Shown: in pieces, positions 1-64,000 of the stretch
Layout of the letters: each line of letters begins with the position of its first letter
How positions within the stretch are numbered: position 1 is the stretch's first letter
IMG/VR virus record: IMGVR_UViG_3300037010_001702
Coordinates: 1-64,000 of that record
Strand: one strand, 5' to 3'
Length of the DNA stretch: 64,000 nt
The notes under the pieces: generated by a model
What the model was told of the DNA's origin: nothing
The model's input: only the letters and a program-made list of their open reading frames with translations
Databases searched by the model: none
Made by a program: the position numbers and the translations under genes

Positions 1-1291
1 TGATTGCCTGCTGTGCTAACATTGCTGGCCCACCAGCACTGCCATTAGCATTACCGCCCGCTCCAACAATGTAACCGTTGTTAGTTAGGTTAATTATATC
101 TGACCCACTCCATCCAGTGCCAGTATCAAAAGCGAAGTTAGCAATAGATGATGCGCCTACGACAACGCCTGGATTAACGTTTACATTTATAGTTGTTCCT
201 GGAGCATATGTTCCATTAATTGTCACTGCTGAACCGTACTGGCTATTAATCCTATTGTCAAATAAAACAAAATTCTGAACGTTACCAGTAATCGTAATGT
301 ACATTGCTGGTGGCGGAGGAACATATGATGCATCTAGTGTTGTGGTAGTAGATATAGATGGCACTATAAGTGCCAAACTAGAAGCTTTTAAGATAGTCAC
401 ATTTACTGTTGTTCCAGGACTAACATTGTCAACAGTGTTAGTATATTCGTCAGTGAATGTAACTCTAAAATTAAGTGTAAGCCCATTACCACCATTTACG
501 CCAGCTACATTTGACGTGGATGCTTCAATATAATAGTCATTGGCGCTATAAGCACCACCACCAGAATTTACTCCATTATAAATGGTTTGCCAAGTTCCAT
601 TTAGCTGATAGTATCCTATGCCAGTAGCATTCCCAGTAGCTCCAGATATTTTATATGAATTGTTCCCTCTGAAAGCAGCCACTACTCCATTCAATGCATT
701 TGCCCATGCTGCATCTTGAGGTGTAACACCACTAGGATGGCTTAGTGCAAAGCGAACTTCTCCACCAGTATTGAAGAAAAAACGAACCTGATCTTCATTT
801 ATGAAGGTCATGCTATATTCAGCAGATATGGAAATGTTGTTAGATGCATTACCCCAAGCATATGACCTAACAGTTGTCGTGCCTGCTACTACAGACATAT
901 TTCCTATTAAGTAATTAAATCTGTTAGCATCCAGAGCACTAAGCATAGTTACTAAGTCGTAAGAAGGATTGCCAGCAGGATATGCTTTGATGTTATTTCC
1001 GGCATTAAAATCAGTACTAGGTGGTACTGTTACAGTACTAGTTCCCTGCCAAGCAGCAAGATTAGATATAACTGTTCTTAAATCCTGCCATTCTTGGCCA
1101 ATTACACTACCTATGGTCTTAACTCCCAAATTAGGAGTAGTTTGCCCATATCCTCTATCTCCATAGCCAACACCCCACAAATAACCTGCTTTAGCAACAG
1201 CAGCTGCTGCATTTGGTGCAGCAGCTGCTGTTAGGCCTGCAAGAGCTGTATAGTCAGTGGTAGCTATATTACTGTTTTGCGAATATGTCAT
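1..1291 (-). CDS. Virion structural/tail-associated protein (runs off window start; absent from ORF track)
   Basis: Manual translation from ATG at 1291: MTYSQNSNIATTDYTALAG...WGVGYGDRGYGQ...RFFFNTGGEVRF...IINLTNNGYIVGAGG; open to base 1; G/T/N/S-rich; TAAATA late box at 1319-1324 (minus). Confidence 0.75.
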   Translation of the reverse strand, partial: MTYSQNSNIATTDYTALAGLTAAAAPNAAAAVAKAGYLWGVGYGDRGYGQTTPNLGVKTIGSVIGQEWQDLRTVISNLAAWQGTSTVTVPPSTDFNAGNNIKAYPAGNPSYDLVTMLSALDANRFNYLIGNMSVVAGTTTVRSYAWGNASNNISISAEYSMTFINEDQVRFFFNTGGEVRFALSHPSGVTPQDAAWANALNGVVAAFRGNNSYKISGATGNATGIGYYQLNGTWQTIYNGVNSGGGAYSANDYYIEASTSNVAGVNGGNGLTLNFRVTFTDEYTNTVDNVSPGTTVNVTILKASSLALIVPSISTTTTLDASYVPPPPAMYITITGNVQNFVLFDNRINSQYGSAVTINGTYAPGTTINVNVNPGVVVGASSIANFAFDTGTGWSGSDIINLTNNGYIVGAGGNANGSAGGPAMLAQQAI

Positions 1292-1354
1292 TTTGTAAAA
1301 GAAGTCCTTAACTGGTATTATTTAGTAGTGAAGTCTATCAGATCATTTCGCTGC

Positions 1355-1388
1355 CAGGGCTGCTAGCGAATTTTCGCAAGCAGCCCTG
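1355..1388. repeat. 34-bp GC-rich imperfect palindrome (possible terminator) overlapping the end of the 274-aa fibre gene
   Basis: CAGGGCTGCT-A-GCGAA-TT-TTCGC-A-AGCAGCCCTG. Confidence 0.75.
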
Positions 1389-2187
1389 TGATAGCTTCAA
1401 TCAGCAAAGGAGCAAGACGTTCATATTGGACTGTCTTGTAATTCTCTCCGCTAATAGATTGACTAGTAGTTCCTTCATCTCTAGAGATATCGAATGGTGC
1501 TGCTTGAACTGCTTCAGGAACAACAGCTTCAACTTCCTGAGCTGATACACCTACTTGAACACGTTCATCGGTGAAGCCATATGATTTACCAAGTGCATTT
1601 ACTGTGTAGTAGAATCCGGATAGCTTATTTACCTTATCCAATGCTCCAACTATTTCGCCAGTCCTGTCTTTAAGACGCACGTCAGAATAGAATGCTGCAA
1701 CATCGCCTGCTGCATATAACGTGCCATTGACTTGGAATGAAGAGTTATTATAGGTTTGAACTAAGCTTGCACTAGTAGAGAAAATACCAGTTGTGTATGT
1801 TTCATTGTACCAGCCAGCATTGCCAGCAGTTCTCCACCATCCATCAGTTCCATTTGTATGAGCATATGCATTTGACAAGGTATTTGCACTACCAGAAATG
1901 CTGATGTTATAAGTAGCAGCATTATCGATTACAACTTTGTTCCAAGCTGAAGCGCCATTACCATTTGTGGAACGATAGTATAAGTTGTTTGTGTAGAAAT
2001 CTGCAGATAACTGCATCGCATAATAGTTAGTGCTGTTGCTGTGGGTGGTGCTAAGTAGGTGATAATATCCGCTGGAGGTTACTGACCAACCAGTTGCTGC
2101 AGTTGCCGATATTGCTGCAGTTGAAGAAATGCCAGCCATCGCGTTATAGTGTGGTGCTTGGATTATCCCAGCTTGTTGATATGACAT
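1363..2187 (-). CDS. Short (probably chimeric) tail-fibre protein with C-terminal peptidase S74 intramolecular chaperone
   Basis: YSDVRLKD...VGVSAQEVEAVVPEAV...YKTVQYERLAPLLIEAI; knob-like segment YHLLSTTHSNSTNYYAMQ. Confidence 0.8.
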   Translation of the reverse strand: MSYQQAGIIQAPHYNAMAGISSTAAISATAATGWSVTSSGYYHLLSTTHSNSTNYYAMQLSADFYTNNLYYRSTNGNGASAWNKVVIDNAATYNISISGSANTLSNAYAHTNGTDGWWRTAGNAGWYNETYTTGIFSTSASLVQTYNNSSFQVNGTLYAAGDVAAFYSDVRLKDRTGEIVGALDKVNKLSGFYYTVNALGKSYGFTDERVQVGVSAQEVEAVVPEAVQAAPFDISRDEGTTSQSISGENYKTVQYERLAPLLIEAITGLLAKIR

Positions 2188-2188
2188 T

Positions 2189-5100
2189 TTACTTCTTGCT
2201 CAATTCATTTTCAAGGAGTGCAACTCTAGCATCCAGTGCCTTTATAGCTTCAATAAGAACAGGGACTATTTTAGAGTAGTCAACTGTCTTGTAAACATCG
2301 CCATCAATTTGAACAGAGTCAGTTACTATTTCTGGCATTACAGCTTCGACTTGGTCTGCAAGAATACCATAGTCATGTTTACCAGCCTTGAATGAAGTGT
2401 GGGCAATTCCCGACTTCCAGTCAAATGTACCACCGTCAAGCTGTTTAAGAATACTAATTGGGTTAGCAATAACTTTGAAGTTTTCCTTAAGGCGTGGGTC
2501 AGAGTAAGCAGTTACATTACCGCCAGCCACCATATTACCAGATGGATCTGAGTACCAAGACCATGCTGCGCGATTCCACCCGCCTAGACCAAAATAGCCA
2601 TCAGCTCTAATACCCATCTTAACAGCGTAAGCATCATTCCAGAAAGTCATACCAGCAAGATTTGAATCACCTGTACCACTAGCCCTGACAATCACTGAAC
2701 CTCTAGTAGCACCACCATCTTGAGACATTGCCATGCTAGTTGTTACACCAAACATAGGATTTGTCTGTTGTGTTGCTGAGAAGTAGGTAGCATTTCCTAC
2801 CGTCAAGTTATTAGCAGTACCAGTTGCGTTGGTAAGAACAACAGCTGAAGGCGTGCCAAGGTTTGGGGTTACAAGCGTTGGAGATGTAGATAGAACAACA
2901 GCTCCGGTACCAGTTGAAGAACCAAATCCTGCAGACCATGTACCACTCGTAATTGTTCCTAGCGTTGTAATTTGGGATTGATTTGCAAGAACGCTAATAG
3001 TGTTACCAGAGATACCAACACCGGTTCCAGCTGAAAGAACAGCAGCGCTGAACTGTGCCCACGTAACAGGAGATGTATCTACCGTAGTTACTGTTGATGT
3101 AACTATCCAGCCTGTATTTGACTGAGATGTTCCGCTTGTTACAAGAACAGCAGCACCATTGAACTCATTAATTGGTGTTGATGCATCCATATCAGCTGCC
3201 CGAGACCAAGCTGAAGTGCTTACAACGTAGATACCATTTTCAGAAGATGTAGTTTGGTTCTTTACGAGAACTCTTGTGCCAACTGTAACCGCGATGCCAT
3301 CAATAGTTTGCGTTCCACTACGTGTGATGTTAGTGGTAGTAGCAACTAAGACCGTGTTCTTCCAGGTCAATCCTGCGGCTACAGCGTCAACGTAGTTCTT
3401 ATTAGCTACTTGTGTTCCCAATGTAGGAGTGTCGGCTACTGTAATGCTTTGACCGGTAGGAATGGTAATTGAACCAGTCATTACCCCGCCACTCAGCGAC
3501 AGCTTAGACGTGTCACTAGGGTGAACGTGATCAGCGCGAGCAACTTCAAAATCATAACCAACAGCAGCAGTTCCATCCATTAGTGGGACAGTGCTTGAAA
3601 GTCCTGTAATCGAGTTGAATGAAACACCCGTAGCAATGCCAATGCTTGGCGCTACAAGAAGAGGACCATTGTTGAATACAAGTTGACCAGTTCCAGTCTC
3701 ATCAGAGATAACACCGGCGAGTTGCGCTGAAGTTGTAGATGCAAACTGCGCTAGAGGACCACTTGTTACTGCGGTGGCTGGATCGCTGGGGTGAACGTGA
3801 TCTTGTCTAGCGACAAGAGTGGATGTTCCAACAGTAGCTGCACCAGGGACCAGCGGTGTTGCAACTGCAAGGCCAGTAATAGAGTTGAATGAGGTACCAG
3901 TAGCAACGCCGATATTAGGAGTTACAAGGATTGCTCCAGCTATTGTTGGTGAAGTGTCCATTACAAACTTGGAACCAGTACCAGTTTGAGATGCTACAGA
4001 CGTAGCGTTTCCAACAGAGGTAATTGGACCGGTTAGGTTTGCATTAGTCGTGACTGTAGAAGCATTACCAGTTAAGTTACCGGTGAATGTAGTCGCGTAA
4101 ACATTCTGCCAAACAGCAGAAGGCGTACCAATCGTGTAGCTGTTGGTAGCAGATGGAACCATTGATCCACCAATGCTACCACCGCTTGAGCTAGCTGGTG
4201 TATATCCAAGCGCTGTGATAATATCGGCTGAAGAAATAGTAGTTCCGATAGTAATACGGCCCTTTGCATCAACAGTAACTTTCGTATATGTTCCTGCCGT
4301 AACACCAGTGTTACCGAGAGTTGCAGTAAGAATAACGTCAGACGTACCATCAATGTTTGGAGTTGATCCAAGAAGATCACCAGAAAGATTTATCTTTCTA
4401 GCATTCTTCCAGCTGGTGGCGGTGCTTGCATTACCGATAAGATCAGCAGTAACAATACCAGCAGCGAAACTTCCAGCTGCATCTCTAGCAACCAATGTTG
4501 ATCCCACGTTCGCAGCTGTCGCATTAGAGGTAATGGTTGGATTGCCAGAAACACCATCAGGGTTAGTAATTGAAATACCAAGACCGCTTACGGCTAGACT
4601 TATCGTGTTAAAGCTGTTAGTGCCAATATTAGCAAGTAAACCAGTAGAGCTTACACTTGAAATACTTGTTAGATTTCCATTTAACGGTTGAGCATCGGTG
4701 ATTCCGTAACCATTAAGAGTTGTTGGCTTACCATCTATAGATGTCCACGCAAGAGTTGAAGTACCTGCAGTGACGCGACCGTATGTATCAACCGTAATGC
4801 CTGCATAATTTCCAGCAGCAACTCCAGTAGTTGCAAGGTCAATGTTGTCAGCATTAACTACGATGCGGGAGGTTGAAGCTGTGCCAATGTCAAACGTGTG
4901 ACCAGTAAGAGTAAGACCAGCTCCTGCAGTGAAGTCACCTGGACGGCTAAAGACCGTGAAAATAAGTGCGGTAACATCAACGGTGATAGTGCCAGTGGTT
5001 GTTAAAACCCATGAGCTGTTACCAGAAGATGTACCAACAGCAACGTAGATAAGCGCGCCAGTTTTAATCTCAACTACTGGCTGATTGTTAGAATCAAGGT

Positions 5101-6247
5101 TGTCAAAGTCAGTGGCTCTAGCCCAAGCGTCACTTGCTGCAGTGTAAATACCATTTGCAGCTGCATTAGATTGGTCCTTTACAAGAACTCTATCACCTGC
5201 AGTCAAGACGATGTCATCTATAGTTTGAAGACCGCTTAGGACGATAGGTCCAGTTGTTGCAACTCTAACGGATTTCTGAAGTGAAAGACCAGCAGCAACG
5301 TTATCAACGTAAAGCTTAGTAGCAAGGTGAGATGCGATTGTTGGAGGAGAACCAGTGACTGGATTGTTAAATGTCCAATTGCCTGTGATCGTTTCATTAC
5401 CCGCGACACGAGCTAAAACAGTGCCGTCAAGAATTTGATTTTCAGATATAGCGAGAGATGCTTGGTACTGAGTAACAGAATCAACTGAAATTCTAGCACT
5501 AGAAACAGAACCGCTTATCATTTGAGAAGCATCTATTCCAATAGGAACATTTACTGCATGAGTAACTCTACCCTTCACATCTATGTCGAGCTGTGGAACC
5601 GAAGAAGCTATTCCATAGGATGCGGCAGTAACACCAGAGTTAGCTAGTGTCAAGGCGATAGAAGTGGTTCCAAAACCAGTTGCATCGCCAGAAACGGCTA
5701 TCTGTTGGTTCTGGGTAATATAAGTAGTGGTATCCAGCGCCCACGAATTTACTCCTATCTTCTTCAAAAAGCCAGCTGTATCGCTAATAGCAGCAATAGC
5801 CGTAAGATCAGCATCAAGTGGCTGTGCATCAGTTATGTTGTAGCCACCAAGGGTAGTTGGAGTAGAACCACCTATAACTCTGCCAAGTGAATCGACCTTT
5901 ACTTTCGTGTAGAATGTACCTTGCACCGGATCAATTGCTGGCGTAAATGCAGCAAGTCCGGACACTGGGTCAATAGGTGATACTGGAGGAAGGATGTTGC
6001 GAATTTCTTCAGGCGTAATGCTGTTCTGGTTAAGCTGTAATGTCCAGTTAGTTGGATTATAGATGTTTCCGGTGTCTGCTCCATTATAGGAGTAGACACC
6101 ATTAAGTGCAGGGTTTGGGTTGCCGATAAGGTTGAAGAGCTCACCCTTAACTGGAACGTGCGGGGCAGATGGAAAAGCACTGCCACTCGCTACAATCAGA
6201 GTGGAAATCTCTGAACCTTCTACCAAATTGATGCCGGAAAATTGCAT
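2189..6247 (-). CDS. Long tail-fibre protein with C-terminal peptidase S74 chaperone
   Basis: 1352 aa T/G/S-rich; YTKVTVDAKGR and TTLxGYGITDAQPL fibre motifs; C-term YSDPRLKEN...GILADQVEAVMPE...VDYSKIVPVLIEAIKAL. Confidence 0.9.
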   Translation of the reverse strand: MQFSGINLVEGSEISTLIVASGSAFPSAPHVPVKGELFNLIGNPNPALNGVYSYNGADTGNIYNPTNWTLQLNQNSITPEEIRNILPPVSPIDPVSGLAAFTPAIDPVQGTFYTKVKVDSLGRVIGGSTPTTLGGYNITDAQPLDADLTAIAAISDTAGFLKKIGVNSWALDTTTYITQNQQIAVSGDATGFGTTSIALTLANSGVTAASYGIASSVPQLDIDVKGRVTHAVNVPIGIDASQMISGSVSSARISVDSVTQYQASLAISENQILDGTVLARVAGNETITGNWTFNNPVTGSPPTIASHLATKLYVDNVAAGLSLQKSVRVATTGPIVLSGLQTIDDIVLTAGDRVLVKDQSNAAANGIYTAASDAWARATDFDNLDSNNQPVVEIKTGALIYVAVGTSSGNSSWVLTTTGTITVDVTALIFTVFSRPGDFTAGAGLTLTGHTFDIGTASTSRIVVNADNIDLATTGVAAGNYAGITVDTYGRVTAGTSTLAWTSIDGKPTTLNGYGITDAQPLNGNLTSISSVSSTGLLANIGTNSFNTISLAVSGLGISITNPDGVSGNPTITSNATAANVGSTLVARDAAGSFAAGIVTADLIGNASTATSWKNARKINLSGDLLGSTPNIDGTSDVILTATLGNTGVTAGTYTKVTVDAKGRITIGTTISSADIITALGYTPASSSGGSIGGSMVPSATNSYTIGTPSAVWQNVYATTFTGNLTGNASTVTTNANLTGPITSVGNATSVASQTGTGSKFVMDTSPTIAGAILVTPNIGVATGTSFNSITGLAVATPLVPGAATVGTSTLVARQDHVHPSDPATAVTSGPLAQFASTTSAQLAGVISDETGTGQLVFNNGPLLVAPSIGIATGVSFNSITGLSSTVPLMDGTAAVGYDFEVARADHVHPSDTSKLSLSGGVMTGSITIPTGQSITVADTPTLGTQVANKNYVDAVAAGLTWKNTVLVATTTNITRSGTQTIDGIAVTVGTRVLVKNQTTSSENGIYVVSTSAWSRAADMDASTPINEFNGAAVLVTSGTSQSNTGWIVTSTVTTVDTSPVTWAQFSAAVLSAGTGVGISGNTISVLANQSQITTLGTITSGTWSAGFGSSTGTGAVVLSTSPTLVTPNLGTPSAVVLTNATGTANNLTVGNATYFSATQQTNPMFGVTTSMAMSQDGGATRGSVIVRASGTGDSNLAGMTFWNDAYAVKMGIRADGYFGLGGWNRAAWSWYSDPSGNMVAGGNVTAYSDPRLKENFKVIANPISILKQLDGGTFDWKSGIAHTSFKAGKHDYGILADQVEAVMPEIVTDSVQIDGDVYKTVDYSKIVPVLIEAIKALDARVALLENELSKK

Positions 6248-6270
6248 GTCATTAATCTCCTAAGTCATTA

Positions 6271-6322
6271 TATTTATGAAAACGTGCTACGATTGACATA
6301 TCTTACTCATCCCCAATAAATA
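6271..6322. promoter_or_regulatory. Back-to-back T4-type late promoters (ATAAATA on minus 6271-6277 and on plus 6316-6322)
   Basis: Divergent genes 6247(-) and 6348(+) each have ATAAATA about 25 nt upstream; T4 late consensus is TATAAATA. Confidence 0.65.
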
Positions 6323-6347
6323 TTGGAATTATTCAAAGGATTTTCTC

Positions 6348-7229
6348 GTGATCTCTTTCAAACAGTTTCTAATGGAGGGCGGCAAAGCAACTGCTAAGTT
6401 TGATGTGCAGCGAGCAGAGCAAGCTGATGTAAAGGCAGCTTTAGAATTTGTATCTAAAGTGCTTGGAATTCCATTTGACACGCTCAAAAATGATCTTCTA
6501 GGTTCAACAGAGCTTACTCTTCTAGGTAAAAAGAAAGACAGCGGAGATGTAGACATCGCTATGTCACTTAAGGATTCTGACGTCAACAAAATAAATGACG
6601 AGATGCTTAAGGCAACTGGTGGAGAGGGTGACTACAATGCTGGAACAAAGGTGGGTTCCTACGCAGTTCCAGTTAACGGAAAGAAGATTCAGGTCGACCT
6701 TATGTACGTGAACAATAAGGACTGGGCTAAGTTTGCGTATCACTCTGCAATTGGAAGAGGTTCAGTCTATCCAGGTTCCGTTCGCAATATCATCATGCTT
6801 ACGGCTCTTGCACATACACAAGAGCCTGGTAAAGATTTTGTTATGCGTGATGAAGATGGTAAAGCAATCATCAGAGCATCTAAGTCTGTCAAGCTAGACT
6901 CTGGAATGGAACGTCTATTCAAGATGGCTAAAGTCAATGCTAAGACGGGAAAATACAACAAGACCATTGAAACTGTAGCTCCTGAAGAAATAGAAGCTCA
7001 CCTTAAGTCACTTGGTAAGGATGTAAAGTTCTCCAAGGATAAGGATCACACTGATGTTCCAGATGAAGTGGCAGCATTTATCTTTGGCAAGAGTGTCAAA
7101 GCTGCTGATGTTATGACAGCAGAGAATGTTATCAAGCATATCAAGAAGCTTAAGAATTCTACTGAAATTATAGAAGCTGCACGTAAAGAGCTTGAACGTC
7201 TGAAGCTACCTATCCCGAAAGAACTATGA
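6348..7229 (+). CDS. Pol-beta-superfamily nucleotidyltransferase with capsid-targeting-like leader
   Basis: LLGST...SGDVDIA...IQVDLM (GS, DxD, third D); leader MISFKQFLME. Confidence 0.7.
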   Translation: MISFKQFLMEGGKATAKFDVQRAEQADVKAALEFVSKVLGIPFDTLKNDLLGSTELTLLGKKKDSGDVDIAMSLKDSDVNKINDEMLKATGGEGDYNAGTKVGSYAVPVNGKKIQVDLMYVNNKDWAKFAYHSAIGRGSVYPGSVRNIIMLTALAHTQEPGKDFVMRDEDGKAIIRASKSVKLDSGMERLFKMAKVNAKTGKYNKTIETVAPEEIEAHLKSLGKDVKFSKDKDHTDVPDEVAAFIFGKSVKAADVMTAENVIKHIKKLKNSTEIIEAARKELERLKLPIPKEL

Positions 7230-7261
7230 AAGTCAAAGAACTATGAAAGTCAAAGAACTAT
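7218..7261 (+). repeat. 17-bp tandem repeat x2.6 at a gene junction
   Basis: AAAGAACTATGAAAGTC AAAGAACTATGAAAGTC AAAGAACTAT. Confidence 0.9.
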
Positions 7262-8253
7262 TTGAAGCAGTGAAGCGAAAGCCAGGTGATACGTATTCTG
7301 ATGATGAGCTGAAGGCCCAACAGGATGAAAGACTTAAAAGGAAAACCGCGGCCCAAAGCCAACTTATAAATTTGCTAAAAACAAAATGTAAAAAGAACTT
7401 TACTGCCTTGGTAAATGGTACGTCATCAATTCTGTATAGATCAACTAACATGCCAAATTATGTGAAGCTTGGTGATTATGTGTTTGCAGATATTACAGGA
7501 AGAACTGAACCACGCCGTTCAAAGACTGGTAGTAATCTATTCATGAACTATGCATCACAATCTCACGATTGGGCTGGATATCCTAAAAGAGAAATTTCAA
7601 ATTCAGCTACTCCAGATTATTCTGCTGCTAAACAGTTTGGCGGGGTGTGTTGGCTGATTATTCCTTACGATGACGTAGGACCATTTGCCAGATGTAAGGG
7701 CGATTTCAATTACATAGATTTAGGTGATGGAACAGAAGGTATGATAGACCGGCTTAGCATAATTGATAATGTGATCCTCACAGCCCAAAATGTGCTAAAA
7801 TCTAAGTCGAAAGAGCTAAGAGCATTAGGGCCTAAAATTTTTAGTCTTGTAGATTCTCGTATTCTTAAATTTGTTCCAGAACGCCACCGATACTCAATTG
7901 AAGAAATAGAGCAGTTATCAGATACCATTGAAAAACTGATATATGAATTTGACGAAATAGGTTCACAGACTTATAAAGATGTTCGTAACATTGTTAGCTT
8001 GAAAGAAGCGCTAGATTATTTCGAAGATGAATTTAACACACGTTCATTGGACGAGTGGCTATCAGAACATATTGCCCCTAAAGCGTTAGGAATAAAATTA
8101 TTCGATTCATATCCTGGGATGAAAATTCCTAAAAATTCTGAAGTCTGGTTTGAAGGTAGCTATGTTGCAATTGCAGCAGACCCTGGCGGATATGAGGAGA
8201 CTGATAAACTTGTATCCTCTGAATGGTTTAAGGGGATAGCAAAACAGGTCTAA
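7243..8253 (+). CDS. Putative ADP-ribosyltransferase-fold protein with capsid-targeting-like leader
   Basis: ILYRS...SATPDYSAAKQFGG.CWLIIP...NSEVWFEG, resembling the R-S-E ART layout; leader MKVKELFE. Confidence 0.45.
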   Translation: MKVKELFEAVKRKPGDTYSDDELKAQQDERLKRKTAAQSQLINLLKTKCKKNFTALVNGTSSILYRSTNMPNYVKLGDYVFADITGRTEPRRSKTGSNLFMNYASQSHDWAGYPKREISNSATPDYSAAKQFGGVCWLIIPYDDVGPFARCKGDFNYIDLGDGTEGMIDRLSIIDNVILTAQNVLKSKSKELRALGPKIFSLVDSRILKFVPERHRYSIEEIEQLSDTIEKLIYEFDEIGSQTYKDVRNIVSLKEALDYFEDEFNTRSLDEWLSEHIAPKALGIKLFDSYPGMKIPKNSEVWFEGSYVAIAADPGGYEETDKLVSSEWFKGIAKQV

Positions 8254-8310
8254 GATTTCTTGTTATTGAAGCCGTGATAAAATATACATTACAGCTTACA
8301 AGGAGCCTAC

Positions 8311-9060
8311 ATGACATTAACAACATCAGACATTCGCGACCTGTTTAAGGCTCGCTTAGCAGCAAAGCAATTCACGTCAATCAACCGTGAAGCTTCAATG
8401 ACCAACCTGGTTGGCAACACAACCATTGAAATTGTGGGCGCATCTTTTATTGCTGATGAAGATGCTATCTTCGGCGAAGTCAATTGGGATTACGTTGAAC
8501 GCGAAGAAGCTTGGTATAACTCTTTATCCTGTAATGTAAATGATTTTCCTGGCGGTGCCCCCGCCATCTGGAAAGCGGTTGCAGATAAGGACGGCTTTAT
8601 TAACAGCAATTATGGTGCTATTCTTTTTTCTGATTGGAACGGTAATCAATATGAAAACTGTGTAGCAGAACTAAAGTCTAATCCTGGCTCGCGAAGAGCT
8701 ACGGCGATTTACAATCGACCGTCAATGTGGAAAGATTACAATCTAAATGGGCGTAGTGATTTTCTATGCACTAATGCCGTCGGCTATCTTATTAGACAAG
8801 ATGAGCTTCACGCAGTTGTTCAAATGCGCAGTAATGATGCCTGGGCCGGGTATCGAAATGATAGAGCATGGCAGCAGCATATTTTAGAAAAGATGGCCGC
8901 AGAACTCTCTGTTGAGCCTGGTAATCTTTATTGGAATGTAACCTCACTCCATGTTTATGCACGGAATTATTATCTTGTAGATCACTATTCTAAAACTGGT
9001 AAATACCATATTTCTAAAGAAAAATACAAAGAACTTTATCCAGAGTCTGAATATATCTAA
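8311..9060 (+). CDS. 42: dCMP hydroxymethylase (T4 gp42 homologue)
   Basis: TIEIVGASFIADE, INSNYG, NPGSRR, RPSMW.DYN..G.SDFLCTN, MRSND..GYRND.AWQ, SLHVYAR.YYLVDH; colinear with T4 gp42, with the dCMP-specifying Asp. Confidence 0.95.
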   Translation: MTLTTSDIRDLFKARLAAKQFTSINREASMTNLVGNTTIEIVGASFIADEDAIFGEVNWDYVEREEAWYNSLSCNVNDFPGGAPAIWKAVADKDGFINSNYGAILFSDWNGNQYENCVAELKSNPGSRRATAIYNRPSMWKDYNLNGRSDFLCTNAVGYLIRQDELHAVVQMRSNDAWAGYRNDRAWQQHILEKMAAELSVEPGNLYWNVTSLHVYARNYYLVDHYSKTGKYHISKEKYKELYPESEYI

Positions 9061-9086
9061 TCACGTTTTCGCAGGTACTCGAGAAG

Positions 9087-9122
9087 AGTAGATTGAGACG
9101 AGTATTACCGTCTCAATCTACT
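9087..9122. repeat. Perfect 14-bp inverted repeat (hairpin)
   Basis: AGTAGATTGAGACG-agtattac-CGTCTCAATCTACT. Confidence 0.85.
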
Positions 9123-9330
9123 GATGAAGACTGCGTAGTTTATTGGATACATGATAGCACGTGTGTTCGTTCAATAACTGATGAGTATGTTGTCGTAACT
9201 ACGGTAAAGCGTTATTGAGCACATAAGCTAGAACATCTTAGGTCTGGTAGATTTCCAAAAGAGGCAGTCATGGATATTATTCGTGACGGTAATATTGCAA
9301 GATGTTACCTTTATAGGGATCATCGTGATT
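9123..9330 (+). pseudogene. Decayed GIY-YIG endonuclease
   Basis: Frame reads DEDCVVYWIHDSTC...DEYVVVTTVKRY*AHKLEHLRSGRF...; in-frame TGA at 9216. Confidence 0.5.
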
Positions 9331-9374
9331 GTTTAGCATCCGTTGGCATATTTAAACCTAAAAAAGAGAAAATA

Positions 9375-9572
9375 ATGGAACAAGTCTTCCTATCCCGTCG
9401 CAACCTTCTTTTGCTTCTTGATAAGCTTGACAAGAAGAAGCCCGGCGATCCTATTATTGCTGCATCTATTATCAAACATGACGGGCAAGGTGAGGATTTC
9501 AATCAAACAATTCCAATCATCTGCGTAACAGCAGTCGAAGATGAAATTTATTATGGAGCAAATCATGTCTGA
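9375..9572 (+). CDS. Hypothetical protein, tandem paralogue 1
   Basis: MEQVFLSRRNLLLLLDKLD...IIK.D...VTAVEDE.YY; start reassigned from 9270. Confidence 0.7.
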   Translation: MEQVFLSRRNLLLLLDKLDKKKPGDPIIAASIIKHDGQGEDFNQTIPIICVTAVEDEIYYGANHV

Positions 9573-9801
9573 TGTTGAACATGTCTTCCTATCTCGCCGT
9601 AATCTGTTGACCCTGCTTAACAAGCTAGACCGCAAAGCTACAGGTGATAATTCTACGCTTTGCACTATCATTAAGAATGATGATGCCCACACCAAGTATC
9701 CCCAATCTTGCCCAACAATAGTGGTTACTGCTATTGATGATGACGAGTATTACGACACTCGCGAAGCAGGCAAAGTTCACCCCCTGGATACACCAAAATG
9801 A
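9565..9801 (+). CDS. Hypothetical protein, tandem paralogue 2
   Basis: MSDVEHVFLSRRNLLTLLNKLD...IIK.D...VTAIDDDEYY; GGAG RBS. Confidence 0.75.
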   Translation: MSDVEHVFLSRRNLLTLLNKLDRKATGDNSTLCTIIKNDDAHTKYPQSCPTIVVTAIDDDEYYDTREAGKVHPLDTPK

Positions 9802-10397
9802 GATTAAAAGAACTCCGTGAAATGGCAGTCAGGAATCCTATGGAAATGAATTTGACGGATTCTCAGCTTGATGAATTTTCTAAACTGTTATCAACTTCAA
9901 CGGATGTAAAACAAATAAATGAAAATAAGACAGTGAAGATCAAGCACAGTGATGGTAAAATTTACTATTCTCTTTGGCTTAGTGAGATACTTGTTTCCTT
10001 TAGCGTATGTTCTTTCATAACTATTGCTGCTAAGAAATATCTTAGTATTTTATTTTCTCATACACTAAAGGAATTTCAGCGAAAAGGTTATTCCCAAGAA
10101 CTTATTTGGGAATTACATCTAATCATTGAAGAACCAATTTACATCGGCGGATCATTTACAACTGCAGGTGAAGGTTCTACAGTCAAACTAGCAAATTATC
10201 TTGAAAAGATTAGAAGTATAAAACTAAAGATGATCGATAATAAATCGGGCGAAATTTTGGATTATGATAATGGCCTATTAATGAAAAAACCAAAAATTGG
10301 GCTATTAATAGAAAGTGCTGGAATGTTTGAAGCATTTACTGATGCTGGCCTTGTAAAATTTTGGTTGAATGACAATATAGATTTTAGTGAGACATAG
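9798..10397 (+). CDS. GNAT-like acetyltransferase with capsid-targeting-like leader
   Basis: Acetyl-CoA motif EFQRKGYSQELI; leader MRLKELRE. Confidence 0.55.
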   Translation: MRLKELREMAVRNPMEMNLTDSQLDEFSKLLSTSTDVKQINENKTVKIKHSDGKIYYSLWLSEILVSFSVCSFITIAAKKYLSILFSHTLKEFQRKGYSQELIWELHLIIEEPIYIGGSFTTAGEGSTVKLANYLEKIRSIKLKMIDNKSGEILDYDNGLLMKKPKIGLLIESAGMFEAFTDAGLVKFWLNDNIDFSET

Positions 10398-10398
10398 A

Positions 10399-10560
10399 AT
10401 GCAAGTTAAAGATCCGCGTAAAGCGCACTTACACATCTCTCTCGTAAAGAGTGTCTTTCGTGTTTTAGCAGGTGCTGTTATAATGAGCCAGATGTTTTAT
10501 ACTGGTGGTTTGCTTATCATCATTGCTGAAGTTCTTGGCGTCTTGGAAGAGATTGTGTGA
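10399..10560 (+). CDS. Small membrane protein (53 aa; below ORF-track cutoff)
   Basis: MQVKDPRKAHLHISLVKSVFRVLAGAVIMSQMFYTGGLLIIIAEVLGVLEEIV. Confidence 0.65.
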   Translation: MQVKDPRKAHLHISLVKSVFRVLAGAVIMSQMFYTGGLLIIIAEVLGVLEEIV

Positions 10561-10864
10561 CCTGTGAATGTCAAGTCTGTAAAGATATTGCCCCGCAGGA
10601 AACGTATTATAATTAATGGAAATGAGGAACAACGCCTCCAAGTTTTCAGCGAGCCGTTTGACCGCATTGAAGATGCTGAGACAGATGTAACATACTATAA
10701 AGCTATTTTGCATGGCTAAATGGTAAAGCAATCTTAGAACACTGGCTGAAGCTGTTGATCTGCACAAACACATCCAAAGTAAAAATTGCTCGGGATAGTG
10801 ACAGAAAATGCAAGTGGTAGCCAAAGTCTGATGACTTTCAAATTTACAAAGTGGTACTTATTAA

Positions 10865-12607
10865 ATGAAATACGAAAAACAAGTTGCTAATGCCTTTGAG
10901 CGGTTAGGATTCGTTCCCCGTGCAGGGCAGATGGATGCCGTTAACCAGGTCTTGGTTGCATTTGTGGATGAGAACATGCAGAATGTTGTCTTGAATGCTT
11001 CTACTGGAACCGGTAAGTCTATCATCGGCGCTGCTGTTGCTGAGGCATTGATTGAGATTCGTGGTGGGTTGGATTCTGCTACTAAGGCTAGTATCTCATT
11101 GACGGCCACAAACGTCCTCGCAAAACAGTATTCCACTACCTTTGAAAAGCTGGGTGGTAATGGCAAGTACATACAGATTAAGGGAGCAGGCAATTACGGT
11201 TGTTCTGCTTTATCTACTGGTGATGAAGAAGAAAATGCAGAAGCTTGCGCATGGTATACGATGGTACAATCTGGTTCTGAGTTTGAAGAAGTAATTAACC
11301 AGCATTGCAATAAGTGTGAGTACCTGAAAGTTAAGAAGCTAAAGAACACTACTCGACATCTTACAACCAACTACTCCTATTTCTTTATTGATCGGATGTA
11401 CACTGGTAAGTTTGAAGACCGCGATCTACTTATCTGGGATGAAGCTCACCTTGTTAATGATCTCTTCTCTGAACATAATGCAATTCACTTCTCACAGAAG
11501 CGAGTACAACAAATGGCTCAGGAAATTGCTGATACAGTTCGCCTAACTGATTTGGAAATCTCTAAAATTCTGACTTCAGTGGCTGCAGACTGTAGCAAGA
11601 AGGATAAGATTAACCAAAGCAACTATGAAGCTTACCTTCGTGCCATGCATAAAGTTTATTCTTATGCTAAGGAACAGGGAACCATTGCTGCTGAAAAAGC
11701 ATTACGCTCAAATCAAAATGGGCAGTACTCCAAGCTGACACGCTTCACGAAGAAGTATGAAGGACTTGCTTGTAAGATTGATGACCTCTTCAACTATAAC
11801 TACGAGCATGTGTTCGAGTATAAGGAAGAAGATAACTCAGTTACGGTGAAGCCTGTATTTGTTGGTTCAATGACAGAAGCTTTGCAGTGCAGTCCGCATA
11901 ATCTCTTTATGTCAGCTACTGTAACCGATCAGTTCATGATTAAGACTTTGCACTTGGATGTTGCGAAGACAAAGTTCATTAAGCTTGAGCCTACATTCCC
12001 TAAAGAGAATAAGGAAGTTGTGTTCTTTGATCCGCTATCTTTGAGTTACACCTCTCTTCAGAATCCCGACACAGTGAAAGCACTTCGAAAGAATGTAGCA
12101 CGGGTAGTTAGAAAGCACATCGACGATAATGAACGTGGTATCATTCTTACGCCATCATTTAAGCTACAAGCCGAATTGGTTGCAGAAATTACTCCTCTTG
12201 CTAGAGCAGGCAGGATGAAATTGTTCGAGCATGTACAGGGCACTAAGCTTGAAGCTACTCTAACAGCATTCAAAGAATATAAGGGAGAACTCCCTGCTAT
12301 TCTTGTATCACCTTCTATGTTTGAAGGTATTGACTTACCTGGAGACCTATCACGGTTTCAGATTTTAGTTAAGGCTCCATTCCCATCTCTGGGTGATAAG
12401 AGAATGAAGTTCATTCTAGACCACCACAAAGACATTTACGAGATAATTACGATCATGAAATGCGTGCAAGGCGCTGGCCGAAGTGTAAGATCGATAGATG
12501 ATCACGCAGTTACATATATCCTAGATTTAAATGGGCAAAGAATTTGGGGATCACCAGCAAACATATGGAAAAACGAATTCAATACCCGATATACTAAATT
12601 CTTATGA
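10865..12607 (+). CDS. DinG/Rad3-family SF2 helicase
   Basis: Q-motif PRAGQ, ASTGTGKS, DEAH, MSAT, EGIDLPGD, PFPS, QGAGRSVRS; Cys cluster. Confidence 0.9.
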   Translation: MKYEKQVANAFERLGFVPRAGQMDAVNQVLVAFVDENMQNVVLNASTGTGKSIIGAAVAEALIEIRGGLDSATKASISLTATNVLAKQYSTTFEKLGGNGKYIQIKGAGNYGCSALSTGDEEENAEACAWYTMVQSGSEFEEVINQHCNKCEYLKVKKLKNTTRHLTTNYSYFFIDRMYTGKFEDRDLLIWDEAHLVNDLFSEHNAIHFSQKRVQQMAQEIADTVRLTDLEISKILTSVAADCSKKDKINQSNYEAYLRAMHKVYSYAKEQGTIAAEKALRSNQNGQYSKLTRFTKKYEGLACKIDDLFNYNYEHVFEYKEEDNSVTVKPVFVGSMTEALQCSPHNLFMSATVTDQFMIKTLHLDVAKTKFIKLEPTFPKENKEVVFFDPLSLSYTSLQNPDTVKALRKNVARVVRKHIDDNERGIILTPSFKLQAELVAEITPLARAGRMKLFEHVQGTKLEATLTAFKEYKGELPAILVSPSMFEGIDLPGDLSRFQILVKAPFPSLGDKRMKFILDHHKDIYEIITIMKCVQGAGRSVRSIDDHAVTYILDLNGQRIWGSPANIWKNEFNTRYTKFL

Positions 12608-12840
12608 ACATCGAACAACTAAAAGAATATTTTGCAGAACAAATCAGCCGTGGTATCACTAATCTATTCTTCATGACACAGGAAGTTCATCCTGCTAATA
12701 AAGATGAATGGTGCGTGAGGGTTATCCCAGCGGCTGAGCTCGCAGAACTGGTTCCACATCTGCAGGATTATACATACTACCGTAATACGAATCACTGCCC
12801 ACATTTTTACAAGTGTCAAGTCAGGTTGAGCTTTACATAG
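12604..12840 (+). CDS. Hypothetical protein
   Basis: Coupled ORF; N-terminus resembles 30174..30371 (F..QI..G.T.L.F). Confidence 0.6.
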   Translation: MNIEQLKEYFAEQISRGITNLFFMTQEVHPANKDEWCVRVIPAAELAELVPHLQDYTYYRNTNHCPHFYKCQVRLSFT

Positions 12841-12888
12841 GCAAGTTGCGTGTTATAATAAATTTTATCTTATTTTAAAGGAGACGTA

Positions 12889-13203
12889 ATGTCCAAAAAG
12901 TTGAAGTATAAAGAAGACAAGTGTATCTATCGTTTGAACCTCACTCATACTGAAGTTGAACTAATTGCGGCCTTAGTGCAGCAGGTTCGTCTTGGCAGTG
13001 GTGACATCTATAAAGAAGTTGCATTTAATCTGTGCGAGTTATTTGGTAGCACAGAAGACTTTAATTGTTCTGTTTTGGATTCACACATCACTGTTGGATC
13101 TTCCATTGATAAGGGAGGGTATACGACTATTGAAGTCGAGGAAGCTGCATTCCAAGGTATGGGATGCCAAGGTTGCTGCTCAGGATGCAGTTGTGGCGAT
13201 TGA
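12889..13203 (+). CDS. Hypothetical protein with Cys-rich tail
   Basis: AGGAG RBS; upstream TTTACA-N17-TATAAT-like promoter; C-term CQGCCSGCSC. Confidence 0.7.
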   Translation: MSKKLKYKEDKCIYRLNLTHTEVELIAALVQQVRLGSGDIYKEVAFNLCELFGSTEDFNCSVLDSHITVGSSIDKGGYTTIEVEEAAFQGMGCQGCCSGCSCGD

Positions 13204-13257
13204 TAGTTATCATAACCTTCTATAAATTGACCCATCTAAAATAGATAGAGTAAAAGT

Positions 13258-13830
13258 ATGACAATAAATGCTATCCTCGTGGAGGGTTTGGACAGATTGG
13301 GCAAGAGTACATTAGTAGAAAGTATTCAACAAGAGCTCGGATATTTCCAAGTCATTCATTTTGGGAAGCCACAACACTTGAAGTTCTATGAGCAAAAAGA
13401 CAACAATGGATTTGTTTCGACTGGGGAGAGCGCGTATCTTTACCAGCACGCCTCATTCGACAACATGTTCAGAATCCTTAATTCAACAGCAAGAGTTATC
13501 TTTGATCGAGCACATCTCGGAGAATGCGTCTACTCACCAATTTATCGCAACTATTCTGGTGATTACGTGTATGATCTTGAGTGCTATCATGGCATGGATC
13601 ATAATGACTCTACCAAACTCATACTCTTGGTAGAGAATATGTCTATCTCTGAACACTTTGTTGACGATGGTTTATCCTTCGACATTACAAAGCGTCAGCA
13701 AGAGCAAGACCTTTTCGAAGAAGCGTTTCATAAATCAATCATTAAGAACAAACAGATCATCTGTGTAACAGACCCTGCAACGGGCAAGTTCCGCTCTAAA
13801 GAAGACATTCTAAAAGAAGCTTTACAATGA
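13258..13830 (+). CDS. Thymidylate-kinase-like dNMP kinase (candidate hm-dCMP kinase)
   Basis: VEGLDRLGKST P-loop; IFDRAHLGE.VY. Confidence 0.8.
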   Translation: MTINAILVEGLDRLGKSTLVESIQQELGYFQVIHFGKPQHLKFYEQKDNNGFVSTGESAYLYQHASFDNMFRILNSTARVIFDRAHLGECVYSPIYRNYSGDYVYDLECYHGMDHNDSTKLILLVENMSISEHFVDDGLSFDITKRQQEQDLFEEAFHKSIIKNKQIICVTDPATGKFRSKEDILKEALQ

Positions 13831-14438
13831 AATTGAATGAAATTTTACGTGTAGCTTCTTTATCCGATTTAGAATCAAAAATTAAACTCAGCCAAGAACA
13901 GATTAATAATGCTAAAAGTTTAGGCTTTATGGCACATAGTTTTGAAGTGTTTGAAATTAATGGTGAAGTCGGGGGACTGAAAGTATTTTATGCGAAAAAG
14001 GAAGAGAATATTATTGGTCAGTTAGCTCTTGAAAAAACTGAAATTTGCAAAATTAGTGGGTATATCTGTAGACGTTCATATATTATTCCATCAGAAGAAA
14101 AAAAAGGATATGGTTCAGATTTTTATGTCTTCATAAGAAAATATCTCAAGTCACCAATGTTTGCCATGTTCAGTGATGAATCGCAAACACCTGATGGAAT
14201 AAACCTGTGGAAATCTTTAAGCAAAAGATTTGATGTTAAAGTGTTAAACATTCAGACTGGCGAAATAAAATCCCGAAAAGATGTTAATGATGATATAATA
14301 TACACTAATGATGCTGACAAATCAGCAGATTTTATGCTAATGATTGAATCTGCCAAAGCATTTGCTATCCCCACACAGTCGTATATTAAGGGAAGCATCT
14401 TAACACCATATGCATTATTTGAAGATGGAGATTATTAA
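13827..14438 (+). CDS. GNAT-like acetyltransferase with leader
   Basis: EEKKGYGSDFY...FSDESQTPDGINLWKSL; leader MKLNEIL; resembles 9798. Confidence 0.55.
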   Translation: MKLNEILRVASLSDLESKIKLSQEQINNAKSLGFMAHSFEVFEINGEVGGLKVFYAKKEENIIGQLALEKTEICKISGYICRRSYIIPSEEKKGYGSDFYVFIRKYLKSPMFAMFSDESQTPDGINLWKSLSKRFDVKVLNIQTGEIKSRKDVNDDIIYTNDADKSADFMLMIESAKAFAIPTQSYIKGSILTPYALFEDGDY

Positions 14439-15560
14439 ATGAAAGTTGCAGTCATCAAGTTGGGATCGCGTATCTCCTTCAATGCTAATGATACGTCCGG
14501 TGCCAATGGAGAAGCTAGAAGCATCTGTAAGATGCTTAAAGGTGGAGGAGCCGAGGTTCATATCTACACGAAGATTCTTAAGAAAGATAAACTAGTAGAA
14601 GATTACCAGTGGCATGATCTGTCTGAGCATATTCTTGACCACCCCACAGAAGATATTCTTGTTATTCTGAATGGTAATGTTAACTTCTTTGGTGGTGCTG
14701 AAGATCGCGAACAGCTTTTGAACTATGCAATCATCAATGCATTTGAAGGCCCTATCTTTTATGTATACTGCGACCCTGAACTTACATTGAAGCAAGTATG
14801 GCCATCAGTTGCTAAGAAGCCATGGGCTGGCAATTGGTCTCAAGGCACACTTGATATCGTTCGTAAGGACATCAATTATCTGTGTCAGCCCTTCGACACT
14901 GAGATGATTCGAAATGATCTGAAGAAGCATGAAATCATTCCACAGAATATCATTCATTTCCCGTTCGAACAGTTTCCCTGTTTGAATGAACGGCTCCCAT
15001 TCAACCCAGCTCCAGAAGTTGATCTATCTTACGGCGGAACAATGCGGGGCGGTAAGCGTGTTAAGAAGATGGCTAAGTTTTACTTTGGTCATCCAGATGA
15101 AATCTCTGTAGAGATGTTTGGTAAGATTGAAGCTAAAGACTTTGAAGACAAATATGTTATGGGTCTACGCCATCCTACTTACACTGGTCCAGTTAAATAC
15201 GATGACATGCTTCCTAAGATGAATAAAGCAATGGCGCATTGTGTTATCGGAGATCCTTATTACGAGAAGATTAATGACATTCCGCAGCGCTTGTGGGAGA
15301 GCGTTAATTCCAATGTGGTTACGTTTATTGATTATGAAATGGATAAAATGCGTAGAGTGTGGGCAGCAGATAAAGTGCTAGGCGATTTTCTTTATGTAAA
15401 AGATAGACAAGAACTTTCTGAGAAAATACTATTACTAAAGTCTGATAATGAACTTCGCAAGCAAATACTGTCAGATCAGTTTACAGCACTTAACTTTAAT
15501 CCTGAAGAATATTGCGCATCATTTGTCAATCTGATTAAAAGCAATATCAGAATCCCGTAA
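14439..15560 (+). CDS. bgt: DNA beta-glucosyltransferase homologue (GT-B, acts on hmC)
   Basis: NVNFFGG, YCD (catalytic Asp position), QVWPSV.KKPWA, FPFEQ, YGGTMRGGKR, IGD..Y, RLWE; colinear with T4 BGT. Confidence 0.9.
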   Translation: MKVAVIKLGSRISFNANDTSGANGEARSICKMLKGGGAEVHIYTKILKKDKLVEDYQWHDLSEHILDHPTEDILVILNGNVNFFGGAEDREQLLNYAIINAFEGPIFYVYCDPELTLKQVWPSVAKKPWAGNWSQGTLDIVRKDINYLCQPFDTEMIRNDLKKHEIIPQNIIHFPFEQFPCLNERLPFNPAPEVDLSYGGTMRGGKRVKKMAKFYFGHPDEISVEMFGKIEAKDFEDKYVMGLRHPTYTGPVKYDDMLPKMNKAMAHCVIGDPYYEKINDIPQRLWESVNSNVVTFIDYEMDKMRRVWAADKVLGDFLYVKDRQELSEKILLLKSDNELRKQILSDQFTALNFNPEEYCASFVNLIKSNIRIP

Positions 15561-15581
15561 ATAAAGCGAGCCCGGAAAATT

Positions 15582-15785
15582 ATGGTAGTGCATTTAAAGG
15601 TTGGCGTTTATTGTGGATTTATGGAAATCTATACTGATGATAGAATATTTGCTACAAATATTATGGGTGTAGATTGCACTGTAGATAGAGATAAGATGTG
15701 TGTAGAATTTCCCTCTCTAGGTTATTCAAAGCGTATTATTGAAGATACAGGGTTCTCGATATTATTTGAAGCAATAAAATTGTGA
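15582..15785 (+). CDS. Hypothetical protein
   Basis: ORF after TAAATA at 15558. Confidence 0.4.
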   Translation: MVVHLKVGVYCGFMEIYTDDRIFATNIMGVDCTVDRDKMCVEFPSLGYSKRIIEDTGFSILFEAIKL

Positions 15786-15804
15786 TACTCTTAAAGGTAG
15801 TATA

Positions 15805-15990
15805 ATGGAACTTATCAGCAAAACCACTGTAATAGATGATGTGACATATGAACCTATTCACACACTAACATTTAAAGTTAGTCAAACTCTCCTTGATGAT
15901 TTAGCTCTCATCAAGGAGATGTATGGAGCGAATGAGGCAGCTACTATTATTGGGACCGAGCTTTTAGAACAAATTCTTAAGAGGAAATAA
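15805..15990 (+). CDS. Hypothetical protein
   Basis: ORF coupled to next gene. Confidence 0.55.
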   Translation: MELISKTTVIDDVTYEPIHTLTFKVSQTLLDDLALIKEMYGANEAATIIGTELLEQILKRK

Positions 15991-15991
15991 A

Positions 15992-17902
15992 ATGAACATT
16001 GTTATCTTAGCTGGTGGCACCGGCAGTATTGCTATCCAGACAGCGCTCTATAACTCTCTAGAACAAATCGGGGATAAAGGAGATGTTGATATAAAAATCC
16101 TAGTGAATGCATATGATGCAGGTTTGAGTACTGGTGCCGTTAGACGAGTAATGAATGGTGACATCCTTGGTCCATCTGATGTTCGTAAGAACCAGACCAC
16201 ACGGCTTAAGCTTGAGCATCCTGTATCTCCGTGGCATAAATTTCTTGACATTCGATTCTCAAAACCTGCGACCGAAGTAGAAGCATTCTGTATTCAGCAG
16301 ATTAATACACTTCAAAAGGAACTAGAAGATTATGAACTTCCATCTAATCTTAGTGTTATTGACAAGGCGGTCGGGTCTTACTTCAATGCGCCACTTGCTA
16401 CTAAGATTGACTACTATGATTTCTCTTTAGCGAATATTATCTATGCAGGCCTTGCTCGCATGCATAAGAACTCTCTTCGTGCTGCAGCTCGTGAGATGGC
16501 AAAATTGCTTGGTATCAAAGACAATGTTCTATTGAATGATGACACCTCTTTGTTCCTTGGGGCTATTACTAAGTCTGGTATCCGCGTGACAGATGAGGGA
16601 GATATTGTTTCATGGGGAAGAATGGACGATCCATTCGTAGACATCTTTTTTACTGATTCAAGAGGTAATGAATCGAAACCAGTGTTGTGCAATGAAGCTC
16701 ACCATGCAATTATGGATGCTGATCTGATTATCCTTTCATCTGGAACACAATGGTCATCATTGATTCCTACTTATGCATCTTCTGGATTTAAATCAGCCAT
16801 TGACCAGTGCAATGCGAAGTTGCTAATGGTTATGAATCGAATTCCTGATAAGGATTCTCCTGGCCAGTCTGCATCTGACATCATCAACATTCTTGTGCCA
16901 AACTATTTCCCAGCAGGTCGCTTGCATGTTCTATGTGATAATACTGCTCATGAACTTATGCAGGGTTCTAACATTGACTTCAATATCCAATCTACTGTAG
17001 CAGGCATTTATAGCTATGACTTGTCTGATTCCGAATCCAACAAGCATAGTCCTAGAGCTCTAGCAAAGTCTATTGCATCCATTTACTGGAACATCGAATC
17101 AAGTAGCCAAGTGCAGAACACCACATACGTTTTTGATTATGATGACACCCTTGTTGGTCGTGGTAATGCATACAAGAGAGCATCACAATACAATGTCAAT
17201 GGGTTAAGCGCACTAAACGAAAAGATTAATGTTGCTGTCTGCACTGGTAACGGTATCAAAGCTGTCAAACTAACCCGCAAAGCTGAAATCATGGGCAATG
17301 GTTTGACGCCAATGAGATTTGATAAACCTATGCTGCGAGTATTTGCAGATGGTGGTATTAATGAATATGCTTACAGCACTAACTGCGAAGACAGCAATGA
17401 TGGAGTTTGTGCTCTTGCAATGAAACATCTTGATCCTTCTAAAGTGCTAAGCAAAACAGAACTGTCATTAGTCATGATGCGATTGAAGGAAGCAGGAATT
17501 CCTGTTGCTAAAATTGAAAATCGTGGAGACACTGTCATTGCCATCAAACCGATTGATGCTGAGTACCGTGACTCGATTACACGATTACTTGAACTTACCT
17601 TCCTTTCTCAGAATGGAAATGAAAAGAACTCATGGGCTATTACACCTTCAGGTAGAACGACTATTGAAATTTCTAAATCTGGAATCTCGAAAGCTCGTGC
17701 TATTGAGGAATTGCTAGCATCAACATTTGAACCAATTGTATTCATCGGTGACGAGCTTGATTACGGAAATGACTTCTGTATTAAAGAACTCGCACAGAAG
17801 AATATTCAGCTGTCCTGTTTGAAAGTGCGATCACCTATTCACACCGCATGGCTGATCAACACGCTACTTGATAACTTACAAGTTATAATGTTTAATAAAT
17901 GA
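15992..17902 (+). CDS. CofD/YvcK(UPF0052)-family domain fused to HAD-IIB phosphatase/phosphomutase
   Basis: N: IVILAGGTGS, NAYDAGLSTG, GPSDVR, ADLIILSSGT..SSLIP; C: FDYDDTL, CTGN, GRTTIEI..SGISK, FIGDELDYGND. Confidence 0.85.
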   Translation: MNIVILAGGTGSIAIQTALYNSLEQIGDKGDVDIKILVNAYDAGLSTGAVRRVMNGDILGPSDVRKNQTTRLKLEHPVSPWHKFLDIRFSKPATEVEAFCIQQINTLQKELEDYELPSNLSVIDKAVGSYFNAPLATKIDYYDFSLANIIYAGLARMHKNSLRAAAREMAKLLGIKDNVLLNDDTSLFLGAITKSGIRVTDEGDIVSWGRMDDPFVDIFFTDSRGNESKPVLCNEAHHAIMDADLIILSSGTQWSSLIPTYASSGFKSAIDQCNAKLLMVMNRIPDKDSPGQSASDIINILVPNYFPAGRLHVLCDNTAHELMQGSNIDFNIQSTVAGIYSYDLSDSESNKHSPRALAKSIASIYWNIESSSQVQNTTYVFDYDDTLVGRGNAYKRASQYNVNGLSALNEKINVAVCTGNGIKAVKLTRKAEIMGNGLTPMRFDKPMLRVFADGGINEYAYSTNCEDSNDGVCALAMKHLDPSKVLSKTELSLVMMRLKEAGIPVAKIENRGDTVIAIKPIDAEYRDSITRLLELTFLSQNGNEKNSWAITPSGRTTIEISKSGISKARAIEELLASTFEPIVFIGDELDYGNDFCIKELAQKNIQLSCLKVRSPIHTAWLINTLLDNLQVIMFNK

Positions 17903-18717
17903 AACAAGACCTCTATATTATTGCTGCAGGTAAAGGCTCTCGAATGGGAGGGAGCCTTCCTAAAGCATTAGTTCCAATTAATGGTACAGAACCATGTTTA
18001 ACAACAACTCTAAAGCAGATTGGAAATAAATTTCTAAATGTATTCTTAGTTGTTAATACTGACATCATTGAGATTTGGGAAAAGTATCTCCGCACGCAAG
18101 TTGATTATACCGAGTATCCACTTGACTATGCAAGGAATGTTACCCTAGTCCCCATTAAATCAGGATTGGGCGATGGCCATGCTGTTATGTCTGCATTAGA
18201 ATCAGTTGTTGCAGAATTAGGCAAGACGAAATCAACACCTAAGTTCTCAGATGACATCGTTGTTTGCTGGGGTGATGTATTCTTTCCCCATGCAGAACTT
18301 ATCGATGAGTTGCTATCTAGACCACTAAAGAATGGATTGTTCCCTGTTGTTAGAGAAGATAATCCTTACGTGACCTTGCTTACGAATTCTGATATGCAAT
18401 GCATATCAGCAGATTTTTCTAAGTATGGTGAGAACCATCCTACTGGATTCCATGATCAATCCATTTTTAGATTCAATAGAAATCTATTGAGCCAAACCCT
18501 TTATACTCTTCATGACGCCTACTGGAAGAATGGTCGCTATATGACACCTGGTGGTGAGCTCTCACTGCTTCACACCTTCCATTATTTGTATAACACAGAA
18601 TCACCCGCATCTGTTTATGAAACAGATTACCCAACGCTAAGCTTCAATACACCTGAAGAAGTAGCAGATATTCAAAAGGAAATTAACAAAAAATGGCAGA
18701 ACAATCAGTCCTCGTGA
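17899..18717 (+). CDS. Sugar-phosphate nucleotidyltransferase (GlmU/RmlA-like NTP transferase)
   Basis: IIAAGKGSRMGGSLPKALVPING, GLGDGHAV, VCWGDV, SFNTPEE. Confidence 0.85.
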   Translation: MKQDLYIIAAGKGSRMGGSLPKALVPINGTEPCLTTTLKQIGNKFLNVFLVVNTDIIEIWEKYLRTQVDYTEYPLDYARNVTLVPIKSGLGDGHAVMSALESVVAELGKTKSTPKFSDDIVVCWGDVFFPHAELIDELLSRPLKNGLFPVVREDNPYVTLLTNSDMQCISADFSKYGENHPTGFHDQSIFRFNRNLLSQTLYTLHDAYWKNGRYMTPGGELSLLHTFHYLYNTESPASVYETDYPTLSFNTPEEVADIQKEINKKWQNNQSS

Positions 18718-19355
18718 CCCTTACTGCACCATCATGCAGTGGAAAGAGTCACCTTTTAAACTACATTCGCAATGAGCAAAAGCTTCCATGCATAGTGTCA
18801 ACTACAACTAGACCTCCTCGCCCAGGTGAAGTTGACGGCGTTGACTACTTCTTTATCTCTGAAGAACAATCAAAAGACATTGAGGCAGCAGATGGGTTCG
18901 CAGAGCTTGCTATCTATAATGGTGTACGCTATGGTGTTACTAAATCGGAATTCAAGACGAAGCTTGATACGGGTTTAACATTCCTAATCGTTGAACCTTC
19001 TGGTATTGACCATTATGTAAAGCCAGCTCTCGATGCTGGGGCAATACATCTAAAATACTTCATCACTGTTCCACAAACAGTTCGTCTTGAACGATTCAAA
19101 AAACGGCTAGATGCCGATCTGGCTGAGGTTATGGATCGTCACACCCCCACCATTGAGGATGAACTTAATAAGAAGAAACAAATTCAATCATGTGTTGAAA
19201 TGGGGTTGAAACGATATAAAGCCATGCTGACTGTTGAACCGGGATGGATTGACTTAGTGGCATGGGACGGAGTATTGTCAGGATTAGATTCGCCAAATCA
19301 TAACATGTCAGTAATCCTTGGTAAGATTCAGCAAATGAATCTGAATAGCAACTGA
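18693..19355 (+). CDS. gmk: Guanylate kinase
   Basis: APSCSGKS, VSTTTRPPRPGEVDGVDYFF, YG. Confidence 0.85.
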   Translation: MAEQSVLVTLTAPSCSGKSHLLNYIRNEQKLPCIVSTTTRPPRPGEVDGVDYFFISEEQSKDIEAADGFAELAIYNGVRYGVTKSEFKTKLDTGLTFLIVEPSGIDHYVKPALDAGAIHLKYFITVPQTVRLERFKKRLDADLAEVMDRHTPTIEDELNKKKQIQSCVEMGLKRYKAMLTVEPGWIDLVAWDGVLSGLDSPNHNMSVILGKIQQMNLNSN

Positions 19356-19389
19356 ACGGATCGAGATTAACTACAAAGTAAATACCTTT

Positions 19390-19836
19390 ATGAAAATTAC
19401 AGACAACACTCCTATGAGCGAAACTACTCCTACTTTCTGGCCCGCCGATATTGAAGATATGCACACCAAGTTTGGTGTTAACAAGGTCGTCGATACTCTT
19501 ACTAATGAACAACTCAAAACTTATCTTAAGTTCCGCTTGGATATGGTTCAAGAAGAAGTTACAGAAGCCCATGCTGCTTTTGAAGCAGCAGATGCTGATG
19601 GAATTGTTGATGCATTAATCGACGACATCGTCTTTGTAATCGGAACTCTTAATGTATTGGGTGTCGATGCTTATAAAGCATGGAACATTGTCCATGCAAA
19701 GAACATGGAAAAGTCTCCAGGTGTTAAAGAAGGTCGTCCTAACCCTTACGGATTCCCTGACTTGATTAAGCCGGCTGGATGGACCGCTCCTTCTCACCTT
19801 GACAACCTCGGCTTGCTTAGCAAGATTTTCAAATGA
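19390..19836 (+). CDS. MazG/PRA-PH-like dNTP pyrophosphohydrolase (candidate dCTPase/dUTPase)
   Basis: QEEVTE...DALID...NMEK...GRPNP.G.PDLIKP.GW.AP. Confidence 0.75.
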   Translation: MKITDNTPMSETTPTFWPADIEDMHTKFGVNKVVDTLTNEQLKTYLKFRLDMVQEEVTEAHAAFEAADADGIVDALIDDIVFVIGTLNVLGVDAYKAWNIVHAKNMEKSPGVKEGRPNPYGFPDLIKPAGWTAPSHLDNLGLLSKIFK

Positions 19837-20021
19837 AACAGATTAAATCTGTAGAATACGTTTACAATGGCAAAGAAGCTATTGTGACATACACTGATGG
19901 AACTAGACGAGTAGTTGCATCTGCAGCTGAACTCAATGAAGTTCAAGAAAACATTAATGTGCAGCAACAACGGCAAATCTTGATTGAGAAACCTCACCTT
20001 GCTGCAGGTAAACCAGTTTGA
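19833..20021 (+). CDS. Hypothetical protein
   Basis: Coupled ORF. Confidence 0.55.
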   Translation: MKQIKSVEYVYNGKEAIVTYTDGTRRVVASAAELNEVQENINVQQQRQILIEKPHLAAGKPV

Positions 20022-20094
20022 GATGAAGTATCTCAAATAGAAGAGCCGAAGCTCTTCTACAACTTTGATGTATAAGAAATAAAGGAAACAAATT

Positions 20095-20394
20095 ATGTCT
20101 ACAGCAAAAACAATCGCAGCAGTACAACGCTCTAAGCCATTCCAGAACTTGCTTGCCGCGGGTCTTCAATTGGTATCTACAGATCGTCAACTTCAAAATG
20201 GCACCCTTGCTTTCTCTGGAAAGATTAAGGCTGGTCGTAAGACAATCAAGCCTACCTACGCGGTCACTGCCAGTGGCGCGGTATTGAGCAATGAATTCGT
20301 TGCCCGTCGCGTAACAGCTGAAAAGGCGACTGATCAATACCGTCGGGGGCTCTCTGCAGTTTCTGAACTTCTTGACAAGAGATTGGCGGCTTAA
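20095..20394 (+). CDS. Small basic hypothetical protein
   Basis: AAGGA RBS, biased codon use, followed by a hairpin. Confidence 0.75.
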   Translation: MSTAKTIAAVQRSKPFQNLLAAGLQLVSTDRQLQNGTLAFSGKIKAGRKTIKPTYAVTASGAVLSNEFVARRVTAEKATDQYRRGLSAVSELLDKRLAA

Positions 20395-20413
20395 GCCAGG
20401 CAGCTCTCAGGAT

Positions 20414-20439
20414 ATGAAGGGAGCCTTGGCTCCCTTCAT
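20414..20439 (+). terminator. Hairpin, probable terminator
   Basis: ATGAAGGGAGCC-TT-GGCTCCCTTCAT. Confidence 0.65.
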
Positions 20440-20587
20440 TGTCTTAGATTACTTATCCCGCGATGAAGTGTGATGGGTGAAAGAGGAATGGGCAATGATG
20501 GTCAGAATGCAGCCAACTTGGAGTTGATCTCTCTGTTAAAACTGGGCCTACTGCCGATAAGTATTAATTCGATTACTTAGATAGTCT

Positions 20588-20618
20588 AAATAGGAGTCTT
20601 TGGGCTCCTATTTTGTTT
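20588..20618 (+). terminator. Hairpin with U-tract, probable terminator
   Basis: AAATAGGAGTC-TTTG-GGCTCCTATTT-TGTTT. Confidence 0.6.
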
Positions 20619-20668
20619 GAGCAGTGATAAATAAAAGGTAATAATTACCATATAACCTGCTCGAGAAT

Positions 20669-21643
20669 ATGAAACTACTTGTACTTGCAAACGCGCACCA
20701 TGAACTTATCAAGGAAGCTACGGTTGGAACTGCCAGCGTAGCCCTAGCCATGGAGAAGATGATCAAGTTTATCCAACGAAAGATGGATGAAAAGCTCATC
20801 AGGATTCCTGGAATTGAGCATTTTCACAATTCCACTGACAGCGGGTATGGTATTCGCTATGTATTTTCAGGTACAACGCGCTGTCTTCGCTTCAACTGGG
20901 GTTCTGAAGCTTCAGCTGGTAAGACTAGTGAGATTCACTCCATCGACATCTTCAATGGTAAGTCTGCTGATCCAACGTTCAGCATTCACTGCAAGGGTAT
21001 TTCCTTCGCGCAATCACTGCCAGCTCTTGTAGCAATTCTTCATTCTCCAACAATTGGTCATGTTCGTGCCTTCCCAGTTAGCCCTGTTGAAGCTTTGTCT
21101 GAGTCAGTTATCATGGAAGTTGCGCGGGATGCATTCTCGCCTGAAGCTGCTCTCAATGACTTCCTCGGAAAACTCGCAGCAGGCAAGACATTCACCCGTT
21201 CTGAATTCATTGGTTCCTACCACATTATCAATGCCGGTATCTTTGACACAGTCTTCAGGGACTTCAATGACAGGTTTCAAATTGATGCCAGGAGAGTTTC
21301 GCTAAAGCCAGGTTCGAAGATCGACTCTCTTAAGGACTCTATTCTTTCAAAGGCAGGAGTCATCACTGTAACCCAAGGTGGTACAGATGAATCCTTCATG
21401 AAGACCAAGCAGGAAGAGCAAGTTGAAAAGGATACCGCTGAACGCATTCCATTTGGTGACACCCTTGAACACTTGGAAGGTCTCGTAACAGGTACCATAA
21501 AGGGGGCATTCAACGCTCTCTTTGTTGCTGGTAAGGGTGGATCGTTTTCAGGTTCAACTCTTGTAAATGTTATGGTTAATAATTCATCAATAAATTTAAA
21601 TGATAATCATCAAACCGAAAACAAGATTGCCAATCATAATTAA
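20669..21643 (+). CDS. AAA-ATPase N-terminal half (291-aa N-extein) plus 33-aa N-intein
   Basis: Ends NALFVAGKGG|SFSGSTLVNVMV...; TAAATA at 20628. Confidence 0.8.
   Translation: MKLLVLANAHHELIKEATVGTASVALAMEKMIKFIQRKMDEKLIRIPGIEHFHNSTDSGYGIRYVFSGTTRCLRFNWGSEASAGKTSEIHSIDIFNGKSADPTFSIHCKGISFAQSLPALVAILHSPTIGHVRAFPVSPVEALSESVIMEVARDAFSPEAALNDFLGKLAAGKTFTRSEFIGSYHIINAGIFDTVFRDFNDRFQIDARRVSLKPGSKIDSLKDSILSKAGVITVTQGGTDESFMKTKQEEQVEKDTAERIPFGDTLEHLEGLVTGTIKGAFNALFVAGKGGSFSGSTLVNVMVNNSSINLNDNHQTENKIANHN
21542..21640 (+). mobile_element. Split intein N-fragment (Ser1)
   Basis: SFSGSTLVNV matches intein block A (C/S-F-x-G-x-T-x-V), directly after half a Walker A motif. Confidence 0.75.
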
Positions 21644-22655
21644 AACGATAGAAGAAATTATTCCTCATCTTAAACGAGTATCAAAAAGCTGGCGATCTTT
21701 AACACCACAAGTTAAAGATAGCCTTTTATCACTTCTTTCAAGAAATCCAATTTATTCAGGAATGAATCTATTTCATCTAGACTTACGTAAAGATGTTTTA
21801 CACATGCGATCCGGGACATTTTCTAGTGATCAGTATAAAAATATATTTGGATGGAGTGAAGAAGAAATAAGTTCATTAATAAAAAGTAAGGATAATATAA
21901 TAAAAAATTCTTCTGGAGGTTTAACTCCGTGTATGAAAGAATTTTGGATTAAACATCACGGATTATCTGAAAAAGATGCTATTAAAAAAGTATCAGAAAT
22001 CCAAACTAAACTAAGTAAAAGAAAAAAGAAAACTGTTTTTAACAATCCAATTTCTTTACAATATTATTTGCAAAGGGGTATTAATAAAGATGAAGCAATT
22101 AGGGCACAAAGTGAAGTTCAAAAGAAAAGAAGAAATAACTGTATCGAGTATTGGTTAAACAAGGGATATTCAAAGGAATATGCGAAAAAGGAAATATCTA
22201 ATTTACAAAAACTTAGAAGTAAATTAAGTATAGAATATTGGTTACACAGAGGATACACATTAGAACAAGCACAAAAAGAAGCCTATCTTGCACAAAAAGC
22301 TCAGATGCCATCAAAAGTTTCAAAAATATCCAAAAAATTTTTTACCGAATTATTATTAGAGCTTAAAAAATATGGTTATTTAGAAAATGAATTCAAGTAT
22401 GGTGATAACGAAGAATGCATTTATATTAGTTCAAAAAGACGCATATATTTAGATTTTTATCATCAATTAACTAAGAAGGTAATAGAATTTGATGGAAAAT
22501 ATTGGCATTCTGAAAAAACCATAGAAGATGAAAAAAGAGATAAAATGCTAAAAGAATTAGGTTATTCGGTTTTAAGAATTCCAGAAACATATGATAATGA
22601 ACTTTGGAATAAATATCTTATTCAGGCTGTTGAATTCATCGTAAAGGAAAATTAA
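21600..22655 (+). CDS. Free-standing endonuclease (Vsr/DUF559-like) inserted between the intein halves
   Basis: LDFY...VIEFDGKYWH...DEKRDKMLKELGYSVLRI; four [EQ]-[YF]-[WY]-[LI]-x-x-G...A...Q repeats; AT-rich. Confidence 0.8.
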   Translation: MIIIKPKTRLPIIIKTIEEIIPHLKRVSKSWRSLTPQVKDSLLSLLSRNPIYSGMNLFHLDLRKDVLHMRSGTFSSDQYKNIFGWSEEEISSLIKSKDNIIKNSSGGLTPCMKEFWIKHHGLSEKDAIKKVSEIQTKLSKRKKKTVFNNPISLQYYLQRGINKDEAIRAQSEVQKKRRNNCIEYWLNKGYSKEYAKKEISNLQKLRSKLSIEYWLHRGYTLEQAQKEAYLAQKAQMPSKVSKISKKFFTELLLELKKYGYLENEFKYGDNEECIYISSKRRIYLDFYHQLTKKVIEFDGKYWHSEKTIEDEKRDKMLKELGYSVLRIPETYDNELWNKYLIQAVEFIVKEN

Positions 22656-22656
22656 T

Positions 22657-23067
22657 ATGCAGTATATACAAGTCAATATGTATTGGCTAGAGCAGTATGT
22701 TAAAGACACATATAAGATTGAAGAACTAGAAATTGGGCACTTGTACAAAATTTCTGATATAATGATTGAAACCCCAAATGGGTTTAAACCTACTATTGGA
22801 TTTATAAAGAAAAAGGGAAATCAAGCTTTTGTTGAATTTGAGTCAGGTATCAAGCATGAGTGTCTTTCCAATCATATGTATATTGCCGAAAATGGAAAAG
22901 CACATTTTGTTTATAATATGGTGCCAGGAGATAAAATTCGTACAAGAAATGGTATTGATATTGTTAAAGCTGTAACAATTACCGAAAATGAGATGTTTGC
23001 TTATGACTTATCTGTTGATTCTAATGATCAAATTTTTGTAACAGCAGATGGTATTCAAAGCCATAAT
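22657..23067 (+). mobile_element. Split intein C-fragment (137 aa; His-Asn|Thr+1)
   Basis: ETPNGFKP, block B ECLSNH, PGDKIRT.NG, block F AYDLSV, block G DGIQSHN|T. Confidence 0.9.
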
Positions 23068-23709
23068 ACAGGTAAGACACAGACTGTTGAAAAGGTTCTT
23101 CATAATCATGGTTTGTCAGATGGTAACGGTTACTTCAAGAATACTGGTACGGCTTCCGCACTCGGTATCTACTCGCTTCTCTACAAGCACCGCGACGGCA
23201 TTCTTTTGTTTGATGACTCCGATGGAGCTTTGGCCGATCAAGATGGTCGTAACCTTATCAAAGCAGCTACTGATACCAAGAAGCACCGCAAGATTGCTTG
23301 GAACAAAAAGTCTGCAGGTATGTATGATCCAGAACATGAAGATGCAGAAGAGTATGCAGAAGATGCGGACAAGTTGCCACGGCATTTTGAATTCACTGGG
23401 CGCATCATCTTTATTTCTAACTTGCCATTAAGCAAGCTTGATCCAGATGGTGCGCTTCGAACTCGAGCCTTCGTCATCAACATCGATCCAACGGATGAAG
23501 AGCTTTACGAGCACATGGAAAAGATTCTTCACGAAATTAAACTCGAAGATGGCCTTTCACTCTCAAATGAAGAACGTGAGAATGTTCTAACAGTTGTCAA
23601 GAAGTCAAAGCGCAAGGGAGATGTATCTCTTCGTAAGCTTGTTCGAGCTCTTAACCTTGCAGCATCTGGTGCGCCCAACTGGGAGCGCCTGGTTTCCCTA
23701 TATGCATGA
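22657..23709 (+). CDS. C-intein plus AAA-ATPase C-terminal half (213-aa C-extein)
   Basis: SHN|TGKT, LLFDDSD, LIKAATDT, FEFTGRIIFISN, ALRTRA, SLR. Confidence 0.85.
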   Translation: MQYIQVNMYWLEQYVKDTYKIEELEIGHLYKISDIMIETPNGFKPTIGFIKKKGNQAFVEFESGIKHECLSNHMYIAENGKAHFVYNMVPGDKIRTRNGIDIVKAVTITENEMFAYDLSVDSNDQIFVTADGIQSHNTGKTQTVEKVLHNHGLSDGNGYFKNTGTASALGIYSLLYKHRDGILLFDDSDGALADQDGRNLIKAATDTKKHRKIAWNKKSAGMYDPEHEDAEEYAEDADKLPRHFEFTGRIIFISNLPLSKLDPDGALRTRAFVINIDPTDEELYEHMEKILHEIKLEDGLSLSNEERENVLTVVKKSKRKGDVSLRKLVRALNLAASGAPNWERLVSLYA

Positions 23710-23730
23710 CCTGTTTTTGCCGATTTCTAT

Positions 23731-23759
23731 AATACTCTTATCTAAACAATGAGAGTATT
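23731..23759 (+). promoter_or_regulatory. Hairpin sequestering the RBS of the downstream endonuclease
   Basis: AATACTCTTAT-ctaaaca-ATGAGAGTATT, 5 nt before the ATG at 23765. Confidence 0.55.
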
Positions 23760-23764
23760 TTATT

Positions 23765-24595
23765 ATGGAAAAGAAATATGTAAGAGCATCAAACAGAAAA
23801 CATCACATAGTTTATAAAACGACATGTATAGAAACAAATGCATTCTATATAGGCATGCACAGCACTGATAATCTAAATGATGGTTATCTGGGAAGTGGGG
23901 TTAGGCTTAGAAAATCGATTAGAAAATATGGTGAAGCTGCACATAAGACTGAAATCTTATTCGAATTAGAAAATAGACAGGCTGCATCAGATAAAGAAAG
24001 AGAACTTATTACTGCTGAACTAAGAAAGGATCCAAAGTGTATGAACTGCGGACCTGGTGGTGAAGGCTATTATGATAGACCAGCTACTAAAGAAGAAACG
24101 TCAGCTAAACTTTCTAAAGCTTCTAAGCAATATGTTCGCACTAAAGAGTGGTATGAAAAAGTAGTAGCTACTCGAAAAGCAAACAACAGTTATACTCATA
24201 CCCCAGAAGCAAGAGAAAAGATTAGAGCTTCTCTAACCGGTAAAACTTTAACTGAAGAGCACAAGAAGAAAATATCAGAAGGTGGTACTGGGCAGAAGAG
24301 AACAGAAGAAACATGTTTGAATATCTCTAAGTCTCTAAAGGGAAAGAAGTTTAAATCTGGGGTAGATAGAAAACCTGTATCAGAAGAAGCTAAAGAGAAT
24401 ATTAGACAAGATCGCATTGGTAAAAAGCACTCTGAAGAAGCCAAATCTAATATGCGAAAACCTCATAAAAAGCCAAAAACCCGCCAATGTACTGTAGATG
24501 GTATAAATATCTATCAATCAGTAAGTCAAATGGTTAAAGCTTTAGGTTCTGGTCAAAATAGTCGGAGATCACCAAATTTTAGGTGCATAATATGA
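23765..24595 (+). CDS. Seg-like GIY-YIG homing endonuclease with NUMOD3 repeats
   Basis: IVYKTT...FYIGMHST.NLNDGYLGSG; HTPEAREKI, TEEHKKKIS, HSEEAKSNM. Confidence 0.9.
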   Translation: MEKKYVRASNRKHHIVYKTTCIETNAFYIGMHSTDNLNDGYLGSGVRLRKSIRKYGEAAHKTEILFELENRQAASDKERELITAELRKDPKCMNCGPGGEGYYDRPATKEETSAKLSKASKQYVRTKEWYEKVVATRKANNSYTHTPEAREKIRASLTGKTLTEEHKKKISEGGTGQKRTEETCLNISKSLKGKKFKSGVDRKPVSEEAKENIRQDRIGKKHSEEAKSNMRKPHKKPKTRQCTVDGINIYQSVSQMVKALGSGQNSRRSPNFRCII

Positions 24596-24897
24596 AAACT
24601 TCATTCAAACAGTTCGTTCAAGAAGGTCCTATACTTGATAAGGTGAAGAAATTTTTCAAGAAGAAAGAAGTTATTCCTACTGACCCACGAATGAAGCCTG
24701 CTTTCATTCAAGCAGGTGGTGAAAAGAAGTATGACATCATGGGATGGCAAATCGGATGGTTTTGTTGTCAAGCAGATCCATCAGGAGATCCAAAAGAAAT
24801 TTTCAACAAGATGTATTATGGTGGCGGAAGCCCTATCTCATTTGATGAGAAGTCTTTTTACGCTGGATTTAAAACTTGCAGAGAGATGGCATCCTAA
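24592..24897 (+). CDS. Small protein with capsid-targeting-like leader
   Basis: MKTSFKQFVQE|G; start reassigned to ATG 24592. Confidence 0.65.
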   Translation: MKTSFKQFVQEGPILDKVKKFFKKKEVIPTDPRMKPAFIQAGGEKKYDIMGWQIGWFCCQADPSGDPKEIFNKMYYGGGSPISFDEKSFYAGFKTCREMAS

Positions 24898-24898
24898 A

Positions 24899-25930
24899 AT
24901 GATTTCCTTCAAGCAATTTATTACCGAAATGGGCGGTTGGTCTAAGACTATTACGCAAGACGTAAAGCTTACCCCAGCTACAGCAAAGAAAGCATTAGCT
25001 AATATGCCTAAATTCGAAAAAGAGTTTAATGCTTATTTGAAGACGCACGATTATGCTCCTATTAAAATTGGTAAGCCAATCGGTTCAACTGCATATCTTG
25101 AAAGAGATTTGAAGGAGCATCCAGATAAAGAATATGGAGACATTGATATTATCTTTTCAATGCCACGTATTCAAGGGACAACTGAGAGCAAGAATCAATC
25201 CCTATATCGTCAAATGGTTATCTCATTCATTAAGGATGAAAAACCTTCTTACATTTACGATGGTGGTTCTGAAAATGGAACTAATATTACCGTCTCAGTA
25301 GGAGATGATAAGTGGGCGCAAGTAGATTTAGTAGCAGCATTTACTGAGACTGAGGATTGGACTACCCATCGTATGACCCCCGAGTATGGATTAAAGGGAG
25401 CTCTAATGGGATTCCTTTATGCTTCATTAAGTGAGTTATTAAATGTAAGTATTGGCACTTCTGGTGTTCAAGTAAAACATATTGATGGTGAAATGGTTCC
25501 ATTTAAGAAAATAAAGGTTGATAGCGTTAATACTATTACAACTGATATTGGACATTTTGCTTTAGATACTTTCAATTACCTATACAATCGCACTCATGCT
25601 ACTGGAAGCAAACCGAAAATTGCTCCACTACTTAATTCAAACCCCGGTATGAAGAGAGGAGATATTAAATTCGACGATTTAGCAAATGCTGTTCGCGGAA
25701 TGGGCAAGTCTTTTGAGCTTAATAATATGTGGGGCCAGGGCGATTTGAAACATATTAAAGACTACTCTGATTTTATATCGAAAGTCAAGGCATCCTATAT
25801 TGCTAAGGCAGAAGATGCAGCAAATGCATCGAAATTTGAGAAAGCAGCTACTGTTGATGCGAAGAATAGAGCTGAAGCTACAAAAGAGATGCTTAGATCT
25901 AAGTCAAAAGAACTCATAGCAAAACTGTAA
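24899..25930 (+). CDS. Second Pol-beta-superfamily nucleotidyltransferase with leader
   Basis: MISFKQFITE; PIGST...YGDIDII...AQVDLV; start reassigned from 24716. Confidence 0.7.
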   Translation: MISFKQFITEMGGWSKTITQDVKLTPATAKKALANMPKFEKEFNAYLKTHDYAPIKIGKPIGSTAYLERDLKEHPDKEYGDIDIIFSMPRIQGTTESKNQSLYRQMVISFIKDEKPSYIYDGGSENGTNITVSVGDDKWAQVDLVAAFTETEDWTTHRMTPEYGLKGALMGFLYASLSELLNVSIGTSGVQVKHIDGEMVPFKKIKVDSVNTITTDIGHFALDTFNYLYNRTHATGSKPKIAPLLNSNPGMKRGDIKFDDLANAVRGMGKSFELNNMWGQGDLKHIKDYSDFISKVKASYIAKAEDAANASKFEKAATVDAKNRAEATKEMLRSKSKELIAKL

Positions 25931-26016
25931 CAGAGTTACAAGAATTGTTACACATTTTGGTTACAAAATAACCTGAAAACTGTGTACTTTCCTCAGGTTG
26001 TAGGGTATAATTACTT
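25927..26016 (+). promoter_or_regulatory. Early promoter cassette 1
   Basis: GTAAC/GTTAC array, TGTACT-N17-TATAAT, CAGGTT in spacer. Confidence 0.8.
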
Positions 26017-26349
26017 ATGACCAAAAAGCTAAAGTCCTCCAGAAAGCGTAGAACCGATAGATCTCACATCATCTATCTTCTTACTAACTGCGTTACCTCG
26101 GAAACCTACATTGGTCTGGCTGTTTGTGTAGATCGTTCGGGCAAGGAAACTTTAGCTGCTCGTTGGTCACGTCACGTAGGTCGTGCCTTCAATCAAGACA
26201 AAGGCTGGAAGCTTTGCGAATCCATTCGTAAGTATGGTCCAGAAGTTTTCCACAAGGAAATCATTTGCTTTGTTCGTGGTAAGGCTGCAGCCCACACTCT
26301 CGAAACCCAACTGAAGAAAGAAGGCCGCCCGGCCTTGAATACTGTATGA
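26017..26349 (+). CDS. Small GIY-YIG nuclease
   Basis: IIYLLTN...YIGL...RW..H...L.ESIRKYG...E. Confidence 0.75.
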   Translation: MTKKLKSSRKRRTDRSHIIYLLTNCVTSETYIGLAVCVDRSGKETLAARWSRHVGRAFNQDKGWKLCESIRKYGPEVFHKEIICFVRGKAAAHTLETQLKKEGRPALNTV

Positions 26350-26642
26350 TGCCCATTACTATGTCTCAACGTGATGCTCTCTTTGAAGCTGGTTATGCTG
26401 CTCGAAAAGCTGAACGTCCTCGTGCTACTGCTACTTGCGTAAAGTTTGCTGAGATCATGAAGGAATTTCCCGGCTTTGATCTCAAAACCTTTGAAGTTCT
26501 GTGCCATGAATGGTATGAAGGTTTCGATGCTTACACTGATGACATTATTGCTGCGACATTCGATGATGATGAATTCTTCTTAGCCAAGACAGTTGCTAAG
26601 AAGCAAAAACGTGCAGCTCGCCTGGCTCATGCAGGAGAATAA
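26346..26642 (+). CDS. Hypothetical early protein
   Basis: Coupled ORF. Confidence 0.65.
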   Translation: MMPITMSQRDALFEAGYAARKAERPRATATCVKFAEIMKEFPGFDLKTFEVLCHEWYEGFDAYTDDIIAATFDDDEFFLAKTVAKKQKRAARLAHAGE

Positions 26643-27275
26643 ATGTTTCAAAATCAAGAAACCTTTCTGCCTGGTATGCGGCGACATACCTTCAAGCCCA
26701 AGACAGTTTTCCACCGGGTTGCTACCTTCACCTTCGAAGAAGGTATGTATGTTATCAACCACATCAAACAGAAGAATCTCCATGGTGTTGAAGTTGAGGG
26801 TATCACTGATCCGCAATCTACTCGCATCCGTATGATCGCAAATGGTCAAACTGCTTGCGTTAAATGCGGCCTGAAAGGTAATCACTTCTACATTGAACGC
26901 CACAAGAAAGATTTGGCTAGCAAGTACAGTCTCAATCTGTATGCTCTCACAGAAGATGGTTTTGAAGTCATGATGACGTGGGATCACATCATCCCTAAGT
27001 CTCTAGGTGGTTCAAACCGGCTGTGGAATGCTCAGTGCATGTGTCAAAAGTGCAATGCTGCTAAAGGCAATTATCTGAGTTTGGCTGAGCTGGTTGAGAT
27101 TGGCAGTCATAAGAATGCTCACCTCATGTATAGCTTGCCGCAAATACAACTTAACAAGGACAACGGAATTACACGTACTTTGAAAGATGTTCGTGAGATG
27201 AACCAGAAATGGGAAAATACTCAAGCTGTGCCAGTGTTTAAGAAAGCTGACCTAACGGAAACTGCAAATGTCTAA
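26643..27275 (+). CDS. HNH endonuclease-domain protein
   Basis: CVKCG...TWDHIIPKSLGGSN...NAQCMCQKCNAAKG. Confidence 0.85.
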   Translation: MFQNQETFLPGMRRHTFKPKTVFHRVATFTFEEGMYVINHIKQKNLHGVEVEGITDPQSTRIRMIANGQTACVKCGLKGNHFYIERHKKDLASKYSLNLYALTEDGFEVMMTWDHIIPKSLGGSNRLWNAQCMCQKCNAAKGNYLSLAELVEIGSHKNAHLMYSLPQIQLNKDNGITRTLKDVREMNQKWENTQAVPVFKKADLTETANV

Positions 27276-27678
27276 AGAACTATTCACCGTAAATTATGAC
27301 AAGGTGCTGAGTGATCCCAGTATCTCGGCTTTGACCAAGCTGACTGCCATGGAGCTGAAAACTCAACAGTACCTGACGCTTGCTGAGTTCATTCAAGGCT
27401 TGAGCGAATCTGACTTGGAAGGTTTGGTGCAATCATTCGACAAGTTGTCTGATGATCGTGTCATCAACGACGTCATTATACTTGCAGAGATTGTCGCAAG
27501 TGGTGAAGGTGATAGCATTTTCAACAATGATGAGAATGAGCGGATGTCAAACCTCTGCTATTTTGTGAATGTGGTTACGTGTGAATCACTGAAGCGCAAG
27601 GGATTGATTACGATTGATTACAAAAACGTAACATTTGATCCTGCATACAAAGACAAAATTTTTGCAAAGGTGGTCTAA
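27268..27678 (+). CDS. Hypothetical protein
   Basis: Coupled ORF, 136 aa. Confidence 0.7.
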   Translation: MSKELFTVNYDKVLSDPSISALTKLTAMELKTQQYLTLAEFIQGLSESDLEGLVQSFDKLSDDRVINDVIILAEIVASGEGDSIFNNDENERMSNLCYFVNVVTCESLKRKGLITIDYKNVTFDPAYKDKIFAKVV

Positions 27679-27840
27679 ATGAAATCATTCACTGTAGAAC
27701 TAATCGAGGATGGTGATGATGTCATTCTGCCATTGCCTCAGGAAGTACTGAGCTCTCTTGACCTAAAAGAGGGAGATGCTGTAAACTGGTCTGTACAGGA
27801 AGACGGATCTGTAAAATTGACTAAAGTCATTGTTCCTTAA
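27679..27840 (+). CDS. AbrB/MazE/SpoVT-type DNA-binding protein (53 aa; below ORF-track cutoff)
   Basis: MKSFTVELIEDGDDVILPLPQEVLSSLDLKEGDAVNWSVQEDGSVKLTK. Confidence 0.7.
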   Translation: MKSFTVELIEDGDDVILPLPQEVLSSLDLKEGDAVNWSVQEDGSVKLTKVIVP

Positions 27841-27859
27841 ACAATACTTTTGGACAGAA

Positions 27860-27925
27860 TGTAACAATTGTTACACTTCTTTTGTAAATAACTGTGTTCA
27901 AAGCTCAGGTTATGGGGTATAATAA
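27860..27925 (+). promoter_or_regulatory. Early promoter cassette 2
   Basis: Perfect palindrome TGTAACAATTGTTACA, CAGGTT, GTATAAT. Confidence 0.8.
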
Positions 27926-27958
27926 CCTATCAGTTAATTAACTTAGAAAGTTTATCAG

Positions 27959-28924
27959 ATGTCCCATGTTGCTACTCTCTCCTTTCAGACCTCCACAAAC
28001 AAGTGGGTGGCCTCCTTCAACGGAAAGATTCTGGCTTCCTCTCCTAACAAGGACTATGTGATAGGTAATATCCGCTCCGGTCGTTGCACTAAAGCCGTAG
28101 CTGCGGGTGTAACTGAAGTTCGTGAGGTTGGCGAAGCTACTGTGAATGTTACAACTGGAAAGACCGAGAAGGTTGATCGTTTTTCGATCAATGAACGTTT
28201 CGACTTTATGACCGACTTTGTTAACATGGTTGCTGACCACACCTGTGCTTCAGTTATCGTAACTGGTGAAGGTGGTCTTGGAAAAACTTTCACAGTCAAC
28301 AAAGCCCTTCAAAATGCCGGTCTCCAAAATACTGCTGATCTGGTCGGGTTCGGATCTGACTCCCTTTTGAATCCTTCTGTGTCTGCGAAGATTTACTCAG
28401 TAGTCAAAGGCTACTCGACTGCTAAGGGTCTCTACCGCACTCTCTACGAAAACCGTAATCGTATTGTGATCTTCGATGACTGTGATTCTATTCTCCGTGA
28501 CCCTGTTGCCCTGAACCTTTTGAAAGGTGCTCTCGATTCCTATGATCGTCGCATCATTTCTTGGAATGCCGAGTCTTTCGGTGACGATGATCTTCCTCGC
28601 TCGTTTGAATTCACTGGTGGTGTGATCTTCATCTCGAATTTCCCACTCTACAAAATCGATCAAGCTATCCGGTCTCGTGCAATATGTGTTGATTTGTCCA
28701 TGACGACTGCTCAGAAGATTGAACGCATGGGAGCTATCATCAAGGGGGATGACTTCTTGCCTGAATACGAATTGAACACCAAGAAAATGGCTCTTGCTTT
28801 CCTCGACAAGATGAAAGATGAAGCCACGGATTTGAATCTGCGGACTTTGATTGCTGTTACGAAGGTTGCAGGTCGTGGAGATAACTGGGAACGGCGGGCA
28901 GAATACCTGTTGAATGCTGCATAA
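27959..28924 (+). CDS. AAA-family ATPase (intact paralogue of the split gene)
   Basis: TGEGGLGKT, IFDDCD, LLKGALDS, FEFTGGVIFISN, AIRSRA, NLR. Confidence 0.85.
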   Translation: MSHVATLSFQTSTNKWVASFNGKILASSPNKDYVIGNIRSGRCTKAVAAGVTEVREVGEATVNVTTGKTEKVDRFSINERFDFMTDFVNMVADHTCASVIVTGEGGLGKTFTVNKALQNAGLQNTADLVGFGSDSLLNPSVSAKIYSVVKGYSTAKGLYRTLYENRNRIVIFDDCDSILRDPVALNLLKGALDSYDRRIISWNAESFGDDDLPRSFEFTGGVIFISNFPLYKIDQAIRSRAICVDLSMTTAQKIERMGAIIKGDDFLPEYELNTKKMALAFLDKMKDEATDLNLRTLIAVTKVAGRGDNWERRAEYLLNAA

Positions 28925-29121
28925 TGAGACACTTTACAATCATGGCCGAGCATCTCGATGGCCGAGTTCGTCTCATGCATACCGACAAAGACTATCTTCT
29001 TGCAGAGGAAGATAGTGTCTATCTGCTCAATGAATTAGGAGATAGAATGCTCGAAGAGGGCTTGATTATCAGTTATCAGATTTTGGAACTTGTGGGTTCT
29101 CCAGTATCAAAGGTCGAATAA
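28924..29121 (+). CDS. Hypothetical protein
   Basis: Coupled ORF. Confidence 0.55.
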   Translation: MRHFTIMAEHLDGRVRLMHTDKDYLLAEEDSVYLLNELGDRMLEEGLIISYQILELVGSPVSKVE

Positions 29122-29202
29122 ATGTCATACAGTATTCCCAAGATCACAAATGCCTGAGCATGATGAAGCTTTGCAACAACTGGAAGAAGAGGATAACTGG
29201 TA

Positions 29203-29445
29203 ATGATTAAATCTGCAAACAAAGTTAGCGGGCATCTGTTGAGAACTTTTGGCCATGAAGGAGGGGGATATGTTTTTCGTGTTTATGGTCCTGATCATAC
29301 CTTTATTGACTATGATATTCATCATGTTGATCTTTGTGTTACCATCGAAGATGAAGATGCTTTCTTCTATAGTGGAGATGGTATTGACCGAATCGACCAC
29401 TCCCCGCAAACTCTTGGATTGAAAAAAGACTCAGCTTCTGATTAA
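29203..29445 (+). CDS. Hypothetical protein
   Basis: GAGGA RBS. Confidence 0.6.
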   Translation: MIKSANKVSGHLLRTFGHEGGGYVFRVYGPDHTFIDYDIHHVDLCVTIEDEDAFFYSGDGIDRIDHSPQTLGLKKDSASD

Positions 29446-29449
29446 AGAA

Positions 29450-29674
29450 TTGTTAGCTAAGGACAGAGCCCAAGACTACTGGTCAGTTGATGAAGCCCGA
29501 TTTATGGTTGAACACATTGGCCAGAATAAATTCTGTAAGCTGATCATTGAACGTCTTTGTGAAGAGTTTGATGCTGTAACTTGTGGTGATCATAATACTG
29601 ATGAGTTCGACGATGGCTATGATGCAGGTCTGGCCCAGGCTGCAAGTTCTGCTAGAGCATTGTTTGGTCTATAA
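29450..29674 (+). CDS. Hypothetical protein
   Basis: ORF in early operon. Confidence 0.5.
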   Translation: MLAKDRAQDYWSVDEARFMVEHIGQNKFCKLIIERLCEEFDAVTCGDHNTDEFDDGYDAGLAQAASSARALFGL

Positions 29675-29769
29675 TAGAACGAGCTAACAAAAATAGTTTG
29701 ATAAGATAAAGAATATGGAAGACATCAAGGTCTCCAGTGCAATCATAAATGTTAAGATAAAGATGAGGA

Positions 29770-30177
29770 ATGAAAATGAGCAAAGAACCGTATGCACCCT
29801 TCCTAACAGCAATGAAAAAGCTGGCTGAGGTGCAAGAACTTCTATCACATGGGCAAGCAACCATCTATGTGGAACAGATGGTGGGCGCCTATGAATACTT
29901 GATGAATCGTTTTGCGCCTTTTTGGCCTGGCGATACTGTGATGCTATTGAAGGCCCCAGATCCTATGCCGTCTGGATGGGTCAGCTGTTCGCACTATCTC
30001 AAGCCCGGGTCACTAGCTATAGTGAAGCACGTGTCGTGCGATGGAAAAGGCTTTCGGGTTGAAGTAGAATTTCTAGACGAGAGCTGGATCAATAGTGCTG
30101 GTGAAGTTATCCTCTTGGAGCAAGATCGTCGGCATACATTTAGCTTTAGTGATGTAAGTTTTGTGAAGGTACCATGA
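29770..30177 (+). CDS. Hypothetical protein
   Basis: GAGGA RBS. Confidence 0.6.
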   Translation: MKMSKEPYAPFLTAMKKLAEVQELLSHGQATIYVEQMVGAYEYLMNRFAPFWPGDTVMLLKAPDPMPSGWVSCSHYLKPGSLAIVKHVSCDGKGFRVEVEFLDESWINSAGEVILLEQDRRHTFSFSDVSFVKVP

Positions 30178-30371
30178 TGACCTTGGATGATTTGAAATTT
30201 ATCTTCAGTAAGCAGATCAAAGAAGGCACCACAAGCCTTTATTTTCTGCTAGTTGATGGTGCGCATAAAGTTGTAGAGCACCACCCTCTAGATAAGATTG
30301 AAGAGCTCATCCCAATGCTTGAGCACTTTGAACTCACACCGTTTGATCCTATGCCAAGGTTTGTAAAATGA
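30174..30371 (+). CDS. Hypothetical protein (resembles 12604..12840)
   Basis: LK..F..QI..G.T.L.F...ELIP.L. Confidence 0.6.
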   Translation: MMTLDDLKFIFSKQIKEGTTSLYFLLVDGAHKVVEHHPLDKIEELIPMLEHFELTPFDPMPRFVK

Positions 30372-30598
30372 CAGACGACTTTAGGGCTGGGGCCAAAGCC
30401 ATGTTCGACTATTTTCATTTTAGAGCCGCTAATAATTGGCACCCCAGAATGCAGGAACATTGCAATAAAGAAAATGCTCTAGTATTATCTTGGGCTAAAG
30501 ATGCATTAAGTGAAGTGTCACCTGAAGATGCTGATGAATGGGTGTCAATTGATCAAGCATACAAGGATGGTTTTGAAGCTGGAAAGAATTCAAAATGA
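30368..30598 (+). CDS. Hypothetical protein
   Basis: Coupled ORF. Confidence 0.6.
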   Translation: MTDDFRAGAKAMFDYFHFRAANNWHPRMQEHCNKENALVLSWAKDALSEVSPEDADEWVSIDQAYKDGFEAGKNSK

Positions 30599-30835
30599 GA
30601 AACAAATATTAACCCGTCTGCTCTGTTTGTCACAGGGCTGTTGCTGTTGGCGCAGACAAAACAAATATGTTTGATGGTAAATGGCTTACACGACACGGGG
30701 AGACCCGCGTTGTATTAAGCGTGACAAACCAACTCCTCCACCATATGTTCATACGCATGGGGACTACCACCAAATACAAGAAGAATTTACTAACACAGAA
30801 TTTGAAGATGCCATGGGTATCGGACGGGAACCATA

Positions 30836-31150
30836 ATGTCAATTTACAATCCAGATGTTTGGGTAGTGCTAGAATTCACAACTGAAAATGAAACTGTTCG
30901 CAAGGTATTTGCTGGATGGTATGGTGGTTTTGCTGGCTCTGATAGTTGGAAGCTCAGCTCAATGATCAACACCATATCTGAATTCCAAAATCACTACGAG
31001 TTCTTGTGCGAGAGCGGAAGCACCTACAAGTGTCATAAAAGTACTCAGAAGATGAGCATGTACATGATGACTGTATGCAGCTTTTGGCTCGAGGAAGCTA
31101 AAAAAGAGGGAGCCTTGAAAATCGAAGTCGTAGAAGGTAAATTGACCTAA
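30836..31150 (+). CDS. Conserved-looking phage hypothetical protein
   Basis: Y.PD.WVV...KVFAGWYGG..GSDSWKLSS...SGS.Y.CHK. Confidence 0.7.
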   Translation: MSIYNPDVWVVLEFTTENETVRKVFAGWYGGFAGSDSWKLSSMINTISEFQNHYEFLCESGSTYKCHKSTQKMSMYMMTVCSFWLEEAKKEGALKIEVVEGKLT

Positions 31151-31154
31151 ATCT

Positions 31155-31249
31155 TGTTACAAAGTTACAAGAATTGTTACACATTTTGGTTACAAAATAA
31201 CCTAAATAAGTGTGTACATTTAGCAGGTTGTAGTGTATAATTACTTATC
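31155..31249 (+). promoter_or_regulatory. Early promoter cassette 3
   Basis: 41 bp identical to cassette 1; TGTACA-N17-TATAAT. Confidence 0.8.
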
Positions 31250-31273
31250 TTTAACAAATGCAGAAAGTATTTT

Positions 31274-31435
31274 ATGTCCTCAATCTTTGTTTCTCGTAGT
31301 CCAGCTCCTCAAACCAAAGAACAAAAGAAGATTTCTTCCTTGGTCTTGAAGCCCAGTACTGCTGCTAAAAAGCGCATGTTGCCTGGTCCGGTTACTGTGC
31401 TTTACAAGAAGCCCGAAACCGAAGTCAAGGAGTAA
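31274..31435 (+). CDS. Small basic early protein (53 aa)
   Basis: MSSIFVSRSPAPQTKEQKK...; first ORF after the promoter. Confidence 0.55.
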   Translation: MSSIFVSRSPAPQTKEQKKISSLVLKPSTAAKKRMLPGPVTVLYKKPETEVKE

Positions 31436-31441
31436 ATCCAA

Positions 31442-31735
31442 ATGTCTTATGTCATCTTCAACACCGAAACTACCGAATTCTTTCGTGTGTGGCGCCAAGG
31501 TTATTGGCAAGATGCAAAGTATGCTGATGAAGGTGCCGCAAAGACTGCAATGACCAAGCTTACCAAGGCTGGCAAGATCGATCCTTCGAAGTTTTCCATC
31601 ATGGAAATGTCCGAGTTCAAGAAGATCGAGAAGACAGAAACGGTTTGCAGTTTGATGTCTGGTAAGCCAGTAGTTCAGTCTGTAAACACCCCTCTCTGCT
31701 GTGACCCTAGTTCAGAGACCTATTGGAGTATGTAA
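31442..31735 (+). CDS. Hypothetical early protein
   Basis: AAGGAG RBS; C-term NTPLCCDPSSETYWSM. Confidence 0.75.
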   Translation: MSYVIFNTETTEFFRVWRQGYWQDAKYADEGAAKTAMTKLTKAGKIDPSKFSIMEMSEFKKIEKTETVCSLMSGKPVVQSVNTPLCCDPSSETYWSM

Positions 31736-32053
31736 TGTCCACTTTCAATAACGAATATCTCCATTTTGTGGAAACTGTTTCTATTGTCCCTTGGGAAACC
31801 TTCGATGCTGACTATGCCGAATTTTTAATTGGTGGAGAACTATAATAAACTTCAAACGAAAACTTACCATTGTGAAAACAGCAGTTTCTCAATCAAGCGA
31901 TTGCTGAGGTGGAAAATGGCATGAATATTACGTCAATACTAAGATTGAAGCTGCAATTCTCACCTTGAATCTGAATGCTAGTTCTATGCGTGTCCGCTTC
32001 CCTTGGATGGGGAAGGTAGAAACCCGAGACATCTTGATGACAGCAGACATGAA

Positions 32054-32124
32054 TGTTACACTTTGTTACACTTAAACTGCAAAACTGTGTACATTTTGTC
32101 AGGTTTAGTGTATAATTACTTATC
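32054..32124 (+). promoter_or_regulatory. Early promoter cassette 4
   Basis: TGTTACACTT x2, TGTGTACA, CAGGTT, GTATAATTACTTATC. Confidence 0.8.
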
Positions 32125-32149
32125 GATTGATTAACTTAGAAAGTTTAAA

Positions 32150-32611
32150 ATGCTGAAACAAATCGCTGAAATCACTGGTCTCCGTTACAATGAACAAGAC
32201 ACTATCGCAATGGGGCTCCTGAACCGCATTGCTAACTACATCCCAGCAAACGTGAAGGCTGATGACAAGTACTTCGCTCGCATGGTTGCTATGGCCGAAG
32301 ATCGAGTTAATGCTGAAGGCAATCTCTGCATTGTGAGCCTTGTCAAGGCAATTACTGCTGAACCTATTGAGAAGGTTCTGAAAATCAAGTCTAGCCCTAA
32401 GGGTGCTCGCATCAAGGTTGCTGCAGTCAATGGAGTTCGCTTCAGCTTCGGTCCAATCTGGAATGCTTCGGTTATCAAGGGTAAGGGTATCGCATTGGTT
32501 GAAGCCAACCGTGTGAAGCTCAACCACCAAGCTGAAATGCTGGGTATCGCAGCTCCCGAAAAGATGGAAGCTGTTGCTCTCACCGCTGCTATTGCTACCC
32601 TGATTGCTTAA
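32150..32611 (+). CDS. Hypothetical early protein
   Basis: First ORF after the promoter, biased codon use. Confidence 0.75.
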   Translation: MLKQIAEITGLRYNEQDTIAMGLLNRIANYIPANVKADDKYFARMVAMAEDRVNAEGNLCIVSLVKAITAEPIEKVLKIKSSPKGARIKVAAVNGVRFSFGPIWNASVIKGKGIALVEANRVKLNHQAEMLGIAAPEKMEAVALTAAIATLIA

Positions 32612-32727
32612 GGAAAGAAAATCACGCAGGCATTTACTATTGATGGTTTTGAAGTTCTCAGTTCTGATGGTGACTGCATGACGATTAGCTGGTAAGTAAA
32701 TAGTTTAACGCATCAAAGGAAAATATC

Positions 32728-32901
32728 ATGGGCGGAAAAGCAACATCGATTTATCTGACCGTTTGCCCTAAGGGCAGCCACATCAGTGTTTTCAAGAAGG
32801 TCTTCTTTGAAGCCAAGGCATACAACGAGTTTGTGAGGGATCCAGCCTTCATTGAGAAGTATCCTAAGGACCGGTTTGACGTCATCAAAGAGACCTACTG
32901 A
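32728..32901 (+). CDS. Small hypothetical protein (57 aa)
   Basis: MGGKATSIYLTV...KKVFFEAKAYNEFV...KYP...IKETY; AAGGA RBS; TAAATA at 32697. Confidence 0.65.
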   Translation: MGGKATSIYLTVCPKGSHISVFKKVFFEAKAYNEFVRDPAFIEKYPKDRFDVIKETY

Positions 32902-33112
32902 CATGTCCGCCTTTGAACTACTTGATGCAGTAGAGACCCAGATTATCCGTCTGGGTGAGCTGCGTAATCTTTACAATGTGATAGTAAATGGCATGCCTAC
33001 CTCTAATGCTACTGAATTGCTAGTTCAATTCGGTATATCCAGGGGTCTCTTGAAGATATAAGTTTGCGGCTTTCTGCAGACTTCCAAATACTGCGTGAAG
33101 CTATAATGACAA

Positions 33113-33346
33113 ATGATAACACTGACTGAAATACTTGAAAGCATCAACGTACATAGACAGAAACGCATTGAGCGAAGAGCTAAAGAGCTGATTAGCGACG
33201 ATTTGGTTTTTCGGCTTCGCAAGCGAGCAGAAATTCGCAGACAGATTTCTACACGTAAGAGCGTGCAAGAAGGTAAGCCTGATCGTATTGCTGATCTTCT
33301 TGAAGAAGCTGCAAATGAAATAGAACGATTGAGAAATGGCAAATAA
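33113..33346 (+). CDS. Hypothetical protein
   Basis: DLVFRLRKRAEIRRQI..RKSVQEGKPDRIADLLEEAA.EI. Confidence 0.65.
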   Translation: MITLTEILESINVHRQKRIERRAKELISDDLVFRLRKRAEIRRQISTRKSVQEGKPDRIADLLEEAANEIERLRNGK

Positions 33347-33920
33347 GTTTTTTACATCTGACCTCCACTGGGGTCATGAACGTATTATCGGATATTGCAA
33401 CCGACCGTACCAGTCTGCTCGCCAAATGGACGAAGCGTTGATTTACAACTGGAACCTTGCAGTCAAGCCTGATGACATCATCTACATTTTGGGGGATGTC
33501 TTCTTCTGCAATCAAGAAGAAGCAAAGACTATCCTCAATCGTCTAAATGGTAAAAAGAGATTAGTCTATGGAAACCATGACAAGGTTATTCGTAATCAAA
33601 AACCTATTCAGGATCTATTCGAGGAAATTCTTCCTGAACTTTACACTGAGCACATTGACGGTATTATGGTTCATATGTGCCATTACCCAATGCATTCCTG
33701 GAACAAAGCTTTTCACGGTTCCTATATGCTTCATGGTCATGTGCATAGTCCTCAACCTATAGATGGCAAAGTCCGTCGATATGATGTAGGTGTTGATGCT
33801 AACCATTATGCACCAGTTAGGTGGGAAACAATTAAGAAGACGCTCGATAGTATCCCTGCTGGAGAACCTGATAATATTCGTTCAAACCGCAAAACAGAAA
33901 ACGAGAAGAAAGAACTATGA
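33336..33920 (+). CDS. Calcineurin-like metallophosphoesterase
   Basis: SDLHWGH, LGDV, GNHD, HYP, HGHVH, DVGVD. Confidence 0.9.
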   Translation: MANKFFTSDLHWGHERIIGYCNRPYQSARQMDEALIYNWNLAVKPDDIIYILGDVFFCNQEEAKTILNRLNGKKRLVYGNHDKVIRNQKPIQDLFEEILPELYTEHIDGIMVHMCHYPMHSWNKAFHGSYMLHGHVHSPQPIDGKVRRYDVGVDANHYAPVRWETIKKTLDSIPAGEPDNIRSNRKTENEKKEL

Positions 33921-34345
33921 CAAACTTCACGTGCGAGCTTGCCTGCACACTTGAATTGAAGCCAGATTTTAAAGCTGCAGGCGTTATCCTGCACTCAGTT
34001 AAATCTAATCGTTATCTATTCGTGCAGCGTGGTAATCGTGTTATGCAGCCCCGAACCTGGGCAGGCTTCGGTGGTGAGATTGATCCGGGTGAAACAGCTG
34101 AAGAAGCAGTTATTCGCGAGCTCAAAGAAGAAGCTGGATATTCAAATGCTGTTAAGCTAAAGAAAGTTTTCACTTTCAACAATGGTAAGTTTACCTACAC
34201 TAACTATATTGGCGATGTGTGGGATGAATTTGAACCTACACTCAACTGGGAAAATATTGATTACATTTGGTGCAATGCTAACGATCTTCCATCACCTCTT
34301 CACCCGGGTATTATTGACATGTTAAAAGTGGTCAAATTGAGTTGA
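33917..34345 (+). CDS. Nudix hydrolase
   Basis: GGEIDPGETAEEAVIRELKEEAG Nudix box; LHPG. Confidence 0.9.
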   Translation: MTNFTCELACTLELKPDFKAAGVILHSVKSNRYLFVQRGNRVMQPRTWAGFGGEIDPGETAEEAVIRELKEEAGYSNAVKLKKVFTFNNGKFTYTNYIGDVWDEFEPTLNWENIDYIWCNANDLPSPLHPGIIDMLKVVKLS

Positions 34346-35026
34346 TAATGGTTGGTATGCAGTAGCTTGTTGTTTAACGTCAAGCGCTGCTCTATCTTCC
34401 CGTGATAACTTCTTCCATTCCTTATTTGGAATGTTCTAGCCTTTCTAGGGGAAGGCCATCCAATAACTGCCCTTCTTCATCTTCCCATCAGGGTTAGTGA
34501 TAGCCCTTGTCCCAAATCGCTGCATGCCCATAGCAGTCTCTTCACCCTCCGGCGTTTGTCATACTATACGGTTAGTGTGGCCTTCCTTGTCAGTATAAGT
34601 AGCTAATATCTTTCTTGGAGGTATTGATCCTTTGCTTGCACCAGGAGACTTCCATAATTCACCCGGCTTATTATGAGTGCCATCGAACTCAGGGTTAATT
34701 TTGAATTTAATCACTGGTGTGGCAAGTGGGCATCAGCTTCTACATACTTCCTGATTTGCTGTAAATCTTCAGACCTGTCAGCTTGAGTAGCTAATTTCAA
34801 GAATACAAGTGGAGCTGTATAGGCCACAAAACCTTCATATACTACATTCAGCCCCATAGGAGTAGATGCAGTGACCTGCTTCTTTGTAAGCATTAATAAT
34901 GTCAGAACACTATGCTTTCAAAATGGTAGCCAGGCCTTCAACCTTACTAACCTTAGTGACTTCTTTATCTTTAGGGTCAGCCAGGTTATGGATTGCACGA
35001 GGGCAGAATAGTTCAAAAACTTTCAC
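34340..35026 (-). pseudogene. Degenerate minus-strand gene remnant(s) with leader
   Basis: GTG at 35026: MKVFELF...ILKA*CSDIINAYKEAGHCIY; downstream frames broken by frameshifts and TGA/TAG. Confidence 0.45.
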
Positions 35027-35122
35027 GTGTAACACTTTTCTCGAGTATTTGACAAACTTATTTGTAAAATCTTTTTGCAACCTGGCAAAAAGTACGCAGG
35101 TTGCAGTGTATAATTACTTATC
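35027..35122 (+). promoter_or_regulatory. Early promoter cassette 5
   Basis: CAACCTG...CAGGTTG dyad; GTGTATAATTACTTATC. Confidence 0.7.
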
Positions 35123-35277
35123 AGTTGATTATAATAGAAATTAAAAATGGATGTTGAAATAGTTATGGAAGAAGTTAAAATGCCAATTAAGGAAAATCTT
35201 TCCTCGCATACATACATTGACATTGATGGCGAATTTATCCGCCAAACCAGTGTAATCGAATTTCAAGTAGAGTAAAA

Positions 35278-35484
35278 ATGGCCGTTCAACTCGATAATCT
35301 TACCGATGAGCAGTGCAAGATTGCCAGCATTCTTTGGGCGTGCGAGACACAAGAAGAAGCAGATGAAGTAGTTGAAAAGGGAGGCATTGAGTTTGCTAAA
35401 ATTCGTTCCCTCTTAATTGCGGCTGCCTTTGATGACATAGAACATATTAGGGATGCACAAGCATTAGTTGAGAGAATAAAATGA
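35278..35484 (+). CDS. Hypothetical protein
   Basis: ORF in early operon. Confidence 0.6.
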   Translation: MAVQLDNLTDEQCKIASILWACETQEEADEVVEKGGIEFAKIRSLLIAAAFDDIEHIRDAQALVERIK

Positions 35485-35720
35485 CGAATGACGAGCTTCG
35501 AAAAATCTTTGACTTGAAGCCTTGCCCAAACCCCGGTCATGAATTCAAGTTCGGAAGATTGATGGGTGAATGGCGGCGGGCTGCAGATTGCTGGTCTCAG
35601 CTAGTTGGCGATAAACTTCAGACTTTGTGGTTCTCAATTCACACTACCAAATCAACCGATAATCTGACCATTTACTGCTTAACAGTTTGGAAGCTGAAAG
35701 TTATAGTAGGGGTAGTATGA
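35481..35720 (+). CDS. Hypothetical protein
   Basis: Coupled ORF. Confidence 0.55.
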   Translation: MTNDELRKIFDLKPCPNPGHEFKFGRLMGEWRRAADCWSQLVGDKLQTLWFSIHTTKSTDNLTIYCLTVWKLKVIVGVV

Positions 35721-35935
35721 TGAAGCGCGGTTTCTTCTGGTCCAAGACTAAAGGCCTCAATGCCGACATCGCTCGTCATCGCATAAAAGAAAAAGAACTC
35801 CGTGAAAAGATTGCAGAACTTGAAAAAGAAGTTCTAACTGACCCTGGAATGGACACTTATTTACAGGCCTATCGTTCTCTTCTCATCAAGCTCCAAGATA
35901 GCAAGGCAGAAGTTGTTTCGAGGATTGGACAATGA
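35717..35935 (+). CDS. Hypothetical coiled-coil protein
   Basis: MMKRGFFWSKTKGL...; start reassigned. Confidence 0.6.
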   Translation: MMKRGFFWSKTKGLNADIARHRIKEKELREKIAELEKEVLTDPGMDTYLQAYRSLLIKLQDSKAEVVSRIGQ

Positions 35936-36738
35936 AAATTCGTATCGCATCTGATCTGCATCTTGAAGCCTTTCGCGGGTGCAACATGGAGTCTTTAATT
36001 GTTGATGTTCTTCCATCTGACCCACAAGATGCAGAATCAGTACTCATTTTGGCAGGTGACATCTCTGCCGATCCTAACCAGCTGCTGGATTTTCTGCGAT
36101 TGGTTGAGGTTCGATTCCGCCAAGTCATCTATATTCCGGGTAACCATGAATATTACCGACATGAGTATCATGCTTGGAACAAAACCCTGGATGATCGCTT
36201 TACTGAGGTTCTGACTCGAACTCAATGGGCGAATGATAGGGTCGGCTTCTACATCCTTGAAGGGCAACCTTTCATCTTCGCAACCATGTGGACCGAGGGT
36301 GGGCGTACTCTACAAGAACGTGCGATGGTTGGTTCTGCAATGAATGACTTCCGTTTGATTCGCCACGGACAAAGTCCCTTCACCGTTAGTCTGATGGAGA
36401 TGTACCACAAGCGACAGAAGAAAGAGATTGTTCGGCTGCTGACGGAATGGAAGGGTGGAGTTCGGCCCGTTGTGATTACCCATCACATGCCCAGCTATTC
36501 GCTGTGTCATCCACGATTTGGAAACCATATTAATGGTGGCTTTGCAGCAGAATGCGATGACATTTTGCACGAGGATTATGCACCCCCAATCTGGATCTAT
36601 GGTCATACGCATGACTGCGGAGATACTGTGATTGAGAAGACACGTGCTATTGCTAACCCGATGGGATATCCTCGCGAATTTGGTCCTAACTCTCAATACA
36701 ATAAGTACAAAAAAGGTCCATTCTTTGTAGAAGTGTAA
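35932..36738 (+). CDS. Metallophosphoesterase
   Basis: SDLHLE, LAGDI, PGNHEYY, THHMP, YGHTH, ANP.GY. Confidence 0.9.
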   Translation: MKIRIASDLHLEAFRGCNMESLIVDVLPSDPQDAESVLILAGDISADPNQLLDFLRLVEVRFRQVIYIPGNHEYYRHEYHAWNKTLDDRFTEVLTRTQWANDRVGFYILEGQPFIFATMWTEGGRTLQERAMVGSAMNDFRLIRHGQSPFTVSLMEMYHKRQKKEIVRLLTEWKGGVRPVVITHHMPSYSLCHPRFGNHINGGFAAECDDILHEDYAPPIWIYGHTHDCGDTVIEKTRAIANPMGYPREFGPNSQYNKYKKGPFFVEV

Positions 36739-36797
36739 CAAGTTACACTTCTTTTGCAAATAACTGTGTACTTTTGCCAGGTTGCAGTGTATAATAA
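36731..36797 (+). promoter_or_regulatory. Early promoter cassette 6
   Basis: AAGTGTAAC-AA-GTTACACTT dyad; TGTACT-N17-TATAAT; CAGGTT. Confidence 0.8.
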
Positions 36798-36825
36798 ATC
36801 ATAAATTGATGATACTGAGGAATAA

Positions 36826-37038
36826 ATGATCTACGATTCAAGTAAGAACTACCTAGATGGATGGGTCACTCTTATCTTCGATGGTAATGATCCTACCCTC
36901 TTTGAAGTTGTCGAATATGTTCAAAAGAACTACGGCTTCATCCCAAAGAGTGATGGCATTGAAAGTCCTTGTGAAGGTTTCGGTGGTTTCCCCAATCCTG
37001 GTATCGTAAAAGCCCATCCACTTGAAGGAAGATTCTGA
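36826..37038 (+). CDS. Hypothetical early protein
   Basis: GAGGA RBS, after promoter. Confidence 0.6.
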   Translation: MIYDSSKNYLDGWVTLIFDGNDPTLFEVVEYVQKNYGFIPKSDGIESPCEGFGGFPNPGIVKAHPLEGRF

Positions 37039-37051
37039 TGAAAAAGGTGAA

Positions 37052-37495
37052 ATGCTTTCCAAGATGATTGTCATCGCAACGAATGCCCATGCAGGACAGT
37101 TCGACAAAGGTGGCAACCCCTATATCTTGCATCCATTGCAAGTGATGTCCTCTCTCAAAGAGGATGATGAAGAACTCCAATGTATTGCAGTTGGGCACGA
37201 TGTCATTGAAGATACTTCTACGACTTACAAGTTCCTCCGAGATGAGGGAATGTCTGAACATGTCATCGAAGGTATCCGCTGCTTGACAAAAGTTCCTGGT
37301 CAAACCTATGAAGAATACCAAGCAGATGTATTCGGCAGTGTGGATGCTATGAAGGTCAAGAAATGCGACCTCCGCCATAACACAGATACCCGGCGCTTGA
37401 GGGGTATTACCAACAAGGACACTGCTCGAATGGCAAAGTACATGAAGTTCTATGCCGACATTGAAACGCGTCTGAACCTCAAGGTGGTAGTATGA
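37052..37495 (+). CDS. HD-domain hydrolase, SpoT/Mesh1-like
   Basis: AHAGQFDKGGNPYILHPL.V...HDVIED...LT...VK.CDL.HN. Confidence 0.85.
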   Translation: MLSKMIVIATNAHAGQFDKGGNPYILHPLQVMSSLKEDDEELQCIAVGHDVIEDTSTTYKFLRDEGMSEHVIEGIRCLTKVPGQTYEEYQADVFGSVDAMKVKKCDLRHNTDTRRLRGITNKDTARMAKYMKFYADIETRLNLKVVV

Positions 37496-37674
37496 ACGAT
37501 ATCGAATTCATTGAAGAATGTCTTGCTAGTTATATCCAAGATCAACGCCGAGCTGTAGAGAACAGCAATAGCTGCACCCCATCGTTCTACACTAATGAAG
37601 AGCGACGGATTGTTGAAGAGCAATCTGCTATCTACATGGCTATGGCTCGTATCAAGGAAAGGCTTGGAGAATAA
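37492..37674 (+). CDS. Hypothetical protein
   Basis: Coupled ORF. Confidence 0.5.
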   Translation: MNDIEFIEECLASYIQDQRRAVENSNSCTPSFYTNEERRIVEEQSAIYMAMARIKERLGE

Positions 37675-37812
37675 TGAGTTTGAAAGAAAGATTTGCTCTA
37701 TGGTGGAAGCAGTTCTCATGCTTACATACAATGGAAGTAGAACATGAAGATGATGCATGTCAGGTAGAGCGATGCACTCATTGTGGATTAACACGAACAC
37801 ATGGTGGTTGAA

Positions 37813-38088
37813 ATGAACGAGAAGATAAAAAAGCTTATTGAGCAATCTTACGATCAAGTTCCTCATGAGCGAGATTGGGATGCAATGTCATCTGTCTTTA
37901 ACAAAGAAAAGTTTGCTAATTTGCTTCTCAAAGAAGTTCTCAAAGAGACACAGAAGGTTTGGTACCAGCTTAATGATACACCTCCTGCCGAAGGTGAAAC
38001 TCTGCGAGATGTGGGTATTCACATAGGACAAAAGGCTGGCATTATGAAAGTAGCACAACATCTTCGTAAACATTTTGACGTAACCTAA
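37813..38088 (+). CDS. Hypothetical protein
   Basis: MNEKIKKLIEQ...EKFA.LL.KE...HF phage-type small protein. Confidence 0.6.
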   Translation: MNEKIKKLIEQSYDQVPHERDWDAMSSVFNKEKFANLLLKEVLKETQKVWYQLNDTPPAEGETLRDVGIHIGQKAGIMKVAQHLRKHFDVT

Positions 38089-38089
38089 T

Positions 38090-38640
38090 CTCAAGTTTAC
38101 GCCAGATATTTCTTTTGTATGGTACTGCATATCTCGTTGGGTGTCACCCTTGTTTTACTTATGTGACCTCGCTTTTCAATATTTGGAAGTTGTTCTAAGT
38201 TTTGTTTTCTAGTTATTTTCCAAACTTCTCTTTTATAGTTTTCGAAATCTGAACGCAGCACAGGAGAAACAATATCACTATTAACTATTAACTGTTTTAG
38301 TTAGTACGTCATTATTAGCTCCGCTTTGAGCTCGAGATAAACCGGTCTGGTCATCCCGACTCTTATTTTCTGAGAAAAAAATTTTCATCAAATTTTATAG
38401 TGTTTAGTCTCTTTTGTGCTGCTTCTAAATATCCATCATTCTGTTTTCTTGTAATAGCAGTTTTCCGTGCGGATACTACTGAAAATTTCAGGCCATCTAC
38501 TAATTTTGATTTTCCTATAGATATAAGTTTACCTCTACAGTAACTTGAGCACGTTCTCGGAAAACAATACCTCCCATTATAGCACTAGTGAAGTGTTGAT
38601 TCTACGCACATCTCACATACAGGTTGAATAATTTTTCTAG
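38090..38640 (-). pseudogene. Decayed homing-endonuclease-like gene
   Basis: Fragments PVCEMC...H*...RTCSSYC and SDFENYKREVWKITRKQNLEQLPNIEKRG; stops; AT-rich. Confidence 0.5.
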
Positions 38641-38720
38641 GACGACTCAACGACTCACAGTTTACTTCCTTATTAGGCTAGTTTATAATCTATTATAACA
38701 ACGTTGACACAAAGCCAATC

Positions 38721-40667
38721 ATGACAAAATACGCAAAACAGACGTACCAGGTTCTAGACGAAATTGAGCACATCCGTAAACGGACTGGTATGTATGCTGG
38801 TTCTACAGCAGAACAGCAAGCAATGGAATGGGTTTATGATCTCGAAACCAAGAAGATGGTGAAGCGAGACATCAACTACATCCCAGCATTGGTAAAAATC
38901 TTCTCAGAAATTCTCGATAATGCTATTGACGAATCTCGTCGAGCACCAGAGACACTCGATTCTATTCGTGTATCCTTTGAGGATGATGGAAGCATTTCAG
39001 TTCAAGACAACGGTCGCGGAATTCCCGTTCAGATTCATGAGCAAACTGGTAAGTATATTGCTGAGACAGTGTTCTCTAATCTTCGTGCTGGTTCAAACTT
39101 CAACGATGATGAAGATCAACAGCTTATTGGAACCAACGGTGTAGGTTCAACCCTCACAAATGTTCTCTCTTCACATTTCAGAATCGAAAGTTGTGATGGT
39201 AAGAAGTTGTTCAAGCAAGACTTCCGGAAGGGTATGCGCGAGCGTGACGAACCTACCATAAAGGCTGATAACAAGAATCGCACAAAGATTACCTTTACCC
39301 CTGATTACGAGTTCTTCAACCTGAAAGGGTTGAATGAAGGCAATCGTCTTCGTATGATGAAGAAGGTTGTTGATGCTGCTGCATGTAACATTGGTGTAAA
39401 GTTCTATATCAATGGTGAACGTATTATGATTCGAGACTTCGAGGATTATGTTGCACTCTATGCTACTGACTATGTTGTTGATTCAACTCCAGATTGGAAG
39501 GTTGGTATCTCTTCGAGCGACGGATTTGAGCATGTAAGCTTTGTGAACTCAGTTGAAACATACCAAGGCGGTACCCATATTCTGTACGTGACGATGCAGA
39601 TTGCAAATGCTGTCCGCGAGTTCATTAAGAAAAAGCACAAAATCGATGTTACCCCAGCTCAAATTCGTGATCACTTCCGTGTCTACATTGCTGCCAACAT
39701 TAATCGCCCTAAGTTCTCTTCACAGACAAAAGAGAATATGATTTCAGCTGTTAGCGATTACAAGACAAGCTGGGAAGTTCCAGACAAGATGATCAACAAG
39801 ATTGTCAAGTCGACGATCATCCAATCAATTCTGGATTGGGCAGAAGCTAAGGCCCACCAGGAACAGATGAAGGACCTGCGCAAGCTTAACAAGGATACTG
39901 ATAAGGCTGACCCTCGTCGTGTTGATAAGTTCTGCGATGCTCTCGAAAAGAAGGACCGCACTAAGTGCGTTCTGTTCTTGGCTGAAGGAGATTCTGCGGC
40001 TAAGTCTTTGTTCGCTGCTCGTGGTAAGACTAACTTCATTGGTACATTCCCTCTGAAGGGTAAGCCATTGAATGTCCGTGAAAAGGATATTGCTCGAGTA
40101 CTTGGACTTGATAAGAAGAAGGACGGTAAGTCTGAGCCAAATGAAATCCAGAAGATTCTGACTATCATCGGTCTTCGTATCGGTGAGAAGGTTAACTCTC
40201 TGTCTGAACTCCGCTTCGGTAAGGTTGCGTTTGCCACCGATGCTGACGTTGACGGCTCCCACATTGCCGGTCTGCTCATGAATGTATTCGATACATTCTG
40301 GCCTGAATTGTTCGAGCTTGGGTTCATTCACATCCTCCGTACTCCTGTTGTGAAGGTTGTTTTGAAGAACAAGGAAGTTATTGAGTTCTTTACTGAACGT
40401 GAATTCAAGGATTGGGTAAAGAAAGACGGTCAGAAGGCAAAGGGTTGGTCACATCGCTACTATAAAGGATTGGGTACGACAAAGACCAATGACTTTATCC
40501 CATACATGGAAAACTTGAATCAATATCTGTTCCAGATTACAATGGATGGGCAGGATGACAAGCAAGCTCTTGACCTTGCTTTCAATGGAGAACGCGCTGA
40601 TGACCGTAAGGCCTGGCTCGAGACTCCTGCCGATAACTTTGAAGACTTCATAGTTGAAGCAGCCTAA
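38721..40667 (+). CDS. 39: DNA topoisomerase II large subunit (gp39+gp60 in one ORF)
   Basis: EHI..RTGMY.GS, EILDNA.DE, DNGRGIP, GTNGVGS, EGDSA, PLKGK.LN, TDADVDGSHI, YYKGLG. Confidence 0.95.
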   Translation: MTKYAKQTYQVLDEIEHIRKRTGMYAGSTAEQQAMEWVYDLETKKMVKRDINYIPALVKIFSEILDNAIDESRRAPETLDSIRVSFEDDGSISVQDNGRGIPVQIHEQTGKYIAETVFSNLRAGSNFNDDEDQQLIGTNGVGSTLTNVLSSHFRIESCDGKKLFKQDFRKGMRERDEPTIKADNKNRTKITFTPDYEFFNLKGLNEGNRLRMMKKVVDAAACNIGVKFYINGERIMIRDFEDYVALYATDYVVDSTPDWKVGISSSDGFEHVSFVNSVETYQGGTHILYVTMQIANAVREFIKKKHKIDVTPAQIRDHFRVYIAANINRPKFSSQTKENMISAVSDYKTSWEVPDKMINKIVKSTIIQSILDWAEAKAHQEQMKDLRKLNKDTDKADPRRVDKFCDALEKKDRTKCVLFLAEGDSAAKSLFAARGKTNFIGTFPLKGKPLNVREKDIARVLGLDKKKDGKSEPNEIQKILTIIGLRIGEKVNSLSELRFGKVAFATDADVDGSHIAGLLMNVFDTFWPELFELGFIHILRTPVVKVVLKNKEVIEFFTEREFKDWVKKDGQKAKGWSHRYYKGLGTTKTNDFIPYMENLNQYLFQITMDGQDDKQALDLAFNGERADDRKAWLETPADNFEDFIVEAA

Positions 40668-40707
40668 TACAAGATTACTTCCGTTAAAGAACAGGTTATA
40701 ATACTAT

Positions 40708-42087
40708 ATGGTTACAAAACATACACCTACTGATACTGGCAATCTTAAGGTTCGCTGTATCCCAGCCCGACACTTTTTTAATACGGCATTTAAAGAATTT
40801 TCACTATATGATAACGTTAGAAGTATTCCACTTTTGACGGACGGATTAAAACCTGCTCAGCGAAAAGCAGTATATGGCACATTTCTTAGAGGAGAAAATG
40901 CTGGACTATTAAACGTAGAGCGGTTATCTGCTGCAGTTGCCGCGTCCACTGACTATCACCACGGCATTGGCAGCCTTACATCAACTATCATTGGTCTTGC
41001 AAACGATTATCCTGGTTCGAACAACATGAACCTCTTTGTCCCTGAAGGACAGTTTGGTTCTCGTTTGACTTCTGAAGCAGCTGCTCCTCGTTATATTGAG
41101 ACGAAGCTCTCTACATTCTTTCGCGCACTCTTTCCTAAGGCAGATGATGCCATCCTGGTTCACAATGAAACCGATGGTGAGAAGATTGAACCAAAAACCT
41201 ATCTTCCAATCCTTCCTTTGTCATTGATTAATGGTGCGCAAGGTACCGGAACTGGACACGCTTGTGTTATCATGGCATACAATCCTAAAGAGATTGCTGC
41301 TGCGTGCTTAAATGTTCTGGCTGGTAAGAAGCTGAAGCCTGGTACCTTGACCCCCTGGTACAATGGATTTAGTGGCAACATCACTCGCAATCCAGAAACT
41401 GGGCAAGTTGTTATTACTGGCAAGCTTCAAGTGGTTAACTCAACCACCATCAAGGTCACAGAGCTTCCAGTTGGAGTGTATCTCGACCAATACAAATCCC
41501 ACTTGAACAAGATGGAAGATGCTGAGTTGATCAAGGATTGGGAAGACCGTTCCACTGAAGATGGATTCGACTTCACTATCACTGTTCCTCGCTCACTGAC
41601 TGCTTTGCCTGAAGAAGAACTTTACAAGAAGTTCAAGCTCATCTCTCGTGATACAGAAAATCTGACTCTTTGGGATGTTGATGGAGTTCTAAAGCGCTTT
41701 GATTCTGTTGAAGCAATAGTTGAAGCATTTGTCCCGTGGCGCCTGAGCCAGTATGAAGTTCGGCGTCAGAAGCTTATTGCTGATGCTAAGGAATCCATTC
41801 ATTGGTCCTCTATGAAAATCAGGTTCATTAATTTTTATCTGAAGAATACTGTACTCTTTAAAAATACTGGTAAGAAAGAGTTGATTGAACTCCTTATCAA
41901 AAATGAATTTAATGAGTATGACCGTCTGTTGTCGATGGCTCTTTGGAATTTAACTAAGGATAAAATAAAAGAGCTTGAAGACGAACTAGATGAGTTCAGA
42001 AAACAACTTGCTAGTCTTGAAGAAGATACTGCTAAGGCAATGTATTCTCGAGAGCTAAAAGTTTTTTCCTCATCCAATATTCCTTGA
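40708..42087 (+). CDS. 52: DNA topoisomerase II medium subunit (gp52)
   Basis: RSIP...DGLKP.QRK, YHHG, GQFGSR, AAPRYI (catalytic Tyr). Confidence 0.95.
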   Translation: MVTKHTPTDTGNLKVRCIPARHFFNTAFKEFSLYDNVRSIPLLTDGLKPAQRKAVYGTFLRGENAGLLNVERLSAAVAASTDYHHGIGSLTSTIIGLANDYPGSNNMNLFVPEGQFGSRLTSEAAAPRYIETKLSTFFRALFPKADDAILVHNETDGEKIEPKTYLPILPLSLINGAQGTGTGHACVIMAYNPKEIAAACLNVLAGKKLKPGTLTPWYNGFSGNITRNPETGQVVITGKLQVVNSTTIKVTELPVGVYLDQYKSHLNKMEDAELIKDWEDRSTEDGFDFTITVPRSLTALPEEELYKKFKLISRDTENLTLWDVDGVLKRFDSVEAIVEAFVPWRLSQYEVRRQKLIADAKESIHWSSMKIRFINFYLKNTVLFKNTGKKELIELLIKNEFNEYDRLLSMALWNLTKDKIKELEDELDEFRKQLASLEEDTAKAMYSRELKVFSSSNIP

Positions 42088-42130
42088 GTGTATTAGCTAT
42101 TTTCTGAGAATGCTCATCAGATTTGCTTTT

Positions 42131-42322
42131 CTATCTGATGAGCATTTGGTGAAGTGCCCAGGACGTCTTGGAACGTAATGAACTGCCAACCATCCTTACT
42201 AAGAGTAAATGACAGACATAATGTTGTCTAGCAGATAGAAATACTAAATTATTCTTGGTGTTTTCAATATACCCGGGTTGTTGATTATGTAATGATATAA
42301 TACCTTTGTTGTTCAGTAACAA
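42131..42322 (-). pseudogene. HNH (Mob-like) endonuclease remnant
   Basis: NNLVFLSARQHYVCHLLLVRM; N-terminal HH motif missing. Confidence 0.55.
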
Positions 42323-42365
42323 TAGACCTCTGATTTATGCTAATCTCTCTATAAGGAATGCAAAT

Positions 42366-42533
42366 ATGTATAAGATTTTGGTTGTTATCCGTGCAGTAGG
42401 AAGCTTTGATGGTGGGCGGGCTGTATCTCAACAGCTCATTGAGTTCGATAGTAAGGGTGATGCACAATATGCACTTGAGCAGCTATTCGTTTCTAAAACA
42501 GCTGAATGGACAATCGTGAAACTGTGGGCATGA
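42366..42533 (+). CDS. Small hypothetical protein
   Basis: AAGGA RBS, MYKILVVI... Confidence 0.55.
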   Translation: MYKILVVIRAVGSFDGGRAVSQQLIEFDSKGDAQYALEQLFVSKTAEWTIVKLWA

Positions 42534-43168
42534 AGACTGAACTGGCTTATAAGCTACTAGGGATAGACACCTCAGCCAATTTTGAGCAAGCACAAAAGGC
42601 TTATAGAAAGCTTGCACAGCAATATCACCCTGATAAGCAAGGTGGAAATGAAGAGAAGTTCAAGCTCATCAAAGAAGCTTTTGAAACCCTCTCACCTTTA
42701 ACCAAGACTAAGACTGAGGTAATAACAATTACTTTAGAGGAAGCATTCAGTGGCTGCATCAAGGAATTGGATGGACGCGTGTTTGTAATACGCCCCGGTG
42801 TTTATCCAGGCGATGTTCTTGAAAATGATGTTGTGATTGAAATCACTTCTGAATCATGGTCTCCACGTTGGGGTGATGATTATCCCAAAGGTGATGTCAT
42901 GAAAGACTTCAAACTTAGTCCATTCAAGATGATCCTTGGTGGTTGGGTTGATGTTCCTATTCTTGGTGGCACTAAGAAGGCTTACATCCACCCAGGTTTC
43001 AGAGCAAATAGCATTCTGAAATTGGCGCAGGGTGGTTATTGGAAGAATACAGAAGACCCGGAGCGTGGTGATTGCTACCTTAGGTTAGTCCCAGATATAA
43101 AACAATTACATGAATACGATAAGGAAGAATTAAATGTCGTTGCAAAATACACAGATTCTTGCATTTGA
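42530..43168 (+). CDS. DnaJ-domain protein
   Basis: AY..LG....KAYRKLAQQYHPDK.GG.EEKFK.I.EAFE.L; DnaJ C-terminal-like RGDCYL. Confidence 0.85.
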   Translation: MKTELAYKLLGIDTSANFEQAQKAYRKLAQQYHPDKQGGNEEKFKLIKEAFETLSPLTKTKTEVITITLEEAFSGCIKELDGRVFVIRPGVYPGDVLENDVVIEITSESWSPRWGDDYPKGDVMKDFKLSPFKMILGGWVDVPILGGTKKAYIHPGFRANSILKLAQGGYWKNTEDPERGDCYLRLVPDIKQLHEYDKEELNVVAKYTDSCI

Positions 43169-43670
43169 TTATAGAGGACTTCATAAGGTAATAAGTGGCG
43201 GCCAGTGTGGGGCAGATAGAGCAGGTATTACAGCTGCACGAGATCATGGCATAAAGACTGGTGGGTATGCTCCTCATGGATGGCGCACCCATCACGGCCC
43301 AAGGCCCGACCTGGCAGAGTTTGGTCTAAAGGAGCATTCAAGTGTTACGTATCATGCACGCACTGAATGGAATGTTGTTGCAGCTGAAGGCACTTTAGTT
43401 GTCGCATCTAATTTCAATTCTCCTGGCGTAACGCTTACACACAATCTCAACAGAAAATATCAGAAGCCGTACCTTCAAATACCACCATCTATCGAACATA
43501 CACTAGAGATAGTTGAGTGGCTCATAGCAAATGATATAGGCATTCTAAATGTCGCTGGTAATCGAGACAAAGAAACCGAAATAGGACCTATTCACAACAT
43601 GACATACTGCATTATGGTCATGGCCTTCGCAGAGTTAGACCGCAGAGGATTTCTGGTCAGAGCAGCATAA
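43134..43670 (+). CDS. SLOG-superfamily (YpsA/putative Mo-carrier-like) protein
   Basis: ISGGQCGADRAG...GG.AP.G....G...Y..RT..NV...LNVAGNR. Confidence 0.8.
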   Translation: MSLQNTQILAFDYRGLHKVISGGQCGADRAGITAARDHGIKTGGYAPHGWRTHHGPRPDLAEFGLKEHSSVTYHARTEWNVVAAEGTLVVASNFNSPGVTLTHNLNRKYQKPYLQIPPSIEHTLEIVEWLIANDIGILNVAGNRDKETEIGPIHNMTYCIMVMAFAELDRRGFLVRAA

Positions 43671-43697
43671 ATACAAAACCTATAACGAATAGAAAAT

Positions 43698-44621
43698 ATG
43701 GAACAACAATACTTAGACCTATGCAATGACGTTATGAAAAATGGTGATGATCGTATTGATCGCACTAAAGTAGGAACACGCTCACTCTTCGGACGTCAGA
43801 TTCGTGGAGACCTTGAAAAGGGATTCCCACTGATTACCACCAAACAGACTTACTTTAAACCTATCCTTGGTGAAATTCTTTGGTTTGTAGAAGGAAGTTC
43901 TGATGAACGCCGTCTTGCTGAAATTACCTATGGTACTCGTGACCCAAGCCGCACCACCATCTGGACTGCTAACGCAAATGCCGATTACTGGAAGCCTAAG
44001 GCTAAGTTTCCTGGTGATCTTGGGCGTGTTTATGGCACTCAGTGGCGTAATTGGACTCACTCAGAGCTCCGTGGTTCCAATGATGTTCTATCCCACCCCG
44101 AAGGTGGCCACACTTACTATGGCGCAAAGGTTCTAGTAAAGCAGTTCGACCAGCTTAAGACTATTGTAGAGACTATCAAAAAGGAACCAGCATCACGTCG
44201 AATGGTTCTAACAGCATTCAATGTTGGGGCAATGGATAACATGGCTCTTCCACCGTGCCATATGTTTGCCCAGTTCCATGTCAATGCTCGTACAGACAAG
44301 CTGTCTTGCCAAGTCTACATGCGCTCTGTAGATGTTGCACTTGGTTTGCCGTTTAATATTGCGTCTTATGCAATATTAACGCATATGGTTGCCCAAGTTG
44401 TGAATTTGCAAGTAGGTGAATTAATTATGACATTGGGAGACACTCATCTGTATCTCAATCATTTAGATGGTATAGAAGAACAGATATCACGCGCCCCATA
44501 TGATTTTCCTGAACTAAAAATTAACCCAGCTATAAAAAATATAGATGACTTTAAAATGTCCGATTTTGAAGTTGTTGGATATAAACACCACCCTGAGATC
44601 AAATATCAAATGGCAGTTTGA
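43698..44621 (+). CDS. td: Thymidylate synthase
   Basis: DRT.VGT, FPLITTK, LG.VYG.QWR, SRR, ALPPCH, RSVD..LG.PFN.ASY, GD.HLY.NH. Confidence 0.97.
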   Translation: MEQQYLDLCNDVMKNGDDRIDRTKVGTRSLFGRQIRGDLEKGFPLITTKQTYFKPILGEILWFVEGSSDERRLAEITYGTRDPSRTTIWTANANADYWKPKAKFPGDLGRVYGTQWRNWTHSELRGSNDVLSHPEGGHTYYGAKVLVKQFDQLKTIVETIKKEPASRRMVLTAFNVGAMDNMALPPCHMFAQFHVNARTDKLSCQVYMRSVDVALGLPFNIASYAILTHMVAQVVNLQVGELIMTLGDTHLYLNHLDGIEEQISRAPYDFPELKINPAIKNIDDFKMSDFEVVGYKHHPEIKYQMAV

Positions 44622-44676
44622 CTGCTACTCCTATAAATCATTACTTAAGAAAGAAAATTTACGATATCAGGAATTA

Positions 44677-44820
44677 ATGTCTGCAAATGCAAGACGAATG
44701 TTAGTAGATGGAACAGAATATTCTCATAGAAGAGATGCAGCAGAAGCAACCGGACTTAAACAAGAGACCTTATGGTATCGAGCAAATAGTAAAAATTTCC
44801 CAAACATTAAACGGCTTTAA
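44677..44820 (+). pseudogene. Orphan NUMOD1-like DNA-binding fragment of a homing endonuclease
   Basis: MLVDGTEYSHRRDAAEATGLKQETLWYRANSKNFP. Confidence 0.5.
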
Positions 44821-44832
44821 CATAATAAAAGT

Positions 44833-45204
44833 ATGAATTCAAAATCCTCAATCGATTCCTTCTTTCCTGAAGACACTGTATCAGAAGAACTCTTGAAGTC
44901 AGTCCCTAAGAAGGTCTACTTCTGGATTCAGGGACTTGTTGCTGATGTCGAGGAACCTGGTTGCTACAACAAGCTCTCATGGCACTTTGTTCCAGATGGA
45001 ACGAGCACTATTTCATATGGTGAGCAAGACGTGGATGATGACTTCTGCGCCATTTGGTGGGAAGGTATGCCAGACAATCCTAAAGGTCTTTGTGGTAGCG
45101 ATAAGAGAATCCAGTCCATCGTGAGCAACATGGATTTCTTTACGCTGTTCGAAGAAAATGTTTTCACCACACTTGAAACATTTGAAGAAGAACATGACCG
45201 ATAA
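44833..45204 (+). CDS. Hypothetical acidic protein
   Basis: 123-aa ORF. Confidence 0.65.
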   Translation: MNSKSSIDSFFPEDTVSEELLKSVPKKVYFWIQGLVADVEEPGCYNKLSWHFVPDGTSTISYGEQDVDDDFCAIWWEGMPDNPKGLCGSDKRIQSIVSNMDFFTLFEENVFTTLETFEEEHDR

Positions 45205-45616
45205 TCTTGAAATCTTTAGACATCTCCGCCGACAGTTCTTTGATAGAACTACAGCCCAGTTAGTTCCAGGTATTAATGGAGGAATATCCTTCATGCTTAA
45301 GCCTACAGCTGAAAAGCAGTATGATTACTGGATCTATATTTGTCCTAAGGATATTCAATTCTCTACAAAGCAAGCTGTAAAATCCCTGCGTGATACAGCT
45401 GCTAGAGACGCAATGCCTTGGGGTACTATCAATTTAGATGGTACTCCAATCATTGATCAATTAATCGGATCTGTCTTAGCTTCTAGACACGGACTTCCAT
45501 CTGAAGTATCAGCTTATGTTAGAGAAATAATTGGCTTCTCTAATTATTCAGAAGCTCGCATGTCTGAATTTAAAGATAACGCGGCGGCGAATAAAGCTAT
45601 CTATGAAACAAATTAA
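45194..45616 (+). CDS. Hypothetical protein
   Basis: MTDNLEIFRHLRR...; start reassigned. Confidence 0.65.
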   Translation: MTDNLEIFRHLRRQFFDRTTAQLVPGINGGISFMLKPTAEKQYDYWIYICPKDIQFSTKQAVKSLRDTAARDAMPWGTINLDGTPIIDQLIGSVLASRHGLPSEVSAYVREIIGFSNYSEARMSEFKDNAAANKAIYETN

Positions 45617-46092
45617 ATTTGGTGACATTCTTGATGCCCAATATGGCATCATCGTTCATGGGTGCAATGCACAGGGTGTTATGGGTTCGGGCACAGCTCT
45701 TCACATCAAGTAGAGATATCCGCAAGCCTATGGTGATTATGTTGAAGCCTGTCAGAAAAACAAGCCTGCTGATCTAATGGGACAGGTTATTCTATCGCCC
45801 CGTCACTCCAAGCCTGTTCATAGCAAACTGCATAACACAGCTCAACTACGGCAGAATGGGAACGAAGTACGTTAGCTACCAAGCTGTTCAGAAGTGCTTT
45901 GAACAGGTAGCGTCAGCGTCAGAAAGTATTCAATACCTCGATCCAGATGGCTGCAGGATGACTATTCACTACCCTTTAATAGGTGCTGGTTTAGGAGGTG
46001 GTGATTTGGCTATCATCTCAGACATCATTGAAGCAGTATTTGCTAAGCCAGAACACAAGGATAAGCCTCGAACCCTTTGGATTTACGAGCAG
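45603..46092 (+). pseudogene. Macrodomain (ADP-ribose hydrolase-type) gene with nonsense codon and +1 frameshift
   Basis: GDIL...IVHGCNAQGVMGSG.A..IK*RYP (TAG 45711); shift at CCCC 45798-45801; then FIANCITQ..YG...YPLIGAGLGGGD. Confidence 0.8.
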
Positions 46093-46137
46093 GATTTCAT
46101 AAATAGTTTTATCGATTCTGCTCAGATAAACTCAAAA

Positions 46138-47838
46138 ATGTATCTCTTAAAACTTCTTCAGGAAGCAAGTTCCCTTAAAATTTCTGATCTCAAGAAGGCT
46201 ATCAAGAAGGATAAGCGTGCAGCTATTATCTTCGACAAGGACTTGTCACTTGAGAACATCAGAGACAAGGACGGTTTTCTTGCAACCCTTAAGTACTACT
46301 TCTTCAACAACCAAGAAGTAAGAGATTTCATTGCAGCACGTCACAGCATCAAGGAAATTAACAAGTTAGAGTTTGACGATCTTAAGAAGAAGCAGGGCAA
46401 GGATCTTACCCAAGCAGACCTTTATCAAATTCAGGACATGGTTAACATTGTTTTCAAGGAGTACTCCGCAGTAGATCGCGGATCAATGTCAGCTGAACTC
46501 AAGCGTGAGCTTAGTAAGTGGATCAATACATCAGGTCGCTACTTTAACTTACCAAAGTGGGCTTTAGCTGAGCTGAAAAGCCTTCCAGGGGTTAGGCCGA
46601 ACAAGAGAGTCCTTCTTTACCGTGGTCTGCTGTTTAACAACAGCGATCTTGGGTCGCGCGAAAAGTACGATGGCACCCTTGAGATTGGTGATGGTCTAAA
46701 ATTCCTAAAGACAATACGTGAAGGTGGACGTGAAGTTGACCTTAAGTGGGACCGTCCTTCCAGCTGGACAACTGACAAGAGCATTGCGATCCAATTTGCA
46801 AAGTACGGACCTGCATCAAGTCACGTTAGTGCTATGATGGGATGGTTTGACAGTCAAATCGAAAAGCACGAGATAGATGGAGCCCTTGGCTACGTTATTT
46901 CGACATTCGCGAATCCAGAAGACATACTTTTGGACACCCAGTTAGTAACGCTTAATGGCAAGCATGGTAATGAAGGTGAGATGCTTCTTCAGCCAGGCGA
47001 ATACCTTACCAGAGTCGTTCACAAGTTCACTGTCAATGGTGAAGTTGACCCATCGATGAGCACGGCTGCTGATGAAGACCTGCCAGTCAGCAAAGCTATC
47101 AAGGCGACCGAAGAGCTTTCACAAACCTTTAAGGTTAGCGATCTCATAGACGTATCAGCTAAGGAATTAAAGCAGAACATTTGGGGTTCGAGTTCAGTAA
47201 AAATTCTTAACAATACCTCCCTCTTTAAGAAGCTTATTCTCAACAGTGCAACGACCGCAACGCTTCACGCCTATGATAAGCTGCTTGACTTCTACAAGCA
47301 CAACCTTGATTATCTGCAAGATGATGATCTACTCAATGACAAGTATGCTCACAGTGATGAGCTTCGTGAAAAGGTTCAGTCGCTTAAGAAGGTAGTTACG
47401 CGTTTCAGAAACACCATCAATCATTCAAAGTTCAAGTCAGATAAAAATCCAAATGCTAAGGGTAAGATGCACGAACTTTCCAGTGAAGAGTACCGTGCAA
47501 CCATTAAGTGCTACGATCTTGCTGACCTTGAAAAGCAGCTACTACTTCAGGGAAGAATAGTTGATCGTGAGGGACAAGTTGCATTTGGTAATCTTGCTAG
47601 CGCGCTGGGCATTGATCTTCCTGTACCAGCAGGGTTCGCAATGTTTGGCTCGGCAAAGCAGAAACCGGTCATCGATGAAGTAGTAAATGCCTTCTACAAT
47701 AAGATTGGTGTAGCAAAACCAGGTGATCTAAATGAAGCAATAAAGATGATGTTGAACCTAATTCGTAAGGCGTACCGCAATTACGAAATGATTCAGATGC
47801 TTGAACAATTACAATCTGACATTCAGGATATTAAATGA
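46138..47838 (+). CDS. ADP-ribosyltransferase-domain protein with leader (Alt-like role possible)
   Basis: LLYRGL...SSWTTD..IA.QFA...NEGEMLL (R-S-ExE); leader MYLLKLLQE; ATAAATA at 46099; the ORF-track start 45856 is read-through from the macrodomain remnant. Confidence 0.7.
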   Translation: MYLLKLLQEASSLKISDLKKAIKKDKRAAIIFDKDLSLENIRDKDGFLATLKYYFFNNQEVRDFIAARHSIKEINKLEFDDLKKKQGKDLTQADLYQIQDMVNIVFKEYSAVDRGSMSAELKRELSKWINTSGRYFNLPKWALAELKSLPGVRPNKRVLLYRGLLFNNSDLGSREKYDGTLEIGDGLKFLKTIREGGREVDLKWDRPSSWTTDKSIAIQFAKYGPASSHVSAMMGWFDSQIEKHEIDGALGYVISTFANPEDILLDTQLVTLNGKHGNEGEMLLQPGEYLTRVVHKFTVNGEVDPSMSTAADEDLPVSKAIKATEELSQTFKVSDLIDVSAKELKQNIWGSSSVKILNNTSLFKKLILNSATTATLHAYDKLLDFYKHNLDYLQDDDLLNDKYAHSDELREKVQSLKKVVTRFRNTINHSKFKSDKNPNAKGKMHELSSEEYRATIKCYDLADLEKQLLLQGRIVDREGQVAFGNLASALGIDLPVPAGFAMFGSAKQKPVIDEVVNAFYNKIGVAKPGDLNEAIKMMLNLIRKAYRNYEMIQMLEQLQSDIQDIK

Positions 47839-48959
47839 AACTACTCCAATTTCTTATAGAGCGAGCGCCTACCGAGGCAGCAAAGGCTGCAGAATTTCTT
47901 GTCCCATTCATCTGCAATAAGGCAGGTGTTGAGGAGATGAGAGGCAAGCGCGGTTCAGACTATAACATTTCTAACCAATACCAGATTCGTGTTAAGCCAA
48001 CTGACAAGGATGATGAGCTTGACCTAATCCTAGCTCGCATTGAGAAGGTTCTTAAGACACCAGATGCAAAGAAGCTTGGTATCTCTAATGCCAAGACAAA
48101 TGATCTATCAGCCAATTCAAGCAAGTTTTCAAGCGTTTCATTTGAGTGTGAAGGAATTATCTACGATGTAGTCGTAGCTCGGGGTGGTAACAAAGGTGAG
48201 AACTTTGAGAAGGATATACTAGTAAAGATGGACAACTTGGTTGGTGGAATTGAAAGCTCTGAAGAAGCAGAAGCTGCTTTCAAGGCCCTTGAAAAGGTAG
48301 ACCCCGTCTTTAAGATCACGAACATCGCGAATGTTACAGCTCGTTCTGGTTCCACTAAGCGCTCGGGAGACTTATCACCAGATGATATTGGTAAGATCAT
48401 CGCTGATGTTATCGTCGAGCTAAAGAATGGAGATAAGAAGTACATCTCAATAAAGAATCAAGATGGTAAAACTGTTGGGCAGTTCGGCCTATCAGCTGCA
48501 TTCAATGACGACTTAACTGTCAACACTAACTCTTCAGAATGGAAGACGTGGCTAGCTCCATTTGGTCTTGACCCAAAGAAAATTACCGCTGGTTTGGAAG
48601 CATCACAAAGTGGTGATGACCTTGACTTTGATGATGTTGAGGAAATGTCAAAGAAGGTAACGTCAGAATCAGCTGTTCACAAGATTATGCAGAAAATGTG
48701 GGGTTCGAACTACTACTATCTCCGCCACACGGGTAAGGACTTTAAGGCGCTAAAGATCGATGCTGACTACGTCAATAAATCACTTCTCAAGGACCTTGTT
48801 GTGACGAAGATTTGTTATCCGTCAAAGGATAGAAAGCAGATCAACATCTACCTGCATAGCGTCACTATGAACTTTAAGCTTGAGGTTAGAAACCCAAGAG
48901 GAAAGGGATCAGCTAAACCTACCCAGATTCAGCTGACAGTGATGAAGGGTGCTAAGTAA
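47835..48959 (+). CDS. PD-(D/E)xK-like nuclease with leader
   Basis: GNKGENFE...IADV......YISIK; leader MKLLQFLIE. Confidence 0.55.
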   Translation: MKLLQFLIERAPTEAAKAAEFLVPFICNKAGVEEMRGKRGSDYNISNQYQIRVKPTDKDDELDLILARIEKVLKTPDAKKLGISNAKTNDLSANSSKFSSVSFECEGIIYDVVVARGGNKGENFEKDILVKMDNLVGGIESSEEAEAAFKALEKVDPVFKITNIANVTARSGSTKRSGDLSPDDIGKIIADVIVELKNGDKKYISIKNQDGKTVGQFGLSAAFNDDLTVNTNSSEWKTWLAPFGLDPKKITAGLEASQSGDDLDFDDVEEMSKKVTSESAVHKIMQKMWGSNYYYLRHTGKDFKALKIDADYVNKSLLKDLVVTKICYPSKDRKQINIYLHSVTMNFKLEVRNPRGKGSAKPTQIQLTVMKGAK

Positions 48960-49003
48960 CCTGACACCCATAAATAAAATGTTAATCAAGAGGATTAGGA
49001 GAT

Positions 49004-49336
49004 ATGGCTAAAAGCTCAGAATACGAACATCACCAGCCACGGGCAGGCATTAAGAAGAAACAAAAGGTCTACAATGAGGAAGCGGTTCTTGAATCAAGAG
49101 GCTCACGCGTTAGCTTCAAGAATTACATTCGACAGCTTCGTGAGGAAGAAATTGCTCAAGAGGGTAATGGTGAAGAGTACGCTGTTCACGGTGGTATCAT
49201 CGATGATGGTGGCGACTTTATTGGTAAAGAGCTTGCTGTCTTCGTAACAGAAGATGAAGCCCAAGATGAGGTAGATCGTCTTTATGACTTAGAGCCAGAA
49301 GGTTCTTCTAAAGTTTATAGAGTCATTCCAGTTTAA
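49004..49336 (+). CDS. Late hypothetical protein
   Basis: TAAATA at 48971; AGGAG RBS. Confidence 0.7.
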   Translation: MAKSSEYEHHQPRAGIKKKQKVYNEEAVLESRGSRVSFKNYIRQLREEEIAQEGNGEEYAVHGGIIDDGGDFIGKELAVFVTEDEAQDEVDRLYDLEPEGSSKVYRVIPV

Positions 49337-49348
49337 CCTAGGACAAAC

Positions 49349-49849
49349 ATGTTAGTAGTTCCGCTCTATAAAGATACCATTGAAACAAGGGATGGTGCTA
49401 AGTACAAGGTAGTTGAGTACACCAACTATAAGGATGGTGGTCCAGCTGTCTACGCTAAACCAGTTGATGGTGGAGGTGTTGCACTTGTTTACTTCTTTGA
49501 CATCGCGTCAATCAATGGGACCAAGGTAGACTATTTGAAGGGTGCTAAGATTTTCCAAGCACTTGGAAAGATAAAGCGTCTTCAGCAGCTCCCACAACCA
49601 GACGACAAGATAGTCGTTCTTACCGACAACATCTCTGACGATGATGATGTAGGCAAGGAGAAGGCGGAGGTTGATAGCTTGAAGCTCAAATCAAAATCCC
49701 TCGGAATTAACAAAGGACTCTTTGTGAAGGACTCTAATGGTGTTTACCATCGTTTAAAGCAGATACTTGACATCACGCCAGCTCTTGGTGGCAGTGCCTT
49801 TAATCGTGAAGAATTTTTAAAATACTACAAGCACTATACTGGAGTTTGA
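49349..49849 (+). CDS. Hypothetical protein
   Basis: 166-aa ORF, AGGA RBS. Confidence 0.7.
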   Translation: MLVVPLYKDTIETRDGAKYKVVEYTNYKDGGPAVYAKPVDGGGVALVYFFDIASINGTKVDYLKGAKIFQALGKIKRLQQLPQPDDKIVVLTDNISDDDDVGKEKAEVDSLKLKSKSLGINKGLFVKDSNGVYHRLKQILDITPALGGSAFNREEFLKYYKHYTGV

Positions 49850-49850
49850 A

Positions 49851-50078
49851 ATGGCTAAATTACTCGGACAGGAAATTGTAACACACGATGAATTTAAAAA
49901 CTTTCTTGAAGATGATGTTAAGAAGCTAAAACACACATGTGCTGATTACCAATGCGCTGTTATTGATGCTCAGGCTCAAATGTCAGACTTGAAGTCAAGG
50001 TTTCTAGCTGTTATGGTAGTTTCAGCCACGGCCATAGTGGTCTCAATCGGGACGCTGCTTTTTGCCTTTCTGCACTAA
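49851..50078 (+). CDS. Coiled-coil protein with C-terminal membrane helix
   Basis: FLAVMVVSATAIVVSIGTLLFAFL. Confidence 0.65.
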   Translation: MAKLLGQEIVTHDEFKNFLEDDVKKLKHTCADYQCAVIDAQAQMSDLKSRFLAVMVVSATAIVVSIGTLLFAFLH

Positions 50079-50103
50079 ATAATAGAATCAATGTGGAAGT
50101 GCC

Positions 50104-50322
50104 ATGTCAAAATTTGGGTTAATATCGGGATTAGCGGAAGACGCTAAGACGCCAAAGGTAAAGTATCAGCTTTTTGAAGTTGAGATGGGCTTTGAAAAGG
50201 CCACAGTTCTGATTCCCTATATTGATGCTGAACAATTTGAAACAAGGGTATCCCAAGTAAAACCAAAGAGCATTTCGGCTCTAAGTAAGCTTGCTGAAGA
50301 ATTTGGAGGCTCTGTACAATGA
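50104..50322 (+). CDS. Late hypothetical protein
   Basis: TAAATA at 50076. Confidence 0.65.
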   Translation: MSKFGLISGLAEDAKTPKVKYQLFEVEMGFEKATVLIPYIDAEQFETRVSQVKPKSISALSKLAEEFGGSVQ

Positions 50323-51083
50323 GTCTATTGCAGCTATTCGCGAATAACGCGGTTTCACTTTTAAACGCGCCTCTTGGAATTTCAGCTACATCTATTCAGG
50401 TTCAGCCGGGTCTTGGCGCTGAATTTCCGCTCCCATTAAATCCTGGCGAGTTCTTTCTTGTTACGCTTGAAGACGTAGCCAACCCATCTAAGCGTGAAAT
50501 TGTAAAAATCATCGCACGTGCTGGCGATACGCTCATCATCGACGCGGCTGGCCGCGGCCAAGAAGGAACGATAGCACAAGACTGGGCTGCAGGCGATACT
50601 CTTGTTGATCATAGAGTTACAGCTGAAACTATGCGGCAAGCGTTCCTTCAGCCGGATGCTATCCCTGGTCCTAAGGGAGATAAAGGCGACAAGGGAGATA
50701 AAGGCGATCCCGGCTCTCCTGGAACTGGTGGAAGCATCTCTGGTTCTAACCAAGACCCTGTAGTAGTTGATCCAGCTTGGACAACATCAGTCTCTACCCC
50801 AATTCCCTACTCTGATCTTAAAAGAGGTCATAAGTTCTGGGTAACTCTCTTCTGTCCTGCCAATGGCTTAGCTCAAACATTTGAAGTATTAGCTATTATT
50901 CAAGGGTTAGTTGACACCACTAATGAAACAGTTGACTGGACAAGAACTAACAGGATTGGATATGACTTCCTTGGATCGATTAACATTGTCCTGGACCAAG
51001 CAAACAACACGCTTGCGCTAGCTTGGACAAATTCTGAGCCGCTTATGTCCGTTACTGTATCAGTGGCACATCTTTCACTATAA
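50319..51083 (+). CDS. Virion structural protein with short collagen-like repeat
   Basis: FANNA.S.L...EIVK...RGQEGT.A..W.AG...R.TA; GPKGDKGDKGDKGDPG. Confidence 0.75.
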   Translation: MSLLQLFANNAVSLLNAPLGISATSIQVQPGLGAEFPLPLNPGEFFLVTLEDVANPSKREIVKIIARAGDTLIIDAAGRGQEGTIAQDWAAGDTLVDHRVTAETMRQAFLQPDAIPGPKGDKGDKGDKGDPGSPGTGGSISGSNQDPVVVDPAWTTSVSTPIPYSDLKRGHKFWVTLFCPANGLAQTFEVLAIIQGLVDTTNETVDWTRTNRIGYDFLGSINIVLDQANNTLALAWTNSEPLMSVTVSVAHLSL

Positions 51084-51156
51084 CAGACCATATCTAATAA
51101 ATAAGATTTATAAACTCAACTGCTCGTTTGTCGGGCTAATTTTTAGGAGACACTAA

Positions 51157-52557
51157 ATGTCACAAGATTTTTTCCGCATTGAGCGTGGCCTGGAGCTCGA
51201 TGAAACAGTACAAATACTTCAGGGTTCTGGAGCACCAGGCGCAGCAGGTGATACATCAATTGCACCAGTAGGTTCAACATATCAAGACAACACCGACGGT
51301 TCCCTTTACACGAAGATTGCTTCTGGTGTTGGTGTTGTCAAATGGCAAAAGATGGCATCTGAAAAGTATGTCAACGACGCCGTTGGTGCTACTATTTCTT
51401 GGAGAGAACCAGCTATCGTTCGTGATAACGTAGCTACAGTTCTTCCAACGTCCACAGCAACATCGCCAATCGTTGTTGATGGTGTAACAGTTACAGATGG
51501 TGGTAGAGTTCTTTTCTCTGCTATCGTTGGTGGTCTTGGTAAGAACATCTATATTTACAACCAAGCAACAGGAACATTCACAGAAGACAGCAACCAAGAA
51601 TCTTCTGGTGATGCAACCTACATTCAATCTGGTACATCCGCTGGTAAGACATTCGTTTACAATGGTACTCAGTGGGTTCTTACTGACCAATCTTCTCTTG
51701 ACGAAGAAGGTTACATTCGCGCTTTCGTTGGTAAGTCTGGTTCTGGTAACGTTCTTCCAACTTACAGCACAACAAACTTCATTGCTGATGGGTCAAATCT
51801 TGAAGTTGCTATCGGCGCATTAGATGGTGAAATTGGTGCTAATGTAAATCTTGGCGCATATGTTACTCCAGCTAATACTGTAAATGCTAACATTCAAGCT
51901 CTTGATACAGAAATTGGTGCTAATGTTTCTGCTGGTAACCACATCTCCCCAGCAAATACTGTTAACAAAAATATCCAAGCTCTTGATACCTTCACTGGTG
52001 TAACACTTGCAGCTGGTAACTTCATTACTGCTGGTGAAAAGCTTTCTGCTGCTATCACAACTCTTGACAGCGAACTTGGTCCTAATGTTGCAGTTGGCAA
52101 CTTTGTAGATCCAACAGCAAAAATTAACCAAAATATTCAAGCTCTTGATACACAGATTGGTGCTAATGTTCTTGCTGGACAGTATGTATCACCAGCTGTT
52201 AGCACCAATGCTAACGTTCAAGCTCTTGATACAGCAATTGCTACAACAAGCAAGCAAGTTGCAGTTACTAATATCACTGCGGTTCAAACAGTTGATACTG
52301 CAGTCGGTGCAGCTAGCGCTAAATGGTTGGTAAGAGTTGAGAATGCTGCTGACCCAACAAATGTTTACTCTACAGAAGTTTATGCTGTTTCAAATGGTGT
52401 ATCTGCAGACTATACACGCTATGCTACCCTTAAGATTGGTGCTTCTATTATGGGCTTGACAGTTACTGTTGACCTTAGTGGAACTGATCTTCGTCTTCGG
52501 GTTGCATCAACAGGCGCAGTCAATGTTATCGCACGTAGAGTTGGTGTTATTGTTTAA
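51157..52557 (+). CDS. Fibrous virion protein with about 6 repeats of a ~28-aa unit
   Basis: NIQALDTEIGANV..G..V.P repeats; TAAATA at 51098. Confidence 0.8.
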   Translation: MSQDFFRIERGLELDETVQILQGSGAPGAAGDTSIAPVGSTYQDNTDGSLYTKIASGVGVVKWQKMASEKYVNDAVGATISWREPAIVRDNVATVLPTSTATSPIVVDGVTVTDGGRVLFSAIVGGLGKNIYIYNQATGTFTEDSNQESSGDATYIQSGTSAGKTFVYNGTQWVLTDQSSLDEEGYIRAFVGKSGSGNVLPTYSTTNFIADGSNLEVAIGALDGEIGANVNLGAYVTPANTVNANIQALDTEIGANVSAGNHISPANTVNKNIQALDTFTGVTLAAGNFITAGEKLSAAITTLDSELGPNVAVGNFVDPTAKINQNIQALDTQIGANVLAGQYVSPAVSTNANVQALDTAIATTSKQVAVTNITAVQTVDTAVGAASAKWLVRVENAADPTNVYSTEVYAVSNGVSADYTRYATLKIGASIMGLTVTVDLSGTDLRLRVASTGAVNVIARRVGVIV

Positions 52558-52576
52558 TTTTTAAAGGTTACGTCTT

Positions 52577-55500
52577 GTGGCGGATATCAGTCTCTCATTC
52601 TCAGCTGAAGGTGGTATCAGCCTTGATGATCTTGTAGGTATTTTCACAGGAACAACGGACCCTAGTATTGCTGGTGAAACAGCTCCATTAGGTTCGCTGT
52701 TCATTCGTCAAAATGGACAGTTATTTCAGAAGATCGGTCCTCTCGATACAGATTGGATCGGTTTTTCTCAAGGACTTTCCGAAGCCGTAAAGATTTCATC
52801 AACTGATACGACGCCCAACTATCTTAACTCTAAGTTAGTAGTTGCTGCTGCACTCATTAAAGATGTCATCAATAGTGGTGGCAATGAGACTCTTCTATTA
52901 GACCTTTCAGATGTAGGTACTCCTGGTACCTACACAAAGATTACTACTGATTCAAAAGGTCGTGTAATTTCTGCTTCTAATCCAACTACTCTTAGCGGAT
53001 ATGGAATTACAGATGCACAGCCGTTAGATCAAACTTTATCAGCTTTAGCTGTCTTTAATACCAATGGTATTTTAGTTCAGACTGCTCCTGATACATTTGC
53101 TGGTAGAACTATTACTGGCACAGCAAATCAAATTAGCATTCTTAACGGTAGTGGAGTTACTGGCAATCCAGTCATATCTCTTCCAACGTCAATGCTCACA
53201 TTGCCAGGCACAGAGGGTTTCATTCCTCCTTCCGGCACTACTGCCCAGCGTGTTGATATAACGGGTTATACTCGCTTCAATGCAACTACGTCTCGTTTAG
53301 AATATTTTGATGGCACTGTGTGGGTTCAAGTTGATCCATCTACTGGTGGTACTGTAACTTCTATTGCGGTAAATGCTCCATCATCTGGCATTCAAGTATC
53401 TGGTTCTCCTATCACTACTTCAGGGACAATTGTTCTTTCATTAGCCAATGATTTGGCCAGTGTTGAAGGTCTTAATGGTTTAGGTTTTGCTACTCGTATA
53501 GCAACTGATACATGGACTACACGAACTATAAATGGAACTACCGGTAGAGTTGCTGTTACGAATGGTGATGGCATCAGTGGCAGTCCAACTATTGATATTG
53601 ACTCTGCTTATGTAGGTCAATCTTCTATTTCAACTGTTGGCGTTATTAATTCTGGTATCTGGGAAGGTACCGTCATCAATACTCAATTTGGTGGTACAGG
53701 TCGTAGCACAATAGGCAATGCTAATACACTTCTTGGCGTTGCTACTACTGGAACAGAGTTAGAATATAAAGAGCTAGTTGGTGGTAATGGCATCAACCTT
53801 GCGCCAACACCACAGCAGATTCTTATCTCCAATACAGGTGTCTTAAAGATAACTGGAACAGCCAATCAAGTTGCAGTAACTCCTACACTTGGTACGGGCT
53901 ACGTAACTCTTTCTCTTCCACAGAATATTGATGCAACAGCATCTCCAGTCTTTGCAGAAGTAACAGTTGCAGCAGATCCAACTCAGCCTTTCCATCTCGC
54001 TACTAAGCATTATGTTGATAACGCTATTCAAGGCTTGCAGGTAAAAGCATCTGTTAAAGCTGCTACAACTGCTAATGTCACGCTTAGTGGTGAGCAAACA
54101 ATAGATGGCATTGTTCTTGTAACTGGTGATAGAGTTCTCGTAAAGAACCAATCAGCTCCAGCTGAAAATGGTATCTATGTTGTTGATGCAGCTTCTTGGG
54201 CACGCGCAGCAGATGTTGATGATTGGGCAGAAGTTCCTGCAGCATTTACATTCGTTGAAGAGGGTAATACTCTTCAAGATACTGGCTGGATTTCTACAGC
54301 TATATCCGGTGGTTCACTTGGCACAACAGCAATTGAATGGGTGCAGTTCAGTTCTGCTGGCATCATTCAAGCTGGTACTGGTCTTACTAAGAATGGTAAT
54401 GTAGTTTCAATTGCTAACACAGCTGTTTCACCTGGTGCCGGCTATAATAATTTTAGTGTAAATGCACAGGGCCAAGTAATCCTTGCATCAACTATCCCCT
54501 ACCTGACGAACAACCAGACAATTGTTCTTGGTGGTGATGTTAGCGGTAGTGGTACTAATGCGATTACTACAACACTTTCTGCAACAGGTGTTGAAGCAGG
54601 CACTTATACTTCTGTAACAGTAGATACAAAAGGGCGTGTAACTGCTGGCACAAATCCAAATACCTTAGCTGGATATGGAATTACAGATGCGCAGCCACTA
54701 AATTCGTATATTACTGCAGTCACTGGTTTAGGTAATGGTATTGTCATCAAGGATGGTGATCTTGCTTTCTCTCGCGCTATAATTGCTGGCTCCTCAAAGG
54801 TTTCAGTTATTGATGGTGATGGTATTATTGGCAACCCAACAGTTGATGTTGTTGAAGCTAACCTCGATCTAAATAATATCAGTGGCACTTTAGCCATTAC
54901 TAAGGGTGGTACTAATCTAACTACACTTGGTACTTCTAACCAAGTACTTGCTGTAAATGTTGCAGCGAATGGTTTAGAGTACAAGACATTCACCGGAACA
55001 AATATCATTGTTACTTCAACAGACAATGAAATTAATTTCGAGACAGTTAACAATGGTACAGTAACTTCAGTTGATGTTCTTGGTTCAACAGGAATTACTT
55101 CTACAGGCGGTCCAGTAACTTCAAGTGGTTCTATCCAACTTACTTTGAGTGCTGAGCTTCAAGGATTATCAGCTCTAAGTGCTCTAGGATTTGTAACTCG
55201 CACTGCTTCTAATACATATACAGCTAGATCAATAGTTTCTGGTGCTAGCACCATTTCTATTACTAACCCAATGGGAACTGCTGGAAATATTGGGTTGGAT
55301 CTATCAACAGTAGGAACACCTGGTAATTATTACAAAGTTACTACTGATATTTTCGGCCGTGTAACATCTGGTGCAACAACAATTCCTTGGTCCGTAATCA
55401 ACCTTACTCCAACTACATTAGCTGGATATGGAATTACAGATGCGCAGCCGTTAAATACCATTCTAACTGGAGTTGTAAACTCTCCATTTAATGGGTTAAT

Positions 55501-56284
55501 GGTAAAGAATGGAACAAGTGGAGTTATTCGTACTATAGTAGCAACAACTCCAAAGATTGTTGTAACTAATGGCGATGGTAGTGCTGGCAATCCTTCTATT
55601 GATCTTGGCACTGTTAATCTTGGTGACCTAGCTAATGCCGTTGTTCCCACTCCATTAGCTGGTGATTCACTAGTATTTGATGGTACTAATTGGGTAAATG
55701 GTTCTGTTACTCCTAAGCTTTATGCTGAGCATCATGTATCAGAAGTTCCACCTGTTGCAGTGGGAATCAATTCTATTGCTCTTGGCTCTGCTGCAACCGC
55801 TGATGCTCATGATTCGATTGCACTTGGTGTGCAATCTCTTTCTAGATTGCCAGGTATCACTCAAGCTAATGGTCGTTTTGCAACTCAGGGCGATGCACAA
55901 GCAGGCAAATATCTTCTTAGAACTGGAACTATTAATGCACTCACTGCAGAGATGTTCTTAGATGGAACTAATGGTTCAGAAAGACTGCAGCTTGCTTCTG
56001 ATATGACCTGGGTGTGGGAAGCAACTATTATTGCGCACCGCACTGATAGTTCAGATCATGCAGGTTTCAAAATTAAGGGTGTGACTTACTGTGGCGCATC
56101 TCTAAATAGTATCACTATGCTAGGAAATCCTACCAAGGAAATCTTGGCTCGCAGCGACTCTTCATGGGATGTATCAGCTTCAGTTGATCCAACTCAGGGG
56201 TCTTTAAAATTGACAGTAAAAGGTGCTACCGGGCAATCAATCAGATGGTTCGCTGTAGTAGAAACAACAGAAGTTACAAACTAG
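52577..56284 (+). CDS. Tail-fibre protein
   Basis: 1235 aa; GTYTK.T.D.KGR and TL.GYGITDAQPL x3; GDRVLVKNQ domain. Confidence 0.85.
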   Translation: MADISLSFSAEGGISLDDLVGIFTGTTDPSIAGETAPLGSLFIRQNGQLFQKIGPLDTDWIGFSQGLSEAVKISSTDTTPNYLNSKLVVAAALIKDVINSGGNETLLLDLSDVGTPGTYTKITTDSKGRVISASNPTTLSGYGITDAQPLDQTLSALAVFNTNGILVQTAPDTFAGRTITGTANQISILNGSGVTGNPVISLPTSMLTLPGTEGFIPPSGTTAQRVDITGYTRFNATTSRLEYFDGTVWVQVDPSTGGTVTSIAVNAPSSGIQVSGSPITTSGTIVLSLANDLASVEGLNGLGFATRIATDTWTTRTINGTTGRVAVTNGDGISGSPTIDIDSAYVGQSSISTVGVINSGIWEGTVINTQFGGTGRSTIGNANTLLGVATTGTELEYKELVGGNGINLAPTPQQILISNTGVLKITGTANQVAVTPTLGTGYVTLSLPQNIDATASPVFAEVTVAADPTQPFHLATKHYVDNAIQGLQVKASVKAATTANVTLSGEQTIDGIVLVTGDRVLVKNQSAPAENGIYVVDAASWARAADVDDWAEVPAAFTFVEEGNTLQDTGWISTAISGGSLGTTAIEWVQFSSAGIIQAGTGLTKNGNVVSIANTAVSPGAGYNNFSVNAQGQVILASTIPYLTNNQTIVLGGDVSGSGTNAITTTLSATGVEAGTYTSVTVDTKGRVTAGTNPNTLAGYGITDAQPLNSYITAVTGLGNGIVIKDGDLAFSRAIIAGSSKVSVIDGDGIIGNPTVDVVEANLDLNNISGTLAITKGGTNLTTLGTSNQVLAVNVAANGLEYKTFTGTNIIVTSTDNEINFETVNNGTVTSVDVLGSTGITSTGGPVTSSGSIQLTLSAELQGLSALSALGFVTRTASNTYTARSIVSGASTISITNPMGTAGNIGLDLSTVGTPGNYYKVTTDIFGRVTSGATTIPWSVINLTPTTLAGYGITDAQPLNTILTGVVNSPFNGLMVKNGTSGVIRTIVATTPKIVVTNGDGSAGNPSIDLGTVNLGDLANAVVPTPLAGDSLVFDGTNWVNGSVTPKLYAEHHVSEVPPVAVGINSIALGSAATADAHDSIALGVQSLSRLPGITQANGRFATQGDAQAGKYLLRTGTINALTAEMFLDGTNGSERLQLASDMTWVWEATIIAHRTDSSDHAGFKIKGVTYCGASLNSITMLGNPTKEILARSDSSWDVSASVDPTQGSLKLTVKGATGQSIRWFAVVETTEVTN

Positions 56285-56296
56285 GGGAGTTCCTAA

Positions 56297-58891
56297 ATGG
56301 ATTTCAATCACGATACCGGTACTATTCTCACCGGCCTTCAAACACTTGACGTAACAACTACTCCTCCTCTTGGCGGAGTAGCTGGCGTTCTTTCAATCGT
56401 AGGTACAGGTGCAGTTGTTTTAACAGCTGGTACTACAGCACAACGTCCAGCCGGTGTAGCCGGTGCATTGCGTTACAACTCAGATATTTCTGACCTTGAG
56501 TACTACAATGGCACAGCGTGGGTTCAGCAAACCGGTGGTACTGTAACTTCTATTACTGCTACCGGTTCAACGGGTCTTACAGTTGGTGGTTCTCCAATCA
56601 CTTCATCTGGTACTCTTACATTCACTTTAGCACCAATCCTTTCAAGCTTGTCTTCATTGGCAACTTCTGGTTTGACTGTTAACAATGCAGGTGTTATCTC
56701 TGCTGTTACCATCGCTGGTACTGCTGGTAATATCGTTGTTACCAATGGCTCCGGCACTACTGGTGCTCCAACAATCAACCTCGCAACAGCTGGTACTCCA
56801 GTTGCTGGCTTCTTTGGTCAGATCACTACTGATACATTCGGTCGTGTAACATCTACTGGTGCTGCTACTTCAGCTAACATCACAACGGCTCTTGGTTATA
56901 CTCCAGTAAATAAAGCTGGCGATACCATGGGTGGCAACCTTAACATGGGTGGCTTCGTTATCTCTAACGTAGGCACTCCAGTTGCTGGCACTGATGCTGC
57001 TAACAAGAACTATATTGACCAAGCTATTGCAGGTCTTTCTTGGAAGCAAGAAGTTGCAGCTGCTACAACTGGTAACATCACTCTTTCAGGTCTTCAAGCA
57101 ATTGATGGATATACTACTGTTGCTGGTGATCGCGTTCTTGTCAAGAACCAAACTGCCGGTTCAGCAAATGGTATTTATATTGCTTCAACTGGTGCTTGGA
57201 CCCGCTCTTTGGATGCTGACGCTGCTTCTGAACTTGTTGGCGCTGCTGTTTATGTTACTCAGGGTACCTCACAAGCTAATACAGGCTGGACACAAACTGT
57301 AGACATTATTACTCTTGATACTACATCACTTGTGTGGTCTCAGTTCTCTGGTTCTAATACATACGTTGCGGGTGCGGGTCTTACACTTACTGGCAATTCC
57401 TTTGCAATTACTGCTCCAGTATCTATTGCTCTTGGTGGTACCGGTCTTACGACTACCCCAGCCAATGGTCAAATTGATATTGGTAATGGCACAAGCTTCA
57501 CGCGTACTACTCTTACAGCTGGTACTGGTGTTTCTGTTACTAATGCTGCCGGTTCTATTACACTTGCAAATACCGGCGTAACAGCTTTCACATCTAATAC
57601 TGGTCTTTCAGCTAATGTATCTGCTACAGGCGCTGTGACTGTTACCAACACTGGTGTTCTTTCTGTTGCTGGTACTGCTAACCAGGTTATGGTAAATGGT
57701 ACTACGGGTGCTGCTACAACTGGTGCAATCACTCTTACATTGCCACAGTCAATCGCTACCACATCTTCACCAACTTTTGCCAACATCACTGACACAGCTC
57801 TTACAGCTAATGGTCACGTTTATGCGGGCGCTGGAGGTATCCTTTCTTCTACTGCTGCTGGCACAAATGGACAGATCCTTATCAGCTCAACCGGCGGTGC
57901 ACCAGTTCTTGCAACAATCACTGGTACTGCTGGCCAAATTGGCGTAATTAATGCAGCTGGTTCTATCACACTTACCAACCTTGGCGTTACATCAAATGTT
58001 GCAGGGGCCGGTATTTCTGTATCAGGTGCTACAGGTGCAGTCACTATCGCTAACACTGGTGTTACATCCATTGTTGCTGGTACTGGTATTTCTGTATCAG
58101 GTGCTACAGGTGCAGTCACGGTTAACAACACTGGCGTAACTTCTGTTGCTCTTGCTCTTCCTGCTATCTTCGCAATATCTGGTTCTCCAGTTACAACGAC
58201 AGGTACTTTGACAGCAGCTCTTGCTTCACAAACAGCTAACACAGTATTCGCAGCTCCTAATGGTTCTGCTGGTGCTCCTACATTCCGTGCTCTTGCATAT
58301 GCTGATCTTCCAATCAAGCTTTATGTCGAAAATCCATCTACTCCTACAGCTCCTATAGCTGCTGGTGCTAATGCAGTTGCTATTGGTTCTGGTTCTTCAG
58401 CTGCAGCTGCAAACTCTGTAGCAGTTGGTTCTGGTTCTTCTGCAACTCTTCCAGGAAGCTTCGTCTCTGCTAGTGGTTCATTCGCTACAGCTGGTGATGC
58501 ACAAGAAGTTGAAGCATTGCTTCGCAACATTACAACAACTGCAACAGCAACTGAATTGTTCCTTGACGGTGTAACTGGCACCCAGCGTTTTGTTCTTCCT
58601 AATAACTCTGCAGCATCATTCACGATTATGGTAACAGCACGTCGCACTGATGCTACTGGTGGTGCTGCTGGCTATAAGTTCGAAGGTAACATCCGTAAGG
58701 ATACAACCTCAGCTTCTACAGCTCTTACGGGTACTCCATCTAAGACTGTTCTTGGTGAAACAAACGTAGGCTGGGATTGCAGCGTATCAGCTGATACAAC
58801 AAATGGTTCTATCAAGGTAACAGTTACTGGCGAAGCAGCTAAGACAATCCGCTGGGTTGCTTCTGTTAAGGCAGTTGTTGTAACTAACTAA
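56297..58891 (+). CDS. Tail-fibre protein
   Basis: 864 aa A/T/G-rich; NTGVTS repeats; C-terminal domain paralogous to that of 52577. Confidence 0.85.
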   Translation: MDFNHDTGTILTGLQTLDVTTTPPLGGVAGVLSIVGTGAVVLTAGTTAQRPAGVAGALRYNSDISDLEYYNGTAWVQQTGGTVTSITATGSTGLTVGGSPITSSGTLTFTLAPILSSLSSLATSGLTVNNAGVISAVTIAGTAGNIVVTNGSGTTGAPTINLATAGTPVAGFFGQITTDTFGRVTSTGAATSANITTALGYTPVNKAGDTMGGNLNMGGFVISNVGTPVAGTDAANKNYIDQAIAGLSWKQEVAAATTGNITLSGLQAIDGYTTVAGDRVLVKNQTAGSANGIYIASTGAWTRSLDADAASELVGAAVYVTQGTSQANTGWTQTVDIITLDTTSLVWSQFSGSNTYVAGAGLTLTGNSFAITAPVSIALGGTGLTTTPANGQIDIGNGTSFTRTTLTAGTGVSVTNAAGSITLANTGVTAFTSNTGLSANVSATGAVTVTNTGVLSVAGTANQVMVNGTTGAATTGAITLTLPQSIATTSSPTFANITDTALTANGHVYAGAGGILSSTAAGTNGQILISSTGGAPVLATITGTAGQIGVINAAGSITLTNLGVTSNVAGAGISVSGATGAVTIANTGVTSIVAGTGISVSGATGAVTVNNTGVTSVALALPAIFAISGSPVTTTGTLTAALASQTANTVFAAPNGSAGAPTFRALAYADLPIKLYVENPSTPTAPIAAGANAVAIGSGSSAAAANSVAVGSGSSATLPGSFVSASGSFATAGDAQEVEALLRNITTTATATELFLDGVTGTQRFVLPNNSAASFTIMVTARRTDATGGAAGYKFEGNIRKDTTSASTALTGTPSKTVLGETNVGWDCSVSADTTNGSIKVTVTGEAAKTIRWVASVKAVVVTN

Positions 58892-58903
58892 TAGGAAGTA
58901 AAA

Positions 58904-60343
58904 GTGGAATTTGACCACAGCTTTGAAGTAATCTACCCTTGGACATCAGGGGTAGATTCAATTACCTTAGGCGGAACAGCTGGAGTTAATATCCCAGCTG
59001 GTGCTACTGCGAGCAGAACATCTACTCCTGTTGCTGGTTCCATCCGTATTAATACTGATACTTCTCAATTAGAATACTATACAGGAACTACTTGGATGTC
59101 GCAGGGAGCAATCGCTGCAGGTACAGGCATTTCTATTGCTACGTCAAATGGTGTCTCAACCATTTCAGCTGCAGGTACTGGTACAGTAACTTCAGTTGCT
59201 CTGTCATTACCATCAATTTTTTCTGTCAGTGGTTCGCCAGTTACTTCATCTGGAACACTAACAGCAGCTCTTGCATCTCAAGCAGCCAATACGTTTTTTG
59301 CCGCTCCATCTGGAAACGCAGGAACACCTACATTCAGAACAATTGGTCTAGCGCAGAATGATTTAAATGATGTAACGATAACTTCAGCTACTGCTGGGCA
59401 GTATCTTACTTATAATGGTTCTCGCTGGGTAAATTCTAACTCTGATGGCGCTGGAAGTGCAGCGGGATTAATCGGATTCGGGCAGACTGGTGGGCAGGCA
59501 TGGACACTTATTTCTGGAACAACTTACTATGCAGATTTCCCTCATAATTTGGGAACATATAGTGTGGTCGTAACAGTCTTTGACAGTTCAACAAATATTG
59601 TTGTTCAACCAGATCTAGTTACACTTACTTCTGCTAATAATGTCCGGGTTCAAGTTACTGGAAACTCTAGAACACTTAGAGTAGTTGTAGTAGCATTTGG
59701 GTCATCAATCACAGGTGTAGCTACTCCTTCAGCAGTTATCACTGCTCTTGGTGGTGTAACAGTTAATACAGCAGCAACAAAATTAAATTTTGTTGGTCAG
59801 GCCGTTAATGTGACAGATGGTGGTGCAGGTGTTTCGAATATTACCATTGGTGCACGTTATACTTATTTTGCTAACTCATTAGACTCTGTTAATAGCACAG
59901 ACTTTGCTGTTAATGGTTTATCCCCTGTAACAACTGACCCAGCAAATCCTGCATTTAACGTTCGTTCATTTTCAAATACTACCGAAACTGGTGTTGGCTT
60001 CATGTGCTCCATCCCACAGGGCGCTACACAGGTAACTATTAGACTTAAAGGTCGTCCAGCCACAGCACCCACAGCATCATCTGTTGTAATGTTCAAGTTA
60101 TACAACAGATTGATCCCAAGTGGTGCTGCTATGGGAATGTGGTCTGGCTCCAATCTAGCAAATAATGTGATTCCAACGAATGCATTCTTTCAGTATTTTA
60201 ATCAAACACTTACATTATCCTCCCTAGGATTAACTGCTGGTAACTTGTATCAGTTTGAAATGACTAGACCTACTAGCGGTTTTACTGGCACCAACCTTGC
60301 ATTTGCATTCTTACTAGCAGAGCTTACACTGGAGTTCTCGTAA
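58904..60343 (+). CDS. Tail-fibre-like protein
   Basis: N-term resembles 56297 (M.F.H); shared GSPVT.SGTLTAALASQ.AN..FAAP module. Confidence 0.75.
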   Translation: MEFDHSFEVIYPWTSGVDSITLGGTAGVNIPAGATASRTSTPVAGSIRINTDTSQLEYYTGTTWMSQGAIAAGTGISIATSNGVSTISAAGTGTVTSVALSLPSIFSVSGSPVTSSGTLTAALASQAANTFFAAPSGNAGTPTFRTIGLAQNDLNDVTITSATAGQYLTYNGSRWVNSNSDGAGSAAGLIGFGQTGGQAWTLISGTTYYADFPHNLGTYSVVVTVFDSSTNIVVQPDLVTLTSANNVRVQVTGNSRTLRVVVVAFGSSITGVATPSAVITALGGVTVNTAATKLNFVGQAVNVTDGGAGVSNITIGARYTYFANSLDSVNSTDFAVNGLSPVTTDPANPAFNVRSFSNTTETGVGFMCSIPQGATQVTIRLKGRPATAPTASSVVMFKLYNRLIPSGAAMGMWSGSNLANNVIPTNAFFQYFNQTLTLSSLGLTAGNLYQFEMTRPTSGFTGTNLAFAFLLAELTLEFS

Positions 60344-60344
60344 T

Positions 60345-61061
60345 ATGGCTATTAAGCTTAATTCGTCAAACTCGCACATGTATGTGGCTGGCGCCAATTT
60401 TCTAAGATCGATTGATCCCTACACTATAAATATCTGGATCAATGCAAATTGGAATGCTGGGACAGTATCTAGCTTTGTTGGTATGTACGACGGCACCCCC
60501 TTAACTGGTACACCTACAACAGGATTACAGATTGGCACGCGCAATGGCGCCGGAGATTTAGCTGTCTGGACATATGGGGGGACAATGTTAGTAACCAGCA
60601 CAAATGGTGTCATGACACCATTTAGCAACAAATATGCGATGGTTACATATACATTCGATGGTACTTCGCATAGATTATATCTTAATGGGGTTCTACTAAA
60701 TACAACTACGGGCAATACAGTTACTGGGACATTCACCCAAATTTATATCAATGGGTACCCACCAACAGGTAATGCTTATGAGACAGCAACGTATACATTA
60801 GATGCATATAGTTATTATGGCAGAACTTTATCTGCTGACGAACTATTAACAATTTATAATTCTGCTGGTACGCGTAATGGTATTTTTTATGGAGAAATTG
60901 TTAGATATGAGTTTGATGAATTAGCAGAGGGAGCTACTGTGACAGGTGCAGTTGATCTGTCAGGACACAATAATCCTATGCTTTATTCCGGCAATGGAAC
61001 AGCTATAACTTATACTTACATAGCTTCATATGCAGATTCAAATATAAGGCCAGTATTATGA
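60345..61061 (+). CDS. LamG/concanavalin-A-like domain protein
   Basis: YTI..WIN...MVTYTFDG...RLYLNG...Y.R.LSADE...IY. Confidence 0.75.
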   Translation: MAIKLNSSNSHMYVAGANFLRSIDPYTINIWINANWNAGTVSSFVGMYDGTPLTGTPTTGLQIGTRNGAGDLAVWTYGGTMLVTSTNGVMTPFSNKYAMVTYTFDGTSHRLYLNGVLLNTTTGNTVTGTFTQIYINGYPPTGNAYETATYTLDAYSYYGRTLSADELLTIYNSAGTRNGIFYGEIVRYEFDELAEGATVTGAVDLSGHNNPMLYSGNGTAITYTYIASYADSNIRPVL

Positions 61062-61948
61062 CAACGGAAGTTTTAGGTACGTATTCATTTGCATCAGCAC
61101 CAACCGTCAATGGTAGCCCTGTTGTCTTGAACGACGGTACAGTGCCATCATTATCTTCTGGCATAGCAAGTGTTAGACCAACCGCTGGTGTTGCTGGAAG
61201 AATGTTTATCGACACGTCAGTATTAGGTATCTTTAGAGACAACGGTGCTACGTGGGATGAGGTAGGTAGTAATCTTACTCTCTCTCCTAAAGCAAATGAA
61301 ACAACTGTTTTGTCATCGGCTGGTGCAGCGACAATTGGTCTAGCTGATAATGCAATTATGCCAGGTTTTGGCGGTCTTACATTCCCCACGGGCACAACAG
61401 CCCAGCGGCCGGTTGCTCCTAACAATGGTCAAACACGTTGGAATTCCACGCTCAACTATGCAGAACAATTTAATGGGGCAGTGTGGCAGCCTTTGGGTAA
61501 AGTGCTTCAGTATATTACTGGAGCAATCCCGCAATCATCTGGTGCAATGACTAGCGGTATTCGCTGGACATTAGGTTCAACTGCTCCAACAACTGCTCAA
61601 GGATTCCAGGTATGGTCACAATCGGTCACACCTATCTCTGCAGCTTCTAAATTCGTTATTCGTTGCGCATTCACTGTCGCATATTCTACTGTATCAGTTC
61701 CTATCTATCTTGCCATTTATTCTGGGACAACCTGCATAGGCATGTCTCTTGTTGTTTCATCAGCATTAGCTAATCAGCCAGTTTGTATTGCTATCAACTT
61801 AGCACAGCCATCGGTATCAACAGCAGCTCTGACATTTAGTGCACGCATAGGAGTTACATCTGGTACCGGAACATTATACTGGAACCAAATGTCAACAGCA
61901 CTTCCAGCCCAAATGGTTACTGCATTCGAAATAGGGGAGATTCTATAA
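61058..61948 (+). CDS. Tail-fibre-like protein
   Basis: P.GTTAQRP..P..G..R.N motif shared with other fibres. Confidence 0.7.
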   Translation: MTTEVLGTYSFASAPTVNGSPVVLNDGTVPSLSSGIASVRPTAGVAGRMFIDTSVLGIFRDNGATWDEVGSNLTLSPKANETTVLSSAGAATIGLADNAIMPGFGGLTFPTGTTAQRPVAPNNGQTRWNSTLNYAEQFNGAVWQPLGKVLQYITGAIPQSSGAMTSGIRWTLGSTAPTTAQGFQVWSQSVTPISAASKFVIRCAFTVAYSTVSVPIYLAIYSGTTCIGMSLVVSSALANQPVCIAINLAQPSVSTAALTFSARIGVTSGTGTLYWNQMSTALPAQMVTAFEIGEIL

Positions 61949-62448
61949 TGGCTGCTAGCTACATTGACGTCATATCACAATTTTTCCCTAATGTGGGCGC
62001 TACTGCTGACGGCTCAGCATACGAGTATAATAATCTAATGCATGTTAGCGGCGATCCTATACCACCAAAATCAGAATTAGATCCATATCTTATAAAGGTT
62101 CTTCAGAATAACAAGTGGAAAGAAATTCAAACGTACAGAGATCAACGTAAAGTATTAGGTACTTTCGTTGTAGACAAATGGTTTAACTCAGATGACTTCT
62201 CCCGTATTCAACAACTGGGATTAGTTATGATGGGGACGAATATGCCGCCAGGCATTATGTGGAAGACTATGGATGGTTCATTCATTCCTATGACCCCACA
62301 GTTGGCGCAGCAATTGTTCTTTGCTGTTGCAACACAGGATATGGTAATCTTCGGAGTTGCGGAGCATCATAGAGTAGCTATGATGGCTTCATCTCACCCA
62401 GATACATATGATTTTTCACAAGGTTGGCCTAAAGTGTATGGAGAATAA
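61948..62448 (+). CDS. DUF4376-like tail-fibre assembly protein
   Basis: W.EI...RD...KWF.SD..SRIQQ.GL...WKTMDGSF..MT...YDFS.GWP. Confidence 0.75.
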   Translation: MAASYIDVISQFFPNVGATADGSAYEYNNLMHVSGDPIPPKSELDPYLIKVLQNNKWKEIQTYRDQRKVLGTFVVDKWFNSDDFSRIQQLGLVMMGTNMPPGIMWKTMDGSFIPMTPQLAQQLFFAVATQDMVIFGVAEHHRVAMMASSHPDTYDFSQGWPKVYGE

Positions 62449-62450
62449 CT

Positions 62451-63086
62451 ATGCAAGATTTTCTTAGAAAGTATTTTGGATGGTTGGTGAATTGGATTTC
62501 ATCTACTATCGGTAAAATTAATTGGAAACAAACTCATCCAATTACAGATGCGGATAAAGCACTGATCATGTCTATGCTCGAAAAAGATTATTACATTATT
62601 GCTACACGACATAGTAATCATTTGTCAACTTATGCAATTAGCTTGGCTGGATTCTGCTGTACAGGAAGATGGAGCACTTATGGCCATGTATGCATGAATC
62701 TTGAAGGTGATGCCCCAGGAAAAGAAGATTTCCGTTTGGTTGAGGCTGTTGGAGTTGGGTCAAAGTATTCCACGTTTGATGAAGTATTTGGCGACTGTGA
62801 TGGGGTTGCTCTTCTGAAGCCACGTAATATGTCAATTGACCAATGGACATTAGTTCTAGACAAAGCAAAATCAGAAGTCGGTAAACCATATGATACGCTA
62901 TTTGATCTTTCAAATGATAAAGCAGTAAGTTGTGTTGAATTAGTTAGAGATGCTCTTCAAGGTGAACAAAACTATGCAACCGACTTTGCCAACTTTGATC
63001 GCATGATAAATAAGATCAACAATCTTACTCCTCAAATGTTCAGAGACTGCCCAGACTTTGAGGTTGTTCTTGAAATAAAGAGATAA
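62451..63086 (+). CDS. Permuted papain-like NlpC/P60 (YiiX/YebB) amidase
   Basis: YGHV...VEA...GKPYD..FD......SCVELV. Confidence 0.8.
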   Translation: MQDFLRKYFGWLVNWISSTIGKINWKQTHPITDADKALIMSMLEKDYYIIATRHSNHLSTYAISLAGFCCTGRWSTYGHVCMNLEGDAPGKEDFRLVEAVGVGSKYSTFDEVFGDCDGVALLKPRNMSIDQWTLVLDKAKSEVGKPYDTLFDLSNDKAVSCVELVRDALQGEQNYATDFANFDRMINKINNLTPQMFRDCPDFEVVLEIKR

Positions 63087-63467
63087 ATGTCAATTAACGC
63101 CTGCTCGATTAACGAGTTCACAATTAACACCCTGTGTGGAAGACGTCGGCAGGCTATCATTGATAGTCTGCGTCCACCAGTTCCTGTTATAGGTGAGCGT
63201 GGACATCCACAGCACGTTAATCCTGTAACGCAGGTTCCTATGAGCATCTTCAGAAGAGATGCTGATAGAGACGATGATGTTGAGATCACTAACCTTGAAC
63301 AGTCGCACGTGTCGGTCACTATCCAGTTTGCTGGGCAGACCTTCAGTCAGATACTTGAACGCCCAAGCTTTGATCCTGTGGTAACTGTTTACGGTATATC
63401 AGTTTCTGATCAAATAGACGAACAAGTAAGTATTACTGATTTTAGAATGCACGTTCTAAATGCATAA
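63087..63467 (+). CDS. Hypothetical protein
   Basis: Coupled ORF. Confidence 0.65.
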   Translation: MSINACSINEFTINTLCGRRRQAIIDSLRPPVPVIGERGHPQHVNPVTQVPMSIFRRDADRDDDVEITNLEQSHVSVTIQFAGQTFSQILERPSFDPVVTVYGISVSDQIDEQVSITDFRMHVLNA

Positions 63468-63597
63468 TTTCTACTGCTACATTTGGTTTAATCCTAAGAA
63501 CGATTCACTAATATATGTTGGCAAGGGCCATTGGGCCAAATCTCATCTTCAATCAAAGCAAACACGACTAAGTAAATTATTGAACAAGAGAAATTAA
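63460..63597 (+). pseudogene. Truncated GIY-YIG endonuclease
   Basis: MHNFYCYIWFNPKNDSLIYVGKG...SHL, stop after 45 codons. Confidence 0.55.
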
Positions 63598-63740
63598 GAT
63601 TATTTTTCCATCTGGTGAGGAACAGGTTATTTCTAATCTGAATAGCTTCTGTAAAGCACGCTCGCTTAATCAGGGAAATATGACTATCATTGCTAAGAAC
63701 GGCAGGCCGAAGCAACATAAAGGTTTCAAATGCCAGTATG

Positions 63741-63748
63741 TATAAATA
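63741..63748 (+). promoter_or_regulatory. T4-consensus late promoter TATAAATA
   Basis: Exact match 27 nt upstream of the ATG at 63776. Confidence 0.7.
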
Positions 63749-63775
63749 TTGCTATCAAATTCAGGATTCTTTAAA

Positions 63776-64000
63776 ATGGAATTGTCATTCCCTTCCAACA
63801 AACAAATAGAACTGACCTTCAAGGTTGGTGTAGCTGGTACTTCAAGTGCTCCTCAGTCTGTGTCTGTCGTTCTTGAAAAGAATTCCAAGTCGCAAAGCTT
63901 CTCAGCTAAGCAGGATGGAGATGATTGGATTGCACTTATCGATAACCCAGGTCACCTTTTTGGTGAAGGTGAGGTGAGTATTGCCATCAATGTTCTTCTC
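63776..64000 (+). CDS. Late hypothetical protein (runs off window end)
   Basis: MELSFPSNKQIELTFKVGVAG...; open to the end. Confidence 0.65.
   Translation, partial: MELSFPSNKQIELTFKVGVAGTSSAPQSVSVVLEKNSKSQSFSAKQDGDDWIALIDNPGHLFGEGEVSIAINVLL

What the first reader, a model, noticed from the sequence alone, without database searches (positions are those of the whole stretch)
6348..48959. Dispersed family of enzymes with T4 internal-protein-like leaders: a putative packaged and injected effector set
Seen: unrelated enzymes share a short basic/hydrophobic leader, nearly always ending in [LIV]xE: MISFKQFLME (6348, NTase), MKVKELFE (7243, ART-like), MRLKELRE (9798, GNAT), MKLNEIL (13827, GNAT; partial match), MKLLVLANAHHELIKE (20669, split ATPase), MKTSFKQFVQE (24592), MISFKQFITE (24899, NTase), MYLLKLLQE (46138, ART) and MKLLQFLIE (47835, nuclease). 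The units starting at 6348, 20669 and 46138 follow TAAATA late boxes. Known: T4 internal proteins carry a capsid-targeting sequence (MKTYQEFIAE) that the prohead protease removes after Glu, and T4 injects the ART Alt. Inference: these enzymes are made late, packaged, processed and delivered with the DNA to modify host targets (nucleotidylation, ADP-ribosylation, acetylation) before phage transcription begins.
Basis: partly seen in the sequence, partly recalled or inferred. Interest (0 to 1): 0.75.

Follow-up and report, generated by a model that had tools for sequence, protein, structure and literature searches.

The report
Capsid-targeting leaders on phage enzymes
A giant T4-related phage puts a ten-residue N-terminal tag, almost the same as the T4 capsid-targeting sequence, on several unrelated enzymes, which most likely sends them into the phage head for delivery with the DNA: a known mechanism carrying new cargo.

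Summary
Partly confirmed. The real motif is M-x(1-3)-F-K-Q-F-[LIV]-x-E, found only at N-termini. It is near-identical to the T4 capsid-targeting sequence MKTYQEFIAE.

- Clear leaders: 6348, 24592, 24899, 47835.
- Supported through relatives: 7243, 46138.
- Undecided: 9798, 20669.
- Rejected: 13827.

A 239-kb contig of the same phage (100% identical) encodes a T4 gp21-type prohead protease and a gp55-like late sigma homologue. It holds about eleven more leader genes, nine of them clustered at 161-172 kb. A T4-late-like ATAAATA box precedes 6348, 20669, 24592 and 46138.

In the nearest cultured relative, RsoM2USA, a protein starting MKTFKQFLSE is a published virion band. In IMG/VR the leader heads at least 50 unrelated protein families.

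Cargo checks:
- 6348 and 24899 are distant paralogues that look like minimal family-X polymerases.
- 46138 is an R-S-ExE ADP-ribosyltransferase.
- The GNAT and ATPase labels are unsupported.

Packaging, cleavage and injection are inferred, not shown. This is a new member of a known kind.

The parts
6316..6322 (+). ATAAATA late-promoter-like box, 25 bp upstream of 6348. A second box on the minus strand (6271-6277) faces the tail-fibre gene 2189-6247.
   Evidence: In the 239-kb genome, 55 of 81 boxes lie 5-120 bp upstream of a same-strand start (5.8 expected). They precede most of the recognisable structural genes.
6348..6377 (+). Leader MISFKQFLME (GTG start). The predicted cleavage is after Glu10, before GGKA.
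   Evidence: PSSM 23.3 bits. About 100 of 120 orthologues carry M[IKL][TS]FKQFLxE directly before GGxA. Mean pLDDT of residues 1-10 is 45 in a model with overall mean 91.5.
6348..7229 (+). Leader-bearing nucleotidyltransferase resembling a minimal family-X polymerase (palm plus thumb). The mature form would be 283 aa, pI 9.0.
   Evidence: Near-invariant GS, D67xD69 and Q115-D117. The top eight VIA hits are all Pol beta, lambda, TdT, PolX or ASFV PolX, with Z 8.2-9.4 over residues 16-263. Foldseek to Pol lambda gives E 1e-4.
7243..8253 (+). Gene with the short leader variant MKVKELFE (7243-7266). It is an ART-like paralogue of canonical-leader genes and is probably co-transcribed with 6348 (14-bp gap).
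   Evidence: BLASTP to the gene at 165879 (MISFKQFLSE), E 3e-4. The RsoM2USA tandem paralogues start MTFKAFLQE, MTTFKEYLTE and MKLEDLFE. In 9 paralogues only R66 (of [LF][YF]RG), R116 and P141 are invariant. The PSSM gives only 2.9 bits, so this is probable, not certain.
24502..24509 (+). TATAAATA box, 82 bp upstream of 24592, inside the 3' end of a homing-endonuclease-like ORF.
24592..24897 (+). Small leader-bearing protein. The leader is MKTSFKQFVQE (24592-24624). The mature form would be 90 aa, pI 9.0; function unknown.
   Evidence: PSSM 18.6 bits. Apart from the leader it has no similarity to 6348 or 24899. An 82%-identical orthologue carries a different leader, MKLSELYEQHIEE, before the same mature start.
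24899..25930 (+). Second leader-bearing nucleotidyltransferase. The leader is MISFKQFITE (24899-24928). It is a distant paralogue of 6348.
   Evidence: hhalign of the two families: probability 96.4%, E 1e-9. Invariant G62-S63, D81xD83 and Q141-D143. Orthologues have interchangeable leaders, or none, before GGW.
45603..46137 (+). Broken macro-domain gene. It has an in-frame TAG at 45711-45713 and a frame change in about 45790-45860. Its last frame runs into 46138. It is not part of the leader set.
   Evidence: PHROG 335 matches residues 5-95 of ORF 45856-47838.
46099..46105 (+). ATAAATA box, 32 bp upstream of 46138.
46138..47838 (+). ADP-ribosyltransferase of the R-S-ExE class (566 aa). It has a short N-terminal stretch MYLLKLLQE (46138-46164) ending L-Q-E before AS.
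   Evidence: 87 homologues start at this Met. Y161-R162-G163, S208/W210 (S209 in at least 90%) and E279xE281 are invariant. E9 and S11 are invariant behind N-terminal stretches of variable length. The AF2 model has pLDDT 87, with residues 1-7 below 50. The top 14 VIA hits are all R-S-E ARTs, Z 6.3-7.3, over residues 114-305.
47835..48959 (+). Leader-bearing protein of unknown fold family, with a weak restriction-endonuclease lead. The leader is MKLLQFLIE (47835-47861). Its start overlaps the stop of 46138 by 4 bp.
   Evidence: PSSM 13.0 bits. Homologues carry MLTFKQFLTE, MTSFKEFLTE, MRISELLQE or MRFKTFLIE before the same [RK]AP junction, and others start at the mature end. Atlas gives MspI/HaeIII-like leads with TM 0.39-0.54.
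20669..21643 (+). Undecided candidate. MKLLVLANAHHELIKE before A, with an ATAAATA box at 20627-20633.
   Evidence: A 75%-identical orthologue keeps MKLLLLANARHEFVTE before A and keeps the box. The PSSM gives -2.4 bits. There is no family hit.
9798..10397 (+). Undecided candidate (MRLKELRE). The start overlaps the upstream stop by 4 bp.
   Evidence: PSSM -0.2 bits. Only identical copies were found. No Pfam or PHROG hit.
13827..14438 (+). Rejected candidate (MKLNEIL, no terminal Glu).
   Evidence: It lies between a dNMP-kinase-like gene and a T4 beta-glucosyltransferase-like gene. It is downstream of the best sigma70-like promoter, at 12832-12859. The PSSM score is strongly negative.

Best explanation
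**What it is.** The window belongs to a jumbo myovirus of the T4 superfamily. Its nearest named relatives are Ralstonia phage RsoM2USA and Xanthomonas phage XacN1. The phage uses a T4-type capsid-targeting sequence.

**The tag.** It is an amphipathic N-terminal stretch of 8-13 residues. The consensus is M-x(1-3)-F-K-Q-F-[LIV]-x-E, with a shorter interchangeable variant M-[KR]-h-x-E-h-h-E.

**Proposed mechanism.**
1. The tagged proteins are made from late promoters.
2. The tag docks them on the scaffolding core of the prohead.
3. The phage's gp21-type prohead protease cuts after the terminal Glu.
4. The mature proteins stay in the head with the DNA and leave with it at the next infection.

**Cargo in the window.**
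- Two family-X-polymerase-like nucleotidyltransferases (6348, 24899).
- A 10-kDa basic protein (24592).
- An Alt-like R-S-ExE ADP-ribosyltransferase (46138).
- Its downstream neighbour (47835).
- Probably an ART-like paralogue (7243).

**Shown here.** The motif and its restriction to N-termini. Its modularity. The protease, the late sigma homologue and the promoter boxes. The folds of two cargo proteins.

**Inferred, not shown.** Docking, cleavage, retention in the head, injection, and what the enzymes do in the host.
For: 1. **The leader matches the T4 CTS.** T4's is MKTYQEFIAE, cleaved once; any protein fused to it is packaged (PMC8442874). The T4 peptide itself scores 7.7 bits on the PSSM built here.
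2. **It is confined to N-termini and enriched**. Codons differ synonymously between copies, so the constraint is on the peptide.
3. **It is modular.**
   - 100 complete IMG/VR ORFs with the leader fall into 50 clusters that BLASTP does not link. One locus (L074) has five such genes in tandem.
   - Within orthologue families the leader is swapped or absent, while the junction before the mature start is kept.
4. **The machinery is present.** A contig 100% identical over 87,996 bp encodes:
   - a Peptidase_S77 (gp21-type) protease at 146265-146879;
   - a homologue of XacN1's annotated late sigma factor at 131554-132027.
   
   RsoM2USA, Atu_ph07 and Phosso have the protease too, as do 3 of 4 large leader-bearing contigs.
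5. **Late-promoter boxes.** ATAAATA boxes sit before structural genes and before 6348, 20669, 24592 and 46138.
6. **More leader genes next to structural genes.** They lie among the tail-sheath, tail-tube and terminase genes at 161-172 kb. They include a GNAT and a Zeta-toxin-like kinase.
7. **Experimental support in a relative.** RsoM2USA ORF89 (MKTFKQFLSE..., 28.56 kDa) is one of ten abundant virion bands identified by LC-MS/MS (PMC8504454).
8. **Precedent for a short propeptide.** T4 Alt loses only six N-terminal residues, at I-T-E (PMC5694885). That matches the short L-Q-E end of the 46138 family.
9. **The leader is not part of the fold.** It has low model confidence in both AlphaFold models.
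Against: - There are no proteomic, transcript or N-terminal data for this phage, which is uncultured.
- The head genes are not in the window. They come from a longer contig that is identical only over the shared 88 kb.
- The RsoM2USA evidence is one gel band, with no N-terminus mapped.
- The virion-packed lipase of XacN1 (ORF279) shows no such leader at its annotated start.
- The box also precedes a thymidylate synthase gene (43698), so a box does not prove strictly late expression.
- 46138, 7243, 9798 and 20669 do not score above background on the motif alone.
- 6348 and 24899 share ancestry, so their common leader is not an independent event.
Confidence: 0.75

Rival explanations
1. The leader does target proteins to the prohead core, but they are assembly or scaffold components. 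They would be degraded or kept for head or DNA functions, for example a polymerase-like enzyme that services the packaged genome. They would not be injected effectors acting on host targets.
For: - The protease itself and small head-module proteins start with similar peptides, MKQQLLIE and MLIKQLLCINE.
- The closest structural relatives of 6348 are DNA polymerases, not protein-modifying enzymes.
Against: - The cargo includes ARTs, a GNAT and a Zeta-like kinase. In IMG/VR it includes SAM lyase and polyvalent-type ARTs. These are typical host-directed or anti-defence activities.
- T4 proteins bearing the CTS are cut once and retained, and the internal proteins are injected (PMC8442874; PMC12373910).
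Confidence: 0.12
2. The shared N-termini are a generic feature of phage gene starts with no targeting role. They could reflect a translation-favouring sequence or a common amphipathic helix, and the resemblance to the T4 CTS would be chance.
For: The loose rule fits 30% of N-termini. Peptides such as MKLKELRE are common starts of unrelated proteins (own knowledge). 7243, 9798, 20669 and 46138 score at background.
Against: - The strict core has no internal occurrence and a 16-fold N-terminal excess at 10 bits or more.
- In-frame spacing dominates in IMG/VR, 104 against 2-7.
- Codons vary synonymously between copies.
- The junction is kept while leaders are swapped or absent in orthologues.
- The large leader-bearing genomes tested mostly encode a gp21-type protease: 3 of 4 IMG/VR contigs, and RsoM2USA.
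Confidence: 0.05
3. The leader is a sorting or regulatory tag for another destination or fate, such as membrane, periplasm, another phage compartment, or a degron. It would not target the capsid.
For: No direct localisation data exist. The phage is a jumbo phage, and some jumbo phages sort proteins into compartments (own knowledge).
Against: - The peptide is short and amphipathic and has no hydrophobic core like a signal peptide (direct reading).
- It is near-identical to an experimentally defined capsid tag (PMC8442874).
- One bearer is a virion protein in RsoM2USA (PMC8504454).
- The genes sit behind late boxes and within structural modules.
Confidence: 0.05

Closest known systems
[quoted passage not shown]
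   Same: - A roughly 10-residue N-terminal leader ending [LIV]-x-E, shared by otherwise unrelated proteins.
- A gp21-type protease in the genome.
- Tandem arrays of such genes (L074; the 161-172 kb cluster).
- T-even ip genes were themselves found by detecting the signal sequence (PMC12373910).
   Different: - The consensus here is F-K-Q-F rather than Y-Q-E-F, and there is a shorter interchangeable variant.
- The host phage is a jumbo phage of the RsoM2USA/XacN1 group, estimated at about 350 kb.
- Most cargo here is 20-63 kDa and several members are demonstrable or likely enzymes. T4 Ip1-3 are non-enzymatic inhibitors of GmrSD-type restriction (PMC12373910).
T4 Alt, the packaged and injected ADP-ribosyltransferase
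   Same: 46138 is an R-S-ExE ART with a short N-terminal stretch ending h-x-E. Alt is processed at ITE-6 (PMC5694885). 46138 sits behind a late-type box.
   Different: There is no detectable sequence similarity to any record in the phage collection and no Pfam ART hit. The flanking domains differ: an N-terminal helical domain and a large C-terminal helical domain. The target is unknown.
Ejection proteins of phiKZ-like and SPN3US giant phages, with propeptides removed by the prohead protease
   Same: Many head-internal proteins carry N-terminal propeptides cleaved after Glu by a gp21-related protease. Paralogues share identical N-termini (PMC5694885).
   Different: Those phages use S/A/G-x-E motifs and a family S80 protease. 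Their propeptides are often long. They have no FKQF-type 10-mer.
MuF-fused and polyvalent virion effectors (Iyer, Burroughs, Aravind and co-workers; PMC9503650)
   Same: The idea is the same: ARTs, Macro and other enzymes are delivered from myovirus heads.
   Different: There, packaging is by fusion to a structural domain (MuF or portal). Here it is by a short removable leader.
Family-X DNA polymerases, in particular the minimal palm-plus-thumb ASFV Pol X
   Same: The catalytic GS...DxD...D palm, and palm-plus-thumb structural similarity at Z 8.2-9.4 over about 160 residues.
   Different: There is no Pfam or PDB sequence match. No 8-kDa or fingers domain is evident at 283 aa. Activity and substrate are untested. 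No leader-tagged phage enzyme of this kind is known to me (own knowledge).

Membership tests
T4-type CTS-bearing head-internal proteins | An N-terminal leader of about 10 residues resembling MKTYQEFIAE and ending [LIV]-x-Glu | tested here: met
   Met for 6348, 24592, 24899 and 47835 (13.0-23.3 bits; the T4 CTS scores 7.7). Not met on motif alone for 7243, 9798, 20669 and 46138. Failed for 13827.
T4-type CTS-bearing head-internal proteins | The leader is shared by proteins that are otherwise unrelated | tested here: met
   24592 compared with 6348 and 24899 shares only the leader. The 7243 group, 47835 and 46138 are further unrelated bodies. IMG/VR gives 50 unrelated clusters. 6348 and 24899 are distant paralogues.
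T4-type CTS-bearing head-internal proteins | The same phage encodes a gp21-type (Peptidase_S77) prohead protease | tested here: met
   PF03420 matches at 146265-146879 of the 100%-identical 239-kb contig, at 85.4 bits against a cut-off of 27. It is absent from the 88-kb fragment itself.
T4-type CTS-bearing head-internal proteins | Made late, together with head proteins | tested here: inconclusive
   ATAAATA boxes precede the units and most of the recognisable structural genes, and a gp55-like sigma homologue is present. There are no transcript data, and one box also precedes a thymidylate synthase gene.
T4-type CTS-bearing head-internal proteins | Present in virions, with the leader removed after Glu | not testable with these tools
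   The only support is indirect: RsoM2USA ORF89 (MKTFKQFLSE...) is a virion band by LC-MS/MS (PMC8504454). No N-terminus was mapped.
T4-type CTS-bearing head-internal proteins | Ejected into the host with the DNA | not testable with these tools
   No data.
R-S-E clade ADP-ribosyltransferases (Alt/VIP2/C3-like), for 46138 | The catalytic motifs Arg, Ser-Thr-Ser and Glu-x-Glu, in that order | tested here: met
   In 47 homologues Y161-R162-G163, S208/W210 and E279xE281 are invariant. S209 is conserved in at least 90%.
R-S-E clade ADP-ribosyltransferases (Alt/VIP2/C3-like), for 46138 | ART fold | tested here: met
   The model has pLDDT 87.3. The 14 best VIA matches are all R-S-E ARTs, Z 6.3-7.3, with 125-140 residues aligned over 114-305. 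Foldseek's best hit is C3bot1, but only at E 0.35. The Z values are moderate. The case rests on fold and motifs together.
R-S-E clade ADP-ribosyltransferases (Alt/VIP2/C3-like), for 46138 | Match to a curated ART sequence family | tested here: not met
   No Pfam ART family is matched by any of 47 members, even at E up to 1. A profile search against PDB sequences gives nothing.
Family-X polymerase / Pol-beta-type nucleotidyltransferases, for 6348 and 24899 | A palm with hG[GS], DxD and a third acidic residue | tested here: met
   6348 family: G52-S53, D67xD69, D117. 24899 family: G62-S63, D81xD83, D143.
Family-X polymerase / Pol-beta-type nucleotidyltransferases, for 6348 and 24899 | Palm-plus-thumb architecture like Pol X, rather than only the NTase core | tested here: met
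   The top eight VIA hits are family-X polymerases, Z 8.2-9.4, with 159-174 residues aligned. TUTases, CD-NTases and MenT align only about 90 core residues, at Z 5-7.7. Only the 6348 model was folded.
Family-X polymerase / Pol-beta-type nucleotidyltransferases, for 6348 and 24899 | Match to curated Pol X or NTP_transf sequence families; template-directed polymerase activity | tested here: not met
   No Pfam hit and no PDB sequence hit. Activity is not testable here. I therefore file it as 'Pol X-like fold', not as a member.
GNAT acetyltransferases, for 9798 and 13827 | Match to a GNAT family model | tested here: not met
   9798: no hit even at E up to 5. 13827: Acetyltransf_4 at E 0.012 and 16.1 bits, against a cut-off of 24.3. 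A true GNAT with a leader does exist outside the window, at 166813 (Acetyltransf_1, 23.9 bits against a cut-off of 20.7).

The most novel reading that the evidence does not exclude
The FKQF-type leader, with its short variant, may be a tag used across the T4 superfamily, from cyanophages to 350-kb jumbo phages. If so, the set of head-packaged and injected proteins could be read from sequence alone. That set would hold many unrelated, mostly uncharacterised effector families. It would include a conserved, packaged polymerase-X-like enzyme pair that acts on nucleic-acid ends at the very start of infection. No enzyme of that kind is known to me to be delivered from a phage head.
Probability: 0.45. 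Interest if true: 0.7.

Novelty: new member of a known kind. Interest (0 to 1): 0.58.

Why it matters
Injected phage proteins act before any phage gene is expressed. They are a known source of anti-restriction and host-takeover functions: T4 Ip1-3 block GmrSD-type enzymes and Alt modifies RNA polymerase. They are hard to find, because they share nothing but a short tag.

Three results make the tag useful as a practical search key:
- It is conserved in a recognisable form far outside the T-even phages.
- It is swapped between orthologues as a module.
- It heads at least 50 unrelated protein families in the first 120 IMG/VR loci alone.

For this phage the tag predicts about 15-18 packaged proteins. 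Among them are two Pol X-like nucleotidyltransferases, several ART or ART-like proteins, a GNAT and a Zeta-toxin-like kinase. The phage also appears to glucosylate its DNA, so it is a likely target of type IV restriction.

All of this can be tested in the cultured relative RsoM2USA.

Tried and rejected
**Searches that found nothing**
- Megablast of 20 kb against the phage collection: no match.
- tblastn of 24899 and of 46138 against the phage collection: no match.
- Pfam on the nine proteins: nothing. Lenient Pfam on 8 proteins (five of the nine plus three cluster genes) and on 47 ART homologues: nothing useful.
- PDB sequence and profile searches for 46138, 6348 and the families A2, A3 and A4: only spurious low-score hits or none.
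- The search for related loci for 7243 and 9798 returned only identical copies, so orthologue leaders could not be examined for them.
- The paper library holds no paper with MKTFKQF, MKSFKQF or MISFKQF. This does not show that the variant is undescribed elsewhere.

**Tests that were uninformative**
- Sigma70-type promoter and terminator scans of 6001-26000 are at chance level (64 against 58.2, 16 against 12.3). Only the site at 12832-12859 stands out. A TTGACA 17 bp upstream of ATAAAT before 6348 was noted by eye but not called by the scan, so an early promoter there is not excluded.
- Complex prediction of the protease with residues 1-60 of the 6348 protein gave no verdict (score 0.02). It is not evidence either way.
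- XacN1: its virion-packed lipase ORF279 shows no leader at the annotated start. Only looser leader-like starts appear near its head genes. I did not pursue XacN1 further.

**Ideas rejected**
- That the trio's leader is simply inherited within one paralogous family. This holds only for 6348 and 24899, not for 24592, 47835 or the ART-like group.
- That 45856 is the start of the ART gene.

**Procedural notes**
I rebuilt the alignment without them.
- No alternative genetic code was used, and the broken macro-domain gene was not read through.

Full report
**What the window is.** The 64-kb window is the reverse complement of most of an 88,308-bp IMG/VR contig rated 24% complete. It has no close DNA relative among cultured phages. 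Its topoisomerase II large subunit is 50% identical to that of Ralstonia jumbo phage RsoM2USA (344 kb). The next hits are Xanthomonas phages X1 and BUDD, Pseudomonas phage pf16 and Xanthomonas phage XacN1. Other genes recognised:
- T4-type tail-fibre paralogues, topoisomerase II subunits and a helicase.
- A thymidylate-synthase-like gene, a dNMP-kinase-like gene, a T4 beta-glucosyltransferase-like gene and a thymidylate synthase.

A second IMG/VR contig of 239,441 bp is 100% identical over 87,996 bp, and its coordinates equal window coordinates. I used it as the rest of the same genome.

**The observation.** The nine peptides are there. '^M.{2,14}[LIV].E' fits 30% of the 122 called N-termini and 16% of internal windows.

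A much sharper motif sits inside the set. 6348 (MISFKQFLME), 24899 (MISFKQFITE) and 24592 (MKTSFKQFVQE) share F-K-Q-F-[LIV]-x-E. This core occurs at 3 of 122 N-termini and nowhere internally. In RsoM2USA it occurs at 4 of 473 N-termini and nowhere internally.

BLASTP finds nothing in common between these three proteins except the leader. Profile comparison, however, shows that 6348 and 24899 are distant paralogues: hhalign probability 96.4%, E 1e-9, about 21% identity. The codons of the leaders differ synonymously, so the constraint is on the peptide, not the RNA.

- Of 132 matches, 104 had the in-frame spacing M-x-x-FKQF. Each out-of-frame spacing gave 2-7.
- Nearly all in-frame matches lie at the start of an ORF.
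- One hundred complete ORFs fall into 50 clusters that BLASTP does not connect once the leader is removed.
- One locus, L074, has five such genes in tandem.
- Pfam recognises among them polyvalent-type and HYD1 ARTs, an S-adenosylmethionine lyase, a Zn protease, a cytidylyltransferase-like enzyme, a lytic transglycosylase and HEAT/LRV repeat proteins.
- The most common body, a 106-aa protein starting MKSFKQFISE, occurs in 135 T4-like cyanophage records. In S-SCSM1 it lies between 'virion protein' genes, next to the large terminase gene.

**Leaders are exchanged at a fixed junction.**
- 6348 family: about 100 of 120 orthologues carry M[IKL][TS]FKQFLxE directly before GGxA. The remote homologue in Sinorhizobium phage Phosso starts at the GG.
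- 24899 family: the mature part starts GGW. It is preceded by MISFKQFITE, MRFSTFLLE, MKVYELLQE, MKVRELLE, MKLQQLFE or MKLKELFE plus a second site, or by nothing.
- 47835 family: relatives carry MLTFKQFLTE, MTSFKEFLTE, MRISELLQE or MRFKTFLIE before the same [RK]AP junction. Others begin at the junction.
- 24592: an 82%-identical orthologue has MKLSELYEQHIEE in place of MKTSFKQFVQE, before the same G(P)ILDKVKKFF.
- RsoM2USA: three tandem paralogues begin MTFKAFLQE, MTTFKEYLTE and MKLEDLFE. They are homologous to 7243 and to the canonical-leader gene at 165879.

So the short form M-[KR]-h-x-E-h-h-E, as in 7243's MKVKELFE, is an interchangeable variant of the FKQF form. Taken alone it cannot be told from background: 7243 scores 2.9 bits and 9798 scores -0.2 bits.

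**A quantitative list.** I built a PSSM from 89 distinct orthologue leaders and ran it over the 295 called genes of the 239-kb genome. Twelve N-termini score 10 bits or more, against 0.75 expected from the internal rate. Besides 6348, 24592, 24899 and 47835 (13.0 bits), the list holds:
- 165879 (MISFKQFLSE) and 167394 (MRFKEFITE).
- 168135 (MQLSFKNYLLE), a Zeta-toxin-like P-loop kinase (Pfam E 1.4e-13).
- 166813 (MSNISFKEFLAD), a GNAT above the Pfam cut-off.
- 171712 (MSYKPSFRQFIEE).
- The protease gene itself (MKQQLLIE).

161320 (MRPSFKEFLNE) and 168866 (MISFKQFLSE) were missed only because my gene caller chose other starts. Nine leader genes lie together at 161-172 kb, among the tail-sheath, tail-tube and terminase genes. 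The window's members are therefore the scattered minority of a set of about 15-18.

**The machinery.** The longer contig encodes:
- A Peptidase_S77 (T4 gp21-type) prohead protease at 146265-146879, flanked by portal, scaffold-like and major capsid genes.
- A homologue of XacN1's annotated late sigma factor.

RsoM2USA, Atu_ph07 and Phosso also encode the protease, as do three of four large IMG/VR contigs that carry the leader.

The heptamer ATAAATA, the core of the T4 late promoter TATAAATA (own knowledge), occurs 81 times. Fifty-five copies lie 5-120 bp upstream of a same-strand start, against 5.8 expected. They precede most of the recognisable structural genes, though not the portal (144585) or major capsid (149255) genes. 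They also precede 6348 (with 7243 behind it), 20669, 24592 (with 24899 behind it) and 46138 (with 47835 overlapping its stop). One box also precedes a thymidylate synthase gene, so a box is not proof of strictly late expression.

**What is known, and the one piece of experimental support.** In T4 the internal proteins are cut once, next to the roughly 10-residue CTS MKTYQEFIAE. Any protein fused to the CTS is packaged (PMC8442874). [quoted passage not shown] Alt loses just six residues, at I-T-E (PMC5694885). T-even ip genes were found by their signal sequence, and Ip1-3 inhibit distinct GmrSD enzymes (PMC12373910).

For RsoM2USA, ten abundant virion bands were identified by LC-MS/MS. One is ORF89, 28.57 kDa (PMC8504454). 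ORF89 is the gene at 66030-66791. Its product starts MKTFKQFLSE and has a calculated mass of 28.56 kDa. Its neighbours ORF88 and ORF90 have leader-like starts too, and the ORF254-258 cluster holds four more (ORF254, 255, 256 and 258).

**The cargo.**

*46138.*
- 87 homologues of 529-590 aa all start at this Met.
- Y-R-G, S-x-W (from S-S-W-T-T-S) and E-x-E are invariant in a 47-sequence alignment.
- The AlphaFold model has pLDDT 87.3, with only residues 1-7 below 50.
- Its 14 best VIA matches are all R-S-E ADP-ribosyltransferases (C3, Vis, HopU1, Certhrax, ExoS, iota-like, C2-I, VIP2, SpvB, ART2.2), at Z 6.3-7.3 over residues 114-305.
- Foldseek is weak: C3bot1 at E 0.35. No Pfam ART model matches.
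- I accept it as an ART on motifs plus fold.
- In the family, Glu9 and Ser11 are invariant behind N-terminal stretches of 7 to 21 residues that always end [LI]-x-E. One member starts MKLQDIFE and carries a second site. This fits a processed propeptide like Alt's, but it does not prove one.

*6348.*
- The model has pLDDT 91.5, with the leader at low confidence.
- It matches family-X polymerases best. Foldseek to Pol lambda gives E 1e-4. VIA gives Z 8.2-9.4 for Pol beta, TdT, Pol lambda, Thermus PolX, Leishmania Pol beta and ASFV PolX, with about 160 residues aligned.
- Other nucleotidyltransferases align only with the roughly 90-residue core.
- The catalytic GS, DxD and D are conserved in both the 6348 and 24899 families.
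- A nucleic-acid 3' end is thus a likelier substrate than a host protein. This part is inference.

*Others.*
- 47835 has only a weak restriction-endonuclease lead.
- 7243 belongs to a paralogous group with an invariant [LF][YF]RG arginine (R66), plus R116 and P141. The KR..S..T and C-terminal E.W motifs are only majority-conserved. 'ART-like' is plausible but unverified.
- 9798 has no family support.
- 13827 is weakly GNAT-like. It lies among DNA-modification genes behind a strong sigma70-type promoter. I drop it from the set.
- 20669 has no family hit. Its orthologue keeps both the box and an N-terminus ending HEFVTE before A, which recalls T4's QEFIAE. I leave it undecided.

**Conclusion.** The best explanation is a T4-type capsid-targeting and processing system carrying a large, partly enzymatic cargo in a jumbo phage. 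I give about 0.75 for the core set being packaged through this leader. I give less for injection and for host-directed action of each enzyme.

The mechanism is known. New here are the lineage, the FKQF consensus with its short variant, the size of the set and some cargo types, notably the Pol X-like pair.

Nothing in this report rests on an alternative genetic code. The broken macro-domain gene upstream of 46138 is described only.

Noticed in passing
window 45603-46137: A broken macro-domain gene. It has an in-frame TAG at 45711-45713 and a frame change in about 45790-45860. Its last frame runs without a stop into the ART gene, which makes ORF 45856-47838 look like a 660-aa fusion. An eraser-type domain decaying next to an ART is curious. 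Assembly error is not excluded, although two other contigs have 100%-identical copies of other genes of this phage (7243, 9798, 20669, 24592).
   Followed up: partly
G005 (coordinates equal window coordinates) 161320-172507: The main cluster of leader-bearing genes lies outside the window, among the tail-sheath, tail-tube and terminase genes. It has nine genes. One is a GNAT (166813) and one is a Zeta-toxin-like kinase (168135). Three are ART-like paralogues (161320, 165879, 168866).
   Followed up: partly
window 8311-9060, 13258-13830, 14439-15560, 43698-44621: A thymidylate-synthase-like gene (a possible pyrimidine hydroxymethylase), a dNMP-kinase-like gene, a T4 beta-glucosyltransferase-like gene and a true thymidylate synthase. 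The phage probably has glucosylated, hypermodified DNA like T4. Injected inhibitors of type IV restriction would then be useful to it.
   Followed up: no
window 21600-22655 and 23765-24595: Homing-endonuclease-like ORFs: a DUF559/Vsr-like C-terminus with an HNH PHROG hit, and a NUMOD3 motif. The second contains the TATAAATA box that precedes 24592.
   Followed up: no
whole genome, e.g. window 6271-6277 (-), 6316-6322, 20627-20633, 46099-46105, 48970-48976, 51097-51103: ATAAATA behaves as the late-promoter core. In the 239-kb genome, 55 of 81 copies lie 5-120 bp upstream of same-strand starts (5.8 expected). The total count is no higher than base composition predicts. A gp55-like sigma homologue lies at 131554-132027 of the longer contig.
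   Followed up: yes
window 2-6247 (-) and 51157-61948 (+): A large family of tail-fibre or decoration-like paralogues with repeated domains (1352, 1235, 864, 479 and 466 aa, and others), placed on both sides of the early-gene block.
   Followed up: no
window 9270-9572 / 9565-9801, and 22657-23709 / 27959-28924: Two pairs of paralogues of unknown function, 52% identical over 60 aa and 35% identical over 239 aa. The second pair has a weak AAA_16 hit, and 22657 has a late box.
   Followed up: no
L173:1501-1782 and L174:1501-1767: Distant homologues of the 24592 body (42-43% identical) sit at the C-terminal end of longer ORFs. They are preceded by G-V-[AT]-E before G, which looks like an internal protease site. 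The small protein may also be released from a larger precursor in other phages.
   Followed up: no
RsoM2USA (MG752970.1) 62335-67654 and 164332-167473: Clusters of leader-like starts next to published virion proteins. ORF88 starts MKLHEISE, ORF89 MKTFKQFLSE (a virion band) and ORF90 MSFKTFLE, beside the ORF86 virion ATPase-like protein. ORF254 starts MTTFKEYLLE (P-loop kinase), ORF255 MNQTFKQFLTE, ORF256 MKFSDYILE and ORF258 MRLKQFLME, around the virion band ORF257.
   Followed up: partly
G005 146265-146879 and RsoM2USA 259073-259705: The prohead protease itself begins with a leader-like peptide: MKQQLLIE before H in this phage, MIKQQILIE before E in RsoM2USA and MKQAILVE before H in XacN1. 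This may be its own core-targeting or autoprocessing site.
   Followed up: no

Follow-up and report, generated by a model that had tools for sequence, protein, structure and literature searches.

In bacteriophage T4, 5-hydroxymethylcytosine (hmC) DNA is made with gp42 dCMP hydroxymethylase, gp1 dNMP kinase, gp56 dCTPase and a beta-glucosyltransferase (BGT), the glucose being taken from host UDP-glucose. Phage-encoded synthesis of the sugar donor for DNA glycosylation is already published for NDP-arabinose and UDP-galactofuranose, on 5-hydroxycytosine [RB69, DLP3, HY126 Afh genes, RL38JI; PMC13326640]. Relatives of single parts are described outside DNA modification: CofC/CofD (FbiD/FbiA) of coenzyme F420 synthesis, where the established CofD/FbiA chemistry is phosphodiester formation from a GDP-linked donor [PMC7253369]; YvcK/GlmR of Firmicutes, which bind UDP-sugars [PMC5482804] and of which GlmR is reported to be an accessory UDP-GlcNAc uridylyltransferase [PMC10128056]; and the HAD-IIB phosphomannomutases (PMM) and alpha-phosphoglucomutases (alpha-PGM). 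We analysed a jumbo phage stretch of 64,000 nucleotides (the window; positions 1 to 64,000 of IMG/VR record IMGVR_UViG_3300037010_001702), in which hmC genes and a T4-like BGT are followed by a widely conserved three-enzyme cassette that most likely builds its own activated sugar, so that the phage DNA may carry a sugar (or sugar-phosphate) different from the glucose of T4. No paper describing this cassette was found.

Genes of the locus

The genes named in the initial annotation (gp42, a dNMP kinase, BGT, a CofD/YvcK-HAD fusion, a sugar-1-phosphate nucleotidyltransferase, guanylate kinase and a MazG-like pyrophosphatase) were all present as intact open reading frames on the + strand, and the observation is confirmed. 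Most are translationally coupled, as read directly from the sequence: ATGA overlap at 13827; TAA followed at once by ATG at 14436-14441; TAA, one base, then ATG at 15988-15994; ATGA overlap at 17899; 25-nt overlap at 18693-18717. The arrangement is far beyond chance; the same cassette recurs in dozens of phage contigs whose fusion proteins are only 28-50% identical.

The product of 8311-9060 (+) has a thymidylate-synthase (TS) fold (Pfam 1.9e-14) and is an orthologue of T4 gp42, which makes 5-hydroxymethyl-dCMP (PDB 1B5E, E 7.7e-71; about 49% identity to the T4 enzyme). The catalytic Cys is kept in SDFLCTN; the Asp in RSND (ThyA D169 position) is kept, so that the protein does not carry the Asn signature of the 5-hydroxy-dCMP synthases [PMC13326640]; the Asp in YRND (ThyA N177 position) indicates a cytosine substrate. 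All TS homologues in cassette loci keep Cys and both Asp residues and are therefore of the dCMP hydroxymethylase type.

A thymidylate-kinase-like P-loop dNMP kinase is encoded at 13258-13830 (+), on weak matches only (Pfam PF02223 1.6e-4, below cut-off; PHROG 761 5.5e-10); it is conserved together with the TS homologue in 19 of 28 non-redundant cassette loci, and its role as hm-dCMP kinase is inferred. The 203-aa ORF coupled between the kinase and BGT (13827-14438, +) gave no Pfam or PHROG hit and no homologue in the other loci, and is not a core part; the ESM Atlas (feature score 0.96, TM 0.65-0.70 to phage GNAT clusters) offers only a lead that it is possibly a divergent GNAT acetyltransferase.

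The BGT homologue at 14439-15560 (+) is a GT-B protein of GT63 (PF09198 4.6e-17; PHROG 7922 8.6e-51; PDB 1BGT 5.2e-35), predicted to put a sugar on hmC in DNA. Equivalents of T4 Asp100, Ser189/Arg191/Arg195, Tyr261, Arg269 and Glu272, comprising catalytic and UDP-phosphate-binding residues, are all kept; equivalents of Glu22, Asn66 and Asn70 are invariant in the clade. The protein is 28% identical to T4 BGT but 45% to the cassette-linked BGTs of Ralstonia phage RsoM2USA and LR756500. Between BGT and the fusion gene lie two small ORFs of 67 and 61 aa (15582-15990, +), the latter with a 53% identical counterpart in phage locus L008; this slot holds a SAM methyltransferase in loci L024, L025 and L042, and one lies nearby in L026.

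The fusion gene spans 15992-17902 (+). Residues 1-366 (15992-17089) form a CofD/YvcK-like domain (PF01933 1.5e-19; TIGR01826 1.1e-17), matched by Foldseek to YvcK structures at TMt 0.72-0.80 and to FbiA/CofD at about 0.6; about 75 residues are invariant across 16 sequences, including GGTGS and D42 and D63, which align with the YvcK Asp residues. It is inferred to be a catalytic phosphotransferase-type domain acting on or with an NDP-linked substrate. Residues 367-636 (17090-17902) form a HAD-IIB domain whose profile gave alpha-PGM 4BND (3.4e-5) and PMM2 (0.01-0.03) as best PDB hits, ahead of trehalose-P phosphatases; Foldseek gave 4BND at 5.7e-11, then PMM1/2; structural neighbours in the Atlas are PMM families. 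The HAD motifs (DxDxT, T, K and GDx5GND; D382-x-D384-x-T386, T418, K567 and G586-D-E-x3-G-N-D594) are invariant, as are three cap arginines. By fold it would be a hexose-6-P to hexose-1-P mutase or a hexose-bisphosphate phosphatase.

The gene at 17899-18717 (+) encodes a predicted hexose-1-phosphate nucleotidylyltransferase, which would make an NDP-hexose (PF12804 2e-9; AF2 model, pLDDT 89.6). Foldseek matched the model to the GlmU pyrophosphorylase domain, ST0452, HddC, RmlA and UGPase at TMq 0.64-0.78 over the full length; the signature AAGxGxR...PK, WGD and SFN are invariant. The guanylate kinase at 18693-19355 (+) (PF00625 2.2e-17; TIGR03263 1.6e-22, below the equivalog cut-off) has GMP-site motifs that align with E. 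coli Gmk. It is an accessory rather than a core member, present in 14 of 28 lineages, and lies next to the fusion gene in two different gene orders (the window clade, and loci L032/L003). The MazG/PRA-PH protein at 19390-19836 (+) (PF01503 1.1e-8; PHROG 671 1.6e-20) is conserved in the near clade only; its role as a dCTPase, a functional analogue of T4 gp56, is inferred.

Distribution of the cassette

Co-occurrence of the fusion with BGT, which had been proposed beforehand as a test, was strongly positive in phages. This BGT type lies just upstream of the fusion in 26 of 28 non-redundant phage loci; the transferase is adjacent in 26, or 27 counting RsoM2USA, where it lies across the record ends; in the reverse direction, 40 of 43 loci with this BGT clade carry the fusion. 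Locus L040 shows no transferase within the part of the contig examined.

The two full-length loci of this BGT type without the fusion have other donor pathways beside BGT. Locus L109 has an arabinose-type pathway, a SIS isomerase plus an NTP-transferase/APH-kinase protein; the latter has full-length homologues in 368 records, mostly T4-like phages of enterobacteria and Acinetobacter, the group shown to make NDP-arabinose [PMC13326640]. Locus L113 has a UDP-galactopyranose mutase. Locus L031 has the fusion but lacks BGT and TS, and carries a TET-associated glycosyltransferase (TAGT) 1.8 kb upstream; locus L033 has the module with only a C5 DNA methylase nearby, no glycosyltransferase being detected among the ORFs tested.

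Occurrence independent of hmC genes, named in the initial annotation among the findings that would refute its interpretation, was found in bacteria, where 30 genome loci carry the fusion and transferase pair without BGT or a TS homologue, in polysaccharide clusters beside GT2 (14 loci), GT8, GT4 and GT1 enzymes. This informs rather than refutes the link to DNA, as it shows the pair to be a general glycan-building module that works beside glycosyltransferases of several families. Single-chain fusions were also found: CofD-HAD-transferase (protein P0081), CofD+NTP_transf_3 in giant viruses, and CofD+GT2 in bacteria.

Interpretation and alternatives

We favour, at a probability of about 0.56, a portable module that turns a hexose phosphate into an NDP-hexose to feed the DNA glycosyltransferase. 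It is supported by the intact active sites, the synteny conserved at deep divergence, the other donor pathways in the same slot in L109 and L113, the pairing of the module with glycosyltransferases of several families, the folds of the HAD domain and the transferase, and the single-chain fusions. Gene identities, conserved sites and co-occurrence are shown by the analysis; production of hm-dCMP by the gp42 orthologue, its channelling into DNA in place of dCMP by the kinase and the MazG-type pyrophosphatase, and transfer of a sugar from an NDP-sugar to the hydroxyl of hmC by the BGT homologue are supported by homology; the donor-synthesis steps are inferred from fold and context, without biochemical data for any member. 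In this view, the HAD domain would convert a host hexose-6-phosphate into the hexose-1-phosphate, either as a mutase or as the phosphatase of a 1,6-bisphosphate; the transferase would condense it with an NTP; and BGT would use the resulting NDP-hexose. The CofD/YvcK-like domain, more conserved than the mutase to which it is fused, would be catalytic and handle the same sugar-phosphate or NDP-sugar pool, most likely in a phosphotransfer step of donor synthesis, functionally like the anomeric kinase of the kinase-HAD phosphatase-nucleotidyltransferase pathways for heptose and arabinose; an accessory nucleotidyltransferase or sensor role like GlmR is the alternative. However, no kinase activity is known in the CofD/YvcK family, and if the HAD domain is a true mutase, donor synthesis needs no third activity, which leaves the most conserved domain without a job; L033, with the module but no glycosyltransferase detected among the ORFs tested, and L040, with no transferase in the contig part examined, also count against this reading. 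We consider it somewhat more likely than not that the sugar is not plain host-type UDP-glucose, as T4-type BGTs need no such module and sister BGTs without it carry rare-sugar pathways in the same place; the UDP- and catalytic-site residues of BGT are nevertheless the same as in T4, and the closest solved relatives of both module enzymes act on gluco-configured sugars, so that the product could be ordinary UDP-glucose.

The interpretation in the initial annotation is thus supported in part. Its gene identifications and its idea of a BGT with its own donor-related module hold, and the mutase-like HAD domain and the genuine hexose-1-phosphate nucleotidylyltransferase fold favour its first model, in which a HAD mutase and an NTP transferase supply a non-glucose NDP-sugar to BGT; neither its claim that the base differs from glucosyl-hmC of T4 nor a function of the CofD/YvcK domain is shown by the data. 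Its second model, a CofC/CofD-like relay, is weakened in that the transferase is not CofC/MobA-like in fold, and survives in modified form, as transfer of a hexose-1-phosphate from the NDP-hexose.

That modified form is the strongest alternative, although we regard it as unlikely. A hydroxyl, of the glucose that BGT put on hmC or of hmC itself, would attack the sugar-linked phosphate of the NDP-hexose made by the HAD mutase and the transferase, at the CofD/YvcK-like domain, which would use it as CofD uses its GDP-linked donor; a hexose-1-phosphate would be attached through a phosphodiester with release of NMP, the guanylate kinase would recycle GMP, and the DNA would carry a negatively charged phospho-sugar adduct not described for cytosine. 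Every domain is then given a job matching the established chemistry of its family; the CofD domain is the most conserved part, with Asp42 and Asp63 aligned to the YvcK aspartates; fusions of CofD to the transferase and to a GT2 fit consecutive steps; YvcK proteins bind UDP-sugars; and the guanylate kinase adjoins the fusion gene in two gene orders, CofD-type reactions releasing GMP. On the other hand, the module partners with glycosyltransferases of at least five unrelated families, on DNA, polysaccharide and possibly small molecules, which a shared donor explains more simply than a shared acceptor; the same slot in sister phages is filled by plain donor-synthesis genes; the domain is closer to YvcK (TMt 0.8) than to CofD/FbiA (0.6); the guanylate kinase is absent from half of the lineages; and no sugar-1-phosphate transferase is known in this family.

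Slightly less likely still is self-sufficiency only, in which the module makes ordinary UDP-glucose, or another sugar nucleotide the host already has, so that glucosylation does not depend on host pgm/galU; the DNA would carry plain beta-glucosyl-hmC, and the YvcK-like domain would be a UDP-sugar sensor or accessory uridylyltransferase, as proposed for GlmR. This is supported by the best solved relatives (the glucose-specific alpha-PGM 4BND; Glc/GlcNAc-1-P nucleotidylyltransferases), by the T4-like donor-site residues of BGT, and by the link of GlmR to UDP-GlcNAc supply. Against it, T4-like phages with BGT never carry the module (123 phage records match this BGT, but only two match the fusion); RsoM2USA grows on Ralstonia, which is expected to make UDP-glucose; sister BGTs sit beside rare-sugar pathways; some cassettes include a SAM methyltransferase between BGT and the fusion; and in bacteria the module sits among specialised sugar pathways of polysaccharide loci.

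That the module has nothing to do with DNA and is an auxiliary metabolic module that alters a host or virion glycan (for example cell-surface polysaccharide, for superinfection exclusion), merely lying in a nucleotide-metabolism region, fits the bacterial loci and L033 but is very unlikely, as it is immediately adjacent, often translationally coupled, to DNA glycosyltransferases of two unrelated families (BGT and TAGT) across divergent phage lineages, with agreement in the reverse direction.

Comparison with described systems

Compared with the T4 pathway, the gp42 orthologue has the same active-site residues, BGT keeps the catalytic Asp and the UDP-phosphate arginines, and a kinase and an NTP pyrophosphatase are present; T4, however, has no mutase, nucleotidyltransferase or CofD/YvcK gene, the present BGT belongs to a separate clade, the kinase is thymidylate-kinase-like rather than gp1-like, and the pyrophosphatase is MazG-like. 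With the F420 step the locus shares a nucleotidyltransferase gene next to a PF01933 protein, a chemistry, here inferred, centred on an NDP-linked donor, and metal-binding aspartates; it has no F420 genes, its transferase is a full sugar-1-phosphate enzyme rather than CofC/MobA-sized, and its PF01933 domain is nearer to YvcK than to CofD and fused to a HAD mutase-like domain.

YvcK/GlmR is the closest structural relative of the N-terminal domain (TMt up to 0.80), with shared motifs GGTG, xDxGxSxG, PxDxR and SxGxxxSSxxP and, in both, a functional link to hexose-nucleotide supply, which for the phage domain is inferred; there is no yvcJ/whiA operon context, the phage domain is fused to a HAD domain and always paired with a separate nucleotidyltransferase and a glycosyltransferase (but see L033 and L040), and it falls far below the TIGR01826 cut-off (64 against 196 bits). 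Eukaryote-type PMM and Lactococcus alpha-PGM give the best matches for the C-terminal domain and share the DxDxT nucleophile motif, the long-loop GDx(5-6)GND motif IV, the spacing of which also supports the assignment, and arginines in the cap; sequence identity is only about 17%, motif IV is one residue shorter, the phage domain is fused to CofD/YvcK, and its mutase or bisphosphatase activity is inferred.

With the arabinose and galactofuranose modules [PMC13326640] the locus shares sugar-nucleotide synthesis genes clustered with a TS homologue and DNA glycosyltransferases, and the logic, here inferred, of sugar phosphate, then HAD enzyme, then nucleotidyltransferase; the BGT-clade relatives L109 and L113 carry exactly these module types in the same position. 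Here the base precursor is hmC rather than 5-hydroxycytosine (Asp, not Asn, at the ThyA-169 position); there is no SIS isomerase, no APH-type kinase and no GLF; the HAD is of the PMM/alpha-PGM type rather than the GmhB type; and a CofD/YvcK-like domain is present, which no described DNA-modification pathway contains.

The hydroxymethylcytosine genes and their neighbours

Between 8311 and 19836 all long ORFs lie on the + strand, and the gene order and start/stop overlaps described in the initial annotation are present as it described them; its observation is confirmed. The product of 8311-9060 is a true orthologue of the T4 gp42 dCMP hydroxymethylase (PDB 1B5E, E 7.7e-71 over residues 31-241; about 49% identity to T4 and its relatives by tblastn). 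The catalytic Cys (in SDFLCTN), the Asp at the ThyA-N177 position that selects cytosine (in YRND) and an Asp at the E. coli ThyA-D169 position (in RSND) all align with T4. An Asn at this last position marks the 5-hydroxy-dCMP synthases of RB69-like phages (PMC13326640, from which these criteria were taken); we considered such a synthase and rejected it on this Asp/Asn diagnostic, and the enzyme should therefore make hmC, not 5-hydroxycytosine. A DinG/XPD-like helicase (10865-12607, +; ResIII, DEAD_2, Helicase_C_2; PHROG 2488) lies between gp42 and a thymidylate-kinase-like kinase at 13258-13830, for which the match is weak; the helicase is conserved in that place in 14 of 28 cassette loci. A 203-aa ORF (13827-14438, +) is translationally coupled between the kinase and the BGT gene; it has no Pfam or PHROG hit, looks like a divergent GNAT acetyltransferase in the ESM Atlas (feature score 0.96, TM 0.65-0.70) and is absent from related cassettes, one of which, phage locus L008, has a SIR2-family gene in the same position.

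The product of 14439-15560 is a BGT homologue (GT63; PF09198, 4.6e-17, 62.7 bits against a cut-off of 27; PDB 1BGT, 5.2e-35). The catalytic Asp100 and the UDP-binding Arg191, Arg195, Tyr261, Arg269 and Glu272 of the T4 enzyme are aligned and kept, with Ser189 replaced by Thr; these positions are invariant in the clade. It is followed by a 636-residue fusion of a CofD/YvcK domain and a HAD-IIB domain (15992-17902), a nucleotidyltransferase (17899-18717), a putative guanylate kinase (18693-19355) and a MazG-type pyrophosphatase (19390-19836). The putative guanylate kinase scores 63.8 against 25.2 in Pfam but only 80 against a cut-off of 160 for TIGR03263; its motif STTTRPPRPGEVDGVDYFF aligns with E. 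coli Gmk.

The window is identical to three IMG/VR contigs, and the same fusion protein is encoded on a contig of 290 kb. Just downstream of the nucleotide-metabolism block, ORFs with DUF559/HNH-like and NUMOD3 motifs (21600-22655 and 23765-24595, +) are probably homing endonucleases; 38721-40667 and 40708-42087 encode the two topoisomerase II subunits, and two very large proteins of 1352 and 1235 aa (2189-6247, -; 52577-56284, +) have repeated matches to head-decoration and tail-fibre PHROGs. This is a jumbo phage without a close cultured relative, as megablast of the whole region against 50,697 phage records found nothing. A scan for promoters and terminators was no better than shuffled sequence (34 against 35.6, and 11 against 8.4) and says nothing about operon limits.

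Distribution of the fusion and the nucleotidyltransferase

Of the 50,697 deposited phage records only two encode the fusion, Ralstonia jumbo phage RsoM2USA and an uncultured 462-kb phage; in both, the BGT homologue, the transferase, the thymidylate-synthase (TS) homologue and the kinase are clustered with it. The deposited linear record of RsoM2USA (MG752970) was opened inside the cassette, so that ORF1 (the fusion) and ORF486 (the transferase) are neighbours only across the record ends; both are annotated as hypothetical, and of the cassette the published annotation names only ORF2, the BGT homologue. ORF5 of this phage, next to the kinase, is amidinotransferase/DDAH-like. A pattern scan of IMG/VR with an alignment of the fusion gave 37 loci, which we reduced to 28 non-redundant phage loci whose fusion proteins are 28-100% identical to that of the window. 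All 28 carry the fusion; 26 have the transferase adjacent, and in RsoM2USA it lies across the record ends; 26 have the BGT homologue just upstream; 19 have the TS homologue and 19 the kinase; 14 have the putative guanylate kinase. All 19 TS homologues have the hydroxymethylase-type residues. Four phage lineages have a SAM-dependent methyltransferase (Methyltransf_23/31), which hints at a methylated sugar in those phages; it lies between the BGT and fusion genes in loci L024 (8970-9992), L025 (approximately 9192-10001) and L042 (8781-9587), and nearby in L026 (approximately 5998-6950).

In the reverse direction, a scan with an alignment of this BGT clade gave 43 loci, of which 40 carry the fusion within 10 kb. 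One of the three exceptions is a 5.9-kb contig that ends 1 kb after BGT; the other two are informative. L109 (7049-11191) has, directly upstream of BGT, a SIS isomerase and a bifunctional NTP-transferase/APH-kinase protein of the RB69 type, the latter with full-length homologues in 368 records, mostly T4-like phages of enterobacteria and Acinetobacter; this is the architecture described for the phage NDP-arabinose pathway. L113 (10001-13339) has a UDP-galactopyranose mutase two genes downstream of BGT, the enzyme proposed for RL38JI. In this BGT clade the place beside the transferase is thus regularly occupied by a sugar-donor pathway, which in most lineages is the fusion plus nucleotidyltransferase, and BGT-family enzymes therefore probably transfer sugars other than glucose in some phages.

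Conversely, L031 (7247-8218), a close relative of phage locus L030 that has lost BGT, TS and the kinase, keeps the module and has a TET-associated glycosyltransferase (PF20691, 8.9e-26) 1.8 kb upstream. In L033 (5768-6979) we looked for a TET dioxygenase or a glycosyltransferase near the module; among the ORFs tested, only a C5 cytosine DNA methylase, 3 kb upstream, and a Lar-like restriction-alleviation gene turned up. The module therefore goes with DNA glycosylation whichever transferase family is used, and may also serve the post-replicative 5mC-to-5hmC route.

The fusion family is large. At least 387 full-length relatives were found in the metagenome protein search, many on contigs of 100-370 kb, and a scan of one genome per species found 30 loci, mostly in gut Firmicutes MAGs but also in SAR86, a Steroidobacteraceae MAG and others. 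None of these 30 has BGT or a TS homologue, but most have the transferase adjacent. Independence from hmC genes had been set beforehand as a condition that would count against the link, and it is fulfilled in bacteria; what it shows is that the pair is a general glycan-building module. The bacterial neighbours are polysaccharide-locus genes: a GT2 directly downstream in 14 loci, and elsewhere GT8, GT4, a Wzx flippase, an initiating sugar transferase, epimerases and other sugar-nucleotide pathways. A GmhA-like SIS gene near the module in four Firmicutes loci was considered as the mark of a heptose pathway using the module, but those loci have their own HddC- and GmhB-like genes, so that no inference is possible. 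In the Steroidobacteraceae contig (loci L010/L044, JBJMWM010000041.1), and beside a single-chain CofD-HAD-transferase protein (P0081), the partner is a GT1 of the EryCIII type; a profile comparison of the BGT clade with the GT1 enzyme beside the bacterial module showed no sequence relationship. The Steroidobacteraceae fusion and transferase are 49% and 60% identical to those of the window and lie also beside sulfotransferases and a MatE exporter, which suggests recent exchange between phage and bacterium and use on a non-DNA acceptor. A maximum-likelihood tree, rooted at the midpoint only, interleaves phage and bacterial sequences with at least four changes of label; the Steroidobacteraceae protein nests inside the window's own phage clade, and the Firmicutes clade nests among phage lineages. 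Among ESM Atlas neighbours, CofD-family proteins are fused to NTP_transf_3 in giant viruses (Nucleocytoviricota), to GT2 in Pseudomonadota and to HAD_2 in Planctomycetota; the CofD/YvcK-HAD-transferase association is much wider than phages.

Predicted activities and a working model

The four HAD motifs I-IV of this domain of the fusion (D382-Y-D384-D-T386, T418, K567 and G586-D-E...G-N-D594) are invariant in 16 sequences. A phmmer search of PDB with this domain alone gave only noise, but a profile of the domain hits the Lactococcus alpha-phosphoglucomutase 4BND (3.4e-5) and PMM2 (0.012-0.03) ahead of trehalose-P phosphatases (above 0.5). The AlphaFold model of the fusion (pLDDT 86, pTM 0.87) gives the same order by Foldseek (4BND at 5.7e-11, then mostly PMMs), the ESM Atlas neighbours are PMM families, and the long-loop motif IV, GDx5GND, is of the PMM type in the profile alignments. 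Foldseek of the fusion model against BFVD gave one weak trehalose-phosphatase hit and nothing for the CofD domain. For the nucleotidyltransferase, the best PDB sequence hit (3F1C) at first suggested an IspD/TarI- or CofC-like alcohol-phosphate enzyme; this was rejected because its model (pLDDT 89.6) matches the GlmU pyrophosphorylase domain, ST0452, HddC, RmlA and UDP-glucose pyrophosphorylase over the full length (TMq 0.64-0.78). The GxGxRxnPK signature, WGD and SFN are invariant, and the metal-binding Asp and full two-lobed fold of such enzymes are present. By predicted fold and signature it is a hexose-1-phosphate nucleotidylyltransferase, not a CofC-like enzyme. As to its NTP and sugar phosphate, no NCBIfam equivalog is reached, all scores being far below the cut-offs.

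The N-terminal domain of the fusion belongs to PF01933 (70.8 bits against a cut-off of 30) but scores 64.5 bits against a cut-off of 196 for TIGR01826. It matches YvcK structures (TMt 0.72-0.80) better than FbiA/CofD (about 0.6), and only YvcK-type PDB sequences are hit by phmmer; there are no F420 genes in the window, and its neighbours are BGT and a nucleotidyltransferase instead of the yvcJ-yvcK-whiA operon. It is the most conserved part of the protein, with about 75 invariant residues including the glycine-rich loop and two aspartates, D42 and D63. With regard to the conserved Asp pair and Asn implicated in GlmR activity (D40, D41, N198), sequence alignment alone places D42 of the fusion at the YvcK Asp of 'ADN/ADD', preceded however by Tyr, and D63 at 'PGD'. 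The degree of conservation of the domain argues, by inference, for catalysis rather than mere binding.

A mutase-type HAD plus a hexose-1-phosphate nucleotidylyltransferase would be a complete route from a central hexose phosphate to an NDP-hexose, and a Leloir glycosyltransferase generally stands next to the pair (L033 excepted, among the ORFs tested there). We favour a module for donor supply, with a probability of about 0.56, since the partner transferases belong to many families, the module occupies the same slot as arabinose or galactofuranose donor genes in sister phages, and the domains are fused to one another in some lineages. Homology, conserved motifs and co-occurrence are what the analysis shows; synthesis of 5-hydroxymethyl-dCMP, the donor and acceptor of the BGT homologue, the mutase activity and sugar specificity of the HAD domain, the NTP and sugar phosphate of the transferase, and any catalysis by the CofD/YvcK domain are inferred. 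The proposal of the initial annotation, that BGT is accompanied by its own donor-synthesis genes and that a cytosine modification different from that of T4 results, is in our view partly supported: the accompanying donor-related module is borne out, whereas the different modification is inferred only.

The weak point is the CofD/YvcK domain. Known chemistry in the family is attack of an alcohol on the distal phosphate of a GDP-linked donor with release of GMP (FbiA), together with one report of uridylyltransferase activity (GlmR). Within the donor-supply model the domain could be the phosphotransfer step that, in the heptose and arabinose pathways, is done by an anomeric kinase before a HAD phosphatase and a nucleotidyltransferase; it could also be a GlmR-like accessory enzyme or sensor. 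An alternative that we consider unlikely, but that is not excluded, is that the domain is a new kind of soluble phosphoglycosyl transferase, which would take the NDP-hexose made by its fused mutase and the neighbouring nucleotidylyltransferase and attach hexose-1-phosphate through a phosphodiester to glucosyl-hmC (or to hmC) in DNA, and to sugars of bacterial polysaccharides. This would give every domain a job in keeping with its family and would explain why a putative guanylate kinase lies next to the fusion in two different gene orders, but it fits less well with the variety of partner transferases; if true, it would be a new class of cytosine hypermodification carrying a phosphate, and the first defined group-transfer reaction for the enigmatic YvcK/GlmR branch. 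Plain UDP-glucose self-supply, with no new base, seems less likely still.

Significance and relation to known pathways

Glycosylated cytosines decide whether phage DNA survives restriction enzymes, type IV nucleases and CRISPR, and they limit phage engineering and sequencing. The cassette is shared by dozens of mostly very large uncultured phages and by one cultured phage, RsoM2USA; working it out would identify the sugar, or sugar-phosphate, on the DNA of a whole group of jumbo phages, would assign a reaction to a CofD/YvcK-type domain, a family whose role in Gram-positive cell-wall metabolism is still disputed, and would at the same time annotate the module in gut Firmicutes polysaccharide loci. 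Literature and full-text searches for CofD with hydroxymethylcytosine, with bacteriophage and DNA modification, or with polysaccharide clusters, which did not extend to the 2013 comparative-genomics paper on DNA base glycosylation systems, found no description of the cassette.

The hmC branch is the T4 pathway. Phage-encoded sugar-nucleotide synthesis for DNA glycosylation was published in 2026 for arabinose and proposed for galactofuranose (PMC13326640), and the present module would add a fourth type after the host-dependent glucose, arabinose and galactofuranose types. What is new is the enzyme set, namely a HAD domain of predicted PMM type fused to a CofD/YvcK domain, plus a transferase of predicted GlmU/RmlA type, and its breadth.

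What the first reader, a model, noticed from the sequence alone, without database searches (positions are those of the whole stretch)
15992..17902. CofD/YvcK-HAD two-domain fusion in a phage
Seen: about 370 aa of CofD/UPF0052 motifs (GGTG, DxGxSTG, PSDVR) in frame with a complete HAD-IIB domain (DxDxT, T, K, GDxxxxGND). Known: synthase-phosphatase fusions (as in trehalose- and sucrose-phosphate pathways) make a phosphorylated product and then dephosphorylate it. Inference: the fusion may make a small glycoside or phosphodiester metabolite. It could also redirect host UDP-GlcNAc/cell-wall precursor flux, as GlmR does.
Basis: partly seen in the sequence, partly recalled or inferred. Interest (0 to 1): 0.65.

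Follow-up and report, generated by a model that had tools for sequence, protein, structure and literature searches.

The report
Phage sugar-activation enzyme for DNA glycosylation
A jumbo phage carries a real, uncharacterised two-domain enzyme (CofD/YvcK-like plus a sugar-phosphate HAD domain) that sits, with a nucleotidyltransferase, beside a T4-type DNA glucosyltransferase, so it most likely helps make the activated sugar used to decorate the phage's hydroxymethylcytosine DNA.

Summary
Window 15992-17902 (+) is one 636-aa ORF. Its N half is CofD/UPF0052 (Pfam 1.5e-19) and its C half is a complete HAD-IIB domain. All catalytic motifs are invariant in 74 homologues, and the AlphaFold2 model is confident (pLDDT 91.7). 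The fold is closest to YvcK/GlmR for the N half. The C half ties between trehalose-6-P phosphatase and PMM/alpha-phosphoglucomutase.

The gene belongs to a conserved cassette. An IspD/GlmU-type nucleotidyltransferase lies within 300 b in 37 of 42 distinct loci, and all three domains are fused in one 895-aa protein. A T4 beta-glucosyltransferase homologue lies within 3 kb upstream in 32 of 42 loci. In the window the cassette sits among hmC genes: a dCMP-hydroxymethylase-like ThyA paralogue, a dNMP kinase, a guanylate kinase and a MazG-like protein. Elsewhere the same pair travels with a TET-associated glycosyltransferase or with bacterial GT1, GT2 and GT8 genes. The GT partner changed at least three times on the tree.

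Best reading (about 0.5): a portable nucleotide-sugar supply cassette for the adjacent glycosyltransferase. Main rival (about 0.2): F420-like CofC/CofD chemistry that adds a phosphodiester-linked sugar. The family is common in metagenomes, it is unannotated in Ralstonia phage RsoM2USA, and I found no paper on it.

The parts
15992..17902 (+). Fusion gene, 636 aa: CofD/YvcK-like domain plus HAD-IIB domain
   Evidence: ORF. Pfam CofD 1.5e-19 and Hydrolase_3. AF2 pLDDT 91.7. 74-member alignment A1 with invariant catalytic motifs.
15992..17104 (+). N half (aa 1-371): CofD/UPF0052-superfamily domain, closest to YvcK/GlmR, with a ~50-aa helical insert (aa ~92-142) absent from YvcK
   Evidence: PDB profile hits to 2ppv, 2q7x, 2hzb and 2o2z at E 7e-19 to 6e-13. 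They align aa 1-91 and 143-300 and skip 92-142. Foldseek TM(target) is 0.73-0.83 to YvcK structures and ~0.6 to FbiA/CofD. Invariant residues include G8 G9 T10 G11, N39, D42, S46, G48, R51, P61 S62 D63 R65 K66 N67.
17105..17899 (+). C half (aa 372-636): HAD-IIB domain of the T6PP / PMM / alpha-PGM branch, catalytically intact
   Evidence: Motifs I-IV are invariant. Domain model pLDDT 92.9. VIA-align Z: 17.5 to T6PP 6upb, 17.5 to alpha-PGM 4bnd, 16.3 to PMM 6i5x. Profile against PDB: 4bnd 1.1e-6.
15979..15985 (+). Shine-Dalgarno-like AAGAGGA, 6 nt before the ATG
   Evidence: Read directly from the sequence.
17899..18717 (+). IspD/TarI/GlmU-N-type nucleotidyltransferase (272 aa). Its start overlaps the fusion's stop (ATGA).
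   Evidence: Pfam NTP_transf_3 2e-9. NCBIfam IspD 5.7e-8 and GlmU 6.5e-7. PDB: TarI-like 3f1c 9e-5. A homologue lies within 300 b of the fusion in 37 of 42 loci. It is fused to the CofD-HAD protein in P0081.
14439..15560 (+). T4-type DNA beta-glucosyltransferase homologue (373 aa)
   Evidence: phrog_7922 8.6e-51. T4 BGT 1bgt at E 5e-35 over aa 67-353. Arg, Arg, Arg and Glu are conserved in the two segments I take, from memory of the T4 structure, to hold R191, R195, R269 and E272. A homologue lies within 3 kb upstream of the fusion in 32 of 42 loci.
8311..9060 (+). Divergent ThyA paralogue, candidate dCMP hydroxymethylase
   Evidence: Pfam Thymidylat_synt 53.9 bits. phrog_160 2e-47. Cys153 with Asp184 at C+31 (Y-R-N-D-R-A-W). 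A canonical ThyA (335 bits) is also present at 43698-44621.
13258..13830 (+). dNMP/thymidylate-kinase-like protein
   Evidence: phrog_761 5.5e-10. Syntenic in the nearer phage clade.
18693..19355 (+). Guanylate kinase
   Evidence: TIGR03263 1.6e-22. phrog_1815 6.7e-29. It directly follows the nucleotidyltransferase in the nearer clade.
19390..19836 (+). MazG-like NTP pyrophosphohydrolase (candidate dCTPase)
   Evidence: Pfam PRA-PH 1.1e-8. phrog_671 1.6e-20.

Best explanation
The fusion is one half of a portable two-gene cassette, the other half being the adjacent nucleotidyltransferase. The cassette turns a common host sugar phosphate into a nucleotide-activated sugar for the glycosyltransferase encoded beside it. 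In this phage that transferase is a T4-type beta-glucosyltransferase, so the product would be used to glycosylate 5-hydroxymethylcytosine in the phage DNA.

Proposed steps, all inferred:
1. The HAD-IIB domain (T6PP/PMM/alpha-PGM branch) binds a hexose phosphate or bisphosphate and yields the sugar 1-phosphate. It does this either as a PMM-type mutase or by removing the distal phosphate of a bisphosphate.
2. The CofD/YvcK-like domain performs a nucleotide-dependent phosphoryl or nucleotidyl transfer on the same sugar phosphate. It either forms the bisphosphate that the HAD domain needs, or acts as a GlmR-type accessory sugar-1-P nucleotidyltransferase.
3. The IspD/GlmU-type enzyme forms the NDP-sugar.
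4. The glycosyltransferase puts the sugar on hmC.

What is shown: the domain identities, intact catalytic motifs, tight gene linkage, a natural triple fusion, the hmC context, and exchange of the GT partner. What is inferred: the substrates, the order of steps and the exact reaction of the CofD-like domain.
For: Domain identities and intact motifs.

Linkage: the nucleotidyltransferase lies within 300 b in 37 of 42 distinct loci and the T4-bGT homologue within 3 kb upstream in 32 of 42. Genes overlap in T4-like phages L054-L059. The stop and start overlap in the window. P0081 fuses CofD-HAD-NTP_transf_3 in one 895-aa protein.

hmC context in the window: bGT, ThyA paralogue with Asp at the base-specifying position, dNMP kinase, guanylate kinase and MazG.

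Portability: the same pair sits with GT1 (L007, L010), with GT2/GT4/GT8 plus an ABC-2 exporter in an Oscillospiraceae polysaccharide cluster (L012), with GT2 (L060), with GT8, and with a TET-associated glycosyltransferase in a viral contig (L038). The tree needs at least 3 changes of GT partner. The GT1-context proteins nest inside the window's own phage clade with 98-100% support.

HAD exclusivity: in a word search that sees only close relatives, the HAD half recovered nothing but fragments or split genes of this same fusion.

Precedents: phage DNA arabinosylation uses a kinase/nucleotidyltransferase plus a HAD phosphatase to make its NDP-sugar (PMC13326640). GlmR/YvcK is reported to be a sugar-1-P uridylyltransferase (PMC10128056; PMC13046274). 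PMM-type HADs need a hexose 1,6-bisphosphate cofactor (PMC8808168).
Against: No substrate, product or activity was measured. The CofD-like domain has no assigned step that follows from known family chemistry unless it duplicates the nucleotidyltransferase or does a kinase-like reaction not known for this fold. A mutase plus a nucleotidyltransferase would suffice for a common NDP-hexose, yet the CofD-like half is the better conserved half (52% against 39% mean column identity). The nucleotidyltransferase's nearest solved relatives are alditol-phosphate cytidylyltransferases (TarI/IspD), whereas the bGT homologue appears to keep T4's UDP-contacting residues (residue numbers are from my memory of the T4 structure). 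That could mean the two do not share a nucleotide. Portability among GT families does not strictly exclude action on the sugar that the GT installs.
Confidence: 0.5

Rival explanations
1. F420-like CofC/CofD logic applied to DNA. The HAD domain acts as a mutase (sugar-6-P to sugar-1-P) and the nucleotidyltransferase makes the NDP-sugar. The CofD-like domain then transfers sugar-1-phosphate, releasing NMP, onto a hydroxyl of the glucose that the bGT put on hmC, or onto hmC itself. The result would be a phosphodiester-bridged hypermodification. In bacteria the same enzyme would add phospho-sugar side groups to glycans.
For: This reading uses each domain's canonical family chemistry exactly once. 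A CofD-superfamily domain adjacent to a MobA/IspD-clan nucleotidyltransferase mirrors the CofC/CofD pair. Both metal-binding Asp positions (D42, D63) are conserved. The family-specific helical insert, rich in invariant aromatic residues (F131, Y141, F144, Y151), could form an acceptor site. Guanylate kinase next door would recycle released GMP. The bGT homologue appears to keep UDP contacts and could use host UDP-glucose on its own. The L012 cluster has an ABC-2 exporter, as teichoic-acid-like and phosphodiester-containing polymers do.
Against: The domain is closer to YvcK/GlmR than to CofD/FbiA: TM 0.8 against 0.6, and sequence hits go only to the YvcK group. The protein is acidic (pI 5.5; CofD half median 5.3). 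It is about 49% identical between DNA-modifying phages and a bacterial GT1 context and nests among them in the tree. That is easier to explain with a soluble substrate than with macromolecular acceptors as different as DNA and glycans. To my knowledge no phosphodiester-linked hmC adduct is known.
Confidence: 0.2
2. The CofD-like domain joins an NDP-activated group to a phosphorylated small acceptor and the HAD domain removes that phosphate. This would give a free small glycoside or phosphodiester metabolite, as in the trehalose, sucrose, mannosylglycerate or di-myo-inositol-phosphate pathways.
For: The HAD fold ties with trehalose-6-P phosphatase (Z 17.5). 21 of 74 members touch the Trehalose_PPase model. 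Transferase-then-HAD-IIB is a recurrent fusion order (established knowledge). An NTP-transferase plus phospho-alcohol transferase plus phosphatase is the logic of di-myo-inositol-phosphate synthesis, and the IPCT structure 2xme appears weakly among the nucleotidyltransferase hits (E 0.16).
Against: This model gives no role to the glycosyltransferase that accompanies the pair in most loci where flanks are available. It does not explain placement inside hmC nucleotide-metabolism genes. Motif IV (long G-D-x4-G-N-D loop) and the C-terminal V..P..T are of the PMM/alpha-PGM type rather than the T6PP type.
Confidence: 0.08
3. A GlmR-like regulator or hijacker. The YvcK-like domain binds a UDP-sugar and modulates host hexosamine or cell-wall precursor flux, with the HAD domain as an accessory phosphatase.
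For: The nearest solved and sequence relatives are YvcK/GlmR proteins. GlmR binds UDP-GlcNAc and affects GlmS (PMC7525490 abstract; PMC13046274).
Against: The score against the YvcK model TIGR01826 is 64.5 bits against a cut-off of 196. The C-terminal third, where GlmR's UDP-GlcNAc residue R301 lies, is not alignable by sequence: the Pfam match ends at profile position 235 of 290. None of the neighbours matched a yvcJ- or whiA-type family in the family scans. Dense invariant polar residues in both halves, the obligate nucleotidyltransferase partner and the triple fusion argue for an enzyme pathway.
Confidence: 0.07

Closest known systems
YvcK/GlmR (UPF0052; PDB 2ppv, 2o2z/2hzb, 2q7x), reported accessory GlcNAc-1-P uridylyltransferase and UDP-GlcNAc-binding protein of Firmicutes
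   Same: Same fold (TM to target 0.73-0.83). Same N-terminal G-G-T-G loop, D-x-G-x-S-T-G and P-x-D-[VI]-R-x-N motifs. The first catalytic Asp is kept as D42.
   Different: About 20% identity. The score is far below the family cut-off (64.5 against 196 bits). There is a ~50-aa helical insert at aa 92-142. The second Asp of the 'DD' pair is N or A. The C-terminal third is not alignable. The domain is fused to a HAD domain. It is partnered with a nucleotidyltransferase and a glycosyltransferase, not with yvcJ/whiA.
CofD/FbiA (LPPG or EPPG : Fo phospho-transferase of F420 synthesis; PDB 3c3d/3c3e, 6uw1-6uw7) with its partner CofC/FbiD
   Same: Same superfamily (Pfam PF01933, E 1.5e-19). It sits next to a nucleotidyltransferase, so the two-step logic 'activate with NTP, then transfer with loss of NMP' is available.
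   Different: More distant in fold (TM about 0.6, Foldseek E 1e-8). No sequence-level PDB hit. No CofD equivalog hit. None of the neighbours scanned matched an F420 family. The partner is IspD/GlmU-like rather than CofC.
HAD-IIB sugar-phosphate enzymes: L. lactis alpha-phosphoglucomutase (4bnd), eukaryotic-type phosphomannomutases (2amy, 2fue, 7myv, 6i5x) and trehalose-6-phosphate phosphatases (6upb, 1u02)
   Same: All four HAD motifs and the C2B cap fold (Z 16-17.5). The long motif IV loop G-D-x4-G-N-D and the C-terminal V..P..T are shared with alpha-PGM/PMM.
   Different: 15-21% identity. In the word search the HAD half recovered only fragments or split genes of this same fusion. Whether it is a mutase or a phosphatase is not resolved.
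Phage pathways that make their own NDP-sugar for DNA glycosylation (arabinosyl-5-hydroxy/hydroxymethyl-cytosine: AfhE kinase/nucleotidyltransferase, AfhF HAD phosphatase; RB69, DLP3, HY126), and T4 hmC beta-glucosylation
   Same: The same kind of system: a pyrimidine-modifying ThyA paralogue, a DNA glycosyltransferase, a HAD enzyme and a nucleotidyltransferase encoded together (PMC13326640).
   Different: There is no kinase or isomerase. A CofD/YvcK-fold domain stands in their place. The HAD is type IIB, PMM/T6PP-like, rather than the GmhB-like fold the paper matches for AfhF's homologues. T4 itself relies on host UDP-glucose (own knowledge).

Membership tests
CofD/UPF0052 superfamily (Pfam PF01933) | Match to the family HMM above the gathering score | tested here: met
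   70.8 bits against a cut-off of 30, E 1.5e-19, aa 3-301. The same holds in the RsoM2USA and LR756500 homologues.
CofD/UPF0052 superfamily (Pfam PF01933) | Fold and N-terminal glycine loop plus the two conserved Asp motifs | tested here: met
   Foldseek TM(target) 0.73-0.83 to UPF0052 structures. G8-G11, D42 and D63 are invariant or at least 90% conserved.
CofD proper (F420 LPPG:Fo 2-phospho-L-lactate transferase) | Equivalog-level sequence match and F420 gene context (cofC/E/G/H) | tested here: not met
   No CofD equivalog appears among the NCBIfam hits. No CofD/FbiA chain appears in the PDB sequence search. Neighbours are a bGT, an IspD/GlmU-like transferase and nucleotide kinases.
YvcK/GlmR (TIGR01826) | Score above the curated cut-off | tested here: not met
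   64.5 bits against a cut-off of 196.
YvcK/GlmR (TIGR01826) | Catalytic Asp-Asp pair (D38 D39 in B. subtilis) and UDP-GlcNAc-binding R301 | tested here: inconclusive
   The first Asp aligns with invariant D42. The second position is A in the window and N in the consensus, as in the S. epidermidis structure 2ppv (residues from PMC13046274). The segment holding R301 is not aligned by any sequence method used.
YvcK/GlmR (TIGR01826) | yvcJ-glmR-whiA operon context | tested here: not met
   No neighbour in the window matched such a family in the scans.
HAD superfamily, subclass IIB | Motifs I (DxDxT), II (S/T), III (K) and IV (GDxxxND-type), all present | tested here: met
   D382, D384, T386, T418, K567, G586-D587...N593-D594, invariant in 74 sequences.
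HAD superfamily, subclass IIB | C2B alpha/beta cap between motifs II and III; family HMM | tested here: met
   Z 12-17.5 to T6PP, alpha-PGM, PMM, Cof-type, SPP and MPGP structures over ~200-220 aligned residues. Hydrolase_3 scores 27.3 bits against 20.9 for the domain, and 67 of 74 members match. TIGR01484 is below its cut-off (29.3 against 41.8).
PMM / alpha-PGM clade of HAD-IIB (phosphohexomutases) | Clade-specific sequence signature and best profile match | tested here: inconclusive
   The best PDB profile hit is alpha-PGM 4bnd at 1.1e-6, then PMM at 1.5e-3. The motif IV loop and C-terminal V..P..T are shared. However only 13 of 74 members touch Pfam PMM (21 touch T6PP), and the fold ties with T6PP. 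Mutase activity is not testable here.
Phage hmC DNA glycosylation module (T4 type) | DNA beta-glucosyltransferase homologue beside the gene | tested here: met
   E 5e-35 to T4 BGT over aa 67-353. phrog_7922 8.6e-51.
Phage hmC DNA glycosylation module (T4 type) | dCMP hydroxymethylase (ThyA paralogue with Asp at the base-specifying position) and dCTP exclusion | tested here: inconclusive
   The ThyA paralogue at 8311-9060 has Cys153 and Asp184 at C+31. The equivalence to T4 gp42 Asp179 rests on my memory of the T4 numbering. The MazG-like protein is only a candidate dCTPase. The actual base in virion DNA is not testable here.

The most novel reading that the evidence does not exclude
The CofD-fold domain is a new kind of sugar-phosphate transferase acting in DNA hypermodification. 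One version: it transfers a sugar-1-phosphate from an NDP-sugar onto glucosyl-hmC, giving a phosphodiester-bridged disaccharide on phage DNA (a teichoic-acid-like decoration of DNA). The other version: it is the first CofD/YvcK-fold enzyme that phosphorylates a sugar phosphate with an NDP or NTP to feed a PMM-like HAD. Either version would give the long-puzzling YvcK/UPF0052 branch a defined catalytic chemistry and would add a new hmC adduct or a new route to nucleotide sugars.
Probability: 0.25. Interest if true: 0.85.

Novelty: new variant of a known kind. Interest (0 to 1): 0.62.

Why it matters
Phage DNA hypermodifications decide which restriction, CRISPR and glycosylase defences work against a phage, and they supply enzymes for epigenomic tools. 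This work points to a three-gene cassette: a DNA glycosyltransferase, a CofD/YvcK-HAD fusion and a nucleotidyltransferase. The cassette is widespread in jumbo and T4-like phage metagenomes, is present in one cultured phage (RsoM2USA), and is unannotated. It also occurs with TET-associated and bacterial polysaccharide glycosyltransferases. It gives a tractable system in which to assign a reaction to the CofD/YvcK (UPF0052) fold, whose only reported activities are F420 phospholactate transfer and the recently reported GlmR uridylyltransferase. If the product is more than plain glucosyl-hmC, it is a new DNA modification.

Tried and rejected
Nucleotide search: megablast of window 13000-20000 against 50,697 phage records found nothing. 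tblastn found only two full-length phage hits plus one weak partial hit.

PHROGs has no family for the fusion or for the nucleotidyltransferase.

HAD half searched alone: only fragments or split copies of the same fusion came back, with no named stand-alone relative. CofD half searched alone, trimmed to 340 aa to exclude the long fusions: still only shorter fusions of 544-595 aa. No stand-alone sister family could therefore be used to infer function.

The genome-contig scan gave only 4 loci because it depends on two peptide patterns.

Fold comparison of the HAD half could not separate phosphatase from mutase; Z ties at 17.5.

Isoelectric points were examined as a hint for DNA binding. The fusion is at 5.5, but the bGT homologue is at 5.9, so this is uninformative.

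Complex prediction for the fusion with the nucleotidyltransferase returned no answer (score 0.00, below the mark). It is not evidence either way.

Literature searches for CofD with phage, DNA modification, TAGT or JBP found no description. The RsoM2USA paper does not annotate the gene and reports no DNA-modification test.

I considered and rejected 'F420 biosynthesis gene in a phage': there is no CofD equivalog match and none of the neighbours scanned matched an F420 family.

The large representative-protein search was not run. The reads tools were not used.
Full report
**1. The observation**

Window 15992-17902 (+) is a single 636-aa ORF. An AGAGGA Shine-Dalgarno-like site lies six bases before its ATG, and its stop overlaps the start of the next gene as ATGA.

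Pfam places CofD (PF01933) on aa 3-301 at E 1.5e-19, 70.8 bits against a cut-off of 30. It places the HAD-IIB model Hydrolase_3 on the C half, above its cut-off. NCBIfam adds weak hits, all below their cut-offs, to the YvcK subfamily, HAD-SF-IIB and Cof-type hydrolases.

In an alignment of 74 full-length homologues of 44-84% identity (A1) these residues are invariant:
- G8 G9 T10 G11, N39, Y41, D42, S46, G48, R51 and P61 S62 D63 R65 K66 N67 in the N half;
- D382, D384, T386, R390, G419, N420, K567, G586 D587 E588, G592 N593 D594 and T618 in the C half.

The catalytic positions stay invariant or at least 90% conserved in a wider set down to 27% identity (A4). AlphaFold2 gives a confident two-domain model with pLDDT 91.7 and pTM 0.91.

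The window is phage. It is part of an 88-kb IMG/VR record judged 24% complete, which implies a genome of roughly 370 kb. It encodes tail-fibre-like proteins and T4-type topoisomerase II.

**2. What the two halves are**

*N half.* A profile of the family hits only the UPF0052/YvcK structures by sequence (2ppv 6.6e-19, 2q7x, 2hzb, 2o2z, 2p0y). The alignment skips aa ~92-142, a family-specific helical insert. By fold, the YvcK structures come first (TM to target 0.73-0.83, E 1e-17 to 1e-15). FbiA and CofD follow at TM about 0.6 and E about 1e-8. The score against the YvcK model is far below its cut-off (64.5 against 196 bits) and no CofD equivalog matches. The domain is therefore a separate branch of the CofD/UPF0052 superfamily, nearer to YvcK/GlmR than to CofD.

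GlmR is reported to be a GlcNAc-1-P uridylyltransferase that needs two consecutive aspartates (PMC10128056; PMC13046274). The first of these aligns with invariant D42. The second position is A or N here, as it is in the staphylococcal structure 2ppv.

*C half.* The closest solved sequence is the Lactococcus alpha-phosphoglucomutase 4bnd (1.1e-6), then phosphomannomutases (1.5e-3 to 0.07), then a trehalose-6-P phosphatase (0.05). The long motif IV loop and a C-terminal V..P..T are shared with alpha-PGM and PMM. Scanned member by member, 67 of 74 match Hydrolase_3, 21 match Trehalose_PPase and 13 match PMM.

Folded alone (pLDDT 92.9), the domain ties between T6PP 6upb and alpha-PGM 4bnd at Z 17.5. 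T6PP-related 1u02 (16.5) and PMM 6i5x (16.3) follow. Cof-type, sucrose-phosphate and mannosyl-phosphoglycerate phosphatases score 12-15.

HAD-IIB membership is met. The sub-branch is the sugar-phosphate T6PP/PMM group. Whether it hydrolyses or shifts a phosphate is not resolved.

**3. Surroundings in the window**

All the following genes are on the + strand:
- 8311-9060: a divergent ThyA paralogue (Pfam 53.9 bits, phrog_160 2e-47). It has Cys153 and an Asp 31 residues later, in Y-R-N-D-R-A-W. From my memory of T4 gp42 (C148, D179), Asp at this position marks dCMP hydroxymethylases, whereas thymidylate synthase has Asn there.
- 43698-44621: a canonical ThyA (335 bits), so thymine is probably kept.
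- 10865-12607: a helicase.
- 13258-13830: a dNMP-kinase-like protein.
- 14439-15560: a T4 beta-glucosyltransferase homologue (phrog_7922 8.6e-51; E 5e-35 to 1bgt over nearly its whole length). The Arg, Arg, Arg and Glu that I recall as T4's UDP contacts R191, R195, R269 and E272 appear conserved in the printed alignment.
- 15992-17902: the fusion.
- 17899-18717: a nucleotidyltransferase (NTP_transf_3 2e-9; IspD 5.7e-8; GlmU 6.5e-7; nearest solved TarI-like 3f1c at 9e-5).
- 18693-19355: guanylate kinase.
- 19390-19836: a MazG-like pyrophosphohydrolase.

This is the gene content of a T4-style hmC pathway, plus the fusion and a nucleotidyltransferase.

**4. Relatives elsewhere**

Among deposited phages, only Ralstonia jumbo phage RsoM2USA (38.6% identity, gene 1, 'hypothetical protein') and an uncultured 462-kb phage (31%) have the full-length fusion. 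In RsoM2USA the bGT homologue is the gene directly upstream. A weak NTP_transf_3 match (E 1.2e-3, below the Pfam cut-off) lies directly downstream across the ends of the linear record.

In metagenomes the architecture is common. One search gave 387 clusters at E <= 1e-3, of which the 120 listed were nearly all full length, many on 300-370-kb contigs. A second search recovered a further clade of 544-595-aa fusions, several with a precomputed PMM hit. The HAD half searched alone finds only fragments or split copies of the same gene. As far as the word search can see, the two halves occur only together.

I examined 42 distinct loci. A nucleotidyltransferase homologue lies within 300 b of the fusion in 37, and a T4-bGT homologue lies within 3 kb upstream in 32. 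In T4-like phages (L054-L059) the three genes overlap end to end, beside ribonucleotide reductase, ThyA-like or ThyX genes. One protein, P0081 (895 aa), fuses CofD-like, HAD and NTP_transf_3 in that order.

**5. The pair changes glycosyltransferase partner**

Loci without a T4-bGT homologue carry other glycosyltransferases next to the pair:
- an EryCIII-like GT1 in a Steroidobacteraceae MAG and beside the triple fusion (L010, L007);
- GT4, GT2, GT8, a CMP-sugar synthetase and an ABC-2 exporter in an Oscillospiraceae polysaccharide cluster (L012);
- GT2 (L060);
- GT8;
- in viral contig L038, a TET-associated glycosyltransferase (PF20691, 8.9e-26);
- viral contig L041 has a C5-cytosine methylase upstream. 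In the TET route a C5-methyltransferase makes 5mC, TET oxidises it to 5hmC, and glycosyltransferases then act (PMC8256090).

A maximum-likelihood tree of 31 fusions needs at least three changes of GT partner. The two GT1-context proteins nest inside the window's own jumbo-phage clade (98/98 and 100/100 support). The TAGT-context protein is sister to a bGT-context one (99/96).

**6. How it most likely works**

The shown facts are as follows. Both domains are intact enzymes. They are inseparable from each other and nearly inseparable from an IspD/GlmU-type nucleotidyltransferase. The trio accompanies one Leloir-type glycosyltransferase whose family varies. In phages that transferase is one that acts on hmC DNA.

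The simplest account is that the pair is a portable supply line for the nucleotide sugar that the neighbouring transferase consumes (confidence about 0.5). Polysaccharide loci commonly carry their own manB/manC- or galF-type supply genes (own knowledge). Phages that arabinosylate their cytosines encode a kinase/nucleotidyltransferase and a HAD phosphatase for the same purpose (PMC13326640).

By rough estimate (own inference), a genome of about 370 kb with every cytosine glycosylated needs on the order of 10^5 sugar donors per copy. That would make a private supply useful.

Within this model the HAD domain delivers the sugar 1-phosphate, as a mutase or as a bisphosphate phosphatase. PMM-type enzymes need a hexose 1,6-bisphosphate (PMC8808168). 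The CofD/YvcK-like domain carries out a nucleotide-dependent transfer on the same sugar phosphate, either forming that bisphosphate or acting like GlmR. These last assignments are inference.

**7. Rivals**

*(a) F420-like CofC/CofD logic (0.2).* The NDP-sugar made by the HAD mutase and the nucleotidyltransferase is used by the CofD-like domain to transfer sugar-1-phosphate onto the glucose on hmC, with loss of NMP. This uses each family's canonical chemistry once. It explains why the CofD-like half is the more conserved (52% against 39% mean column identity). It would also fit the guanylate kinase next door. Against it: the YvcK-like rather than CofD-like affinity, the acidic protein, and about 49% identity between DNA-context and bacterial GT1-context members.

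*(c) A GlmR-like regulator of host UDP-GlcNAc flux (0.07).* The YvcK cut-off, the operon context and the R301 region are not met or not alignable. The obligate enzyme partners argue for a pathway.

**8. Comparison with the known, and novelty**

It works like the known phage systems that build an activated sugar and glycosylate a modified pyrimidine. It is not a member of CofD proper or of YvcK/GlmR by their curated thresholds. Its HAD half is a new clade of HAD-IIB.

I found no paper that mentions the fusion. The RsoM2USA paper lists the bGT and the two ThyA-type genes but not this gene, and reports no test of DNA modification.

I rate it a new variant of a known kind. The architecture is common but uncharacterised. 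A cultured phage makes it directly testable.

**9. Limits**

No substrate or product is known. The AlphaFold2 coordinates could not be inspected, so pocket geometry and the domain interface were not examined. Residue equivalences to T4 gp42, T4 BGT numbering and PMM2 rest partly on memory and are marked as such. The complex prediction for the fusion with the nucleotidyltransferase gave no verdict. The large representative search and the reads tools were not used.

Noticed in passing
window 8311-9060 (+) and 43698-44621 (+): The window has two ThyA-family genes. One is a divergent paralogue with Asp at the base-specifying position (candidate dCMP hydroxymethylase). The other is a canonical thymidylate synthase (335 bits). 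Together they suggest the phage replaces C but keeps T.
   Followed up: partly
L007:2494-5181 (protein P0081, 895 aa): A natural triple fusion, CofD-like + HAD + NTP_transf_3, lies beside an EryCIII-like GT1, an aldose-epimerase fragment and IS66 transposase pieces on a 6.6-kb metagenome contig.
   Followed up: partly
L038:7247-8218 and L041:5768-6979: In two viral contigs without a T4-bGT homologue, the fusion/nucleotidyltransferase pair sits near a TET-associated glycosyltransferase (PF20691, 8.9e-26) or a C5-cytosine DNA methylase (7e-76). This links the cassette to the post-replicative 5mC/TET route to hmC as well.
   Followed up: partly
window 21600-22655, 23765-24595, 26643-27275 (+): Three homing-endonuclease-like ORFs lie just downstream of the modification block: DUF559 with a weak HNH match, NUMOD3/phrog_314, and HNH_5.
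   Followed up: no
window 42506-43168 and 43134-43670 (+): A DnaJ-like protein and a circularly permuted YpsA SLOG-family protein (PF12694, 7e-31) lie directly upstream of the canonical ThyA.
   Followed up: no
window 2189-6247 (-), 52577-56284 (+), 56297-58891 (+): Three very large proteins (1352, 1235 and 864 aa) share the same set of PHROG matches (phrog_27782, 2647, 16867, 11518; tail-fibre, head-decoration and structural). This suggests a repeated domain shared among paralogous fibre-like proteins.
   Followed up: no
window 13827-14438, 15582-15785, 15805-15990 (+): A 203-aa ORF with no family match lies between the dNMP-kinase-like gene and the bGT gene. Two small ORFs (67 and 61 aa) lie between the bGT and the fusion. 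tblastn found them only in the identical records L015 and L016, not in other relatives.
   Followed up: partly
L009 and L052 (upstream of the cassette): Some related jumbo-phage contigs carry PrkA, DUF444 and SpoVR homologues and a nucleoside 2-deoxyribosyltransferase just upstream of the bGT/fusion block.
   Followed up: no
L052:6930-8918 and L053:679-2580: In two contigs the fusion is called as separate CofD-like and HAD genes. I did not determine whether these are real splits or frameshift or assembly errors.
   Followed up: no
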